A stretch of DNA of 64,000 nucleotides from assembly GCA_963514005.1 (NCBI GenBank), contig OY740808.1, positions 12,772,001 through 12,836,000 of the forward strand, read 5' to 3'. The notes under the pieces are model-generated. The model was not told the DNA's origin. It was given only the letters and a program-made list of their open reading frames with translations, and made no database searches. This document shows, piece after piece, positions 1 through 64,000 of this stretch. Source of the stretch: Raja brachyura. Its lineage: Eukaryota. Every line of letters begins with the position of its first letter. Positions within the stretch are counted from its first letter, which is position 1. Position numbers and translations under genes: made by a program.

Positions 1-939
1 CAATTCATGAGATATACAAGACAAGCTCGGCCCTTGATTTAATAATTAGTTCACTGTTTCTTGAGTACAAAGAAGAAAATTAATTTTAAAACAGAGTTTA
101 CTTTTGTGTCGAGATCAGATTTATTGATTGTTTAAATGATTGTTTTGATCCAGTTCACAGATCTCACCTTCATGACAGAGAGAGAGAAAGAGAGGAAGAC
201 TGCACGTTAGATCACGTTAGATCACGTTAGAAAGATGCCAGGACTTTCGAGTTCCCCAAACCAGTTGTAGCAAACAGGAACCTGGAAGGGCAGAAATTCA
301 TATGACTTCTTATTATTAACCGCCGTCTATAACTGTTCAGGTTTAAAGAGGGTAAAGGTGTGAGATTTACTGCTTCATTAATATTTTCTCGTATTTTCTA
401 TAATAAAGATCGTGTTGGAACCAAAATAATCTATCTCCATTCAATCTCATTACAGTTCTCCAATCAACACCAAATTCTCAAGGCTTCTCTGATATTGCTC
501 AAAAAAGAGCAACATGGCTGTGATGATATCCTTGCCACACGTGATGGCTTCTGCTCTGACAACATTCAAGAAGTCCGACATTTTACAGGGTTAATTTTTT
601 ATTTCAATGACATAATCCCATCCTTTGTCTCTCTTTGCTACAAGCGCAACAAGCCCACGGTCTGCACCGTCTACACAATGCATTCTAATCAGTCCCCTTA
701 CGTACAATCTCAACAAATTGGTCACCAAGGCATTCAAGAACCAGACGCATAATTCATAAATTCATAAATTCATTGTTCTTGGAGCAGAATTATGCCATTC
801 GCTCCATCAACGCTACTCCGCCATTCAATCATGGCCGAACTATCTTAACCCCTCACCCCATTCTCATCCTATATCCGTACCCCTGTACCAATCAAGGATC
901 TCTGAACCTCCACTTTAAAATTATTAAATTATTAAAGAT

Positions 940-1930
940 GTAATTGCACCGTATTTGGAAAGCAATGAAGGGATCGGACAATGTCAGCAGGAATTTATGA
1001 AGGGGAAATCCTGCTTGACTAATCTTCTGGAAACTTTTGAGGATGTAACAAGTAGAATGGAAAAGGGAAAGCCAGTTGATGTATTGTCTCTGGACATTCA
1101 AAACGCCTTTGACAAGGTCCCACCCAAGAGATTAGTGTGCAAAATTAGAGCACATGGTTTTGGGAGCAGGGTATTGACACTGAATTGTGTCAGATTAGGA
1201 AAAGGTGAGGTGCAACGAGGCCTGGATTTCCTTGTACATCAGTCACTGAGTGTAAGCATGCAGGTACAGCAGGCAGTGAAGAAATGAAATGGCATGTTAG
1301 CCTTCATAATGAGAGGATGTGAGTATAGGAGCAAGGAGATCCTACTGCAGATGTACAGGGCCCCGATGAGACCACAACAGGATTATTGTGTGCAGTTTTG
1401 GTCCCCTAATTTATGGAAGGACATTTTTCCTATTGAGGGAGTGCCGCGTAAGTTCACCGGGTTAATTTCCGGGATGGTGGCAATGACATATGATGAAAGA
1501 ATGAGACGACTGGGCTTGAATTCACTGAAATTAGAAGGATGAGAAGGGATCTTATAGAAACATATAACATTCTGCAGGAATTGGACAGGCTAGATGCAGA
1601 TTTTCTTTCCCCGATGTTGGGGGTGAACAGAACCAGGTTAAGAATAAGGGGTAGGCCATTTGGGACTGAGGTGAGGAGAAACGTTTTCACAAAGTGAGTT
1701 GTGAATCTGTGGAATTCTCTGCCACAGAAGGCAGTCGGGGCCAATTCATTGGATGTTTTCAAGAGAGTTAGATTTAGATGTTGGGGCTAACGGAATCAAG
1801 GGATATGGGGGAAAATTCAGGAACGGAGTACTGATTATGGATGATTAGGCATGATCATATTGGATGGCGGTGCAGGCTCCAAGGGCCGAATGGCCTTCTA
1901 CTGCTCCTATTTTCTATGTTTCTATGTTTC
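940..1930 (+). mobile_element. CR1-type LINE, degraded RT fragment with 3' end
   Basis: [39 protein letters not shown]; (TTTCTATG)n tail at ~1910-1930. Confidence 0.9.
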
Positions 1931-1934
1931 TCTG

Positions 1935-2620
1935 TAAAAATATCCACGCCTCTCTATGGGAATTGATTTGAAAGATTCACCACTCCATGACTAAAAACAA
2001 TCCTCCTCATCTCCTTTCTAAAGATACGTCCTTTCATGCTGAGTCTATGGTCACTGGCCCCAGACTCTCCCACCAGTGGAACATCCTCTCCATGTTTACT
2101 CTATATAAGCCTTTCACTATTCGGTAAGTTTCAATGAGGTACTCCTTCATCCTTCAAAACTCCTGCGAATACAGACAAGCCCTGTGCTCTCAGCACATAT
2201 TATCCCATTTATTCCTGGGATCATTCTCGTAAACCTCCTCTGGACCCTCTCCAAAGCTAACACGTATTTCCTCAGATACGGGGCCTAAAACTGTGCATAA
2301 AAATCCAAATTCAGTCTGAGCAGTTCCTTATAAAACCTCAGCATTACATTCATGTATTGTCTTCTAGCCTTGTCGAAATAAATCCTAGCATTGCATTCAC
2401 ATTCCTTCCTACTGATTCGACTTGCACGTTAACTTTTTGGTAATCCTGCAACAGCACCCCCAAGTCCCTTTGTATCTCCGATTTGTGAATTATTTCCCCA
2501 TAGAAAATAGTCTATGCCTTTATTCCTGCTACCCAAATGTATGACTGCACACTTTGCTGTGCTGTATTCCATCTCCCACTACTCAGCTCACTCCCCCACC
2601 ATATCCAAATCCCTTCACAG
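1935..2620 (-). mobile_element. CR1-type LINE fragment
   Basis: Antisense CR1 ORF2 C-terminal region; paralogues at 21675-21985, 35668-36285 and 58095-58775. Confidence 0.75.
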
Positions 2621-3049
2621 TCCTGGAACTGCAGGTGCGTATTTGCATTGGGCGCTTGGTACAGAATCTGCCACCTATCCCGTGTCTCCAGAGTTTCTGC
2701 CTGGACATTGATTTACTTCAGCATTTTGTGTTTATCTTCTGCATAATAATGTAGTTGTCGGCAATGTATCTTCCAAGCACATTAACGCTTGGAATTATAT
2801 AATCTTTCACACTTCGTTGATCCAACCTTTGGATTTATAACATGAATGGCATCACAAGATTATAGTTGCTGAAGATAGACACAAAAAGCCAAAGTAGCTC
2901 AGCAGGTCAGACAGCATCAAGGTAGTTTATCAGCAGCTTCTCAATGGGAGATAGGGATAGGCGATCGATGCATTGACTGACCAACAATACATTAATCCCA
3001 AAAATAAATACATGGATAGGGAGGAATTTAGCTAAACAACTATAAACCG

Positions 3050-3256
3050 ACAGTAGACACAAAAATGCTGGAACAACTCAGCGAGTCGGGCTGCATCTCT
3101 GGAGAAAATTAATAGGTGATATTTCGGATCGGAAGCCTTCTTCAGACTGAAAGAGGTGGGGGTGCAAACTGTAAATGACAAGGCCAGAACAAATCAGGGC
3201 TGGCAACAGATGAGTTCAGGAAGGGTGGAGCCCATAATAGACCATTGTTGGCTGGG
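3050..3256 (-). mobile_element. Penelope-like element 3' region with degenerate hammerhead motif
   Basis: Minus strand CTGAAGA-aggcttccgatcc-GAAA-tatC; paralogues at ~22040 and ~40915 lie 3' of a GIY-YIG remnant. Confidence 0.65.
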
Positions 3257-3401
3257 NNNNNNNNNNNNNNNNNNNNNNNNNNNNNNNNNNNNNNNNNNNN
3301 NNNNNNNNNNNNNNNNNNNNNNNNNNNNNNNNNNNNNNNNNNNNNNNNNNNNNNNNNNNNNNNNNNNNNNNNNNNNNNNNNNNNNNNNNNNNNNNNNNNN
3401 N
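3257..3401. other. Assembly gap (145 N)
   Basis: Run of N. Confidence 1.
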
Positions 3402-4169
3402 CAATTTATTTTAATGTAATGCTAGTTGTCGTAATTCGGTTTGATAGGGGTGATACATCGGTCGCGAATTGGAAATAATTGCACCATCTGAGAGCCCAAG
3501 ATTGTACGTACATGGACATTCAAAGAAATTATTTTAAAAAACGATTAAAAATTAATTTTACGTTGCCCTGAGAAATAAAAATATACAATTAATAGCAAAG
3601 ATTATGGAAACCTCTGCTGTTTTTCTTTGGATCCACCATGTGAATAATCCACATTTATTTAGCAAATTGATGCTCAAACGGTCTTTGGCCGTGCATCGGG
3701 GTAATCCCTCGTTCCCGTTGCGTAAAGCCAACAAGCAGAGAATTGCAGAGAAACAGAGTGGTGGAGAGAAACAGAGAAAGGATGTACATGAGAGCGGAAA
3801 AGAAAATAAGATACAGAGCGGGGTCAGAGTGGAAGAGAAAGCAAGGTGAGAGGGAAAACGGTGTAGGAATTGGAATGGGCACCGTTGAGTTTAAAGCGGT
3901 GAGGGCGATATAAAGTACAGAAATTAACAAATGCATGGACAAAACAGGAACATTACAAACAAAACACACTCCTTTTCAGATTACAGATGCCCATGCACAG
4001 AAGTAATTGAACAATATTAATTATTATTTTGCTCTCAGCACATAACCTTGCAAATTATTAAATTGAGAACAAATTGGATGTGGTATATAAAAATACTTGA
4101 ATCATTTTATGTGAATAAAAGTGTCGAAATAGCAAAACAAATTTGAAAGCAAGACAAACAGATGGGTAA

Positions 4170-4350
4170 TGTACGGGCAGCATCTATGGAGCGAAGAAAT
4201 GGGTAACGTTTCGGGTCGAGACCCATCTTCACACTGATCTCGAAACGTCAACCATTCCTTCGCTCCATAGATGCTGCCTCACCCGCTGAGTTTCTCCATA
4301 TTTTGTCTGCCTTCGATTTTTCCATGCGTCTGCAGTTCTTTCTTTAAACG
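4170..4350. mobile_element. Inverted pair of Penelope-like terminal repeats (hairpin)
   Basis: Arms 4176-4213 and 4241-4278 are near-perfect reverse complements; paralogue at ~43510-43685. Confidence 0.65.
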
Positions 4351-5364
4351 TTAGGTAATGTCTACTTTAGTTACAATTATAAAAAAAGTCAGGAAAAAAA
4401 CACTGAAAACTCTCAACAGGTCAGCTAAGGTCATGGAAAGAGAACAGATTCAGCTGGCACCCGGTGATAGAGAGAAAAACTATTTCGTTTTCAGTGCCAG
4501 AAAAGGTTGGAAGGGGGTGGAGGGGGAGATGTCGAGCACACAGTTCCTCTGATAGATTTTAACTGGGTGAACTAGCCAGTTGCATGTACATTACCGTATA
4601 TTTAACTGTCGATCTATTTTCTTGTTAATGGAGAGGCAAAGGAACATGTTCTGCGGTACGGACTAAAAGTATAGAATAAAGAAAAAGGAGCCAAATAAGG
4701 ACGGGCAGAAATGACCAGCTCTGATAGAAGCAGGAGAAACGACTGAGTATCCTAAAATTAGGAAATTTGATTCTGAATCGGGATAGCTGTAACTCGTTAC
4801 AATAACAAGTTCACGTTCACAAGTTATAGGAGTAGAATTAGGCCATTCGGACAATCGAGTCTGCAGCGCACTCAATCATGGCTGATCTAAGCCTCCTGGT
4901 CTCATTTTCCTGCCTACTCCCCAAAACCCTTGAAACCGTTCTAATCAAGAATTTGTCTATCTCCACTTATCAAAAAAATCATAAGAAGCCGCACAGAAAG
5001 GCCGAAATTGAAGCTCTAGATTCAATTTACGGACTGAGTACGGGTGCTCCATTAAGCAATGCATGTTTGTTTCCTCGTATGTAAAGGAATGTGTACCGTG
5101 AACACAACACTGGAAGGGTCTTACGATCCCTGAACGGTAAGACGACGGTAAGAGGTGAAAGTACAGGCGTTGTATAATTCAATTACAAGGGTAAAAATCC
5201 CAGGTGATGCTTTTATAGAGCCTCACGCAGATTATGGAAACTGACGTTGGAAGGTCAATACCTCGAACATGGCATAAAAAACAAGAACATGGCATAAAAA
5301 AACGGCAATCGACAGATTCTTGAACATGGCGCTCATTAAGGTAACCTGGGGAACCAACGCACAA

Positions 5365-5491
5365 TCTGAAGAAGGGCCTCGACCCGAAGAGTCCGAAGAA
5401 GGGTCTGAAGAAGGGTCTCGACCCGAAACGTCGCCTATCTCCTTCGCTCCTTAGATGCTGCTGCACCCGCTGAGTTTCTCCAGCTTTTTGT
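5365..5491 (+). mobile_element. 127-bp Penelope-derived insertion with a 15-bp target-site duplication
   Basis: TSD GGAACCAACGCACAA at 5350-5364 and 5492-5506; paralogous empty sites at ~44935 and ~63540. Confidence 0.85.
5401..5436 (+). ncRNA. Minimal type I hammerhead ribozyme motif (Penelope-type)
   Basis: CTGAAGA 5405-5411, stem II GGGTC/GACCC 5413-5424, GAAA 5425-5428, palindromic ACGT helix III, cleavage triplet GTC ending at 5432. Confidence 0.65.
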
Positions 5492-6209
5492 GGAACCAAC
5501 GCACAAGGTTGCCAATGCCTTGTACGTGAGACCGCCCAAAACTATTGATACTAGAAGTGAAGGTTTGCAAGCATCGGTTCACAGGCTAACACACAAAGTA
5601 TCCACGTTGTGGTCAGTTGCTCAACATTGTTGGGAGCTGTGTGTGTGTAAGGGATGGCAGGGATGGTGTCCATATCCTTGGCGTACAGGTCCAAGACCAC
5701 TCTGCTGAAGCAAGCACTCTACTCTGAACTCTATTGTGCAATGATATTGTGCGGACAGAATAAATGTTTCAAGGGCATTTGACCATCCCCCCCCCCCCCC
5801 CCCCCCCCCCCCTCCTTCCACTCCCCTAATAAAGTGTAACAGTGTCCTTCGTTATCTTGCACAAATTTACATATTCTTAATCCTGTATCGGAACACTGTA
5901 GCCGTCTTGATTGTAGCAGGCCGGAACGCTCCCGGCAAGCAGCGGCTAACAAGCCAGTCTCGCCGGCCGTGGACCGACCTCGGAGGTCCCGACCGGTAAA
6001 CCCGCCGGGGTCTCCGGTGGGTTCGAGCGCTGACCCAGAGGCTCGTCGGCGTCCGCCCGAAATCTCGCGGTCGGCCGGACCTCGCCCGAAGGCTCGACAT
6101 CGACGGGCATCGAGAAACCGCCCGAAGGCTCGGCAGACGGCGTAAGCGGGAGGGAACAGGAGACGTCGGAAGCGAGGGGCAAAAACCAGTAGGAGGGTGA
6201 ACCGTGGTA

Positions 6210-6945
6210 ATGCCTCCGGCTCTCTAAGGAATTGAGTCCTAGTCTGCTCAAACTGTCCCCATAGCTAGGGACCTCGTGTCCCCATCTTCATAAAATTTAT
6301 CTTTACCTTTTCCAGCTTGACAACATTGTTCTTGTAACAAGGTGCCAAAAATTGAACGCAATATTCTAACTGCAGCCACACCAATGTATTATGCAACTGC
6401 AACATGGCATCCCAACTATACTTAATACTCTGACTGATAAAGGCCAAAGTAGCCAACCGAACAAGATCAAGATCCTGCTGCAATTTAAAAAAAAAACATC
6501 TTTACAATCAACAATCCAACCACCTTTGTGTCACCTGCAAACTTGTTGACTTTGCCATGTACCTTCACATCCAAATCATTGTCAGTGATTACAAACAGCA
6601 TTGGGCCCAGCGTCGAACTCCGAGGCACACCACTTGTCAGAGGCCTCCAGTCGGAAAACGAATCTTCCACCATCACCCTCTGCTTCCTACCTTGAAGCCA
6701 ATTTTATATCAATTCAGTTACCTCTCCTTGAAACACACGGGATCTAACGTTCCAGAGCAGCCTTCCATCCCCACCCTCATCAAATGCCTTACTAAAATTC
6801 ATGTATACAATTCTACAGATCTGCTTTCATGGACCTTTTTGGCCTCATCTTCAAAATCTCAATCAGATTCGTGACACACGACCTCCCCCGACCTCCCATA
6901 TTGACTATCCCAAATCAGTAATTGACCATCCAAATACATGTATGC
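6210..6945 (-). mobile_element. CR1-type LINE RT fragment
   Basis: DWRPLTSGVPRSSTLGP..KFAGDTK, LEYCVQF; paralogue at 46515-47040. Confidence 0.85.
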
Positions 6946-6949
6946 ATCA

Positions 6950-7745
6950 TCGGGTGGCAGCGTCGCCAGCAGCCCGTCTGTCCTTTCGAGTTTTTGTTGT
7001 TATTTTTAGTGCGTAGAAATGTATGATTTAATGTTTCTCGGTAAGTCTCATGTGGGGGGTCATGGGGGGAATAGGGGGAAAACCGGTTTCAGTCACTTAC
7101 CTCGACGGAGATGCGACTTTTCTCCGTGTCGCATCTTCGCCCCCCTCGCGACCTAACAACTGGTTTGGTGCAACCTTTCCAGAGTGGAGACCGGCCCAGA
7201 GCTTCAGCAGCATGCGCGGTGCGGGCTTATCATCGCGGAGCCTGTGATCGTTTGCCGAGGTTCGCCAGTATTGGAGCTCCGACCGCGGGTGACTGCTTAC
7301 TGCGGCGGTCTTCGGATATTCTAGCCGCGAGAGCGGCGTGAATTTACCATCGCGGAGCCTAGGGTCCCTTGCCTGGGATCGCCAGAAGAAGTACTCCGAC
7401 CGCTGGCCCATGGTCTTTAACATCGTGAAGCAGCGGTCTCCGGTAAGAAGCGACCAATTTCGGAAGTCCAAGCCGCAGAGTGTATTCTGATCTGTCCCGA
7501 CGTCGGGGTTTCAATCATCCCGATGAGAAGGCTTGTACATCGGGCGTCCATAGCGGCGACTGCGGAGGGTTCAAGGCCCCGACCACGGGTGAAAAAAGGA
7601 GGAAGATTGACTGAACTTTATCGCCTTCCATCACAGTGAGAAATGCCGATTCCACTGTGATGGAAGTTAATGTTAAACTCTATAGTGTGTTGGGCTCTTT
7701 TTACTTGTATGGCTGTATGGTAACTCAAATATCACTGTGTCTTAA
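6950..7745 (+). mobile_element. Probable non-autonomous Rex1/Babar-derived retroelement (CpG-rich, non-coding)
   Basis: GC-rich start followed by a T-rich tract like the Rex1 5' end at 37021; ends with aaatatcactgtgtcttaattg, resembling Rex1 3' UTRs; not seen in the other units. Confidence 0.45.
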
Positions 7746-7759
7746 TTGTCTATTGTCTA

Positions 7760-8385
7760 TGAGAAGGCAGGAACGGGGTACTGATTGGGGATGATCAGTC
7801 ATGATCACATTGAATGGCGGTGTTGGTTCGAAGGGTCAGATGGCCTACTCCTGCACCTGTTGTCTATTGTCCATTGTCCATTGCAGAAATGGTGGGGGCA
7901 GGATCGATTTTAACATTTAAAATAAAGTGGATAGGTATATGGACGGGAAGGGAATGGAGGGGTATGGTCTGAGTGCAGGTAGATGGGACTAGGGGAAAAT
8001 AAATGGTCGGCACGGCCTGGAAGGGCCGAGAAGGCCTGTTTCCGTGCTGTAATTGTTATATGGTTATATGGTTATATCGTTATTGATGGTTGTGACAATA
8101 AATGTGAACTTGAACTCTCCTGTCCCTCAGAATACTCACCAGTAACTTTCCGACCACAGATGTTAAGATCGCTAAAAATGTTGCTTCCAGCCTTTTCCTT
8201 GCACCCCTTCATGAATAGAGGCGCAACATTTGCCTCCCTACAGTCGTCCGGCACCTCGCCTGTATTTACCAGAAGACTCTGCAATGGATCCAGCAATTTC
8301 CCCTGTGGCTTCTCACAGTGTCCTAGGATGTATCTGATCAGGCCCTGGAGATTTGTCTATCTTAAACATGTAAGGACCTTCAGCA
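7760..8385. mobile_element. CR1 3' end fragments (+) followed by a CR1 RT fragment (-)
   Basis: CR1 3' UTR motifs with short tandem tails; minus ORF TGEVPDDCREANVAPLFMKG. Confidence 0.65.
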
Positions 8386-8743
8386 TATACAGTGCCCTCC
8401 ATAATGTTTGGGACAAAGACCCATCATATATTTATTACAATTTGGGATTTGTAATATGAAAAATTACATGTGGTTAAAGTGCACATTGTCAGATTTCTTT
8501 TAAAAGGCCATTTGTATACATTTTGGTTTCACCATGTGGAGATGACAGCTGTGTTTATACATAGTCTCCCTCATTTCAGGGCACCATAATGTTTGGGACA
8601 CAAGGATTCACAGGTGCTTATAATTGCACAGATGTCTTTAAATGCCTCCTTAATGCAGGTATAAGCGAGCTCGCAGCACCTAGTCTTTCCCCCACTCTTT
8701 CCATCATCTTTGGACAGTTTTATTGCTGTTTATCAACATGAGC

Positions 8744-10225
8744 CTGGGTAGACAGGTCCGTTCGTGTTGCCTTGAATGCTCACACCATTGCCTACAACTC
8801 TGGCCTGGCATCAGGAAACATGGACGTCTAAAAGGTAGATTCATAACGACTGCGAAGGGTGGTGAAGGACGCAAAAAGGAGGTACAGGGACAAGATGGAG
8901 TCACAGATGGAGCAGCAGGACACCAGACGCCAGTGGCAGGGGCTACAGACTATAACCAACTTCCGGAGCACCCCACCCTCATCCGCAAGTGCCGGCACCT
9001 CCCAGCTGATGATCTGAACTCCTTTTACGCTCGGTTCGAGATGGGCAACACCACCCCAGGTCTGCCGACTATCGACAATACTGCCAGGGGGCTGGTTATC
9101 GAAGCTGATGGGAGGAATGAGCACACATTCTCACTGTCCGAGCACGATGTGAGGAGGGCTCTGACACGGGTGAACATGGGGAAATCTGCAGGCCCTGATG
9201 GCATCTCGGAGCGAGTACTTAAGTCCTGTGCTATGCAGCTAGCTCAGTACAATATTCAACCTCTCCCTGGACGTCCGTAGTCCCTGCCTGCTTCAAAAAA
9301 TCCACCATTGTACCTGTACCAAAGAATGCCCCCCCAGCCTGTCTGAATGACTACCGTCCGGTGGCCCTAACCTCGGTAGTCATGAAATGCTTTGGGAGGC
9401 TGGTGTTGAAACACATCTGTGCCTTCCTCCCTCGCAATATGGACCAGTTACAATTTACATACCGTCCGAATAGATCCACGGACGATGCGGTCTCCCAGGT
9501 TTTGCACACCGCTCTCTCTCATCTTGACAGCCAGAAGGGGGGCTACGTGAGGATGCTGTTCATAGTCTTTAGTTCAGCCTTCAACATGATAGTCCCCACC
9601 AGACTGGCCGAGAAGCTACTGGAATTAGGGCTCAACACCCCCGTGTGTGCCTGGGTCCTGGACTTTATCACTGCCAGGCCCCAGGTAGTCAAGGTGGGAG
9701 AGATTACATCGAAGACCCTCACCCTGAGCACAGGATCCCCCCAGGGTTGCGTCCTCAGCCCCCTATTGTACTCCCTGTACACACATGACTGTGTGGCCAG
9801 GTTCAGCTCCAACTCGATAATCAAGTTTACTGATGACACCGTGGTGGTGGGCCTGATCTCAGACAATGATGAGAAGGCCTACCGGGAGGAGATAGCTGAT
9901 CTGGCACTGGTGTCAGGACAACAGCCTCCTCTTAAACATCAAAAAGATGAAGGAGCTGATCGTGGACTAGGAGGGCACATCATCCGAGGACGTACACAGA
10001 ATTGAGGATAAATGGGAATAGATAGGAATAAATAGGGTGAGCTGTTTTAAATACCTGGGAGTACACATCTCTGAGGATATGACATGGACATCACACGCTG
10101 GTGTTGTTGGTTGTTTGTTTGGGGTTTTTTTGCACAAAGTCCGAAAGCACTGCCACTTTTCATTTCACTGCACATCCCGTATGTGTATGTGATGAATAAA
10201 CTTCACTTGACTTGACTTGACTTGA
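8744..10225 (+). mobile_element. Rex1/Babar LINE (5'-truncated RT) inserted in the Tc1
   Basis: [45 protein letters not shown]; (CTTGA)n tail at 10206-10225. Confidence 0.9.
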
Positions 10226-10604
10226 GCACTAAACTTATGCCAATGAAAGTCAAAGAAGCCATTATGAGACTGAGAAACAATAATAAAACTGTTAGAGACA
10301 TCAGCCGAACTCTAGGCTTACCAAAATGAACTGTTTGGAACATCATTAAGAAAGAGAGGACTGGTAAGCTTACTAATTGCAAAGGGAATGGCAAGGCAAG
10401 GAAGACCCCCACAGCTGATGACAGAAGAATTGTCACTATAATAAAGACCAAACCCAATCATCTGTCCGACAGATCAGAAACACTCTTCAATAGTCAGGTG
10501 TGAATTTGTCAATGGCCACTGTCCACAAAAGACTTCAGGAACAGACATACAGAGGCTAAAGTGGAAAATAGGACGGCCAGGTTGCTGTTTGCCAAGAAAT
10601 ACTT

Positions 10605-10760
10605 AAACATTGAAACATAGAAACTTAGAAAATAAGTGCAGGAGGAGGCTATTCGGCCCTTCGAGATCGCACAGCCATTCTTTGAGATCATGGCTGATCG
10701 TCCCCTATCAAAAACCCGTACCTGCCTTCTCCCCATATCCCTTGATTCCTCTAGCCCCTG
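10605..10760 (-). mobile_element. CR1 3' end inserted in the Tc1 transposase
   Basis: AAACATAG-type tail repeats plus CR1 3' UTR in antisense. Confidence 0.75.
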
Positions 10761-13008
10761 GAGCAACCACAGTTCTGGATAAAAGTCTTGTGAATAGATG
10801 AGATGAAGATTAACTTATATCAGTGTGATGGCGAGAGCAAAGTATGGAGTAGAGAAGCAACTGCCCAAAATCCAAAGCATACCACCTCACCTGTGAAACA
10901 CGGTGGTGGGGGTGTTATGGCCTGGGCATGTATGGCTGCTGAAGGTACTGGCTCACTTATCTTCATTGATAATGCAACTGCTGATGGTAGTAGCATAATG
11001 AATTCTGAAGTGTATAGACACATTCTATCAGCTCAAGTTCAAACAAATGCGTCAAAACTCATTGGCCAGCAGTCCATTATACAGCAAGACAATGATCCCA
11101 AACATACTGCGAAAGCAACAAATTAGTTTTTCAAAGCTAAAAAATGGTCAATTCTTGAGTGGCAAAGTCAATCACCCGATCTGAACCCAATTGAACATGC
11201 CTTTTATATGCTGAAGAGAAAACTGAAGGGGACTAGCCCCCAAAACAAAAATAAGCTAAAGATGGCTGCAGTACAGGCCTGGCAGAGCATTACCAGAGAA
11301 GACACCCAGCAACTGGTGATGTCCATGAATCACAGACGTCAAGCTGTCATTGCATGCAAAGGATATGCAACAAAATAGTAAACATGACTACTTTCATTTA
11401 CATTACATTGCTATGTCCAAACATGATGGTACCCTGAAATGAGGGGGCGATGTATTAACAACAGCATGGATTTGAAAATTGAGCTAAATCTGGCGACACT
11501 ATATGCTGTCTCAGTGTACCTCCACTATACAATTTTACTGCATCTGAGATGTTTATCTAAGATGTATTTAAGCGCTTATGTATAGTGATACTTGTACTGA
11601 ACTGTAAACAAAAATGAGTTACACTGTACCCTGGTAGATGAGAATAACGCACCATTGAACCATTCATAAAAATTCTACGTATTTCTTTAGACATAAAAAG
11701 ATGGTCAGACCACATCTCTGGAGAAAATGAATAGGTGACGTATCGGGTCTGAAGAAGCTTCGTCAGCTATTCCTTTAATCCAGAGATGCTGTCTGACCCG
11801 AATTAATTACTCCAACTTTTTAATGTCAATCTTCGATTTAAACCGGCACCTGCAGTTCCTTCCTACGCACTACGTGTTTCTTTAATCTGCAATTGGGCAG
11901 TGCATTTCAATTGGGCTGCAGAAGATTCTCCGAGAGTTTCGGAGAAAGAGAGGAGAACTAATTGGAAATTAAATGCTTATTGTGAGAGGGATGAACAAGA
12001 GCACCGTGCATCTGTTGGATCTACAGTTGGGACTTAATATCATGCTGGATCGGGCTATGTAGGGGTGAGATAAAGTGGAATGTCGACGAGGAGAATGTTG
12101 TAATTCATTGGAATCCTCTTTGTTGGGTGGGTTTGAATGTCCCGCCATTGTAACAATTCATATCTGATCGTCTGATACTGATGGATAGTTGGACACCAGA
12201 GGAAAAGATGGAAATGCCAAGACAAGGAAGATTCGATCTTTGCTGTTTGCTCCCTCAGATAAAAAATACAACCCACAGCGGCGATTGTGATGGAACACTG
12301 CATGATAACGACAGCTTAAACGTAATTGGAATACAAATCTCGTCATCAGTTAATGTCAATGTTTTCAGTGATAAAGGATGGAGGTGCGGTGCATAGTGTG
12401 GATAGTGTGAAGCAGAGGTGGGAACAAACTGTCAGTTTTACATAAACGTGCTGATATGTTGGGAATGAATGTCGTTTCCGGTAAATTTCCAGGTATGCAC
12501 ATATCTTGCCTTTACTTACAGTATGTTACGAACGCCTTACGAACGAAAACATATCTAACAAATCCTTTAAACCATGAAGGTGTGGGGTTGCTGGGACATT
12601 TTTGACCAAGAGAACAACCTGAAACATCAAATAAATGTCTTACTTCAGGCCGTCTCGCCGAGAAATATCTGCCAATTTTGTGGATTCTTATTGGAGTTGA
12701 GATCACGTTTGTCATGATTGGTTTAGAACGCATTGTACAACTTCACGAGTGGCACAAACTCACTACTGTTCTACGATTGTAATTTGAGATCGAGATTAAG
12801 GGGAAAATAAGTAAGCGTTTCTTGCTCAAATGTACAAGACAACACAATCCATATTAAGTCGTCATGTTTGGGGTCACAAATAAATCAAGGAGAATCAGCG
12901 ATGCATTTGACAATTGTTTTAAAACTTTACTCAACGTCTGCAAATAATAACTTGGGTACAATAGCAACATACATTCTTTTAGTTAACGCAATTGACTGGA
13001 CGTGATGC

Positions 13009-13014
13009 TTTATT
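13009..13014 (-). terminator. Polyadenylation signal AATAAA of cluster 1
   Basis: About 180 nt after the stop codon; same position in all three clusters. Confidence 0.7.
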
Positions 13015-13192
13015 CAAGAACGATATTCTTTCGAAAGAACTACATTTAAAGCGAACAAGTCATAAAAATCAAGGTTTCAACAATAAATGGCGTTTCTTTA
13101 TGAAAATTCCGAAAGACAAAGACTAACTTTGTTACATGGAAGAACCCAATGGTGATTAACTAACTTTGGAGAGTCCGCTCACGCTGCAAACA

Positions 13193-13515
13193 TCAGATAC
13201 AACTGGATCTCATGATATTTGTCTTCAGCGGGTTTGACTGAGTCTCGTGTTTAACCACACAGGAGTAAAGCTCGTGTAAGTTCCACTCTGAGGCTGTCAG
13301 AGTCAGGTAACTGCTGAGACTGAACGTGTTGTCCTTGTCCTGCTGGGTCGGGCTGGTCTCAACGCCGCTATTTTTTGCACCGCCGTCGACGCTCCACTCA
13401 ACGGCCACCGAGCCCGGATTAAAGCCGTTCACCAAACAAACCAGGGTGGCGGTGCCCTTTGAGCTAACTTCATCGGCTGAAGGCGGAAGGACCGTCACGA
13501 TCGGTGCCCGAGGAT
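13193..13515 (-). CDS. IgL cluster 1 constant exon (lambda/type II-like C1 domain)
   Basis: VTVLPPS..ATLVCLVNGFNPG..EW..SLSSYLTL..W..YSCVVKH..RSSCI*, with a penultimate Cys for the H-L bond; CAG acceptor at 13518-13516. Confidence 0.95.
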
Positions 13516-15247
13516 CTGTTTAATAAGAAGTCACATTTAATTAGAGAAATGCTGCCGTTGAGATATGATTATTTTCCGAAAATACATCTCATGAAAGCTT
13601 TTATTCATTTGTAGAAATAAGTCGTTTTATTCTCGACCTATTTCAAACCATTATAATGTGAGTTTTTTTTCAATTGGGTGAACAATAAATAAAGTACGTG
13701 AAAGCAACTAGTATGGATCCTGTCTACCCGATGCATAAACTCCGGGAAAGCTCATATGATAGATCATGGCGGCTCTATTTTATAAAACTGAATACATTAT
13801 TATAACTTGTATAATGTTCATTTTACTACACAGCTCGGGCTTTACATTTATATAAATATATCAGCAGCTATAAACGATTCGCTAACGCGAAATTTATAAT
13901 AACAGATTTCAACGTATTTAATTGTCGGCACCCATTGAGATGGAGGATGACGCTATTTAGTTTCGGCAAAATTATATAAAAACTAGTCTTCGAAAGCCAC
14001 GGTTGCCGATTGGCAGATGTCGTTTACAAGCAAGGATGGAATTGTAGTTCGAATGTTCATTTATATTTGAAATGCACTGCTGCTTCCACGAAAGGCTGCT
14101 CTACTCATTAAACAAAATATCTGAAGGAAATGTGCGAATCTTTCTTTTCGCATTTCGCATTTTGATATCCTTGTTTAAACCCGTCAACCGAAATTTTGAC
14201 AGTGTTGAATATTAACGTTGCTGACCCCCCGTTACCCAAGCAATTTCCTTTCATATCTGGACAATCACTGCGAATTTTTCCGCAATATATTGGACGATCC
14301 TATTCCATGCAACTTCATTTCTACATCAACCCTCATCCAATTGACGATTTCAAAATCCGAGAGAAATTACACCATTCGCATTGGGAAGTACACGATCATT
14401 ATTGGACGGGAAAAACTAGAAAATTGAAGATTTGCATCACTTTTTCGAGTACATTAAATTCATGGTGCGGCCCTAAGTAATTCTGTGAACTGTAAAAACA
14501 TATGTTGTTTAGAATCGCAGCTGTGCGATTTCTAATCTAATATTGACGCTCTGAGGGTTAGTCTTGCTCGAGCCAATGGTTGTTTTGAAATGCTTTGAGG
14601 GCGGAATATGACTCTGATCTGTGCAAACAATTAAGCACATTTTTTTCATCGTATTATATACATTATTTTCAAGCAATATCTGCATTAAGATAAAAAGAAA
14701 ATAGCGCGCTGTCCGAAGGATATATTTTACTTACCGCCAATACCCAGCCTCGTTCCTTTACCGAAATATAAACCACTATCCCATTTGGCACAGTAATAGT
14801 CAGCAGCATCCACCGATTGAACGCTAGATATTGCGAATGTTACAGAGCTGCCAGACACCGAGATGGAAAAACGGTCCGGAATGTCCGTGCCTTTATAAAT
14901 GGTGCTGCCGGAATAATAGCCGAATAGATACTTGGGAGTTTTGCCAGGAATCTGTTGGTACCACGAGACATAGTTAGCGCCTGAACTGGAGCCCGATATG
15001 GTACAGGATATTTGTATTTTCTGTCCCGTAGAGGTGGACATCGAAGGCGGCTGACTCACTGTAACTGCCGCGCTTAAGTCTGAAATACCAGGGAAAAAAA
15101 GAAAATTGTTCAGTTTGTTGAAGTGTGGGAGATAACCCCAAATTAATGGTGAACAGAAATAAGTATAATGTCCAGGAAAGTAAAATACTCACAAACTGCG
15201 CAAAAAACCAACGCACCGACCACACGGATCCAATAAGGCATTTTCAT
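13193..15247 (-). CDS. IGL: Ig light chain gene, cluster 1 (leader + germline-joined VJ + lambda-type C); exons 15247-15193, 15079-14735, 13515-13193
   Basis: Spliced ORF MKMPYWIRVVGALVFCAV/YLSAAVTVSQPPS...YYCAKWDSGLYFGKGTRLGIG/DPRAPIVTVLPPS...RSSCI*. Both introns are phase 1 with GTGAGT or GTAAGT donors and CAG acceptors; no stops or frameshifts. Confidence 0.95.
14735..15079 (-). CDS. IgL cluster 1 germline-joined VJ exon
   Basis: V-set motifs ISC, WYQQ and DAADYYC run in frame into the J motif FGKGTRL; GTAAGT donor at 14734; no RSS between V and J. Confidence 0.95.
15193..15247 (-). CDS. IgL cluster 1 leader (signal peptide) exon
   Basis: ATG at 15247, 55 nt encoding MKMPYWIRVVGALVFCAV, followed by a GTGAGT donor. 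Confidence 0.88.
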
Positions 15248-15480
15248 TAACCGACTGAACTCCGATGGGGCGGCAGTTTCCAGGGCGAGTGGCGTGTAAT
15301 CTTGCTCTCTGGCTCTCTTTATAAATGGAATGACGAGATGTCACCGTGTGTTTATCTCTCCAAACCAATCAAACCGGTATGCTCGTCGAAGCCAATCAGA
15401 AATTGCCAGATTCTTCCTCAAAATATTCGCCACTGTGAAACATGCAGGTCTTATTTTAGAGATTTGTATTTCTAAAAAGC
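15248..15480 (-). promoter_or_regulatory. IgL cluster 1 promoter
   Basis: On the sense strand: TATAAA (15323-15318), CRE-like GGTGACATCT (15345-15336), two inverted CCAAT boxes (ATTGG at 15369-15365 and 15396-15392). Only a 7/8 octamer variant (ATTTGTAT, + strand 15462-15469). Confidence 0.65.
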
Positions 15481-16344
15481 TTCATGCGTTCTCATACATA
15501 CATACATCATAATAACAAGGATTGCCACAGTTGCCACTTCTTTACTAACAAACAATCTATAATTGTCAATATGACCCCTCCGCATATATATACTAAACAA
15601 ATTGTCTGCGAGTATTGAATATTATATTCGGTAACTGTTTAATCACCAAGTAAAACGGAATATAAATGTTTTATCTAAAGGGTCCAACTGAATCCGTATC
15701 GCTGAATCTAACATGATGACAGTCACCTCATCAACACTGTTTTATTCAAAAGCACATTAAATCTAAATATTTTTGTAATTTTATAAATCGTAAATCCCAC
15801 TGGCTGCCCTTCTACTTGTGTATCAGATAATTTAGAAAGAACCCGAGGGGACAGAACATCACCACAAAAGTCAGTAAAGTTGTAGCTTTGGAGCCAATTT
15901 TAACTACCCGATGTGTGTTGTGCTTGGAAAAGCGGTCTGTGATACTCTCATATTGTAATGCGCAGTAATTCGCAAAACTTGCCACGAACCAAAGTGGAAA
16001 GGTTACCTGTACCAAATTAATGCACATATGAGTGAAGTAAATGGGGTCATATTGGCTCTCACCGAACACTTCCAGAGTTCTTTCGACTTTGTACTACGAC
16101 AGGACGACAGGAATTTTACACACAGCACATCCATATTCAATTAAAGTTGAATAGAGTACGGGCACACCAGCTATCTGGCAAAACTGAAAAAGGAGAAACG
16201 CGAAGAGCGGTTTTCGGGAAATAGCGGGCGAGAAAAATAATTACCATGAATAATTATCCTTAAATTGTCAATAAACTAGATTAGTTTAGCAGTGCACATG
16301 ACTGGTCAGCCATCCATTAAGTTAACCGTTCATCCTTTCACCAC

Positions 16345-16545
16345 TACGTTTTCCCCATGACCTGCCTGGGATTCCCCAGGTAGCTCCGGTTTCCTCCCAC
16401 ACTACAAAGACAGATTGGTAGGTTCATTGGGTTGCTAATATTATATATTGTCCCTAAAGTGTGTAGAATAATGTTAATGTGCGGGGACTGTTGACCAGTG
16501 GGTAGAAGGGCCCGTTTAGGCGCTATATCTCCAAATTAAACTAAA
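16345..16545 (+). mobile_element. V-SINE (HE1-like) fragment
   Basis: Core ctccggtttcctcccacac..aaagac with a LINE-derived tail ending aaattaaactaaa; paralogues at 31610-31795 and 54583-54785. Confidence 0.7.
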
Positions 16546-16819
16546 GTAATTACAATTTGTACCATCCACAGAATGAGCTGCAATTGCGCGCAAAAGCCAC
16601 TCTGAACGTAGGCATGTGACTACGACTAGCAGGTTTATCTAATGTTTATTAACATAGGTCCCGGCTCTCACCGTTCTCATTCTTCTCTCCCTGCTGCACG
16701 TTTTTAACTTTGCAACGTGCAATACCGTGAGAAAATGAACACGTGAAAAATTCCACTGGCTCATGGCTGTTCATTATTACATCCCCACATGCCGATCCGC
16801 AGATGCTACATGATCCGCC

Positions 16820-18055
16820 ATAGAGTCAATGTGAGTCATATACTCATGGAGTGTGGAAACACGCCCTTCGGCCCAACCTTCCCACATCTGCCAACGTCCC
16901 ATCTACACTAGTCCCACCTGCCCGTAATGGGTCCATATCCCTCCAAAATAGTCATATCCATTTACCTCTCTAACTGTTTTTTAAACATAGAAACATAGAA
17001 ACATAGAAAATAGGTGCAGGAGTAGGCCATTCGGCCCTTCGAGCCTGCACCGCCATTCAATGTGATCATGGCTGATCATCCAACTCAGTATCCCGTACCT
17101 GCCTTCTCTCCACACCCCCTGATCCCTTTAGCCACAAGTGCCACATCTAACGCCCTCTTCAATATAGCCAATGAACTGGCCTCAACTACCTTCTGTGGCA
17201 GAGAATTCCAGAGACTCACCACTCTCTGTGTAAAGAATGTTTTCCTCATTTCGGTCCTAAAGGAATTCCCCCTGGATTAGTCCCTGGCACGTTGGATTAG
17301 TCCCTGGCACAACTCCCTCCTCTGGCTGCTTGTTCCATACACCCACCACCCTCTGTGGGAAAAAAGGTACCTCTCACATTCCTATTACATCTTTGCCCCG
17401 TAACCATAAACCTGGTCCTTGATTCACCTACTCTGGGCAAGGGACTGTACATCTACCCGATCTATTCCTCTCACGACCCTATACACCTCTATAATATTTC
17501 CCCTCATTTCCCTGCGCTCCAAGGAAGAGAGTCCCAGCCTTCTCAAACCCTCCCTATACCTCAGACCCTCTAGTCCTGGCAACATCCTCGTACATTTTCT
17601 CTGTACCTTTTCCAGCTTGTCGAAATCTTTCCTATAAGATGGTGCCCAGACTGAACACAATACTCTAAATGCGGTGTCACCAACGTCTTATACATCTGCA
17701 ACAAGACCTCCCAACCTCTATACTCATTACTCTGGCTGATGAAGGCCAATGTGCCAAAAGCCTTTTGACCACCCGATCTACCGTCGACTGCCTAGGTCCT
17801 GCCTATGTCAGAATTCCCAAAATGCAACACTTCACATTTCTCTGCAATAAGTTCCATCAACCATTCCTCAGCCTACCTGGCCATTTGATCAAGATCCTGC
17901 TGCACTTTTTCACAACCACCTCCACTATCTGCAAACCTCCCAATTTTGTATCATCTGCAAACTTGCTAATCTTACCAAGTATGATCCCATTCAAATAATT
18001 TATATAGATGACAAACATTAACGGGCCATGCACCGAAACCTGAGGCACACCCAGT
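16820..18055 (-). mobile_element. CR1 LINE fragment with a nested younger CR1 3' end (16983-17272)
   Basis: [26 protein letters not shown]; (AAACATAG)3 at ~16983. Confidence 0.85.
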
Positions 18056-18213
18056 GTTACTCCAGCACTTTGTGTTTTATTATGATTCTAGCATCCGCAG
18101 TTCCTTGTGTGTCTGTGTTCCCACTTTTGGATGGGCAATAAAACCTGCTTTCCCAAAGACGCGATCATCCTACAAATGAATAACGTTGAAGAATTGGATG
18201 TGGCCAAGTCAGA

Positions 18214-19315
18214 TAGAAACATAGAAAATAGGTGCAGAGGAGGCCATTTGGCCCTTCGAGCCTGCACCGCTATTCATTGTGATGATGGCTGATCATCCAC
18301 AATCAGTAACCCGTGCCTGCCTTCTCCCCATATCCCTTGATTCCGCTAGCCGAGAAGCTCTATCTAACTTTTAAATTCATCCCTTGAATTGGCCTTTACG
18401 GCCTTCAGTGGCACAGTATTCCACAAATTCACAACTCTCTCGGTGAGAGATTTTTCTCCACTCAGATTTAAGTGCCCCCCCCCCCATTATTCTTCGACTG
18501 TGGCCCCTGGTATTGGGCTCCCCCATCAATGGGACCATTTGTCCTGCGACCAGCCTGTCCAGTTCTTTAATAATTTTATATATTTCTATAAGATATCCCC
18601 TCATCCTTCTAAATTCCAGTGAATATAAGACCAATCTTTCCAATCTTTCCTCATATGACAGTCCAGCCATCCCAGGGATTAACCTCTTGAACCTATGGTG
18701 CACTGCCTTACTAGCAAGGATGTCCTTCCTCAAATTAGGAGACCAAAACTGCACACAATACTCGAGATGTGGTCTCACCAGGGCCATGTACAACTGCAGA
18801 TGGACCTCTTCACTCCTCTACTCACATCCTCTCATTATGAAGGCCAACATGCCATTAGCTTTCTGCACTGCCTGCTGTACCTACATGTTTTCTTTCAGTG
18901 ACTGGTGTACAAGGACACACAGGTCTCGCTGCACTTCCCTTTTTCCTAATCTGACACCATTGAGATATTAATCTGCCTCCTTGTACTTGCCACCAATGTG
19001 GATAAGCTCACAATTATCTACATTATACTGCATCTGCCATGTATCTGTCCACTCACTCAACCTGTCCAAGTCACCCTGCAACCTCCGAGCATCCTCTTCG
19101 ACTTCAAAATGCCACCCAACTTTGTGTCACCTGCAAATTTGCTAGTGTTACTTTTAATCCCATCATCTAATTCATTAATATATATTGTAAATGGTTCCGG
19201 TCCCAGCACTGAGACTTGCGGCACTCCACTTGCCATTGCCTACCATTCCGACAGGGACCCGTTTATTCCTACTCTTTGTTTCCTGTTTCCCAATCACTTC
19301 TCCATCCATGTCAAT
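18214..19315 (-). mobile_element. CR1 LINE fragment
   Basis: YMALVRPHLEYCVQFWSPNLRKD..RRMRGYLIEIYKI. Confidence 0.9.
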
Positions 19316-20364
19316 AACATGTCAAAGATCGAGCAAAGTACATTGATGAATGATTGTTTAATGTTTAACAGTCAAGAAAGTGGACATGGTGACTAATATA
19401 ACAGTGCTGACCCCACTGCACTTCCAGATGTCTATTGGGATATCTCGCTTTCATTCTTAGAGATATACGAGACTAGCTCGGCCCTTGATTTAGTAAATAG
19501 CTCACTGTTTCTTGAGTACAAAGAAGAAAACTAGTTTTCAAACAAAGCTTACTTTTGTTTCGAGATCAGATTTATTGATTGTATAAATGAATGTTTCGAT
19601 CCAGCTCACAGAACTCACCTTCATAAGAGAGAGAGAGAAAGACTGCACATTAGATCATGACCCCGAAAGGTGCCGGGACTTTTGAGTTCTCCAGACCTGC
19701 TATAGCAACCAGGAACCTGGAAGGGCAGAAATTCATGTGACATTATTAACCACCTTCTGTATCAGTTCAGGCTTAATAGGCGGAAAGGCGTGAGATTTAC
19801 TGCTTCATGAATATTTTCCCGTATTTTCTATAATAAAGATCGTGTTGGAACCAAAATAAGCTAACTCCATTCAATCTTATTACAGTTCCCCACTCAATAC
19901 CAAATTCTCAAGACTTCTCTGATATTGCTTTAAAAAGATCAATATGGCTGTGATGATATCCTTGCCATATGTCGCAATGGCTTCTGCTCCGACAACATTC
20001 AAGAAGTCCGACATTTTACAGGATTAAGTTTTTATTTTAATGACATAATCCCATCCTTTGTCTCTCTTTGCCACAAGTGCAACAAGCCCACAGTCTGTGC
20101 CGTCTACAGAATGCATTCTAATCAGTTCCCTTATGTATAACCTCAACAAAATGGTCACCAAGGCATTCAAGAACCAGACCCATAATTCATAAATTCATAA
20201 AATCATTGTTCTGGGAGCAGAATTAGGCCATTCGGCCCATCAAGGCTACTCCGCCATTCAATCATGGCCGATCTATCTTAACCTCTCAACCCCATTCTCC
20301 TCTTAAATCCGTACCCCTGTACCAATCAAGGATCTGTCAATCTCCACTTTAAAATTATTAGATT

Positions 20365-21670
20365 ATTAAAAATGTAATTGACGCGTATTTAGAAAGCAAT
20401 GAAGGGATCGGACAAAGTCAGCAGGGATTTATGAAGGGGAAATCATGCTTGACTATTCTTCTGGAATTTTTTGAGGAAGTAACTAGTAGAATGGAAAAGG
20501 GAGAGCCAGATGATGTGTTACATCTGGACGTTCAAAAAGCCTTTGACAAGGCCCCACCCAATATTAGTGTGCAAAATTAGATCACATGGGATTGGGAGTA
20601 GGGTATTGACATGGATAAGGAACTGGTTTGCAGGCAGGAAGTAAAGAGAAGGAATTAATGGGTCCTTTTCAGAATGGCAGACAATGACTAGTGGGGTGCC
20701 GCAAGGCTCAGTGCTGTAACCCCAGTTATTTACAAAATATATTAACAATCTAGATGAGGGAATTAAAAGTAACATCTCCAAGTTTGCGGATGACACAAAG
20801 CTGGGTGGCTGTGTGAGCTGCGAGGAGGGTGGTATGGGGCTGTAGGTTGACTTGGATAGATTGGGTGAGTGGGCAGATGCATGGCAGATGCAGTATAATG
20901 TGGATACATGTGAGGTTATCCACTTTGGTGGATTATAATCTGAATTGTGTCAGATTATGAAAAGGTAAGGTGCAACGAGGCCTGGATGTCCTTGTACATC
21001 AGTCACTGAATGTAAGCATGCAGGAACAGCAGGCAGTGAATGAATGAAATGGCATGTTAGCCTTCATAGCGAGAGGATTTGAGCATAGGAGCAAGGAGGT
21101 CCTACCACCAGGGCCCTGATGAGACCACTCCTGAACTATTGTGTGCAGCTTTGGTCCCCTAATTTGTGGAAGGACATTCGTCCTATTGAGGGAGTGCAGC
21201 GTAAGTTCACCAGGTTCATTCCCGGTATGGTGGGAATGACATATGATGAAAGAATGGGACGACTGGGCATGAATTCACTGAAATTAGAAGGATGAGAAGG
21301 GATCCTATAGAAACATATACAATTCTGAAGGAATTGGACAGGCTAGATGCAGAATGTTTTTTCCTGATGTTCGGGGTGAACAGAACCAGGCGGATTAAGA
21401 ATAAGGGGTAGGCCATTTAGGACTGATATGATGAGAAACGTTTTCACAAAGTGAGTTGTGAATATGTGGAATTCTCTGCCACAGAAGGCAGTGGAGGCCA
21501 AGAGAGCTTTCAAGAGAGTTTGATATAGCTATTAGGGCTAACGGAATCAAGGAATATGGGGGGAAATGCAGGATCGGAGTACTGATTATGGATGATTAGG
21601 CGTGATCATATTGGATGGCGGTGCAAGCTCCAATCCCCTTCTACTGCACCTATTTTCTATGTTTCTATGT
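20365..21670 (+). mobile_element. CR1 LINE fragment (paralogue of 940-1930)
   Basis: [17 protein letters not shown]; tail at ~21655. Confidence 0.9.
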
Positions 21671-22034
21671 TTCTCTGTAAAAATATCCATACCTCTCCAT
21701 GGCAATTGATTCCAAAGATTCATCACCCCCTGGCTAAAAAAAATCTTCCTCATCCCCTTTCTAAAGATACGTCCTTCAAAGCTGAGTCTATGGCCACTGG
21801 CCCCAGATTCTCCCACAAGTGGAAACATCCTCTCCATGTTTACTCTATATAAGCCTTTCACGATTCGGTAAGTTCCAATGAGGTGCCCCTTCATCATTCT
21901 AAATTCCTGCGAACACAAGCCCTGTCCCGTCATCACATATTAACCCATTTATTCCTGGAATCATTCTCATAAACCTCCTCTTCTCCAAAATAAATACATG
22001 GATATGGAGGAATTTAGCTAAACAACTTTAAACG

Positions 22035-22873
22035 GACAGTAGATACAAACATGCTGGAATAACTCAGCGAGTCAGGCTGCATCTCTGGCGAAACTTAATA
22101 GGTGATGTTTCGGATCGGAAGCCTTCTTCGGACTGAAAGAGGTGGAAACTGTAAATGACAAGGCCAGAACAATTCAGGGCTAGCAACAGATGGCTTCAGG
22201 AAGGGTGGAGCCCGCACGAGACAAATTGTTGTCTGGGGAAAGGGTGATAACGAAAAGGATTATCCTTCAAGGATACAAGGATGGGGAGGAGGGGGGGGGT
22301 GTGCACGAAATTAACATAAATTAGATAAATCAATAGTCATACCATTGGGTTGAACGTTGCCCAAGCGACATATGAGGTGCTGTTCTTTCAATTTGCGTGT
22401 GGCCTCACTCTGATGACAACAGGACAGAATGGTCAGTACTTGAAGATAGATGAAAGAAAACCGGAGTAACTCAGCAGGACAGGGAGCATCTCTGGATAGA
22501 AGGAATGGGTAACGTTTTGTGTCGAGACCATTCTTCAATGGGAGGGAAAATGTTTCGGCAACCAGAAGATACAGTAGGCCATGGCGGACTGAGCGTAAGT
22601 GTTCAGCGAAACGACCACCAAGTCTATAGTTCCTCTTGCCCAATAGCCCACACTGAACAACAGATGAGGTGGAGAAGGTGCAAGTAAAACTCTTCCTCAC
22701 CTGAAACGACTGTTGGGGTCCCTAGATATAGTTGAGGTGGGGAGGTATAAGGACAGGATTGCTTCTTCTACGGTTGCAAGGGAAAGTCCTTGGGGAGAGG
22801 GTGGTTTGGGTGGGAACTGATGAATGAACCAGAGAGTTTCAGAGGGAATGGTCACTGCGGAACACAGAAATGT

Positions 22874-22904
<31 letters not shown>

Positions 22905-22960
22905 GGAGTGGAATGGGAAGTTGTGACTAGTTTGGAGGAGAAGAACATTTTGGAAGATAA
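22035..22960 (-). mobile_element. Penelope-like element remnant (GIY-YIG C-terminus and 3' region)
   Basis: FTCTFS..RLGGRFAEHLRSVR..SEATRKLKEQHLICRLGNVQPNGMTID. Confidence 0.8.
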
Positions 22961-22963
22961 TAA

Positions 22964-23191
22964 TGCCCATGTCCCACTCAGGAAACCTGAACGGAAACCT
23001 GAACGGAAACCTCTGGAGACTTTGCGCCCCACCCAAGGTTTCCATGCGGTTCTTGGAGGTTCCCGGAGGTTCCTGGAGGTTTTTGTCAGTCTACCTAATG
23101 GTCGAAAATGGTATGTTGGTAGAAGAAGGGGAAACCACTTTCGACCATCAGGGAGACTGACAAAAACCTCTGGGAACCTCCGAGAACCGCA
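22964..23191. mobile_element. Palindromic MITE, possibly Harbinger-type, right end lost
   Basis: Begins after TAA with tgcccatgtcccact; 23045-23191 is a long inverted repeat; absent from paralogous sites. Confidence 0.55.
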
Positions 23192-24532
23192 GCTCAGAGG
23201 TATGAAGATTGATTTCTTTCAAGTACTGCTTCATCCCCCCCCCCCCCGCCCCCCCCACCTATCCCGCCCGCCACCTCCCCCCCCCCCCCGGTAAATAACC
23301 GCCCTACCCCACTCCCCAACCCACGTCATCCAACCAATTCCACTGTTCGTATCCATGTATCACTCCCTCCCCACACAACAATGGGCCGTTATGGGCTCCA
23401 TCTTTCCTGAGGATAACTGTTGCCCGCCTTAATGTTTTTCTGGCCTTATTTTACCTAAAGTCTCCTCCTCCCGCCCCCCCCCCCCCGAAATGTCACCAAT
23501 TATTTTTCTCCCCACCCCCCGAAATGTCACCTATTATTTTTCTCGAGAGGTGCTGCCTGGCCCAATTAGTTGTCCCAGCTTTATATATCTATCTTCCGTA
23601 TAAAACGAGCACCTACTGTTATCTTCCTATATATTTTGTAAAACGACAGTATTAGTTAATTCCTGTTTCGTTTTCATTCTTTATGAAGTATCTATTTTTT
23701 TCTGCAAATTCATTCTTTGGCTCCGACCTTTTCGATATGTGTTAAGATTATGGAAGTTCGGGGCACAATTACACAGCTTACAGAGGTCCTGATATTTCAA
23801 AATATATAAGCAGTGAGGATTTGCGTTATTCTGAAAACATAAGCTCGGAGTGGTGACAGTTACATTTATTTGAATGTAGTGCTAGTTCTCGTAATTCGTT
23901 TTGATAGGGGTGATACATATGTCGTGAATTGTAAATAATTGCACCATCTGAGAGCCCCAAGGTAGTAGGTACATAGACATTCAAATAAATTATTTTTTTA
24001 AAAAGCGATTAAAAAGTAACTTTACGTTTCCCTGAGAAATAAAATAATACAAATAATAGATAAAATTACTGAAACCTCTGCTATTTTTGTTTGGTTCCAC
24101 CATGTGAATAATCCACAATTTGTTAACAAATAGAATCCCAAACGGTCTTTGGCTGTGCATCGGGGTAATCTCTATTTCCCGGTGCGTAAAGCAAACAAAC
24201 AGAGAATTGCAAAGAGTGGTGGAGAGAAACAGAGAAAGGATGTGCATGAGGGCGGGAAAGAAAATAACTTATAGAGCGCGGTCAGAGTGGAAGAGAAAGC
24301 AAGGTGAGAGGGAAAACGGGGTAGGAATTGGAATGGACACCGATGAGTTTATAGCGGTAAGGACGATATAAAGTACAGAAATTAACAAATGCATGAACAA
24401 AAGAGGAACATTAAAAACAAAACGCACTCCTTTTCAGATCACAGATGCCCATGCACACAAATAATTGAACAATATTAATTATTATTTTGCTATCAGCGCA
24501 TAACCTTGCAAACGATTAAATTGATAACAAAT

Positions 24533-24985
24533 TCTACAGCAAGACAATGATCCCAAACATACTGCTAAAGCAAAAAAAATGTTTTTCAAAGCTAAAAAAT
24601 GGTCAGTTCTTGAGTGGCAAAGTCAATCACCCGATCTGAACCCAATTGAGCATGCCCTATATATGCTGAAGAGAAAACTGGTGACTAGCCCCCAAAACAA
24701 AAATAGGCAAAAGATGGCTGCAATACAGGCGTGGCAGAGCATTACAAGAGAAGACACCCAGCAACTGGTGATGTCCGTGAATCCCAGACTTTGCATGCAA
24801 AGGATATGCAACAAAATACTAAACATGACTACTTTCATTTACATGACATTGCTGTGTCCCAAACATAATGGTGCCCTGAAATATGCGGGGGGGGGGGGGG
24901 GGGGGGGGGGGTGGCTATGTACCAACACTGCTGTAATTTCTACATGGTGAAACCAAAATGTATAAAAATGGCCTTTATTAACGAA
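24533..24985 (+). mobile_element. Tc1 3' fragment
   Basis: QQDNDPKH..WQSQSPDLNPIEH and a partial right TIR. Confidence 0.85.
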
Positions 24986-25099
24986 CCAGTAAAGTACACA
25001 AGTTGCGCACGTTCGAAACGCGGACTGATTAAGCACGACCTCTGGTGGAATCTGCACATCCTGGTATGATCACGTCTGCACCTGAACACCACTATGGGT

Positions 25100-25880
25100 A
25101 GAGTAGAATTAACACAAGCTATCCTGTAAAGGTTTATCCAGCCGAGGGGGAGACGGAGCCCAGGAAGGAGATTGAATACCGCATAACCTGGTGCCAATTT
25201 ACAACTGATCTCACAATGGCAGCAAGACTTTACGAGATCAGGTTGACTTCATGGAACTAAGAAGGACACACATTATGACGGCGAACTAGAGGTGTTCGAA
25301 ATCTTCAGGGACTTATGAATGAACATCACCAGCAAACTCACCTGGACCAGCCATGTTGAAGCAATGGACAAGAATGCACACAACGCCGTTATTTCCCAAG
25401 GAGGCTCAGTAGATTTGGCGTGTACCTAACAGCCCTGGACAACTTCCACAGCCGCGTTCTAGAAAACATTTTTTAGAAAACATCGGCATGCATCACACCC
25501 GTGGTGTTGGAACAGGTCCATCGAAACTCGCAAGACATTGCAGACAGTTGTGGACCTAGCCCAGGCCACCACGCAAAACAGCCAACCTTCCTTGGACTCC
25601 TTCTGCACCGCACTGCCTTGCTGGGCCACCATCATAATCAAGAACTGGTCTCACTCTGGCCATTCCCTCTTCCCCCCTCTCCCATCAAGCAAGATGTACA
25701 GAAGTTTGAAAACGCATACGTCCAGACCATTGAATTATCTTTAATACGACTTCATAATGCACTGGATGGTTTACCTTTATCCTGTGTACACTGTAGACGG
25801 CTTGATTTTAATCATATAGAATTCTTTTGTAGACATCAAAAAAGGTTTTTACTTAACCTCAATATAATAAACTAAACTAA
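25100..25880 (+). mobile_element. Old degraded Rex1/Babar-like LINE 3' part
   Basis: Residual RT C-terminal similarity; paralogue at ~47780-48610. Confidence 0.55.
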
Positions 25881-28461
25881 GATGATGAAGAAGAAATATG
25901 AGTTCAAAAATAGTGACCAAGTGATGTAAATGTGAACAAAATAAATGTAAGATTCCAGATTGCGGTGATACGGGAGTTTCAGATTTAACATTGTTCATTA
26001 GCTCCACGGTAGCATGGATGAAGAAGAAATAAAAAGTATTATAGTTGGCTCAGGGCACACAGACACTCTGTTTCATGAACTTTGACGAAGAACACCAATG
26101 TCTGTGTCCAGTGTGCGGAGCGGGGACTAAGGGCATTTTCGTGTCTCTGGAGAAATATACAGGCGGAATTGGCATGGCACAGATATCCAAGTCCGCCGAA
26201 GAACTGGCAAAGTTCAAAGCGCCAGATCTGCACTTGTTCCACAAGAAGTTTGGCAGCTGAAGAAATTAAGAAGCTCAGTTTTAACAATCCATTGTTCACA
26301 GCGCCACGTGCAAATATGCTCTGGAACAGAATATCAACGTGTGGCATGGACGACATAAGTTTTGCAATAGTATTGACGTATACAGATATATTTCAATGAG
26401 CACATCGCCACAGTGATCATGTTGGGACCATCTTCTTACGAATCGGGTAAAAATGGGATAGATGGGAATTAAACAAATCGTGGAGTTTTAAATAGGAGAA
26501 CATTGCGTTTTTTTACATCGGAGATCAAGTCCATGGGGCAAAATGGTAATGTGACAGTAATATCGCAAATGTAAAGGTGATATTGCGCCAGTTGTGCTTG
26601 AATAGGCGGTGGTTAAAATAGACGGCGCATGAACACCGATTGAGACAGATTAATTGGTTTGTTAACATGTGGTTAACAAAAAAAAATTGCGAAGAACCAA
26701 AAAAGTGCAAGAGGAGATCTCAGAGTCGATCTCGCGCCGAGGACTCGTGCCGCGGAGCGGACTGGGAACCCAACCGGAAGGCATGTTTCGCCCGCCCGGA
26801 GAGGAAGGAGTCGGAGGAAGGGCCGTTAAGCAGACTGACTGCGGGAGGGAGGGCAATACCCTGACGGTGAAGAGGGCCGATGAAGATCCTGTAACGCTGC
26901 CAGGGCAGTGGACCCTATATTAATAACAGCTAGGATTTGAAAATGGAGCTAAATCTGGCGACGCTATACACTGTCTCAGTGTACCACCACGATACAATTT
27001 TAGTGCATCTGAGATGTTTATCTAAGATGCATTTAAGTGCTTATGTATAGTGATACTTGTACTGAACTGTAAACAAAAATGCATTACGCTGTACCCCGGT
27101 AGATGAGAATGGCGTACTTTTGAACCATTCATAAAAACTCTACGTATTTCTTTGAAGATAGATATAAAAAGCTGGTCAGACAACATGTCAGGAGAAAATG
27201 AATAGGTGACGTTTCGGGTCTGAAGAAGCTTCGTCAGCTATTCGTTTTATCCAGAGATGCTGTCTGACCCGAATGAATTACTCCAACTTTTTTATGTCTA
27301 TCTTCGGTTTCAACCGGCACCTGCACTTCCTTCCTACATATCTGCAACCGGGCAGTGTATTTCAATTGGGCTGCAGAAGATTCCCTGCGAATTTCGAAGA
27401 TAGAGAGGAGAACTAATTGGAAAATAAATGCTTTTGTGAGAGGGATGACCACGAGAACCCTGGATCTGTTGGATCTAAAGTGGGGATTTAATATCATGCT
27501 GGATCTGGCTATGTAGGGGTGAGATAAAGTGGAATGTCTTCGCGGAGAAGGTTGTAAATCATTGGAATCCTCTTTGTTGGGTGGCTTAGAATGTCCCGCC
27601 ATTGGAACAATTCATATCTGATCATCTGATATTGATGGATAGTTGGGCACTAGAGGAACAGATGGAAATGCCAAGACAAGGAAGATTCAATCTTTGCTGT
27701 TTGCTCCCTTAGAAAAAAATATATAACCCACAGCGGTGATTTGGATGGAACATGGCATGATAACGACAGCCTAAGCGTAATTGGAATACAAATCTCGTCA
27801 TCGATTAATGTCGATGTCTTCAGTGAAAAAGGATGGAGGTGCGGTGCATAGTGTGTATGGTGTGAAGCAGAGGTGGGAACAAACTATCAGTTTTACAGAA
27901 TCTTGCTGATATGTTGGGAATTAATGTCGTTTCCGGTAAATTTCCAGGTATTCAATAACTTGCCTTTATTTACAGTATGTAACGGTGCAACTTACGAACG
28001 AAAACATATTTAACACATCCTTTAATCCCTGAAGGTGTGGGGTTGGTAAGGACATTTTGGACAAAATGAACAACCTGAAACGTCAAATCAATTTCGCCCT
28101 TCAGGCCGCCTCGCCTGCTGAGTGCTCCCAATTTTGTTGATTCTTATTGGAGTTGAGATCACGTTTGTCATGATTGGTTTAGAACGCATTGTATAACTTA
28201 GCGAGTGGCACAAACTCACTACTGTTCTACGATTGTAATTCGAGATCGAGATGGAGGGGAAATAATTCAGCGTTTCTTACTCAAATGTACAAGACAACAC
28301 AATCCATATTAAGTCGTCATGTTTGGGGTCACAAATAAATAAAAGAGAATCAGCGATGCATTTGACAATAGTTTTAAAACTTTACTCAACGTCTGCAAAG
28401 AATACCTTGGGTACAATAGCAACATACATGCTTTCAGTTAACGCAATTGAATCGACGATGC

Positions 28462-28467
28462 TTTATT
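28462..28467 (-). terminator. Polyadenylation signal of cluster 2
   Basis: AATAAA on the minus strand about 180 nt after the stop. Confidence 0.7.
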
Positions 28468-28646
28468 CAAGAATTATATTCTTTCGAAAGAACTACATTT
28501 AAAGCGAACAAGTCATAAAAATCAAGGTTTCAACCAGAAATCGCATTATATTTATGAAAATTCCGAAAGACAAAGATTAACTTTCTCACATGGAAAAACC
28601 CAATGGTGATTAGCTAACTTTGGGGAGTCCGCTCACGCTTCAAACA

Positions 28647-28969
28647 TCAGATGCAGCTGGATCTCGTGATTGTTGTCTTCAGCGGGTTTGACTGAGTCTG
28701 GTGTTTAACCACACAGGAGTAAAGCTCGTGTAAGTTCCAGTCTGAGGCTGGCAGAGTCAGGTAACTGCTGAGACTGAACGTGTTGTCTTTATCCTGCTGG
28801 ATCGGGCTGGTCTCAACGCCGCTATTCTTTGCACCGCCGTCGACGCTCCACTCAACGTCCACCGAGCCCGGATTAAACCCGTTCACCAAACACACCAGGG
28901 TGGCGGTGCCCTTTGAGCTAACTTCATCGGCTGAAGGCGGGAGGACCGTCACAATCGGTGCCCGAGGAT
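28647..28969 (-). CDS. IgL cluster 2 constant exon
   Basis: ORF 28647..28952, C1-set domain, about 7 aa different from cluster 1 C. Confidence 0.95.
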
Positions 28970-30504
28970 CTGTTCAATAAGAAGTCACATTTCATTGGAT
29001 AATTGCTGTCGTTGGGATATCATTATTTGCCAAAAATACATCTCATTAAAGCACTCATTTATTCATTTTTGGAAATAAGTCGTTTTATTCTCGACTTATT
29101 TCAAACCATTACAGTGTGTTTTTTTTAAATTGGGTAAACAGTAAATAAAGTACGTGAGAGCAACCAGAATAGTTAATTTTCTGTCTACCCTATACGTAAA
29201 CTCCGGGAAGCCATATGTGATAGATCATGGCTGCACTATTTTACAAAACTGAATACATTATTGTAACTTTTATAATGTTCATTTTACTACACATCTCCGG
29301 CTTTACATTTATTTAAATATATCAGCAGATATAAACGATTCGCGGTCGTTAAATTTATAATAACAGATTTAAACTTATTTAATTGTCGGCACCCTTTGAG
29401 ATGGACGGTGACGCTATTTAAGTTCTGCAAAAATATATGGAAACTAGTCTTCGAAAGCCACGGTTGCCGATTCGCAGATATAGTTCACAAGCAATGATGA
29501 CATAGTAGTTCGAATGTATATTTATATTTGAAATGCATTTGAAATATATTTGGATGCGTCCACGAATGGCTGCTCTTCGTCTTAAACAACATTTCTGAAG
29601 AAAATGTGCGAAACTTTATCCTTTCGCATTTCACATATTGATATCCTAGTTTCACCCGGCAACCGGATTTTTGACAGTGTTGAATATTAACGTTGGTAAC
29701 CCTCCGTTACCCAAGCAATTTCCTTTCATATCTGGACAATCACTGCGAATATTTCCGCAATTCATTGTACGAAGCTCAAGTCAAATCATTAGCTCGCTTT
29801 CTCAGTAATTTCACTGAGTTACGTCCAAGTGAACTCGGAACATCTGTAGAGCAAAATCGCACTATCTGCACTGAAATACAGCTGGCCCAATCAAAGAATA
29901 ATGTGAATCCACGACATTAAATCAAGCAATATCTGCATTAAAATGAAATGAAAGCAGCGCGCTGTCCGATGAATATATTTTACTTACCGCCAATACCCAG
30001 CCTCGTTCCTTTACCGAAATGTATACCACTATCCCATTTGGCACAGTAATAGTCCGCAGCATCCACCGATTGAACGCTAGATATTGCGAATATTGCAGTG
30101 CTGCCTGACACCGAGATGGAAAAACGGTCTGGAATGTCCGTGCCTTTATAAATGCTGCCGGATTCATAGTAGAATAGATACTTGGGAGTTTTGCCAGGAA
30201 TCTGTTGGTACCACGAGACATAGTTAGCGCCTGAACTCGAACCCGATATGGTACAGGATATTTGTAGTTTCTGTCCCGTAGAGGTGGACATCGAAGGCGG
30301 CTGACTTACTGTAACTGCCGCGCTCAAGTCTGAGAAAAGAGAAATATCAGAAAAAAAGAAAATTGTTAAGTTTGTTGAAGTGTGGGAGATAACCCCAAAT
30401 TAATGGTGAACAGAAATAAGCATGATGTCCGGGAAAGTAAAATACTCACAAACTGCGCAACACACCAACGCACCGACCACACGGATCCAATACGACATTT
30501 TCAT
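28647..30504 (-). CDS. IGL: Ig light chain gene, cluster 2; exons 30504-30450, 30329-29988, 28969-28647
   Basis: Spliced ORF MKMSYWIRVVGALVCCAV/YLSAAVTVSQPPS...YYCAKWDSGIHFGKGTRLGIG/DPRAPIVTVLPPS...RSSCI*; intact splice sites and frame. Confidence 0.95.
29988..30329 (-). CDS. IgL cluster 2 germline-joined VJ exon
   Basis: ORF 29980..30327; V motifs continuous with FGKGTRL; CDR2 one codon shorter than in clusters 1 and 3. Confidence 0.95.
30450..30504 (-). CDS. IgL cluster 2 leader exon
   Basis: 55 nt from ATG to a GTGAGT donor; hydrophobic signal peptide. Confidence 0.88.
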
Positions 30505-30740
30505 TTACCGACTGAGCTCCGATAGGGCGGCAGTTTCCAGGACGAGTGGCGTGTAATCTTGCTCTCCGGCTCTCTTTATAAATGGAAAGACGAGATGTCA
30601 CCGTGTGTTTATCTCTCCAAGCCAATCAAACCGGTATGCTCCTCGAAGCCAATCAGAAATTGCCAGATTCTTCCTCAAAATATTTGCCACTGTGAAACAT
30701 GCAGGTCCCATTTTAGAGATTTGTATTTCTAAAAAGCTTC
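30505..30740 (-). promoter_or_regulatory. IgL cluster 2 promoter
   Basis: TATAAA at 30580-30575, CRE-like motif and two inverted CCAAT boxes as in cluster 1. Confidence 0.65.
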
Positions 30741-32039
30741 ATGCGTTCTCATACACACAGCAGAATGAAAAGGATTGCCACAGTTGCCCCTTCATTATCA
30801 ACAAGCAATCTATAATTTTCTGTATGAACCCTCCGCATATATACACTAAACAGATTGCGAGTTTTAAATATTATATTCGGTAACTGTTTAATCACCAATA
30901 AAAACGGAATGGAAATATTTTATCTAAACGGACCAACTGAACCCGTATCGCTGATTTCCTTCGCTCCATGAATGCTCCCTCACCCGCTGAGTTTCACCAG
31001 CATTTTGGTCTACCTCCATATCGCTGAACATAACATGATCACAGTCACCTCCTCAGCACTGCTTTATTAAAAAGCAAATTAAATCTATCTTTAGATATCT
31101 TTGTAATTTTAGAAATCATAAACCGCACTGGCTGCCCTTCTACTTGTGTATCAGATAATTTAGAAAGGACCTGAGGGACAGAACATCACTACAAATGTCA
31201 GTAAAGTGGCAATTTTGGTGGCTATTTTGACAACCCGATGTGTGGCGTGCTTGGAAAAGCGGTCTGTGATTCTATCCTATTGTAATGCGCAGTAATTCGC
31301 AAAACTTCCCACGACACAAAGTGGAAAGGTTACCTGTACCAAATTAATGCATATTTGAGTGAAACAAAAGGGGTCATATTGGCCCTCACCGACCAGTTCC
31401 AGAGTTCTTTCGACTTTGTAGTACTACAGGACGACAGGAATATGGCAAAATTGACAAGGGAGAAATGCGAAGAGAGGTTTTCGGTAAATAGCGGGTGAGA
31501 AAATAATCACAATTAATAATTGTCCTTAAAGTGTCATTAAACTATATTAGTTTAGCAGTGCACATGACTGGACAGCCATCCATTAACTTAACCGTTCATC
31601 CTTTCCCCACTACGTTTTCCCCATGACCTGCCTCGGATTTCCCAGGAAGCTCCGGTTTCCTTCCAGACGACAAAGACAGATTGGTAGGTTCATTGGCTTG
31701 GTAAAATTATATATTGTCCTTAAAGTGTGTAGGATAGTGTTAATGTGCGGGGACTGTTGATCAGTGGGCAGAAGGGCCTGTTTCCGCGCTGTATACAATT
31801 AGCACTATCTACAGAATGGGCTGTAACGTAGGCATGTCACTACGATAAGGAAGTTTACCTAATGTTTATTTACACGGGTATCTGCTCTCACCGTTCTCAT
31901 CCTTCTCTCACTGCTGCATGTTGTCAACTTTGCAACGTGGAATGCCGTGAGACAATGAACACGCGAAAGATTGCACTGGCTCATGGCTGTTCATTATTAC
32001 CTCCCCAAATGTCGATCCGCAGATACTACATGATCCCCC

Positions 32040-34125
32040 ATAGAGTCAAAGAAAGTCATCGTCATAGAGTGTGGCAACAAGCGCTTCGGTCCAACTTTCC
32101 CACATCGGCCAACACGTCCCATCTACACTAGTCCCACCTTCCGGTATTGGGTTCATATCCCTCCAAATATGTCATATCCATGTACCTGTCTAACTGTTTT
32201 TTTAAACGTTGGGAGAGTCCCTGGCACAACTACCTCCTCTGGCTGCTTGTTCCATACAACCACCACCCTCTGTGGGGAAAAAGATGCCCCTCGGATTCCC
32301 ATTAAATCTTTGCCCTGTCACCATGAAGCTTGTCCTCGATTCGCCCACTCTAGGCAAGAGACTGTGCTTCTACCCGATCTATTCCACTCAGGAACTTATA
32401 CACCTCTATAAGATTTCCCCTCATCTTCCTGTGCTCCAAATAAGAGTCCCAGCCCACTTAACCTGTCCCTATAGCTCAGACCCTCTAGTCCTGGCAACAT
32501 CCTCGTAAATCTTCTCTGTACCCTTTCCAGCTTGTCGAAATCTTTCCTATAAGATGGTGCCCAGACTGAACACAATAATCTAAATGCGGCATCACCAACG
32601 TGTTATACAGTACATATGCAACAAGACCACGCAACCTCTATACTCTGGCTGATGAAGGCCAATGTGCCAAAGGCCTTTTTGCCCACCCGATCTACCGTCG
32701 ACTGCGTAGGGCCTGCCCGTGTTAGACTTCCCAAAATGCAACACTTCACATTTCTCTGCATTAACCATTGCTCAGCCTGCCTGGCCAATTGATCAAGATC
32801 CTGCTGCACTTTTTCACAACCACCTTCACTATCTGCAAAACCTGCCACGTTTGTATCACCTGCAAACTTGCTAATCTTACCGAGTATGATCTCATTCAAA
32901 TCATTGATATGGATGACAAATATTAACGGGCCCAGCAGCGAACCCTGACGCACACCCAGTGTTACTCCAGCACTTTGTGTTTTATCATGGTTGCAGCATC
33001 CGCAGTTGCTTGTGTCTCTGTGTTCCCACTTTTGGATGGGCAATAAATACTGCGTTGCCAGAGACGCAATCATCCTACAAATGAATAACTTTGAAGAATT
33101 AGATGTGACCAAGTGAGACAGAAACATGGAAAATAGGTGCAGGAGGAGGCCATTTAGCCCTTCGAGCCTGCACCGCTATTCATTGTGATCATGGCTGATC
33201 ATCCACAAACAGTAACCCTTGCCTTCTCCCCGTACCCCTTGATTCCGCCAGCCTTCGAGAGCTCTATCTAACTCTTTTAAATTCATCCAGTGAATGGGCC
33301 TTTACTGCATTATGTTGCAGAATATTCCACAAATTCACAACTCTCTGGGTGAAAGTTTTTTTTCTTCTCAGTTTTAAATGGCCTCCCCTTTATTCTTAGA
33401 CTGTGGCCCCTGGTTCTGGATATTATACGTTTCCATAAGATCCCCTCCTTCTAACTTCCAGTGAATACATGCCCAATCTTTCCTCATATGACAGTCCCAT
33501 CATGCAAAGTATGAACCTCTTGAACCTACGCTGCACTGCCTCAATAGCAAGGATGCTCTTCCTTAAATTAGGAGACCAAAACCGCACGCAATACTCCAGA
33601 TGTTGTCTCAGCAGGGCCCTGTACAACTGCAGAAGGACCTCTTTACTCCTCTACTCAAATCCTATCCAACATGCCATTAGCTTTCTTCACTGCCTGCTGT
33701 ACCTGCATGGTTTTTTTTCAATGATTGGTGTACAAGGACACTCAGGTCTCGCTGCACTTCCAATTTTCCTAATCAGACACCATTGAGATAATAATTTGCC
33801 TCCTTGTTCTTGCCGCCAAAGTGGATCAACTCACAGTTATATACATTCATTGCCATGCATTTGACCACTCACAACCTGTCCAAGTCACCCTGCAACCTCC
33901 TAACATCCTCTTCGTAGTTCACAATGTCACCCAACTTTGTGTCATCTGCAAATTTGCTAGTGTTACTTTTGATCTCATCATCTAAATCATTCATATATAT
34001 TGTAAATAGTTGCGGCCCCAACACTGAGCCTTGCGGCACTCCACTAGCCACTGCCGGCCATTTGACAGGATCCCGTTTATTCCTACTCTTTGTTTCCTGT
34101 TTACCAACCAATGCTCTATCCATGC
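32040..34125 (-). mobile_element. Two CR1 fragments (32040-32960 and 33120-34125)
   Basis: RQGSLLGPLIF..KFAGDT; [30 protein letters not shown]. Confidence 0.85.
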
Positions 34126-34440
34126 CAATGCCATGTCAAAGATCGAGCAGAGTGCATTGATGAAGGATTGTTTAATGTTTCACAGTCACGAAAGTGGACA
34201 TGGTGTACTAACAAGACAGTGTTGACCCCACTGCACTTCCAGATATCTATTGGAATATCTCAATTCCATTCTTAGAGACATCCGAGACTAGTTCGGCCCT
34301 TGATTTAATAAATAGCTTACTATTTCTTGAGTACAAAGAAGAACGACTCGATTTAAAACTCTCTGAGTTGACTTTTGTTTCAAATCAGATTTATTGATTG
34401 TATAAAAAAATGTTTCAATCCAACTCACAGAACTCATTTC

Positions 34441-36285
34441 AGCGTATTTGGAAAGCAATGAAGGGGTCGGACAAAGTCAGCAGGGATTCATTAAGGGGAA
34501 ATCATGCTTGACTAATCTTCTGGAAATTTTTGAGGATGTAACAAGTAGAATGGAAAAGGAAGAGCCAGTTGATGTGTTATATCTGGACTTTCAAAAACCC
34601 TTTGACATGGTCCCACACAAGAGATTAGCGTGCAAAATTAGAGGACAAGGTATTGGGAGTAGGGTATTGATGTGGATGAGGAACTGGTTTGCAGGCAGGA
34701 AGCAAAGGGAAGGACTTTATGGGTCCTTTTCAGAATGGCAGGCAGTGACTGTAACCCCAGTTATTTACAATGTATGTTAACGATCTAGATGAGGGAACTA
34801 AAAGTAACAACTCCAAGTTTGGGGATGACACAAAGCTGGGTCGCAGCGTGAGCTGAGAGGAGGGTGGTATGGGGCTGTAGGGTGACTTGGATAGGTTGGG
34901 TGAGTGGGCAAATGCATGGCAAATGCTGTATAATGTCGATAAATGTGAGGTTATCCACTTCGGTGGTAAGAACAAGAAGGCAGATTATTATCTGTATTGT
35001 GTCAGATTAGGAAAAGGTGAGGTGCAACGAGGCCCTGAACATCAGTGATTTGTACATCAGTCACTGAATGTAAGCATGCAGGTACATCAGGCAGTGAAGA
35101 AAGGAAATGGCATGTTGATCTTTATAGTGAGAGGATTTGAGTATAGGAGCAAGGAGATCCTACTGCAGCTGTACAGGGGCCTGATGAGACCACACCTGGA
35201 CTATTGTGTGCAGTTTTGGATCCTAATTTGTGGAAGAACATTCTTGCTATTGAGAGAGTGCAACGTAAATTCACCAAGTTAATTCCCGGGATGGCGGGAC
35301 TTACATATAATGAAAGAATGGGACGACTGGGCTTGTATTGACTAAGGGTTTGGACAGGCTAAAAATTTTTTCCCGATGTTGGGGGTGAACAGAACCAGGT
35401 GTCACAGATTAAGGATAAGGAGTAGGCTATTTAGGACTGAGATGAGTAGAAACGTTTTCACAAAGAGAGTTGTGAATCTTTGGAATTCTCTGCCACAGAA
35501 GGCAGTGGAGGCCAATTCATTGGATGTTTTCAACATAATTTGATATAGCTGTTGGGATCAAGGGATATGGGGTAAAATTCAGGAACGGAGTACTGATTAT
35601 GGATGATTAGGCATGATCATATTGGATGGGGGTGCTGGCTTCTACTGCACCTATTTTTCATGTTTCTCTTCTCCTTTCTAACGATACGTCCTTTAATGCT
35701 GAGAGTATGGCCACTGGCCCCAGACTCTCCCACCAGTGGAAACATCCTCTCCACGTTTACTCTATACAAGCCTTTCACTATTCGGTAAGTTTCAATCAGG
35801 TCCCCCTTCATCCTTCAAAACATCTGCGAGCACAAGCCCTGTGCTTTCAAGCGCTCATCACATATTAACCCAATTAATCCTGGGATCATTCTTGTAAACC
35901 TCCTCCAGACCCTCTCCAAAGCCAACACATATTTCCTCAGATATGGGGCTAAAACTGCGCTTAATAATCCAAATCCTGTCCGAGCAGTTCCTTATAAAGC
36001 CTCAGCATTACATCCATGTTTTGTATTCTAGCCCTCTCGAAATAAATCCTAATATTGCATTCACCTTCCTTCATACTAATTCGACTTGGAAATTAACTTT
36101 TTGCTAATCCTGAACAGCACTCCCAAGTCCCTTTGCATCTCCGATTTGTGGATTATTTCCCCATTTAGAAAATAGTGTATGCCTTTATTCCTGCTACCCA
36201 AATGCATGACTCCACACTTTGCTGTGCTGCATTCCATCTCCCACTACTCAGCTCAGTCCCGCAAAATATCCAAGTCCTTCTGCAG
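34441..36285. mobile_element. CR1 fragments (+ 34441-35665; - 35668-36285)
   Basis: [23 protein letters not shown]; paralogous to 940-2620. Confidence 0.85.
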
Positions 36286-37015
36286 AGTCCAGGAACCGCA
36301 GGTGCTGGTTTGCATTCGGCGCTTGGCGCAGACGCTGCCACCTATCCCGTGTCTCCAGAGGTTCTGCCTGCTGGTTGATTTACTTCAGCATTTTGTGTTT
36401 ATCTCACGCATAATAATGTGGCTGTCTGCAATGCAACTTCCAAGCACATCAAGGCTTGGAACTATATCATATTTCACTCTTCCTTGAACCAACCTTTGGA
36501 TTTATAACATGAATGGCATCACAAGATTATAGTTGATGAAAATAGACACAAAAAGCCGAAGTTGCTCAGCAGGTCACAGAGGCCGACATCAGGAAATCTT
36601 TCAGAGGGGTAAACCCTCGAAAAGCGCCTGGACCTGATGGTGTACCTGGTCGTGTTCTAAAAACCTGTGCGGACCAACTGGCTGGAGTTTTGCGGACATT
36701 TTGAACCTCTCACTTCTGAGGTCTGAGGTTCCCACCTGCGTCAAAAGGGCATCAATTATACCAGTGCCCAAGAAGAGTAAGGTGACGTGCCTCAATGACT
36801 ATCGACCTGTGGCACTAACGCCTGTGGTGATGAGGTGCTTCAAGAGGTTGATCATGGTGAAAATCAACTCCTACCTCGACAAAAACCTGGACCCACTGCA
36901 GTTCGCTTACCGCCACAACGGATTAACCGTGGATGCAACCTCGCTGGCCCTCCACTCCGCTCTAGACCACTTGGACAACAAAAACTCATATGTCAGGCTG
37001 CTATTCATCGATTAT

Positions 37016-39644
37016 CCATTGGAGAAATGGCGGCGCGCACATTCGCAGCGGCTTGGAGCTCTTCCTCTAGTTGCAGGTTTTTAGTGTTTTTCGTTTCTTT
37101 TTAAATGTTTACTTTCTGCACTGTGAGCCTTTCCCTTCAAATGGGAATGAACATAACTTATAACTGACTGCACATCTTGAATATTCGGAGTACAAACTAC
37201 ATCCCACCCCCTCCATCTGCTATATCGGAGGAGCTGCTCCGCACAGTGGTGCCTGCCTGGATAACGAGCCGAAGCAGCAAGCGGGGCAGACGGAGACGGA
37301 GACGGGAGAGGAAGCAAAAGCGGGGCAAGCGGGCCGGCATCCATGCTAGGCTAAGGAGCTCACCGGACCGGCCAGCTTTGCCTAGCCTGTTTATAGCGAA
37401 CGCCCAGTCCATTGTCAACAAGATCGACCAACTCAGACAGATGCTTTACTCAAACAGGATAAGTAGCTGTGCTTTCTTCTTCACCGAAACCTGGCTGAAT
37501 CCGAACATCCCTGACGCTGCTATTGAGCTAGCAGGCCGGACTGTTTATCGAGCAGACCGAACAGCTGACTCCGGTAAGGATAAAGGCGGTGGTGTGTGCA
37601 TATATGTGTGTAACTCATGGTGCACCACCACTGACATTGTTGAGACTTTTTTCTCCCCGGACTTGGAGTTTATTACAGTGAAATGCAGACCATTTTATCT
37701 GCCAAGGGAGTTTACAGTGGTGTTCCTCGCTGCTGTTTACATACCACCGCAAGCTAACGCTAAGCTAGCGCTGGCTAGTCTGCATGATGCTATCCACAAG
37801 CTGAAAAACAACCACCCAGATGGCGTGTTTTTAATAGCAGGAGACTTCAATCACGCCAAGCTGAAGACGGTATTGCCAACATTTCACCAGTTTATTGATT
37901 TTCCGACCAGAGAAAACAATATCTTGGACCAGGTCTACTGCAACATTACCAGGGGCTACAAAGCGTCCCCCTGTCCCCATCTTGGCCGATACGATCACAT
38001 CAGTCTGTACTTAACACCTGCATACAGACCCCTCATTGCAAGAACAAAGCCAACAGTTCGCCATCGTGGTCTGGCCAGAAGGAGCCATGGACAGGGTACA
38101 GAACTGCTTTGAGTATACTGATTGGGACATTTTTAAACAGGCTGCCACTCACAACCACACAGACCTCAACACCTACACCTGATCAGTATTGGATTACATC
38201 ACCTTCTGTATGAACAGTGTCACCACACAGAGGACAATACTGACACTCCCCAACCATAAACCATGGATGAATGGCGCCGTAACTGGCCTGCTGAAGGCCC
38301 GGGATGCAGCTTTCCACTCAGGTGATGCAGAGGTCTACAGAACAGCAAGGTCCAGTCTGAGGAAGGGCATCAGGGAAGCAAAGCACCGCTACACGAAGCG
38401 CATCGAGGAGCATTTTAACAGCTCAGACTCTCGACACGTGTGGCAGGGCATCAGAACCATCACCGGCTACAACAGCTCCACACACGCACAAAGCTCATCC
38501 CTCCCTGACGACCTGAACTGTTTTTTTGCCAGGTTTGACTGCGCCGACAGCAGTGACGACATATGGGCACAGCAGGGACCCTCACCACCGGTGCTGACTC
38601 CACGACGTGAGACAGACCCTGCAGCACATCAATCCCAACAAGGCCACCGGACCTGATGGAGTACCAGGGTGGGTTCTGAAGCACTGTGCAGGGGAGCTGA
38701 CTGCTGTGCTCACGGACCTGTTTAACACCTCCCTGAGGCAGGCCTCCATCCCCACATGCCTCAAGACAGCCACAATCATCCCTGTGCCAAAACAATCAAC
38801 CATCAGATCCCTCAACGACTATCGGCCAGTGGCGCTGACACCGGTGGTGATGAAGTGCTTCGAACGTCTGGTACTGGGACACTTGAAGAACAGCATCCCC
38901 TCCTCCTAAGACTACCATTAATTTGCCTATAGGGCAAACAGGTTGACGGAGGATGCAGTGTCACTGGCCCTCCACTCCACCCTGACACATCTTGACCAGC
39001 GGGACAGTTATGTGCGGATGCTATTCATAGATTATAGCTCCGCCTTTAACACCACCCCCTCCCCCCATAAACTAATCACCAAGCTAGACCACCTGGGCCA
39101 CAACAAACACCTGAGCAGCTGGGTCCTGGACTTTCTCACCGGCCGACCACAGACTGTGTGCATGGGGAGGCAGGTCTCCTCCAGCATCACCCTGAACATC
39201 GGTGCACCACAGGGCTGTGTGTTGAGCACCTTCCTCTTCTCCCTCTACACTCTCGACTGCCAGCCCACCCACGAGGCCAACGGCACACTAAAGTTTGTAG
39301 ATGACACCTTCGTGGTAGGCAGGATCACGAGTAACAAAGAGGCCGCCTACAGGACAGAGGTAGAGAACCTGGTGAGTTGGACCCGTGAGAACAACCTGAT
39401 CCTCAACGCAGTAAAAACAAAGGAGATGATCCTGGACTTCAGGAGGAGACCAAGGACCCTGGTCCATCAGCCCATCACCATTAATGGCGAGACAGTGGAG
39501 GGTGTGCAGCACATCAGGTACCTCGGGGTCAACATCAGTCATGACCAACATCACGGCGACGGCCAAGAAAGGACTCCAAAGGCTTCACTTCCTGAGGTGC
39601 TTGAAGAGGGCATTGGAGGACTGCTCCAACAAACTTTCGTTGTC
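37016..39644 (+). mobile_element. Near full-length Rex1/Babar LINE (inner copy): APE endonuclease plus RT, with frameshifts and stops
   Basis: ORF 37177..38112 with ANAQS, TETWL, GGGVCIYV, AGDFN, ILDQVY and DH motifs; downstream [23 protein letters not shown]. Confidence 0.9.
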
Positions 39645-39774
39645 NNNNNNNNNNNNNNNNNNNNNNNNNNNNNNNNNNNNNNNNNNNNNNNNNNNNNNNN
39701 NNNNNNNNNNNNNNNNNNNNNNNNNNNNNNNNNNNNNNNNNNNNNNNNNNNNNNNNNNNNNNNNNNNNNNNNNN
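39645..39774. other. Assembly gap (130 N)
   Basis: Run of N. Confidence 1.
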
Positions 39775-40909
39775 GTGTCATCCCCTCCAAGCTGGTTACC
39801 AAACTCGCAAAACTGGGTCTCTGTGCATCCCTCTGCAATTGGATCCTCCACTTCCTCATTCACAGACCACAGTCTGTTTGTATTGGTGGAAATATGTCAG
39901 ACTCGATAACAATCAGCACGGGAGCACCGCAAGGCTGCGTGCTCAGCCCCTCTGCTGTACTCACTCTATACTCATGACTGCATAGCCGGTCATGGTGCGA
40001 ACTCCATCATCAAGTTCGCTGTTGTGGGATGTATCACTGTCAGAGTCAGAGTCAGAGCATAGAAGAGAGATCGAGCAACTGTCCATCGGGTGCCAGCACT
40101 ATAACCTGGCCCTCGACACAAGCAAAACCAAGGAACTGATCGTGGACTTTGGAAGGAGTAGGATGGGGACCCACAATCCCGTTTATATCAACGCGTCGAT
40201 GGTTGAAAGGGTCTAGAGCTTCAAATTCCTGGGTGTGCACATCTCTGAAGATCTTTCCTGGTCCGAGAACACTGATGCAATTATCAAGAAAGCACATCGG
40301 CGCCTCTACTTCCTGAGAAGATTACGGAGAGTCAGTTTGTCAAGGAGGACTCTGTCTAACCTCTACCGGTGCACAGTAGAGAGCATGCTCACCAGTTGCA
40401 TCATGGCTTGGTTCGGCAACCTGAGCGCCCTGGAGAGGAAAAGACTACAGAAAGTAGTAAGCACTGCCCAGTCCATCATCGGCTCTGACCTTCCTTCCAT
40501 GGAGGGGATTTATCGCAGTCGCTGCCTCTAAAAGGCTGGCAGTATCATCAAAGAAGCCACACCATCCTGGTCACACACTCATCTCCCTGCTACCTTCAGG
40601 TAGAAGCCTGAAGACTGCAACGACCAGGTTCAGGAATAGCTACTTCCCCACAGCCATCAGGCTATTAACCTGGCTCGGGCAAAACTCTGAACATTAATAA
40701 CCCATTATCTGTTATTTGCACTTTATAAGTTCATTTATTAATGTGTGTATATATTTATATAATGGTATATGGACACACTGATCTGTTTTGTAGTCAATGC
40801 CTACTATGTTCTGTTGTGCTGAAGCAAAACAAGAATTGCATTGTCCTATCAGAGACACATGACAATAAAGTCACTTGCACTTGAACTTGAACTAAATAAC
40901 TATAAACCG

Positions 40910-41722
40910 ACAGTGGGCACAAAAATGCTGGAATAACTCAGCGAGTGGGGCTGCATCTCAGGAAAAAAATAATAGGTGACGTTTCGGATCTGAAGCCTAC
41001 TTCAGACTGAAAGTGGAGGTGGAAACTGTAAATGACAAGGACAGAACAAATCAGTGCTGGAAACAGATGACTTCAGGCAGGGTGGAGCTCATAATAGACC
41101 ATTGTTGGCTGGGGAAAGGGCAATAACGAGAAGGATACAAGGATGGGGGAGGGAGGGATGCAAGAGTAGCTTGATAAAAGAGAAATCAATAGTCATACCA
41201 CTGGATTCAAAGTTGCCCAACCGAAATATGAGGTACTGTTCTTTCAATTTGCGTGTGGCCTCACTCTGACGACGACAGGACAGAATGGTCAGTATGGGAA
41301 GATCCCTGGGCAACTCAGCTGGACAGGCAGCATCTCCGGAGAGAAGGAATGGGTGACGCTTCGGGTCGAGGCCATTCTTCAATGGGAGGTAAAATGTTTC
41401 GGCAACCAGAAAATCCCGTAGGCCATGGCGGACTAAGCGTAAGTGTTCAGCGAAACGACCACCAAGTCCATGGTTCCCCTCGCCAATATTTAGGCGCCCA
41501 CACCGAACAATAGATGAGGTGGAGAAGGTGCAAGTAAACCTCTGCCTCACTAGAAACGGCTGTCGGGGTCCCTGGATATAGTCGAGGTGGGAGGTATAAG
41601 GACGGAATTGCATCTTCTACGGTTGCAGGGGAAAGTCCCTGGGGAGAGGGTGGTTTGGGTGGGAACTGATGAATGAACCAGAGAGTTTCAGAGTGAATGT
41701 TCACTGCGGAACACGGAAAGGT

Positions 41723-41754
<32 letters not shown>

Positions 41755-42510
41755 TGGGAAGATGTGACTAGTTTGGAGGTGATTCATTTTTTGGATGATA
41801 ATAACTGTCCCTGTCGCTACTGTGGGGCTTGGGAACAAGTGCGGAACTGCTGGATCCAGATGCGGCACGTGCGATGGTCTAATTTATGATAAAAGGGTGG
41901 AACTCTAGTTCCCTAAATAATTAGGACATTTCCAATGTTCTAGTCTGGAACATTTTATCTTGGGAGAAAAGCAGCGGCGACAGAGGAATTGGTAGTAGGT
42001 GATAGAGTATATGAAAGTGGCAGGGTAGGAAGGAGTGTAGGCCAGATAACATGAATGCCTAACATTTTAACTCTTTCCCATTTCTGCACTGAGCTTACTG
42101 TCCTGGACCGCTCCAAATGAGCCCACGCGCAAATTGGAATAATAGCACCTCATATTGCTCTTGCGCAGCTTACAACTCAGCGGTATGAACATTGATTTAT
42201 TTAATTTCAGGTACTGCTTCATTCCCCCCCCCCCCCCCACCCCCCCACCACCCGGTGCCTAACCGCCCGACCCACTCCCCAACCCATGTCATCCTACCAG
42301 TTCCACTGTTCGCATCCTTGTATCACTCCTTCCCCACAAAACAATGGGCCATTATGGGCTCCATGTTTTCTGTTGCTGACGTTTATCTTTTTCTGGCCTT
42401 GTCTTCCCCCCCCCCCCCCCCCTTCCGAAATGTCACCTATTATTTTTCTCCAGAGGTGCTGCCTGGCCAACTTAGTAATTCCAACTTTACGTATCTTCCT
42501 ATACATTTTG
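40910..42510 (-). mobile_element. Penelope-like element remnant (minus strand to ~42060) with an inverted 3' copy on the plus strand (~42060-42510)
   Basis: ORF 41089..41613 QRFTCTFS..IGEG..GRFAEHLR..ATRKLKEQYLIFRLG (GIY-YIG); degenerate hammerhead at ~40976-41008; plus-strand copy of the same C-terminus at ~42120-42210. Confidence 0.8.
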
Positions 42511-44601
42511 TAAAATGACAGTTTTAGTTAACTTCTGTTTCGTTTTAATTCTGAATGAGAGAAGTATCTTTTTTTCCCGCAAAAATGCATTATTTGGTAC
42601 ACCGAACTTTTCGATATGTGTTAAAATCGTGGAAGTTCAGGGCACAATTACACCTCTTACAGAGGTCCTGGCATTTCAAAGTATATAAGCAGTGAGGAGA
42701 ACTGGCGTTATTCTGAAAACATAAGCACAGTGTGATGACAGTTACATTTTAATGTAGTGCTAGTTGTCGTAATTCGTTTTGATAGGGTGGTACATAGGTC
42801 GCGAATTGTAAATAATTGCACCATCTGAGAGCCCCAATGTAGTCTGTATATAGACATTCAAATACATTTTTTTTAACTTAAAAAATGTAAATTTACGTTG
42901 CACTGAGAAATAAAATTAAACAAATAATAGCAAAGATTAAAGAAACCTGCTGTTTTTGTTTGGCTCCACCTTGTGAATAATCCACAATTTTTAGCAAATT
43001 GATGCCCAAATTGCCTTTGGCTGTGCATCGGGTTAATCTATCTTTCCCCGTGCGTGAAACCAACAAACAGAATTGCAATGAGTGGTGGAGAGAAACAGAG
43101 AAAGGATGTAAATGAGGGCGGGAAAGAAAACGAAATACAGAGCGGGGGTCAGAATGGAAGAAAAAGCAAGGTGCGAGGGAAAACGGAGTAGGAATTGAAA
43201 TTGGTACCGTTCCGTTTAAAGCGGTTAGGGCGATATAAAGTACAGAAATTAACAAGTGCATGGACAAAACTGGAACATTAAAAACAAAACACACTCCTTT
43301 TCAGATCACAAACGCCCATGCATACAAGTAATTGATAGGCAAACAATATTAATTCTTATTTTGCTATTAGCGCATAACCTTGAAAATTATTAAATTTATA
43401 TCAAATGGGATGTGGTAGATAAAAATACTTTAATTTTTTTTGGGGTGAATACAATTGTGGAAACAGCTAAACAAATTTGAAAGAGCAAGGCAGACAGATA
43501 GGTAATGTATAGGCAGCATCAATGGAGCGCAGGAATGGGTGACGTTTCTGGTCGAGACCTTTCTTCTGACTGATCTCGAAACGTCACCCATTCCTTCGCT
43601 CCATAGTTGCTGCCTCACCCACTGATTTTCTCTATCTTTTTGTCTACCTTCGGTTTTTTCCAGCGTCTGTAGTTCTTTCTTAAACGATAGGTAATGTATA
43701 CTTTGGTTACAATCAAAAAAAGTTAACAAAAAAAACCACTGAAAATTCTCAACAGGGCTGCTAGCGTCATGGAAAGAGTACAAATTCAGCTGGCACACAA
43801 AAAAACTATTTCGTTTTCAGTGCCAGAAAAAGTTGGGGGGGGGGGGGGGGGGGGGGCGGTGGAAGGGAGTAACCCGAGAACACAGTTCCTCTGATAGATT
43901 TTAACTGGGGTGAACGGACCAGTTGCAAGCACATTGCCATATGTTTAACTGCCGATGTATTTTCTTGTTAATGGAGAGGCTGAGAGATATGTTCTACGGT
44001 CCGGTCTAAAAGTATAGAATAAAGAAAAGAGAGCCAAATAATGATAGGCAGAAATGACCAGCTCTGACAGAAGCAGAAGAAACGAAAATTTTGCCAAAAA
44101 ATCGGAAATTTGATACTGAATCGGGATAGCTGTAACTTGTTACAATAACAGGTTCACAGGTTCACAAGTTATAGGAGTACAATTAGCCCGTTCGACAAAC
44201 GAGTCTATTCGGCATTCAATCATGGCTGATCTATGCCTCCTGCTCTCATTTTCCTGCCTTCTCCACAAAACGCTTGACACTCGTTCTAATCAAGAACGTG
44301 TCTATCTCCAGTGACCCACTTATCAAAAATAGGAAGCCACACGGAAAGGCCGAAATTGAAGCTCCGGATTCAATTTATGGACTGAGTACAGGTGCTCCAT
44401 AAAGCAATGTATATTTGTTTCCTCCTATGTAAAGCAATGTGTACTGTGAACACAACACTGGAAGAGTCTTACGATCCCCGAAGGGTAAGAAGACGGTAAG
44501 AGGGGAAAGCACGGGCGATATATAATTCAATTGCAAGGGTAATTGGAGAGGCACGGCTCCATTTCGTCGTCAGCTTTTCTTCTGAACGTTGTTGCTACCC
44601 T

Positions 44602-44617
44602 CCACGAGAGGGCGCTA
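44602..44617 (+). promoter_or_regulatory. Candidate CTCF-binding motif
   Basis: CCACGAGAGGGCGCTA matches the vertebrate CTCF core; sequence match only. Confidence 0.35.
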
Positions 44618-45429
44618 CATGGCAGCGAGCAATCGCGCTTTATATAACTGCCCCCACTGAAGAAAACCACTCCCACCGCACCTCTCCTCAAAAATCAAAT
44701 TTCAAGAACACAGCTCACTTTCAATATTGGGGATCACCTTCCATGTGTCCTCACAAGCAAGGTAGACTTTGATGACTAACCCACCCATTGAGGCTTTTGT
44801 AGAGCCTCGCGCAGACTATGGAAACTGACGTTGGAAGGTCAATACCTCGAACATGGCATGAAAAACAATTTCTGCTAACCAACAACAGCAATCGAAAGAT
44901 TCTTGAACATGGCGCTCATTAAGGTAACCTGGCGAATCATCGCACAAGGTTGCCTATGCGCTGTACGTGAGACCGCCCAAACCTATTGGCGCCAGAAGTG
45001 AAGGTGTGCAAGCATTGTTTCATAGGCCAACACTTAAAGTTCCACGTTGTGATCAGCTGCTCAACATTGTTGGGAGCTGTGTGTGAGTGCAGTCTACTCT
45101 GAGCTATGTTGTGCAATGATATTGTGAGGACAGAATAAATGTTTCAAGGGTTTTTTGAACCCCCCCCCCCCCCCCCCCCCACCACCATTTGATAAAATGT
45201 AACAGCGTCGCTTCGTTTGGTTATAAGTATCTTTAAATTGCAACCACTGAAAAGGGGAAGTGGAACTGACGACGTTAAGTCTCTCTGACGGCAGTTAAAG
45301 CACGCGAAAATAACAGAATTAGAGCACCCATTCTAAAACCAGAATGATTAATGTCTATTCCTCGCCTGAGCACCACTTGAGGTAGAGTACAAATATGTCT
45401 AACTCTACATTGACGTTTTATCCAGCCAA

Positions 45430-46215
45430 GACGAAGAATGAGACTGAGTGCATGGAGGAGATTGAGCACCTCGTAACCTGGTTCCAAGATAACAACCTCT
45501 CCCTCAATGTCAGCAGGACAAAGGAGATTCTGGTTGACTTCAGGAAACGAAGCAGCGCACACACCCAGTGCACACACTGATGGCGCCGAAGTAGAGATGG
45601 TCGAAACCTTCACGTTTTTACAAATCAATATCACCAGCAATTTCTCCTGGACCAGCCAGAACGAAGCATTAGGCAATAAAGCACACCAGTTGCTCTACGT
45701 CCTTAGAAGGTTAAGTATGTTCAGTACGTACCTAACAACCCTCACCAATTTCACACATGCGCCGTACAAAGCATTTTATCGGGATGCATCACACCATGGT
45801 TGGGGAACAGCTTCATCCAAAACCGCTAGAAATTGCGAAGTTTTGGACGTAGCCCAGACCATTGTGGAAATCAATCTCCCTTCCACGGACTCCATCTACA
45901 CTTCACAGTGCATTGCCAGTCCATCAGCATCACACAGGGCCAGTCTCACCTCGATCACTTTCGCTTCTCCTCCTTCCCAAGAAGGAAGAGGTACAGAATT
46001 ATGGAAACGCATACCTCCAGATTCCGGGATAGTTTCTTCCCAGCAGTCATCAGGCAATTGCACCTTTCTTACCAGCGGGAGTGTAGTTCTGTCGTTCCAT
46101 CTACCTCATTTACGACCTTTGAATTGTTTTTAATCGGACCCGAGCGCACTTTATCTTGCACTAATTTACATATTCTTAATCCTGTGTCGGAACACTGTGG
46201 ATGTCTTGATTGTAG
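45430..46215 (+). mobile_element. Old Rex1/Babar-like LINE 3' part
   Basis: EEIEHLVTWFQDNNLSLNVSRTKEILVDFRKR; RFRDSFFPAVIR. Confidence 0.75.
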
Positions 46216-47039
46216 CAGGCCGCAACACTCCCGGCAAGCAGCGACTAGCAGGCCCGTCTCGCCTGCCGCGGACCGACCTCGGATGACCCCACCGGTAAAC
46301 CCGGCTCGCCCGCCGGGGTCTACGCCGGGTTCGAGCACCGGCCCAGAGGCTCGACGGCGTGCGCCCGAAATCTCGCGGTCGGCGGGACCTCGCCCAAGGC
46401 TCGCTGATCGACGGGCATCGAGAAACCGCCCGATGGCTCGGCAGACGGCGTAACCGGGAGGGAACAGGAGACGTCGGAAGCGAAGGGCAAAGACCAGCAG
46501 GGGGGTGAACCTGGATAATGCCTCCTGCTCTCCAAGGAATTGAGTCCTGGCCTGCTAAACCTCTCCCCATACATCGGGACCTCGAGTCCCAGCAATATCT
46601 TCACAAAGATGGTGCTGGGACCAGTGTGAAGAATGGTCCACCCGCTGAGTTTCTCCAGCACTTTTGTCCAACATCTTCATAAATCTCTTTGCCCCCTTTC
46701 CACCTTGACAAGGTGTCAACCTTCTTAGAACAAGGTGCCAAAAATTGAACATGATACTCGAACTGCAGCCACACCAATGTATTGTGCAACTGCAACACAA
46801 CATCCCAACCTCTACACTCAATACTCTGACTGATGAATGCCAAAGTAGGCAACCGATCAAGATCAAGATCCTGCTGCAATTTTTGACAACCAACTTTACA
46901 ATCGGCAATCTCTATTGTGTCACCTGCAAACTTGCTGACTTTGCCATGTACCTTCTCATCCATATCATTGGCAGAGATTACAAACAGGATTGGGCCCAGC
47001 GCCGAACCCCGAGGCACACCACTTGTCAGAGGCCTCCAG

Positions 47040-47635
47040 CCTGGGCATGTATGGCTGCTGAAGGTACAGGCTCGCTTATCTTCATTGATGATACAACTGC
47101 TGATGGTCGTAGCATAATGAATTCTGAAGTGTATAGACACATTCTATCTGCTCAACTTCAAAGAAATGCCTCAAAACTCATTGGCCAGCCTTTCATTCGG
47201 CAGCAAGACAGTGATCCCAAACGTACTGCTAAAGCAAAAAATTAGTTTTTTAAAGCTAAAAAACGGTCAATTCTTGAGTGGCCAAGTCAATCACCCGATT
47301 TCAACCCAATTGATAATGCCTTTTATATGCTGAAGAGAAAACTGAAGGGGGCTAGCCCCCAAAACAAAAATAAGCTAAAGATGGTGCAATAAACGCCTGG
47401 CAGTGCATTACCAGAGAAGACAAACAGCAACTGGTGATGTCCATGAATCGCAGAATTCAAGCAGTCATTGCATGCAAAGGATATGCAACAAAATACTAAA
47501 CATTACTATTTTCATTTACGTTACATTGCTGTGTCCCAAACATTATGGTGCCCTGAAATGGGGGGACTATGTATAAACACAGCTGTCATTTCTACATGGT
47601 GAAACCAAAATGTATAAAAATTGTCTTTATTAAAG
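47040..47635 (+). mobile_element. Tc1 3' fragment
   Basis: AWACMAAEGTGSLIFID..QQDSDPK; partial right TIR. Confidence 0.85.
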
Positions 47636-49557
47636 AACCAGTAAAGAACACAAGAAGCGCACAGGTTCCAAACGCGGACCGATTAAGTACAATCGCTGGC
47701 GGAATCTGCACATCCTGGTATGGTCACGTCTGCACCTGAGCGCCACTGTGGGTAGAATTAACACAAGCTATACTGTAAAGATGTATCCAGCCGAGGGGGA
47801 GACGGAGCGCAGGAAGGAGATTGAAAACCGCATAACCTGGTGCCAAAATAACAACTTCTCTCTCAATGGCAGCCAGATTTACCAGATTCTGGTTGACTTC
47901 ATGGAAACAAGAAGCTCACACGTGATGACGGCGAACGAGAGGTGTTCCAGATCTTCAGGTACTTAGGAATAAATATCACCAGCAAACTCACCTGGACCAG
48001 CCTTGTCAATGCATTGGCCAAGAATGCACACAACACCTTTATTTCCTCAGGAGGCTCAGTAAGTTTGTTGTGTAGCTAACAGCCCTCACCAACCTCGTTC
48101 AAGGAAACATTTTTATTGGCATGCATCGCACCGTGCTTTGGGAACAGGTCCATCGAAACTCGCAAGGAATTGCAGACAGTTGTGGACATAGTCCAGGCCA
48201 TCACGCAAAACAGCCTACCTTCCTTGGACTCCATCTGCACCACGGTGCCTTGCTGGGTCACCATCATAATCAAGGACTAGTCTCACTCTGGTCATTCCCT
48301 CTTCTCCCATCTCCCATCAAGCAAGAAGTGCAAAAGTTTGAACACTCATAGTCCAGATTCAGGGACAGTTCCATTGCAGCAGTTATCAGGAAACCGAACC
48401 GACCTCTCACGAGCGGGTGTGCGGTTCAGGCCTCTCGTTAGCCTCATAGAAGACCAATGAATTATCTTTAATAGGACTTCATCATGCACTGAATGGTATA
48501 CCTTTATTCTGTATCTGTACTCTGTGGACGGCTTGATTATAATCGTATAGAATCCTTTTGTTGACATCAAAAAACGTTTTTACTTAACCTCAATACAATA
48601 AACTGAACTAAGATAATGGAGAATAAATATTAGTTCAAAAAATAGTGACCAAGGGATGTAAATGTGCACGAAATAAATATAAGACTCTAGATTGCGGTGA
48701 TACGGGTGTTTCAGATTTAACATTGTACATTAGCGTCACGGTAGCATAGATGAAGAAGAAATAAAAAGTATTATGGTTGGCTCAGGGCACACAAACATTC
48801 TGTTTCGTGAACTTTGAGGAAGAACACCAATGCCCGTGTCCATTGTGTAGAGCGGGAACAAATGGAATTGTCTTGTCTCTGGAGAAATATTCAGGCGGAA
48901 CTGGCATGGGACAGACATCTAGGTCCGCCGAAAAACTGGAAGTTCAAAGCCTCAGATGTGCACTTGTTCTACGAGAAGTTTTCTAGCTCTGTTTGAAATT
49001 AAGAAACTCAGTTTTAACAATTCAGTGTTCACAGCTCCACGCGTGGAATAGACAACATATGTTTTGCAATAGTATTGAGCTACATAGATATATTTCAATG
49101 AGTTCATCGCCACAGGGATCATGCTGGGACCACCTTTTTACTAATCGGGTAAAAATGGGGTAGATGGGAATTAACCAAATAGTGGAGTTTTAAATACGGA
49201 GAACATTGCGTTTTTTACATCGGAAGATCAAACCCATGGGTTAAAATGGTAATAAGTGACAGTAATATCCCAAATGTAAAAGTGCTGTTGCGCCAGTTGT
49301 ATTTGAATAGACTGATCACGAATTGAGACAGATTCACTTTTTCTGTATCTGAGATGTTTTTCTAAGATGTATTTAAGTGCTTATGTATAGTGATACTTTC
49401 ACTGAACTATAAACGAAAAATAAATTACACTGTACCCTGGTGGATGTGAATAACGCACCATTGAACTATTCATAAAAAACTCTATGTATTACTTTGAAGA
49501 TAGACATAAAAAGCTGGTCAGACAACATCTCTGGAGAAAATGAATAGGTGACGTGTC

Positions 49558-49595
49558 CGGTCTGAAGAAGCGTCTCGACCCGAAACGTCAGTCAT
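49558..49595 (+). ncRNA. Hammerhead-like motif in a Penelope terminal fragment
   Basis: CTGAAGA-agcgtctcgaccc-GAAACGTC at 49562-49589, one mismatch in stem II; paralogues at ~11750 and ~27220 are internally deleted. Confidence 0.45.
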
Positions 49596-49943
49596 TCCTT
49601 TTCTCCAGAGATGCTGTGTGACCCGAATGAATTACTCCAACTGTTTTATGTATTTATGTAGAAACACTACGTGTTTCTTTAATATGTACCTGCGCAATGT
49701 ATTTCGATTGGGCTGCAGAAGATTCTATGAGAGTTTCGAAGAAAGAAAGAAGAACTAATTGGAAAATATACGCTTATAATGAGAGGGATCTGTTGGATCC
49801 ACAATGGGGACATAATATCATGCTTGATCTGGCTATGTAGGGGTGCGATAAAGTGGAATGTCTTCGCGGAGAAGGTTGTAAATCATTGGAATCCTCTTTG
49901 TTGGGTGGCTGTGAATGTCCCGCCATTGTAACAATTCATGTCT

Positions 49944-50590
49944 CATATATATATATTTTTATTAGAAGCAAGTGTACAAAAATATAACCAGCGGCATGTG
50001 ACAGAATACAGTTATTGTACAGCTTCAATTTTGACTTTTAGCTATAGTTAAGAAAAAAGAAGGGAGAGAAAAAGCGAAATGTGCAAGGATAGAACCCCTA
50101 GACTAACAAAGTGGTGTAGCCAAAGAGTAAGTAAAATAAATAAGGAAGACATAGAGAAATAAAACGACAAAAACAGAAAGAAAAAAAGAGTGATGATATA
50201 CCTACCTCGCATCTCTGCCCACCCATCACCCAACCCGTAATTAGATTTAACTCCAAAATTGTGTTGCACCATACTATCCTTGCAATATATGAATGAATGG
50301 TGTCCATGTCTTCGAAAAATGCTCTAGTTTTTTCTGCTAAGACAAGTCTAATATTTTCAAGATGTAGCGTCTCCGACATGTTTGTAATCCACATTTTAAG
50401 AATAGGGTCAGATGTGTGTTTCCAAAATTTGGGTATTCTTTTTTTCGCCGTTATCAGGCCATAATTGAGGAAACGTCTTGGAAATAATGATAGCTCAGAG
50501 CAGGCTTCTGACGTACCTAGAATAATCAATTCCGTGTCGGGGTCCAATTTTGTTTTTAGTGTTTTTGAGAGAGTGTTTTTGAGAAGGCTA
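49944..50590 (-). mobile_element. L1 LINE 3' end (ORF2 C-terminus plus 3' UTR)
   Basis: ORF 50098..50601 ITAKKRIPKFWK..PILKMW..LENIR; AATAAA (49963-49958) and an AT-rich tail; absent from units 1 and 2. Confidence 0.8.
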
Positions 50591-51368
50591 GGAAGATTCA
50601 ATCTTTGCTGTTTACTCCCTCAGAAAAAAAATGCAACCTACAGCGGTGATTGTGATGGAACATGACATGATAACAACAGCTTAAGCGCAATTGAAATAAG
50701 AATCCCGCCACCGGTTAATGTCAGTGTCTTTGGTGATAAAGGATGGAGGTGCGGTGCAGAGTGTGGATGGTGTAAAGTGGAGGTGGGAACAAACCATTAG
50801 TTTTACAGAATCTTGCAGAAATGTTGGGAATGAATGTCGTTTCCGGTACATTTCCAGGTATGCGCATAACTTGCCTTTATTTACAGTACGTAACGGTGCA
50901 CCTTACGAACATAATTAATAAACCCTTTAATCCCTGAAGGTGTGGAACGTTTTTGACCAAAAGATCAACCTGAAATGTCAAATCAATTTCTCACTTCAGG
51001 CCGCCTCGCCTGTTGAGTATTAACAGCATTTTCTGCCAACTTTGTGGATTCTTATTGGAGTTAAGATCACGTTTGTCATGATTGGTTTAGAACGCATTGT
51101 ATAAATTAACGAATGGCACAAACTCACTACTGTTCTGCGATTGTAATTCGGGATCGAGATTGAGGGAAAATAAATCAGCGTTTCTTGCTCAAATGTACAA
51201 GACAACACAATCCGTATTAAGTCGTCATGTTTGGGGTCAGAAATAAATCCAAGAGAATCAACAATGCATTTGACAATAGTTTTAAAACTTTACTCAACGT
51301 CTGCAAAGAATACCTTGGTACAATAACAACATATGTGGTTTTAGTTAACGCAATTGAATCGACGATGC

Positions 51369-51374
51369 TTTATT
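51369..51374 (-). terminator. Polyadenylation signal of cluster 3
   Basis: AATAAA on the minus strand about 180 nt after the stop. Confidence 0.7.
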
Positions 51375-51552
51375 CAAGAACGATATTCTTTCGAAAAAAC
51401 AACATATAAAGCGAACAAGTCATAAAAATCAAGGTTTCAACTATGAATGGCGTTTCTTTATGAAAATTCCGAAAGACAAAGACTACTTTTGTCACATGGA
51501 AAAACCCAATGGTGATTAACTAACTTTGGGGAGTTAGCTCACGCTTCAAACA

Positions 51553-51875
51553 TCAGATACAGCTGGATCTCATGATAGTTGTCTTCAGTGGGTTTGCCTG
51601 AGTCTGGTGTTTAACCACACATGAGTAAAGCTCGTGTAAGTTCCACTCTGAGGCTGTCAGAGTCAGGTAACTGCTGAGACTGAACGTGTTGTCCTTATCC
51701 TGCTGGATCGGGCTGGTCTCAACGCCGCTATTTTTTACACCGCCGTCGACGCTCCACTCAACGGCCACCGATCCCGGATTAAAGCCGTTCACCAAGCACA
51801 CCAGGGTGGCGGTGTCCATTGAGGTAACTTCATTGGCTGAAGGCGGGAGGACCGTCACGATCGGTGCCCGAGGAT
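51553..51875 (-). CDS. IgL cluster 3 constant exon
   Basis: ORF 51553..51858, C1-set domain ending RSSCI*. Confidence 0.95.
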
Positions 51876-53423
51876 CTGTTTAATAAGAAGTCACATTTTA
51901 GTGGAGAAATGCTGTCGTCTGAAAATGCTGAAAATACATCTCATTAAAGCACACATTTATTCATTTATAGAAATGTCCTTTTATTCCCGACCTATTTCCA
52001 ACCATTATAGTAGGGGTTTTTTTAATTGGTTGAACAATAAATAAAGTACGTGAAAGCAACTAGAATAGATCCTGTCGGCCCTTTGCATTAACTCCGGGAA
52101 AACATCAGTGATAGATCGTGGCTGCTCTATTTTATAACTCTGAATACATTATTATAACTTTTATAATGTTCATTTTACTACACATCTTGGACTTTACATT
52201 TATATCAATATATCAGCAGATATAAACGATTCGCGGCAGCGAAATTTATAATAACAGATTTCAACTTATTGTCGGCACACATTGAGACGGAGGGTGACGC
52301 TATTTAAGTTCGGCAAAAATATAAGGAAACTAGTCTTCGAAAGCCACGGTCACCGATTCGCAGGTGGCGTTCACAAGCAAGGATGACATCGCAGTTCGAA
52401 TGTACATTTGTATTTGAAGTGCACTGCTGCGTCTACGAAAGCTGCTCTACGTATTAAACAACATTTCTGAAGGAACAGTGCGAAACTTTCTCCTTTCGCA
52501 TTTCGCATTTCGATATCCTTGTTAAACCCGTCAACCGGAATTTTGACTGTGTTGACTATTAACGTTGCTGCCAAGATCCAAGTAGCTACAATCCTTAGCG
52601 AGGTAATTCACTCAAAGTCGCTACAGTCCCGTGGTATCCTGGTCACAAAATATGTTTGTTGAGAAATTGATTGATTGTTCGTCTGTAAAAGCTCAAGACA
52701 AATCATTAGCTCGCTTTTGCAGTCATTTCACTAAGTTATGTCCAAGTGAACTCGGAACAACTGTATAGCAAGACCGCACTATCTGCACTGAAATGCAGCT
52801 GGCCGGATCAAGTGCAATGTGAACTTACGGCATGAAATCAAGCAATATCTGCATTAAAAGAAAAAGAAAACTGCGCGCTGCCCGAAGAATATATTTTACT
52901 TACCGCCAATACCCAGCCTCGTTCCTCTACCAAAAAAATAACCAGCTTCCCATTTGGCACAGTAATAGTCCGCAGCATCTTCCGGTTGAACGTTCGATAT
53001 TTGTAATGTTCCCGTGTTGCCTGACTTTGACGGGGAGAAACGGTCTGGAACGTCCGTGCCTTTTTCAATGCTGCCACTTGAATGATAGTAGAATAGATAC
53101 TTGGGAGTTTTGCCAGGAATCTGTTGGTACCAGGAGGTATATTTTACGCCTGAACTGGAACCCGATATGGTACAGGATATTTGCATTGTCTGTCCCGTAG
53201 AGGTGGACATCGAAGGCGGCTGACTTACTGTAACTGCTGCGCTTAAGTCTGAGAAAAGAGAAATATCAGAAAAAAAGAAAATAGTTAAGTTTGTTGAAGT
53301 GATGGAGATACCCCCAAATTAATGGTGAACAGAAATAAGTATAATGTCCAGGAATGTAAAATACTCACAAACTGCGCAAAAAACCAACGCACCGACCACA
53401 CGGATCCAATACGACATTTTCAT
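51553..53423 (-). CDS. IGL: Ig light chain gene, cluster 3; exons 53423-53369, 53248-52904, 51875-51553
   Basis: Spliced ORF MKMSYWIRVVGALVFCAV/YLSAAVTVSQPPS...YYCAKWEAGYFFGRGTRLGIG/DPRAPIVTVLPPS...RSSCI*; intact. Confidence 0.95.
52904..53248 (-). CDS. IgL cluster 3 germline-joined VJ exon
   Basis: ORF 52896..53210; V motifs continuous with FGRGTRL; FR3 reads RFSPSKSGNTGTLQISNVQPEDAADYYC. Confidence 0.95.
53369..53423 (-). CDS. IgL cluster 3 leader exon
   Basis: 55 nt from ATG to a GTGAGT donor. Confidence 0.88.
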
Positions 53424-53660
53424 TAACCGACTGAGCTCCGATAGGGCGGCAGCTTCCAGGGCGAGTGGCGTGTAATCTTGCTCTCTGGCTCTCTTTATAA
53501 ATGGAAAGACGAGATGTCACCGTGTGTTTATCTCTCCAAACCAATCAAACCGGTATGCTCGTCGAAGCCAACCAGAATTTGCCAGATTCTTCCTCAAAAT
53601 ATTCGCCACTGTGAAACATGCAGGTCTTATTTTAGAGATTTGTATTTCTAAAAAGCTTCA
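53424..53660 (-). promoter_or_regulatory. IgL cluster 3 promoter
   Basis: TATAAA at 53499-53494, CRE-like motif and the proximal inverted CCAAT are intact; the distal one is mutated (gccaacc). Confidence 0.6.
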
Positions 53661-54966
53661 TGCGTTCTCATACATAGAGCATAATGAAAAGGATTGCCGT
53701 AGTTGCCCCTTCATTATAAACAAACAATCTCTAATTTTCTGTATGACCCCTCCGCATGTATATACTAAACTGATTGCGAGTTTTAAATATTATATTCGGT
53801 AACTGGTTAATCACCAATGAAAACGGAATAGAAATATTTATCTAAACGGGCCAACTGAATCCGTATCGCTGATTTCCTTCGCCCCATGGATGCTGCCTCA
53901 CCCGCTGGGTTTCTACCGCAATTTTGTCTACCTCCGTATCGCTGAAAATAACATGATAACAGTCACCTCCTCAGCACTGTTTTATTAAAAAGAACATTAA
54001 ATCTAGATATCTTTGTAATTGTAGAAATCATAAACCCCACTGGTTGCCCTTCTACTTGTGTATCAGATAATTTAAAAAGGTCCTGAGGGGACAGAACATC
54101 ACTACAAATGTCAGTAAAGTTGCCGTTTTGGAGACTATTTTGACTGCTCGATGTGTGTCGTGCTTGGAAAAGCGGTCTGTGATACTCCCATAATGTAATG
54201 CGCAGTACATCGCCAAACTTGCCACGACTCAAAATGGAAGGTTTACCACTGCCAAATGAATGCATACATGAGTGAAGTTAGGGGTCAGATTGGCTCTCAC
54301 CGAACACTTCCAGAGTTCTTTCGACGTTGTAGTATGACAGGACGACATGAATTTTACATACAGCACATCCATATTCAATTAAAGTTGAATGGAATAGGGG
54401 CACTCCAGCTATCTTGTAAAACTGACAAGGGAGAAACGCGAAGAGCGGTTTTCGGGAAATAGCGGGTGAGAAAAAGAAATATCATGAATAATTGTCCTTA
54501 AATTGTCATTCAACTATATTAAGTTTGCAGTGCACATGACTGGTCAGCCATCCGTTAACTTAACCGTTCATCCTTTCACCACTACGTTTTCCCCATGACC
54601 TGCCTCGGATTTCCAGGAAGCTCCGGCTTTCTTCCACACTACAAAGACAAATTCGTAGGTCCATTGGCTTGGTAAAATTATATATTGCCCCTAAAGTGTG
54701 TCAGAAAATGTTAATGTGCGGGGACTGTCGATCAGTGGGCAGAAGGGCCTGTTTCGGCGCTGCAACTCCAAATTAAACTAAAGTGACTACAATTTGTAAC
54801 ATCTACAGAATAAGCTGTAATTGCGCGCATAAGCCATTCTGAACGTAGGCATGTCACTACGACTAGTAAGTTCACCTAATGTTTATTTACACAGGTCCTT
54901 GCTCTCACCGTTCTCATCCTTCTCTCACTGCTGCATGTTTTCAACTTGCAACGTGGAATACCGTGA

Positions 54967-56537
54967 GATGGGCTGCATCACAGAGTACTTAAGGAAGTAG
55001 CTCCGGAAATAGTGGATGCGTTGGTGATAATCTTTCAAAACTCTTTAGATTCTTGAGTAGTTCCTGAGGATTGGCGGGTAGCAAACGTAACCCCTCTTTT
55101 TAAGAAGGGAGGGAGAGAGAAAACGGGGAATTACAGACCAGTTAGTCTAACATCGGTAGTGGCGAAACTGCTAGAGTCAGTTATTAAAGATGGGATAGCA
55201 GCATATTTGGAAAGTGGTGAAATCATTCGACAAAGTCAGCATGGATTTACGAAAGGTAAATCATGTCTGACGAATCTTGTGGAATTTTTCGAGGATGTAA
55301 CTAGTAGCGTGGATAAGGGAGAACCAGTGGATGTGGTGTATCTGGACTTCCAGAAGGCTTTCGACAAGGTCCCACATAAGAGATTAGTATACAAACTTAA
55401 AGCATATGGCATTGGGGGTTCAGTATTGATGTGGATAGACAACTGGCTGGCAAACAGGAAGCAAAGAGCAGGAGTAAACGGGTCCTTTTCACAATGGCAG
55501 GCAGTGACTAGTGGGGTACCGCAAGGCTCAGTGCTGGGACCCCAGCTATTTACAATATATATTAATGATCTGGATGAGGGAATTGAAGGCAATATCTGCA
55601 AGTTTGCGGATGACACTAAGCTGGGGGCAGTGTTAGCTGTGAGGAGGATGCTAGGAGACTGCAAGGTGACTTGGATAGACTGGGTGAGTGGGCAAATTTT
55701 TGGCAGATGCAGTATAATGTGGATAAATGTGAGGTTATCCACTTTGGTGGCAAAAACAGGAAAGCAGACTATTATCTAAATGGTGGCCGATTAGGAAAAG
55801 GGGAGATGCTGCGAGACCTGGGTGTCATGGTACACCAGTCATTGAAAGTAGGCATGCAGCTGCAGCAGGCAGTGAAGAAAGCGAATGGTATGTTAGCTTT
55901 CATAGCAAATGTATTTGAGTATAGGAGCAGGGACGTTCTACTTCAGTTGTACAGGGCCTTGGTGAGACCACACCTGGAGTATCGCATACAGTTTTGGTCT
56001 CCAAATCTGAGGAAGGACATTATTGCCATAGAGGGAGTGCAGAGAAGGTTCACCAGACTGATTCCTGTGATGTCAGGACTGTCTTATGAAGAAAGACTGG
56101 ATAGACTCGGTTTATACTCTCTAGAATTTAGGAGATTGAGAGGGGATCTTATCGAAACTTACAAAATTCTTAAGGGGTTGGACAGGCTAGATGCAGGAAG
56201 ATTGTTCCCAATGTTTGGGAAGTCCAGGACAAGGGGTCACAGCTTAAGGATAAGGGGAAACTCCTTTAAGACCGAAATGAGAAAGATTTTTTTCACACAG
56301 AGAGTGATGAGTCTCTGAAACTCTCTGCCACAGAGGGTAGTTGAGGCCAGTTCATTGGCTATGTTTAAGAGGGAGTTATATGTGGCTCTTGTGGCTAATG
56401 GGATCAAAGAGTATGGAGAGAAGGCAGGTATGGGATACTGAGTTGGATGAACAGCCATGATCATATTGAATGGCAGTGCAGGCTCGAAGGACCGAATGGC
56501 CTACTCCTGCACCTAATTTCTATGTTACTATGTTTCT
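54967..56537 (+). mobile_element. Young CR1 LINE, 5'-truncated, RT nearly intact
   Basis: ORFs 55159..55779 and 55671..56318 with [45 protein letters not shown]; one frameshift at ~55625; 8-mer tail. Confidence 0.95.
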
Positions 56538-56789
56538 TATCAGTCCCCTTATGTATAACCTCAACAGAATGGTCACCAGGGCATTCAAGAACCAGACGCA
56601 TAATTCATAAATTCATAAATTAATTGTTCTAGGAGCAGAATTAGGCCATTCGGCCCATCAAGGCTACTCCAGCATTCAATCATGGCTGATCCATCTTACC
56701 CTCTCAATCCCATTCTTATGTCTTATCTCTGTACTCACAGTATCAATCAAGAAACTGTCAATCTCGACTTCAAAATTATTCAATTATTG

Positions 56790-58775
56790 GAAAGTAATGA
56801 AGGGATCGGACAAATTTAGCAAGGATTTATGAAGGGCAAATCATGCTTGACTAATCTTCTGGAAGCTTTTGAGGATGTAACAAGTAGAATGGAAAAGGGA
56901 GAGCCAGTTGATGTGTTTCATCTGGACTTTCAAAAAGCCTTTGACAAGGTCCCACACACGAGATTAGTGTGCAAAATTAGAGTACATGATATTGGGAGAA
57001 GGGTATTGATAAGGAACTGGTTGGCAGGCAGGTAGCAAACAAAAGGAATTGATGGGGCCTTTTCAAAATGGCAGGCAGTGACTAGTGGGGTGCCGCAAGG
57101 CTCTCTGCTGGAACCCCGGTTATTTACAATATATATTAGCAATCTAGATGATGGAATTAAAAGTAACATCTCCAAGTTTGAGGATGAAACAAAGCTGGGT
57201 GGCAGCACGAGCTGTGAGGAAGGTGGTATGGGGCTGTAGGATGACTTGGATAGGTTGGGTGAGTGGGCAGATACATGGCAGATGCAGTATGATGTGGATA
57301 AATGTGAGGTTATCCACTTTGGAAGCAAGAACAAGAAGGCAGATTATTATCTGAATTATGTCAGTTTGGGAAAAGGTGTGGTGTAACGAGGCCTGGATCT
57401 CCTTGTACATCAGTTACTGAGTGTAAGCATGCAGGTACAGCAGGCACTGAAGAAAAGAAAATGGCAAGTTTGCCTTCATAGTGAGAGGATTTGAGTATAG
57501 GAACAAGGAGGTCCTACTGCAGTTGTACAGGGCCTTGATGAGACCACACCTGGACAATTGTGTTCATCTTTGGACCCTAATTTGAGGAAGAGCATTCTTG
57601 CTCTTGAGGGAGTGCAGCATAAGTTCACCATGTTAATTCCCGGGATGGCGGGACTGACATATGATGAAAAAATGGGACGACTGGGCTTGTATTCACTAAA
57701 ATTAGAAGGATGAGAGGGGATCTTACAGAAACATATAAAATTCTGAAAGGATTGGACAGTCTATAGGCGATGTTGGGGGTGAACAGAATCAGGCGTTAGA
57801 GATTAAGAATGAGGGGTAGGCCATTTTGGACCGAAATGAGGAGAAACGCTTTCACCAAAGAGAGTTATGAATCTTTGCAATTCTCTGCCACAGAAGGCAG
57901 TGGAGGCCAACTCATTGGATGTTTTCAAGAGAGTTAGATATAGCTGTTAGGACTAACAGAATCAAGGGATATGGTGGGAAATGCAGGATCGGAGTACTGA
58001 TTATGGACAATTAGGCATGATCATATTGGATGGCGTTGCTGGCTCGAAGGGCCAAATGGCCTACTACTGTACCTATTTTCTATGTTTCTATGTAAAAATA
58101 TCCATGCCTATCTTTGGCAATTGATTCCAAAGATTCACCACCCTCTGACTAAAAAAATCCTCCTCATCTCCTTTCTAATGATACGTCCTTTAATGCTGAG
58201 TCTATGGCCACTGGCCCCAGACACTCCCACCAGTGGAAACATCCTCTCCACGTTTATCTATACAAGCCTTTCACTATTTGGTAAGTTTCAATAAGGTACC
58301 CCTTCATCCTTCTAAACGCCTGCGAACACAAGCCCTGTGACTTCAAACCGTCATCACATATTAACCCAATTAATCCTGGGATCATTCTCGTAAACCTCCT
58401 CCAGACCCTCTCCAAAGCGAACACATATTTCCTCAGATACGCGGCCTAAAACTGCGCATGATAATCCAAATCCAGTCTGATCAATTCCTTATAATGCCTC
58501 AGCATTGCATCCATGTTTTGTATTCTAGCCCTCCTGAAATTAATCCTAGCATTGCATTCACATTCCTTTCTACTGATTCGAATTGCAAATTCACTTTTTG
58601 GTAATCCTGCAACAGCACTCCCAAGTCCCTTTGTATCTCTGATCTGTGAATTATTTCCGCATTTAGAAAATAGTCTATGCCTTTATTCCTGCTACCCAAA
58701 TTCATGACTCCACACTTTGCTGTGCTGTACTCCCACTACTCAGTTCACTCCCCCAACATATTCAAGTCGTTCTGC
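56790..58775. mobile_element. CR1 fragments (+ 56790-58090; - 58095-58775)
   Basis: Paralogous to 940-2620. Confidence 0.85.
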
Positions 58776-59370
58776 AGAGTCCAGGAACTGCAGGTGCTCA
58801 TTTGCATTGGGCGCTTGGTGCAGAAGCTGCCACCTATCCTGTGTCTCCAGAGTTTCTGCCTGCCTGTTGATTTAGTTCAGCAATTTGTGTTTATCTTCTG
58901 CATAATAAAGTAGTTGGCTCCAATGTAACTTCCTGGCACATGAAGGCTTGGAACTATATCATCTTTCACACTTCCTTGATCCAACCTTTCGATTTATAAC
59001 ATGAATGGCATCAGATTATAGTTGTTGAAGATAGACAAAATAGGAGACCGTCCCGAACAATAGATGAGGTGGAGAAGGTGCAAGTAAACCTCTGCCTTAC
59101 CTGAAATGACTGTCGGGGTCCCTGGATACAGTTGAGGTGGGAAGTATAAGGACGGGATTGCATCTTCTGCAGTTGCAAGAGAAAGTCCCTGGGGAGAGGG
59201 TGGTTTGGGCTGGAACTGAAGAATGAACCAGAGATTTCAGAGGGAATGGTCACTGCAGAACCCAGAAAGGTGGGGCAGGGGGGGGGGGGGGGGGGGTTGG
59301 GGGGGGGTGGGGGTTGGAAGATGCGACTAGTGATGGGATCCCTTTGGAATTGATGAAAATTTTGAAGAAT

Positions 59371-62100
59371 AATAGTAAGATTAAACAGTCTTACCAGTTT
59401 GAAGTTTGATCTTTATTTTATGAGGAGTTACGATGAGCGATTACGTGAAGAAACCCATTTGTCGGCATGCGAGTCATTCTTCAAAGCAGCGGTGTGAAAT
59501 CACAGAAGAACAACAATTGGAGTATTATAGTAAGATTATAAACCTAGAACTACCAGATGAGCTTTGTGATATGAGGGTTTGGAGCGGTGGGCACGTAAGC
59601 GCTCATCGCAACTTCTCATAAAATTAAGATCAAACTTCAAACTGGTAAGTTCTCATTTAATCTTACTATTTTACTTCGGAGTCACGTGAGTGATTCTGTG
59701 AAGATTTCAAAGGTCTGTGATGTCACGCCAATTCAAATCCAGATGTCTCACACTGCAATCAGTTGACTCAGGAGGAGTGAATACAGCAAAACATCGAAAC
59801 ATGATACTGATTAACAAGTTAAAGCTTTAATTCACAAATAAACAAATATACAATAGCGACTCCTCTCTCCCAGGGAGAAGCTGTGAAACAGAACTTAAAG
59901 CATAATGGGCGAACACCCCGGCTTCAACAAATGGTTTATTATAAAACCTTTGAAAAGTTAATTAATTTGACCATCCTGTGGCCACGAGGATATGGTCTGG
60001 AGGGATGTCCATTGCCCTCGCCGCTAACGTTGATGCCGCCCTGGTGTAGTGAGATTTAAAATTGTCAGTATTAACTCCTGCACACCCCAACACTTGCTTC
60101 AGCCATCATGAAATGGTCTGAGCTGACACTTTCATATGTGGCCTTTTGTGGCTAATAAACAATGCTTGCTCAGAGCCTCTAAGGCTCTTCGTGACTTCAA
60201 TATAACACCGCAAGTGCGCCACCACACTCAGCCGTAAATCCATGGGAAAAGCTGACAGTACAAGCTTGAACCCGGACACCCCTGGCCTGCTTTGTTTAAT
60301 TAGGTCATAGATGTAAAATTTAGCATCATTCTGTGAGGACACCATCCTGTCCAGGTGCAATTTTTGCAAGGTCTGAACCCTTAGCGCCGATACGAGCTTA
60401 ATCCATGAGCTTGACTAACTTAAGGGGATTCTTTGTTAAGGGCAAAGATGTGGCTGTACCTCATTGACGAAGCAGGGTCAGTACCATGCTTACATCCCAG
60501 ATTTCAGAATACCTAGGCCTGGGAGGATTAGAATTAAAAACACCCTTCATAAATCTGGAAATTAACGGATGAGATCCTATAGATGGAAGGTCTGACCCCC
60601 AGCATATGTACGAGGATAAAGCGTTCCTGGCACTGTTGATGGCACTATAGCTCAACCCTTCATCGAAATGTAAGTTAGACAGAAATTCGAGCACATCTGG
60701 GATGGAGGCTGTGTAGTATGTAATGTTCCCCTGTAAACAAAATTCCTCCTATTTCCTGACATGAGCGATGTACTTGCCTTTTCGTACTATCCCTCCAGGA
60801 TGCTGTGATGACATCTAAGGTCCGATTGGATAGTCCCAGACCCAGATATGGCATTCTTTAAATCTGCAAATCAACAAATTTAGACGATCATACAATGGGT
60901 GTTGACCTCCAGTCACAGGGTGCACTAACAGATTATGACATTTTGGAACCACCATAATACGCTGTGTACTAATACCCGAAATCAGAGGGAACCATGGCTG
61001 TGTAGGCCAGTCGGGTACCACCAAAACCCCTGAAGCGGACTCCTGTGTGATCTTAGTCAAGCACCGACTGATGAGGCAGAAGGGGGGAAATGCATATAAA
61101 AACATTCCGCCCCAGTGCAGCGAGAATGCATCTCACTGCAACTGCCCCTGGGTCTGGTTCCCATGAAATATATTTCGGTACCTGGTGCTTAAGTCTGGAT
61201 GCAAACAAATCAATATCTGGTACCCCATACTGGAGAACAATTTCCTCAAATACATCATGATTCAACATCCACTCAGTGTTGTCGTTGAATTTGCGTGACC
61301 TGGTGTCTGCCACATATTTTATCTGCCTGGCAAGTAGACAGCTGATATCCAAATATTCTTTTTAATGCACCAGTGCCAAATAAAGTTAGCCAAACCATCA
61401 CAAGATTTGGGTTTGATTCCACCCATGTGATTGACATAAGCCACTGCCGTGGTTTTGTCAATCTGAAGCTGAACGTGTAAGTGATGCTTAGTGGTACAGT
61501 AAGCTTTGAGCCCATAAAATGCTCCTAGAAGCTCTAAATAATTAATTCAATGTGATTGGAGAATCAACACCTCATGCATATTCCACCTGCTTCCACAGCT
61601 AGACCTGGTGTCAGTAGCACCCCAACCTAGGGCACTAACATCAGTCTGCAAAACAACTGAAGGTGTTTCGATCAAAATGTTGCTAGAACAATTTGAAATG
61701 TTTCTAATCCACCACTGTACATCAGTAATGGCTGCAGATGGTAAGTGCATGGGCCGATTGAAATGACCTGCATGTATTCTCAGTGCCTGTACCTTTGCCC
61801 TCTGTAAATGTTGGTGATGCAAAGGTCCATATTGCACAGCTGGAAAGGCAGTTATCAATTTACCAATTTTGGTAAATTGTTTAATTGAAGGTGATTGCTC
61901 CCCCAAGAGCTTGATACAGCCTTCAATTAAATCTCTTACCCATGGGCAGAGTCACACACATGTTAATTGAATCTGTTGTGAATCCCAAATAGTCAATTGT
62001 GGTAACCGGCACCGATTTGGATTTAGCTGTGTGAATAATGACGCGCATGCCGCCTGGCGAGGTTCTTCACGGAATCACTCACGTGACTCCGAAGTAAAAT
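59371..62100 (-). mobile_element. DIRS1-like tyrosine-recombinase retrotransposon, internally deleted
   Basis: RT C-terminus (IDYLGF), RNase H (LQTDVSALGWG), MT-like domain (DIDLFAS..YAFPPF..VVPDWPTQPWFP), YR (FKSHYTRAAST..GWS..FY); terminal inverted repeats, ICR at 59592-59704, AAT at both ends. Confidence 0.92.
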
Positions 62101-64000
62101 AACTGTCCCTATCGCGACTGTGGGGCTTGGGAACAAGTGCGGAACTGCTGGATCCAGATGCGACACGTGTGATGGACTAATTTATGATAAAAGGGCGGAA
62201 ATAGTTCCCTAAAGAATTAGGACACCTCCGATGTTCTAGTCTTGAACGTCTCATCTTGGGAGAAAAACTAGCGGCGAAAGCGGAATTTGTAGTAGCATTT
62301 GAAAGTGGCAGAGTGGGAATACGTAGGCCAGATAACAAGAATACATAACATTTTAACTCCTTCCCATTTCCACTCTGTTTACTGTCCTGGACCCCTCAAA
62401 TGAGCCCACGCGCAAATTGGAATAATAGCGCCTCATATTTCGCTTGTGCACCTTACAACTCAGCGGTATGAACATTGATTAGTTTAATTTCAAGTACTGC
62501 TTCATCCCCCCCCCCCCCCCCCCCCCCCCGTAGCCCGTAGAGAGAAAGAACTATTTCGTTTTCAGTGCCAGAAAAGATGGGTGGGGGGGGGATCTCGAGA
62601 ACACAGTTCCTCTGATAGATTTTAACTGGGTGAACGGGCCAGTTCCAAGCACTTGCCCTATGTTTAACTGTCGATGTATTTTCTTGTTAATGGAGTGGTT
62701 GAGGGGCATGTAAAAGCACAGAATAAGGAACATGGAGCCAAATAATGACGACGGGCAGAAGAAACGACTGATTTGCCTAAAATTAGGAAATTTGATTCTG
62801 AATCGGGATAGCTGTAACTCGTTACAATAATAAGTTCACGTTCACAATTAGTAGAATTAGGCCGCTCGGCCAAACCCTAAAACCCTTGACACCCGTTGTA
62901 ATCAAGAATGTGTCTATCTCCACTGATCCACATCAAAAATATCACATGAATATCACATGAAACCGAAATTGAAGCTCCGGATTCAATTTACGGACTGAGT
63001 ACAGGTGCTCCATAAAGCAATGCATGTTTGTTTCCTCGTATGTAAAGGAATGTGCGCTGCGAACACAACACTGGAAGAGTTTTACAATCCCTGGACGGTA
63101 AGAAGACTGTAAGAGGTGAAAGCACAGGCGGTGAATAATTCAAATGCAAGGGTGATTGGAGAGGCAGGGCTCCATATCGGCGTCAGCTTTTCTTCTGAAC
63201 AATGTAGCTACCCTCCATGAGGGGACGTTACATGGCAGCGAGCAATCACGCTTCATATAACTGCCTCTACTGAACAATACCACTCCCCCTGCACCTCTCC
63301 TCAAAAATTAAATTTCAAGAACACAGCTCACTTTGAAAATTGGGGATCACCTTTCATGAGTCCTCACAAGCAAGGCAGGCTTTGATGACTAAAATCCCCA
63401 GTGATGCCTTTGTAGAGCCTCACGCAGACTATGGAAACTGACGTTCGAAGGTCAATACCTCGAACCATGAAATACAATTTCTGCTAACCAACAGCAATCG
63501 ACAGATTCTTGAACATGTCGCTCATTCAGGTAACCTGGCGAACCAACGCACAAGTTGCCTATGCGTTGTACGTGAGAACGCCCAAACCTATTGGCACCAG
63601 AAGTGAAGGTTTGCCAGCATTGTTTCACAGGCCAACACTAAACCTTCCACGTTCTGATCAGCTACTCAACATTGTTGAGAGCTGTGTGTGAGTAAGGGAT
63701 GGCAGGGATGGTGATTTGGTGTCCATATTCTTGGTGTACAGATCCAAGACCAAACTGCTGAAGCAAGCACTCTACTCTGAGCTATATTGTGCAATGATAT
63801 TGTGAGGACAGGATAAATGCGTCAAGGGCATTTGAACCCCTCCCCCCTACCCCATTGATAAAATGTGACAGCGTCGCTTCGTTATAAGTATCTTTGGATT
63901 GCAACCACTGAAAAAGGGAAGTGGAACAGCAAGTATGTTACTGACTACGTTAAGTCTCTATGACGGAAGTTAAAGCACGAGAAAATAACAGAATTAGAGC

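What the first reader, a model, noticed from the sequence alone, without database searches (positions are those of the whole stretch)
13193..53423. Three intact Ig light-chain genes with V and J pre-joined in the germline
Seen: at 14735-15079, 29988-30329 and 52904-53248 the V region (…YYC) runs in frame into J (FGxGT) with no heptamer/nonamer. Each gene keeps its leader intron, J-C intron, own promoter, C exon and polyA signal. Established: cartilaginous fish arrange Ig genes as multiple V-J-C clusters, and lambda/type II (and skate type I) light chains can be germline-joined. Inference: these encode pre-formed antibody chains that need no RAG rearrangement, so expression and allelic or cluster exclusion must be controlled some other way. 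The phenomenon is known, but this locus may be undescribed.
Basis: partly seen in the sequence, partly recalled or inferred. Interest (0 to 1): 0.8.

Follow-up and report, generated by a model that had tools for sequence, protein, structure and literature searches.

The report
Germline-joined skate lambda light-chain genes
Three intact antibody light-chain genes of a skate already have their V and J parts fused in inherited DNA, a feature known in sharks and skates since the 1990s, so this is a clean new example and not a new phenomenon.

Summary
On the minus strand lie three complete light-chain genes, each with a leader exon, one fused V-J exon (15079-14735, 30329-29988, 53248-52904), a C exon and AATAAA. 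All splice sites are canonical, there are no stops, and no heptamer/nonamer signal is present. They sit in tandem duplicated units of about 15-22 kb.

V is lambda-like. The C exons fall in a well-supported clade of skate "lambda-1 light chain-like" RefSeq proteins, inside the cartilaginous-fish lambda (type II) group that holds sandbar shark lambda.

The joins are germline, not somatic:
- All three junctions have the same length.
- 19 RefSeq proteins of three other skate species carry almost the same 8-residue CDR3.
- Genomic DNA contigs from four samples cover the junction with no joints; one listed contig spans the whole V-J exon.

The C exons are under purifying selection, and a 280-bp promoter block is as conserved as the exons. 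Expression could not be tested because no RNA run was found. There is no perfect octamer.

The assembly gap (39645-39774) lies between two LINE reverse-transcriptase fragments, about 9 kb or more from any Ig gene part.

Reviews state that all lambda genes studied in cartilaginous fish are germline-joined. The scan has also noted the same kind of gene on other DNA of this genome. Verdict: real, ordinary for the lineage, low novelty.

The parts
15248..15529 (-). g1 conserved 5' block with TATAAA (15323-15318), two inverted CCAAT boxes (ATTGG at -149 and -122) and the 5'UTR
   Evidence: The block differs by 4-6% between paralogues, against 9-14% in the flank further upstream and 12-16% in the J-C intron. 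There is no perfect octamer.
15193..15247 (-). g1 leader exon (MKMPYWIRVVGALVFCAV plus 1 nt of a split Tyr codon)
   Evidence: ATG at 15247, donor T|GTGAGT. RefSeq skate proteins read ...FCAV-Y-LSAAVTV, which confirms this splice.
14735..15079 (-). g1 fused V-J exon (345 nt), CDR3 AKWDSGLY, J FGKGTRLGIG
   Evidence: Pfam V-set 1.1e-15. 98.2% identical to the V-J part of Amblyraja radiata XP_032899427.1. Contig record 21 of run X5 spans 14720-15083.
13193..13515 (-). g1 C exon coding part (C1-set domain, C-terminal ...RSSCI, stop 13195-13193)
   Evidence: C1-set 5.2e-27. Falls in a 99% SH-aLRT clade with skate lambda-like proteins. dN/dS is 0.23-0.33 against the other two copies.
13009..13014 (-). 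g1 polyadenylation signal AATAAA, 181 nt after the stop
30505..30786 (-). g2 conserved 5' block with TATAAA (30580-30575)
30450..30504 (-). g2 leader exon
29988..30329 (-). g2 fused V-J exon (342 nt; CDR2 one codon shorter), CDR3 AKWDSGIH
   Evidence: V-set 2.5e-15.
28647..28969 (-). g2 C exon coding part; AATAAA at 28467-28462
53424..53705 (-). g3 conserved 5' block with TATAAA (53499-53494)
53369..53423 (-). g3 leader exon
52904..53248 (-). g3 fused V-J exon (345 nt), a divergent V lineage, CDR3 AKWEAGYF, J FGRGTRLGIG
   Evidence: V-set 1.5e-19. At most 76% identical to any listed skate protein, and basal in the skate subfamily on the V tree.
51553..51875 (-). g3 C exon coding part; AATAAA at 51374-51369
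36577..40891 (+). LINE-type insertion (endonuclease plus reverse transcriptase) found only in this duplication unit. It contains the assembly gap 39645-39774 and is not part of the Ig genes.
   Evidence: No counterpart in the other units. Exo_endo_phos and RVT_1 hits. The sequence after the gap repeats residues 41-201 of the RT before the gap, in three frames at 43-53% identity. The two sides are therefore two RT fragments, not one frame.

Best explanation
These are three functional-looking, germline-joined immunoglobulin lambda (type II) light-chain miniclusters of a skate, arranged head-to-tail in tandem duplicated units of about 15-22 kb.

Shown:
- Each gene is leader - intron - fused VJ exon - intron - C exon - polyA signal within about 2.3 kb.
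- There is no recombination signal.
- All reading frames and splice sites are intact.
- The C exon is under purifying selection.
- The promoter block is conserved as strongly as the exons.
- The join is inherited: it has the same junction length in all copies, and nearly the same CDR3 occurs in three other skate species.

Inferred:
- Each gene is transcribed from its own TATA promoter in B-lineage cells and spliced to a pre-light chain of 239-240 residues.
- The chain pairs with a heavy chain through its C-terminal cysteine.
- No RAG step is needed, so there is no combinatorial or junctional diversity. Variation comes from the many diverged gene copies (differences lean towards the CDRs) and probably from somatic hypermutation.
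- Which cluster is used would be decided by transcriptional activation.
- The fusion most likely arose once, by RAG-type joining in germ cells of an ancestor of these skate genera, and was then amplified by tandem duplication.
For: Gene anatomy and intact frames.

Domains: V-set and C1-set.

No signal sequence for rearrangement: no RSS, and no free V, J or C segment.

Tandem duplication units at 83-91% identity.

Lambda identity:
- The best solved-structure matches of V are human V-lambda-1 domains (87-90 bits), against 62-74 bits for kappa domains.
- The only named relative of the C exon in the first search was 'immunoglobulin lambda-1 light chain-like' of Mustelus.
- On the C tree the window's exons sit in a 99% clade with Amblyraja, Leucoraja and Rhinoraja proteins. 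That clade lies inside a batoid clade (97%), sister to the shark/chimaera clade that holds sandbar shark lambda.
- RefSeq proteins reproduce both splice junctions.

Germline status:
- CDR3 is 8 residues in all 19 skate subfamily proteins (AKWDSGLH, AKWDSGLY and close variants) and in all three window genes.
- Runs X1, X4, X5 and X6 hold about 14.6-35 million contigs each (about 1.6 Gb in X1, X4 and X5; 2.4 Gb read of X6), so I take them as genomic DNA. They cover exons, introns and flanks alike with no joints, and one listed contig spans the whole VJ exon.

Selection:
- dN/dS is 0.23-0.33 for C, 0.37-0.58 for the frameworks and 0.57-0.93 for the CDRs.
- The promoter block differs by 4-6%, against 12-16% in the intron.

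Literature:
- All lambda genes studied in cartilaginous fish are joined (PMC5192425 and PMC4279169).
- Joined skate genes are expressed (PMC2192082 abstract).
- Germline joining arises by RAG-like activity (PMC2193156).
Against: - There is no RNA evidence. None of the 20 holder runs is on record as RNA, so transcription, splicing and B-cell specificity are inferred.
- No perfect Ig octamer lies upstream; the nearest is ATACAAAT at -222.
- The tissue of the DNA runs is unknown, and only one listed contig (95% identical, possibly a paralogue) is shown to bridge the whole VJ exon.
- The trees contain no kappa or sigma sequences, so lambda membership rests on the PDB comparison, on database names and on grouping with sandbar shark lambda.
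- One clade member is auto-named 'kappa light chain-like' (P0108).
- Hot-spot (WRCY/RGYW) and AGY-serine enrichment in the CDRs was not significant.
Confidence: 0.9

Rival explanations
1. The joins are somatic V-J rearrangements of lymphocytes that the assembly happened to capture; the true germline has split V and J with recombination signals.
For: The tissue of origin of the assembly and of the DNA runs is not known.
Against: - Three separate clusters all carry a junction of the same length.
- Nearly the same CDR3 is found in 19 RefSeq proteins of three other skate species.
- DNA contigs of four samples cover the junction without any joint or signal-bearing loose end.
- A polyclonal somatic join would not assemble at full depth.
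Confidence: 0.02
2. They are not antibody light chains but members of the non-rearranging VJ-C1 surface-receptor families that this genome also carries.
For: Other follow-ups in this genome describe VJ-C1 receptor genes with a built-in J strand.
Against: - There is no transmembrane exon. The C exon ends ...RSSCI-stop, with AATAAA 181 nt later.
- The C exon is 71-76% identical to shark and sawfish light chains, and groups in a lambda set that includes sandbar shark lambda.
- V is closest to human V-lambda-1.
Confidence: 0.03
3. The genes are intact-looking but silent copies (young pseudogenes) in a large array in which only a few clusters are used.
For: - No RNA run was found.
- There is no perfect octamer.
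Against: - All frames and splice sites are intact in three copies whose introns have diverged 12-16%.
- C dN/dS is 0.23-0.33.
- The promoter block is conserved like an exon.
- The g1 V-J exon is 98% identical in protein to an Amblyraja gene.
Confidence: 0.08
4. The fused VJ exon is primordial: a lambda V gene never split by the RAG transposon, rather than one secondarily re-joined in germ cells.
For: No split lambda gene has been reported in any cartilaginous fish studied (PMC5192425, PMC4279169). Nothing in the window bears a footprint of signals.
Against: - The J part is a typical FGxGT J strand followed by a J-type splice donor, as in rearranging lambda genes.
- Tetrapod and sturgeon lambda genes are split (my own knowledge; PMC5985310, describes sturgeon lambda only from cDNA).
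- For shark NS4/kappa genes, germline re-joining by RAG-like activity was reconstructed (PMC2193156).
- Different lambda subfamilies have different fixed CDR3 lengths (5, 8, 9, 11, 12), which fits several joining events.
Confidence: 0.1

Closest known systems
Skate 'immunoglobulin lambda-1 light chain-like' genes in RefSeq (Amblyraja radiata XP_032899424-433, Leucoraja erinacea XP_055511137-142, Rhinoraja longicauda XP_078251645)
   Same: They share the same leader, the same two splice junctions and the same 8-residue CDR3 (AKWDSG + two residues). J (FGKGTRLGIG) and the C-terminal cysteine are also shared, and the proteins are 238-240 residues long. The g1 V-J exon is 98.2% identical to XP_032899427.1, and the C exons are 88-92% identical. 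Consecutive accession numbers on one chromosome-sized contig per species suggest neighbouring genes there too.
   Different: No listed protein is identical. All three window C exons carry DGG(A/V)KNS where all Amblyraja and Leucoraja copies have DGSA(K/R)NS. The window is therefore probably from another skate species, which I did not determine. The g3 V has no close listed relative (at most 76%).
Sandbar shark (Carcharhinus plumbeus) lambda light-chain clusters, and type II/NS3 genes of horn shark, nurse shark, little skate and ratfish
   Same: The V-J-C minicluster layout with V and J fused in the germline is the same. So are the lambda-like V and C and the absence of combinatorial or junctional diversity (PMC5192425, PMC4279169, PMC2193156). 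The window's C exons fall in the same lambda set as the sandbar shark proteins.
   Different: The C exon is about 70-75% identical to the shark and sawfish light chains listed nearest after the skate subfamily. The skate subfamily here is a separate, skate-specific branch (99% support).
Raja erinacea type I (sigma-2) light-chain clusters (Anderson et al. 1995, PMC2192082)
   Same: This is also a skate multigene family in which every cluster is germline-joined. Differences between copies are concentrated in the CDRs, and the genes are expressed and possibly hypermutated (abstract).
   Different: It is a different isotype (sigma-2 rather than lambda). That study counted at least 89 clusters by cloning and PCR, and did not give their chromosomal arrangement.

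Membership tests
Immunoglobulin lambda (elasmobranch type II / NS3) light chain | V domain of lambda type | tested here: met
   The best PDB alignments are human V-lambda-1 domains (87-90 bits; TQPPS, SGSSS..., DEADYYC..WDS motifs), against 62-74 bits for kappa domains in the same hit list. The long CDR2 (10-11 residues) is also seen in other cartilaginous-fish lambda proteins in the set, for example Mustelus P0002.
Immunoglobulin lambda (elasmobranch type II / NS3) light chain | C domain groups with known cartilaginous-fish lambda | tested here: met
   C1-set 5e-27. On the tree the window C exons sit in a skate clade (99%), inside a batoid clade (97%), sister to the clade holding sandbar shark lambda and Hydrolagus. 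Caveat: no kappa, sigma or sigma-2 sequences were available as outgroups.
Immunoglobulin lambda (elasmobranch type II / NS3) light chain | [quoted passage not shown] | tested here: met
   Leader, VJ and C lie within about 2.3 kb. The C exon ends ...RSSCI-stop, with AATAAA 181-182 nt downstream.
Immunoglobulin lambda (elasmobranch type II / NS3) light chain | Expressed in B cells and paired with Ig heavy chains | not testable with these tools
Germline-joined Ig genes of cartilaginous fish | V and J contiguous in frame in one exon, with no heptamer/nonamer signals | tested here: met
Germline-joined Ig genes of cartilaginous fish | The join is inherited (present in non-lymphoid or germline DNA), not somatic | tested here: met
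   The junction has the same length in three paralogues, and nearly the same sequence in 19 proteins of three other skate species. Genomic DNA contigs of four samples cover it without joints. The tissue of those runs is unknown, so a direct test on non-lymphoid DNA is still missing.
Germline-joined Ig genes of cartilaginous fish | Ig-type promoter (octamer plus TATA) retained | tested here: inconclusive
   TATAAA at -76 and a conserved 280-bp block are present. Only a one-mismatch octamer (ATACAAAT) is found, at -222.

The most novel reading that the evidence does not exclude
At least one V lineage (g1) is a fixed-specificity, innate-like light chain kept almost unchanged between skate genera. 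Its whole V-J exon, including CDR1 and CDR3, is 98% identical in protein to an Amblyraja radiata gene, while the linked C exon is only 92% identical and its neighbouring paralogues differ more. C exons carry species-specific signatures, which suggests concerted evolution, whereas V lineages are shared between species. If this is right, selection preserves particular pre-formed binding sites rather than diversity.
Probability: 0.25. Interest if true: 0.4.

Novelty: new member of a known kind. Interest (0 to 1): 0.2.

Why it matters
Germline-joined light chains are the textbook exception to the rule that antibody genes must be assembled by RAG in each lymphocyte. They also bear on how the RAG transposon shaped antigen-receptor genes. 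This window adds nothing new in kind. It does give a clean, contiguous view of three neighbouring clusters with their promoters, introns and duplication units. That view could serve as a reference for asking how a B cell picks one of many ready-made genes, and how V and C exons evolve at different rates in such arrays.

Tried and rejected
- **PDB search with the C exon.** Multi-domain heavy chains dominated the ranking, so it did not separate lambda from kappa.
- **First two word searches with single exons.** They gave only 2 hits and 1 hit, because the length window excludes full-length light chains. A search with the natural database protein P0002 was used instead.
- **Joined spliced protein.** Exons were searched apart, and only the two split codons were read. 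An exact look-up of the full protein in databases was therefore left out.
- **The look-up of encoding contigs.** It was closed, so no skate or shark genomic locus could be fetched for DNA-level comparison or for dS between species.
- **Criscitiello & Flajnik 2007 (PMC7094790).** Not held.
- **Hot-spot tests.** WRCY/RGYW density and AGY versus TCN serine codons in CDRs against frameworks were not significant (p = 0.15 and 0.41).
- **Adjacent-substitution test.** There is an excess in the g3 V exon, but also in the poorly aligned part of the intron, so it is not evidence of hypermutation-like footprints.
- **Conserved CACAGTG in each promoter block.** No nonamer follows at 12 or 23 bp, so I rejected it as a recombination signal.
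- The Pfam query window:14736-15080 includes the last intron base, so its first residue reads D instead of the true split-codon Y. This has no effect on the result.

Full report
**Observation**

Read as reverse complement, each place is one exon. It starts after a CAG acceptor, runs through a complete V region (...DAADYYC), an 8-residue CDR3 and a J strand, and ends at a G|GTAAGT donor.
- g1: CDR3 AKWDSGLY, J FGKGTRLGIG.
- g2: CDR3 AKWDSGIH, J FGKGTRLGIG.
- g3: CDR3 AKWEAGYF, J FGRGTRLGIG.

Upstream of each lies a 55-nt leader exon (ATG at 15247, 30504, 53423) and a 113-120-nt GTGAGT...CAG intron. Downstream lies a 1018-1219-nt intron, then a 323-nt C exon ending in TGA (13193, 28647, 51553), then AATAAA 181-182 nt later.

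The exon lengths sum to 723, 720 and 723 nt with no internal stop. The two split codons read Tyr and Asp. Pfam calls V-set (1e-15 to 1e-19) and C1-set (5e-27).

I did not build or search the joined protein.

**No recombination signals, no spare segments**

- A heptamer-spacer-nonamer pattern is absent from the whole window.
- The J sequence occurs exactly three times, each time fused to a V.
- tblastn finds only three V and three C copies.
- The 15 bare CACAGTG heptamers include one in each conserved promoter block, but none is followed by a nonamer at 12 or 23 bp.

**Surroundings and the gap**

The window is a head-to-tail array of duplicated units of about 15-22 kb at 83-91% identity. Partial units lie at both ends.

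The gap at 39645-39774 lies in a 4.3-kb insertion (about 36577-40891) that only the third unit has. That insertion encodes an endonuclease and a reverse transcriptase of a LINE.

The two sides of the gap are not continuous in frame. The RT domain is complete before the gap. The sequence after the gap repeats residues 41-201 of that RT, at 43-53% identity, split over three frames. The ORF that the ORF finder draws across the Ns is therefore meaningless, and the gap may hide more than 130 bases.

The gap is about 8.9 kb from g2's promoter block and 11.6 kb from g3's polyA signal. It affects only the g2-g3 distance, not any gene model. I did not try to fill it.

**What the genes are**

- The V-J exon aligns best with human V-lambda-1 domains (87-90 bits), and less well with kappa domains (62-74 bits).
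- The C exon's only named relative within the length limits was a Mustelus 'immunoglobulin lambda-1 light chain-like' protein.
- Searching with that natural protein gave 234 hits at E <= 1e-10. The 120 listed are nearly all named cartilaginous-fish light chains, and include the sandbar shark lambda chains.
- Against this set, the window's exons are closest to a skate subfamily from Leucoraja erinacea, Amblyraja radiata and Rhinoraja longicauda.
- On the C tree they form a 99%-supported clade with that subfamily. The clade lies inside a batoid clade (97%), sister to the shark and chimaera clade that contains sandbar shark lambda.
- Cluster members listed have consecutive RefSeq accession numbers on one chromosome-sized contig each in Amblyraja and Leucoraja. 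I read that as neighbouring genes there too.
- These proteins reproduce my splice model exactly (...FCAV-Y-LSAAVTV... and ...GIG-D-PRAP...).

No listed protein is identical to a window gene. The window's C exons share DGG(A/V)KNS, where all Amblyraja and Leucoraja copies have DGSA(K/R)NS. The source is therefore a skate, probably another species, which I could not name. Other follow-ups on this genome also call it a skate.

The long CDR2 (10-11 residues, against 7 in human V-lambda) is shared with shark lambda, for example Mustelus P0002. It is not a sign of a separate isotype.

**Germline or somatic?**

Three lines of evidence point to germline.
1. All three junctions have the same length and nearly the same sequence.
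2. All 19 RefSeq proteins of the subfamily, from three species, have an 8-residue CDR3 of the form AKWDSG(L/V/I)(H/Y), or AKWDNGLH in one. Other lambda subfamilies have their own fixed lengths (5, 8, 9, 11, 12).
3. Four runs from three coded organisms and three studies hold 14.6-35 million contigs each (about 1.6 Gb in X1, X4 and X5; 2.4 Gb read of X6), so I take them as genomic DNA.
   - They cover exons, introns and flanks at similar depth.
   - They show no joints.
   - One listed contig runs from the J-C intron to the leader intron across the whole V-J exon (14720-15083, 17 mismatches).
   - A loose end at 14766 reads, in gene orientation, YCAVWKDAL. That is the fused end of another lambda subfamily, not a signal sequence.

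The tissue of these runs is unknown, and contigs cannot prove absence of a rare split form. Even so, a somatic origin is very unlikely.

**Signs of function**

| Region | Difference between paralogues |
|---|---|
| J-C intron | 12-16% |
| Upstream 5' flank | 9-14% |
| C exon | 5-6% |
| 280-bp block upstream of ATG | 4-6% |

dN/dS is 0.23-0.33 in C, 0.37-0.58 in the frameworks and 0.57-0.93 in the CDRs. This is the pattern reported for skate type I genes (PMC2192082 abstract).

The promoter block has TATAAA at -76 and two inverted CCAAT boxes, but no perfect octamer.

No RNA run was available, so expression is inferred.

**Mechanism**

Shown: the anatomy, the lack of signals, the inherited join, the tandem amplification and the selective constraint.

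Inferred from established knowledge:
- Each cluster is transcribed and spliced without any RAG step.
- The chain pairs with a heavy chain through the C-terminal cysteine.
- Diversity comes from the many diverged copies plus somatic hypermutation.
- The fusion arose by RAG-like joining in germ cells (PMC2193156), before these skate genera split.

**Comparison with what is known**

- Reviews state that lambda/type II genes are germline-joined in every cartilaginous fish studied (PMC5192425; PMC4279169).
- Little skate type II is listed as lambda (PMC5985310).
- Type I genes of Raja are all joined (PMC2192082).
- The orthologous genes are already auto-annotated in three skates.
- The scan itself has noted the same kind of gene on other pieces of this genome, and in arrays 184 kb before and about 20 kb beyond this window.

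The finding is therefore real and well preserved, but it is a new member of a known kind.

**The one mildly unusual point**

g1's V-J exon is 98% identical in protein to an Amblyraja gene, while its C exon is 92% identical. C exons also carry species-specific signatures. This hints at conserved pre-formed specificities combined with concerted evolution of C. It rests on one gene pair, without DNA from the other species, so I give it only as the novel case.

Noticed in passing
window 36577-40891 (gap at 39645-39774): A LINE-type insertion (Exo_endo_phos plus RVT_1) found only in the third duplication unit. The assembly gap sits between an RT with an open frame and a second, frameshifted copy of the same RT region. 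The scaffold join is therefore inside repeated LINE sequence, and the g2-g3 distance is uncertain.
   Followed up: yes
window 6650-10920: A second insertion, specific to the first unit, with a LINE reverse-transcriptase ORF (9361-10002; 54% identical in protein to the RT at 38943-39644).
   Followed up: partly
window 14298-14668 (g1 J-C intron): g1 has about 370 nt here that do not align with the about 150 nt found in g2 and g3. This stretch holds a perfect octamer ATGCAAAT on the gene strand (14438-14431). Contigs of runs X1, X4 and X5 break off at 14643 and 13933 into other sequence, so other copies or haplotypes differ in structure here.
   Followed up: partly
window 15431-15437, 30688-30694, 53607-53613: A perfect CACAGTG heptamer is conserved in the promoter block of all three genes, about 185 nt upstream of the ATG, on the gene strand. 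No nonamer follows at 12 or 23 bp. It is probably just part of the conserved block.
   Followed up: partly
window 52904-53100 (g3 V, CDR2 to J): The 3' half of the g3 V exon differs from g1 and g2 by 14-27% per 100-column alignment window (21-27% in the CDR2-FR3 window). Its own leader intron and start of the J-C intron differ by about 7-11%, and its first 100 nt by about 9%. The gene looks mosaic (conversion from another V lineage) or strongly selected. Adjacent substitutions are in excess (15 against about 7 expected).
   Followed up: partly
window 13205-13305 (C exon): Contig word depth is about 8 to 10 times that of the flanks in all four DNA runs. This fits many near-identical C exons elsewhere in the genome.
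   Followed up: no
window 16000-20000 and 32000-34000: Strongly negative GC skew (-0.20 to -0.28). The same repeat is present in both orientations within each unit (for example 1180-1925 against 18964-18213). It is probably a transposable element carried along with the duplication unit.
   Followed up: no
proteins P0099, P0126-P0130, P0138 (Leucoraja) against P0094, P0123-P0137 (Amblyraja): C regions group by species even when the V regions belong to different subfamilies (for example Leucoraja-specific SARNS and LHDLY). This suggests concerted evolution of C exons alongside V lineages shared between species.
   Followed up: partly
protein P0001: A 125-residue shark-like lambda J-C fragment is filed in NCBI as a hypothetical protein of Aeromonas veronii. 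This is most likely host contamination of a bacterial assembly.
   Followed up: no

Follow-up and report, generated by a model that had tools for sequence, protein, structure and literature searches.

Light-chain genes of the lambda class in cartilaginous fish (type II, or NS3) undergo somatic hypermutation. They are germline-joined in all species studied, according to passages of two reviews (PMC5192425, PMC4279169), and the relevant passages of PMC5985310 separate the light-chain isotypes by CDR1 length (lambda 3-9, lambda-2 5-7, sigma 4-7, sigma-2 8) and CDR2 length (kappa 3, lambda 3-7, lambda-2 2-3, sigma 9-10, sigma-2 7). The same passages place lambda next to IFT81 in sterlet and gar, and describe lambda-2 of ray-finned fish as a lambda-related isotype with short CDR1 and CDR2 and 1-2 genes per species, which in gar lies on a chromosome other than the IFT81-linked lambda chromosome and which did not come to light in cartilaginous fish, though it may yet turn up. 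In tetrapods, HIRA and MRPL40 are flanking markers of the Ig-lambda locus (PMC4762898, in the part covered). Here, we describe three light-chain genes in a 64,000-nucleotide stretch of Raja brachyura DNA (GCA_963514005.1, contig OY740808.1, forward-strand positions 12,772,001 to 12,836,000; hereafter the window, with positions counted from its first letter). These are very probably intact, germline-joined lambda (type II) genes whose V exon belongs to a second V-lambda family, which has a CDR2 of 6-8 residues, is present in sharks as well as rays and is probably ancient. In these fish, the lambda isotype would then combine a single shared C domain with two V families of old standing.

All three genes are intact leader-VJ-C miniclusters on the minus strand, each with V and J already fused, GT..AG introns and an open frame (240, 239 and 240 aa for clusters 1, 2 and 3), and Pfam recognizes a V-set and a C1-set domain in the window gene. 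Cluster 1 comprises a leader exon with two in-frame ATGs at 15247 and 15241 (15193..15247), a leader intron of 113 nt (15080..15192), the V-set VJ exon (14735..15079), a J-C intron of 1219 nt (13516..14734) and a lambda (type II) C1-set exon running to the stop codon (13193..13515), with a polyA-like signal at 13014. The corresponding leader, VJ and C exons are at 30450..30504, 29988..30329 and 28647..28969 in cluster 2, and at 53369..53423, 52904..53248 and 51553..51875 in cluster 3. An earlier note, made from the letters of this DNA alone, had singled out 14735..15079 for an unusually long CDR2 on a lambda-type C domain; in the gene model this stretch is exactly the VJ exon, and the CDR2-region and C-domain motifs quoted there are present in the sequence. 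From the W of WYQQ to the F of DRF, the span is 32, 31 and 32 aa in clusters 1, 2 and 3, as the note had counted for the first two. By IMGT-style count CDR2 has 7, 6 and 7 residues and CDR3 has 8 in all three clusters; cluster 1 has a CDR1 of 8, a CDR2 of 7 (14898..14918, placed by sequence and span count) and a germline-fixed CDR3 (14766..14789). The 28-aa span cited for comparison holds in 10 of 10 kappa rows (CDR2 of 3) and 12 of 12 short-CDR2 tetrapod lambda rows. As for its occurrence elsewhere, the long spacing recurs in long-CDR2 tetrapod lambda, as proposed, and also in sigma-2 (32), but not in sigma, where the span is 34 and CDR2 is 9. With a CDR1 of 8 and a CDR2 of 6-7, the window genes fall within the published lambda range and outside those of sigma (either CDR) and kappa (CDR2).

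A scan of the window for recombination signal sequences (RSS) found none close to the V exon of any cluster; the sole RSS-like match, at 37125, is distant from every V. The V exon of cluster 3 is patchy and has diverged from clusters 1 and 2 in its 3' half, with several 30-nt blocks (FR3, CDR3 and J) only 60-73% like cluster 1 and most others 87-100% alike. This is not an assembly error, because a DNA-like sequencing run carries the diverged part with one difference in 218 nt; the pattern may stem from gene conversion or from the sister genes having changed faster. Between the clusters (for example 9223-10002, 37168-39974 and 55057-56315), translations read by eye contain degraded frames of LINE-like reverse transcriptases and endonucleases, alongside other repeats.

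In the whole genome (2.7 Gb), the three clusters are part of a block of 19 long-CDR2 genes on contig C30, all on the minus strand at 12.54-12.93 Mb and 14-33 kb apart, and seven short-CDR2 lambda genes lie on the plus strand of the same contig at 11.87-11.99 Mb. Both counts are lower bounds, by which the long-CDR2 form makes up the majority (19 of 26) of the lambda clusters in this genome. The W-to-F span is 31-33 in all 18 measurable long genes (one frameshifted gene was left out) and 27-28 in 7/7 short genes, and since 18 of 18 sister genes on the same strand share it, the long span is not a chance feature of one gene. The two blocks face one another across a gene of the MRP-L28 family (PF09812, which we take to be MRPL40) at 12.41 Mb and HIRA at 12.48-12.50 Mb; the first long cluster, with its C exon at 12.54 Mb, is about 40 kb from this pair. 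IFT81 lies 11 Mb away on this contig, which also carries MIF-family and SNF5 genes. The long-CDR2 block therefore sits at the lambda locus by HIRA/MRPL40/IFT81 synteny. Three members of the gene set are broken: FR1 of L008 contains a stop codon, L019 carries a frameshift and its promoter is disrupted, and L057 consists of part of a C exon. Four short-CDR2 genes have RSS-like sites upstream, but these fall on the leader splice donor and were judged to be chance matches.

The proteins closest to the window genes are those of skates. Little and thorny skate RefSeq models named 'immunoglobulin lambda-1 light chain-like' (XP_055511140, XP_032899427 and others) have equal CDR lengths, and XP_055511140 is 91% identical in V and 89% in C to the window gene; the names are automatic and tell no subfamily apart. 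More widely, a C-domain search yielded 112 full-length chains, of which the 103 with a lambda-type C were kept and nine of sigma type dropped; with six added, the set came to 109 cartilaginous-fish chains, a sample biased towards the long family, from which the queries were taken. Long-CDR2 chains (span 30-33, CDR2 of 6-8 residues) account for 47/109 and short ones (span 27-29) for 62/109. The long form occurs in 17 of the 20 named genera, among them skates, rays, sawfish, sharks and a ratfish; none was seen among the retrieved Squalus, Carcharhinus and Narcine chains. A second indel agrees with the CDR2 split, the distance from F to the second Cys being 27 in 47/47 long chains and 29 in 61/62 short ones, and CDR3 is 8-9 in 46/47 long chains versus 5-12 in the short. 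Classical type II chains (sandbar shark AAA86749, spiny dogfish AES93017) share with the window genes their germline-joined VJ-C miniclusters, a CDR1 of 8 and a C domain 69-72% identical, and short-CDR2 genes of this genome lie in the same chromosome region. They differ in having a CDR2 of 3 and the short-family values just given, against 7, 27 and a fixed 8-9 here; the sandbar shark lambda cDNA matches the window V at 44% with 9 gap positions, and the window promoters are without an octamer. All seven named sandbar shark and dogfish cDNAs retrieved belong to the short family, and therefore trees built from them may miss half of the isotype.

A member from outside sharks and rays is the ratfish cDNA AAA59369 (Hydrolagus colliei), which by its neighbouring accessions appears to come from the series of Rast et al. 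1994. It has the same CDR1 of 8, CDR2 of 7, F-to-C of 27 and CDR3 of 8, aligns without gaps over 108 aa at 50%, and carries a lambda-type C at 65%, although its framework identity is just 52% and its grouping with the long family is supported in one of two V trees. The earlier note had allowed for an already described skate or shark subfamily of the same CDR2 length: relatives of that length are indeed on record, both as annotated lambda-like chains of skates and sharks and as the ratfish cDNA, and none was found described as a subfamily. In the literature searched, with key primary papers outside its coverage, no paper was seen to divide elasmobranch lambda expressly into two V families, and the accessible parts of PMC2193156, PMC2435157, PMC9614664, PMC12227049, PMC5241823, PMC2192082 and PMC6901605 do not do so either; the portion of the elephant shark supplement PMC3964593 that was covered yielded no light-chain passage. 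An earlier description of the family is quite possible, and its members are already in databases, the ratfish chain in GenBank and near-identical skate genes under automatic lambda-like names.

The V domain was suspected from the start to be unlike the usual type II V, and so it proved. Mean framework identity of the window V is highest with other long V (67%), followed by kappa (49%), short type II and tetrapod lambda (46% each) and the sigma and sigma-2 group (37%), and the range to short type II (40-51%) is no higher than that to kappa (41-55%). V trees were built from 77 columns, with the CDR1 and CDR2 columns removed, from a set from which five rows lacking an anchor had been dropped and which holds neither lambda-2 nor cartilaginous-fish kappa rows. 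In the 96-row tree, 25 long V and the ratfish V form one clade (95/92) and 12 short V another (100/97); both clades recur in a mixture-model tree of 51 rows (long 91/91, short 100/99), where the ratfish V is outside any supported placement. The first V tree is rooted on a long TCR-like row, an unreliable root that was not used for ordering events. Long V and classical type II V are unjoined in both trees, while AU tests on these 77 columns reject none of the unions tried: long with short and ratfish (p 0.60), long with ratfish (0.53), long with sigma-2 (0.34), and long with ratfish and tetrapod long-CDR2 V (0.56). To judge from the sequences, long V is a distinct family, separate from that of the short V, in line with the divergent V-lambda family proposed at the outset.

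A divergent V on a familiar C domain might also be an ancient V/C chimaera, in which a V exon from another isotype was put on a lambda C, and by CDR lengths sigma-2 (type I, or sigma-cart) is the sole candidate donor. Its CDR1 of 8 and CDR2 of 7 are those of the long family, its genes are germline-joined in skates, and its union with long V goes unrejected in the AU test above. However, framework identity to sigma and sigma-2 is the lowest of any group (34-39%), identity in C is 45%, and sigma-2 has a different J, an F-to-C span of 29 and a CDR3 of 10. Sigma and sigma-2 V group together, apart from long V, in both trees (98/96 and 98/92), and their genes lie on contigs other than C30. In addition, leader and promoter of the long genes can be aligned with those of the short-CDR2 lambda family, in one long gene as far as the octamer site, and the V family is found on lambda C in 17 genera. 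A chimaera, which the earlier note had listed among its readings, is accordingly very improbable. Since long V has the length signature of sigma-2, CDR length alone misclassifies light chains.

The C domain had been likened to shark type II/lambda C, and the likeness is borne out: the window C shares 62-92% of its residues with cartilaginous-fish lambda C, and 38-46% with the C domains of sigma, sigma-2, kappa and tetrapod lambda, which by sequence makes cartilaginous-fish type II C its closest relative. C trees, which like the V trees hold neither lambda-2 nor cartilaginous-fish kappa rows, do not follow the V families. Long-gene C and short-gene C are interspersed and pair up within species, a single clade of all long-gene C is rejected (p-AU 1.2e-11), and long-versus-short C pairs within a species are 81-93% identical in six of six pairs; a single clade of all lambda C is not rejected (p 0.14). 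V and C histories differ, probably because C exons have been homogenised within species. The separate V and C phylogenies that the earlier note had called for are thus discordant, an outcome that it would have taken to support a chimaera, but the discordance is attributed here to that homogenisation. Long and short V are separate and their C domains intermixed by species, and therefore the window genes are best read as lambda with a second widespread V family.

Within this pattern, an 11-gene subfamily that includes the window genes (L031-L041, 12.71-12.93 Mb) has C exons 87-100% alike, which are 59-74% identical to the other lambda C of the genome and so the most diverged in it; those other C exons are 69-81% alike across V families. 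The subfamily C is a skate C sublineage, whose nearest relative beyond skates is from sawfish (75%). It is basal in both C trees, which are rooted on sigma and carry long-branch warnings; this rooting is unreliable and was not used for ordering events.

That divergence speaks for a further reading, in which the genes represent the lambda-2 so far missed in cartilaginous fish, or a sixth isotype. PMC5985310, in the passages cited above, leaves room for the former, and in the V domain the distance to short type II is as great as that to kappa. A lambda-2-like isotype had been suggested earlier, and the comparison goes against it: lambda-2 by its published description has a CDR1 of 5-7, a CDR2 of 2-3 and one or two genes per species, versus 8, 6-8 (6-7 in the window) and 19 genes here. 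The gar gene is off the IFT81-linked lambda chromosome, in contrast to the long block, which shares a contig with IFT81 and adjoins HIRA/MRPL40 and so occupies the true lambda locus, and a separate C lineage is rejected. We consider it highly unlikely that these genes are lambda-2 or a sixth isotype; the readings as a missing shark lambda-2 and as a V/C hybrid can be regarded as closed.

For the second V-lambda family, the history probably ran in three steps: an early split of long- and short-CDR2 V families, germline joining and tandem copying of each V family, and gene conversion or unequal exchange that would have kept C exons alike within species. Homogenisation of C within species would leave a distinct V on an ordinary C.

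How early the split occurred depends in part on the tetrapods. The long family may be the orthologue of tetrapod long-CDR2 V-lambda (human IGLV4/5-like, and VpreB), with the long/short split predating that of sharks and bony fish, and this reading would refine, not replace, that of a second V-lambda family. CDR2 is 7 in all 10 tetrapod long-CDR2 lambda rows (presumably of IGLV4/IGLV5-like families), the best single-domain scores beyond cartilaginous fish are to long-CDR2 lambda V (where named, of lungfish and turtle), the AU test leaves the union unrejected, and the block adjoins HIRA/MRPL40. On the other hand, no supported branch joins the long family with tetrapod long-CDR2 V in either V tree, mean framework identity is alike to tetrapod long lambda (53%), short lambda (52%) and kappa (52%), and a 7-residue CDR2, being also found in sigma-2, may be merely ancestral. 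The ratfish V, too, is as similar in framework to tetrapod long-CDR2 lambda as to the long family (mean 53%). The tetrapod genes are moreover rearranging or surrogate genes in a translocon, with a CDR1 of 7 or 9 in 9/10 rows. On this evidence orthology is a tentative and somewhat doubtful reading. If true, the division of lambda into long and short CDR2 would be as old as jawed vertebrates. The long family offers a means of testing whether light chains ancestrally had a CDR2 of 7 residues, and of tracing the origin of VpreB-like V genes.

Contigs assembled from sequencing runs of other species, guessed to be RNA, skip the J-C intron exactly in 4/4 runs (three studies), and the leader intron likewise, with the leader donor joined, in two of the four; the DNA-like run, compared to cluster 3, contains neither splice joint. 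Relatives appear to make spliced transcripts of long-CDR2 genes, the RNA nature of the runs being a guess, with none of them on record as RNA. The predicted promoter of cluster 1 (15319..15400) has two inverted CCAAT boxes and a TATA-like box, without an Ig octamer. A perfect octamer lies upstream of 7/7 short-CDR2 lambda genes versus 1/19 long-CDR2 genes (loci L001-L026), and two long genes keep a one-mismatch copy at the aligned octamer site. In the window's subfamily the octamer is lost and a second CCAAT box is found beside its site. A more far-reaching proposal combines these features: the genes would represent a second V-lambda lineage that has been overlooked, having arisen before ratfish and sharks parted and having its orthologues in VpreB and the long-CDR2 V-lambda of tetrapods, flanking HIRA/MRPL40, making up most of the lambda clusters of this genome and transcribed from mostly octamer-less promoters. 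As a whole it is possible, with the odds against it.

VJ is germline-joined, and therefore no RAG step or rearrangement is needed for expression. The long-CDR2 chain would pair with a heavy chain, and given a CDR3 fixed at 8 residues its longer CDR2, predicted to form a beta-hairpin, likely gives much of the inherited light-chain variety, to which somatic mutation may add. Among nine sister genes, CDR2 is the most variable segment (pN 0.26 versus 0.03-0.09 in the frameworks), and positive selection on it is not demonstrated, since pS is equally high (0.35, with pN not above it; 18 of 36 pairs of equal length). The predicted fold is that of a normal V domain (pLDDT 95), in which modelled strands at residues 45-50 and 56-58 flank CDR2. 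The model superposes over 109 residues on lambda Fab chains of the long-CDR2 kind such as 7rks_L (Z 19.0, rmsd 1.5) and on VpreBJ 3bj9 (Z 18.3, rmsd 1.9); these Z values tie, also with short-CDR2 chains, so the fold search does not tell the V families apart. A V-only database search gave one match in 10 candidates and nothing informative, PDB sequence searches matched mostly multi-domain scFv, and Atlas searches returned generic antibody V clusters.

Other light-chain isotypes were met in the same genome. A turtle kappa query matched only the lambda genes of contig C30 (25 matches, with 147 of 313 candidates scored), in agreement with a passage of PMC5985310 that gives kappa status in skate as undetermined. 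Loci L061 and L062 (contig C32), L027-L030 (C29) and L063 and L064 (C47) comprise two sigma genes with a V-side 12-nt RSS and germline-joined sigma-2 genes, the latter in two divergent groups on two contigs.
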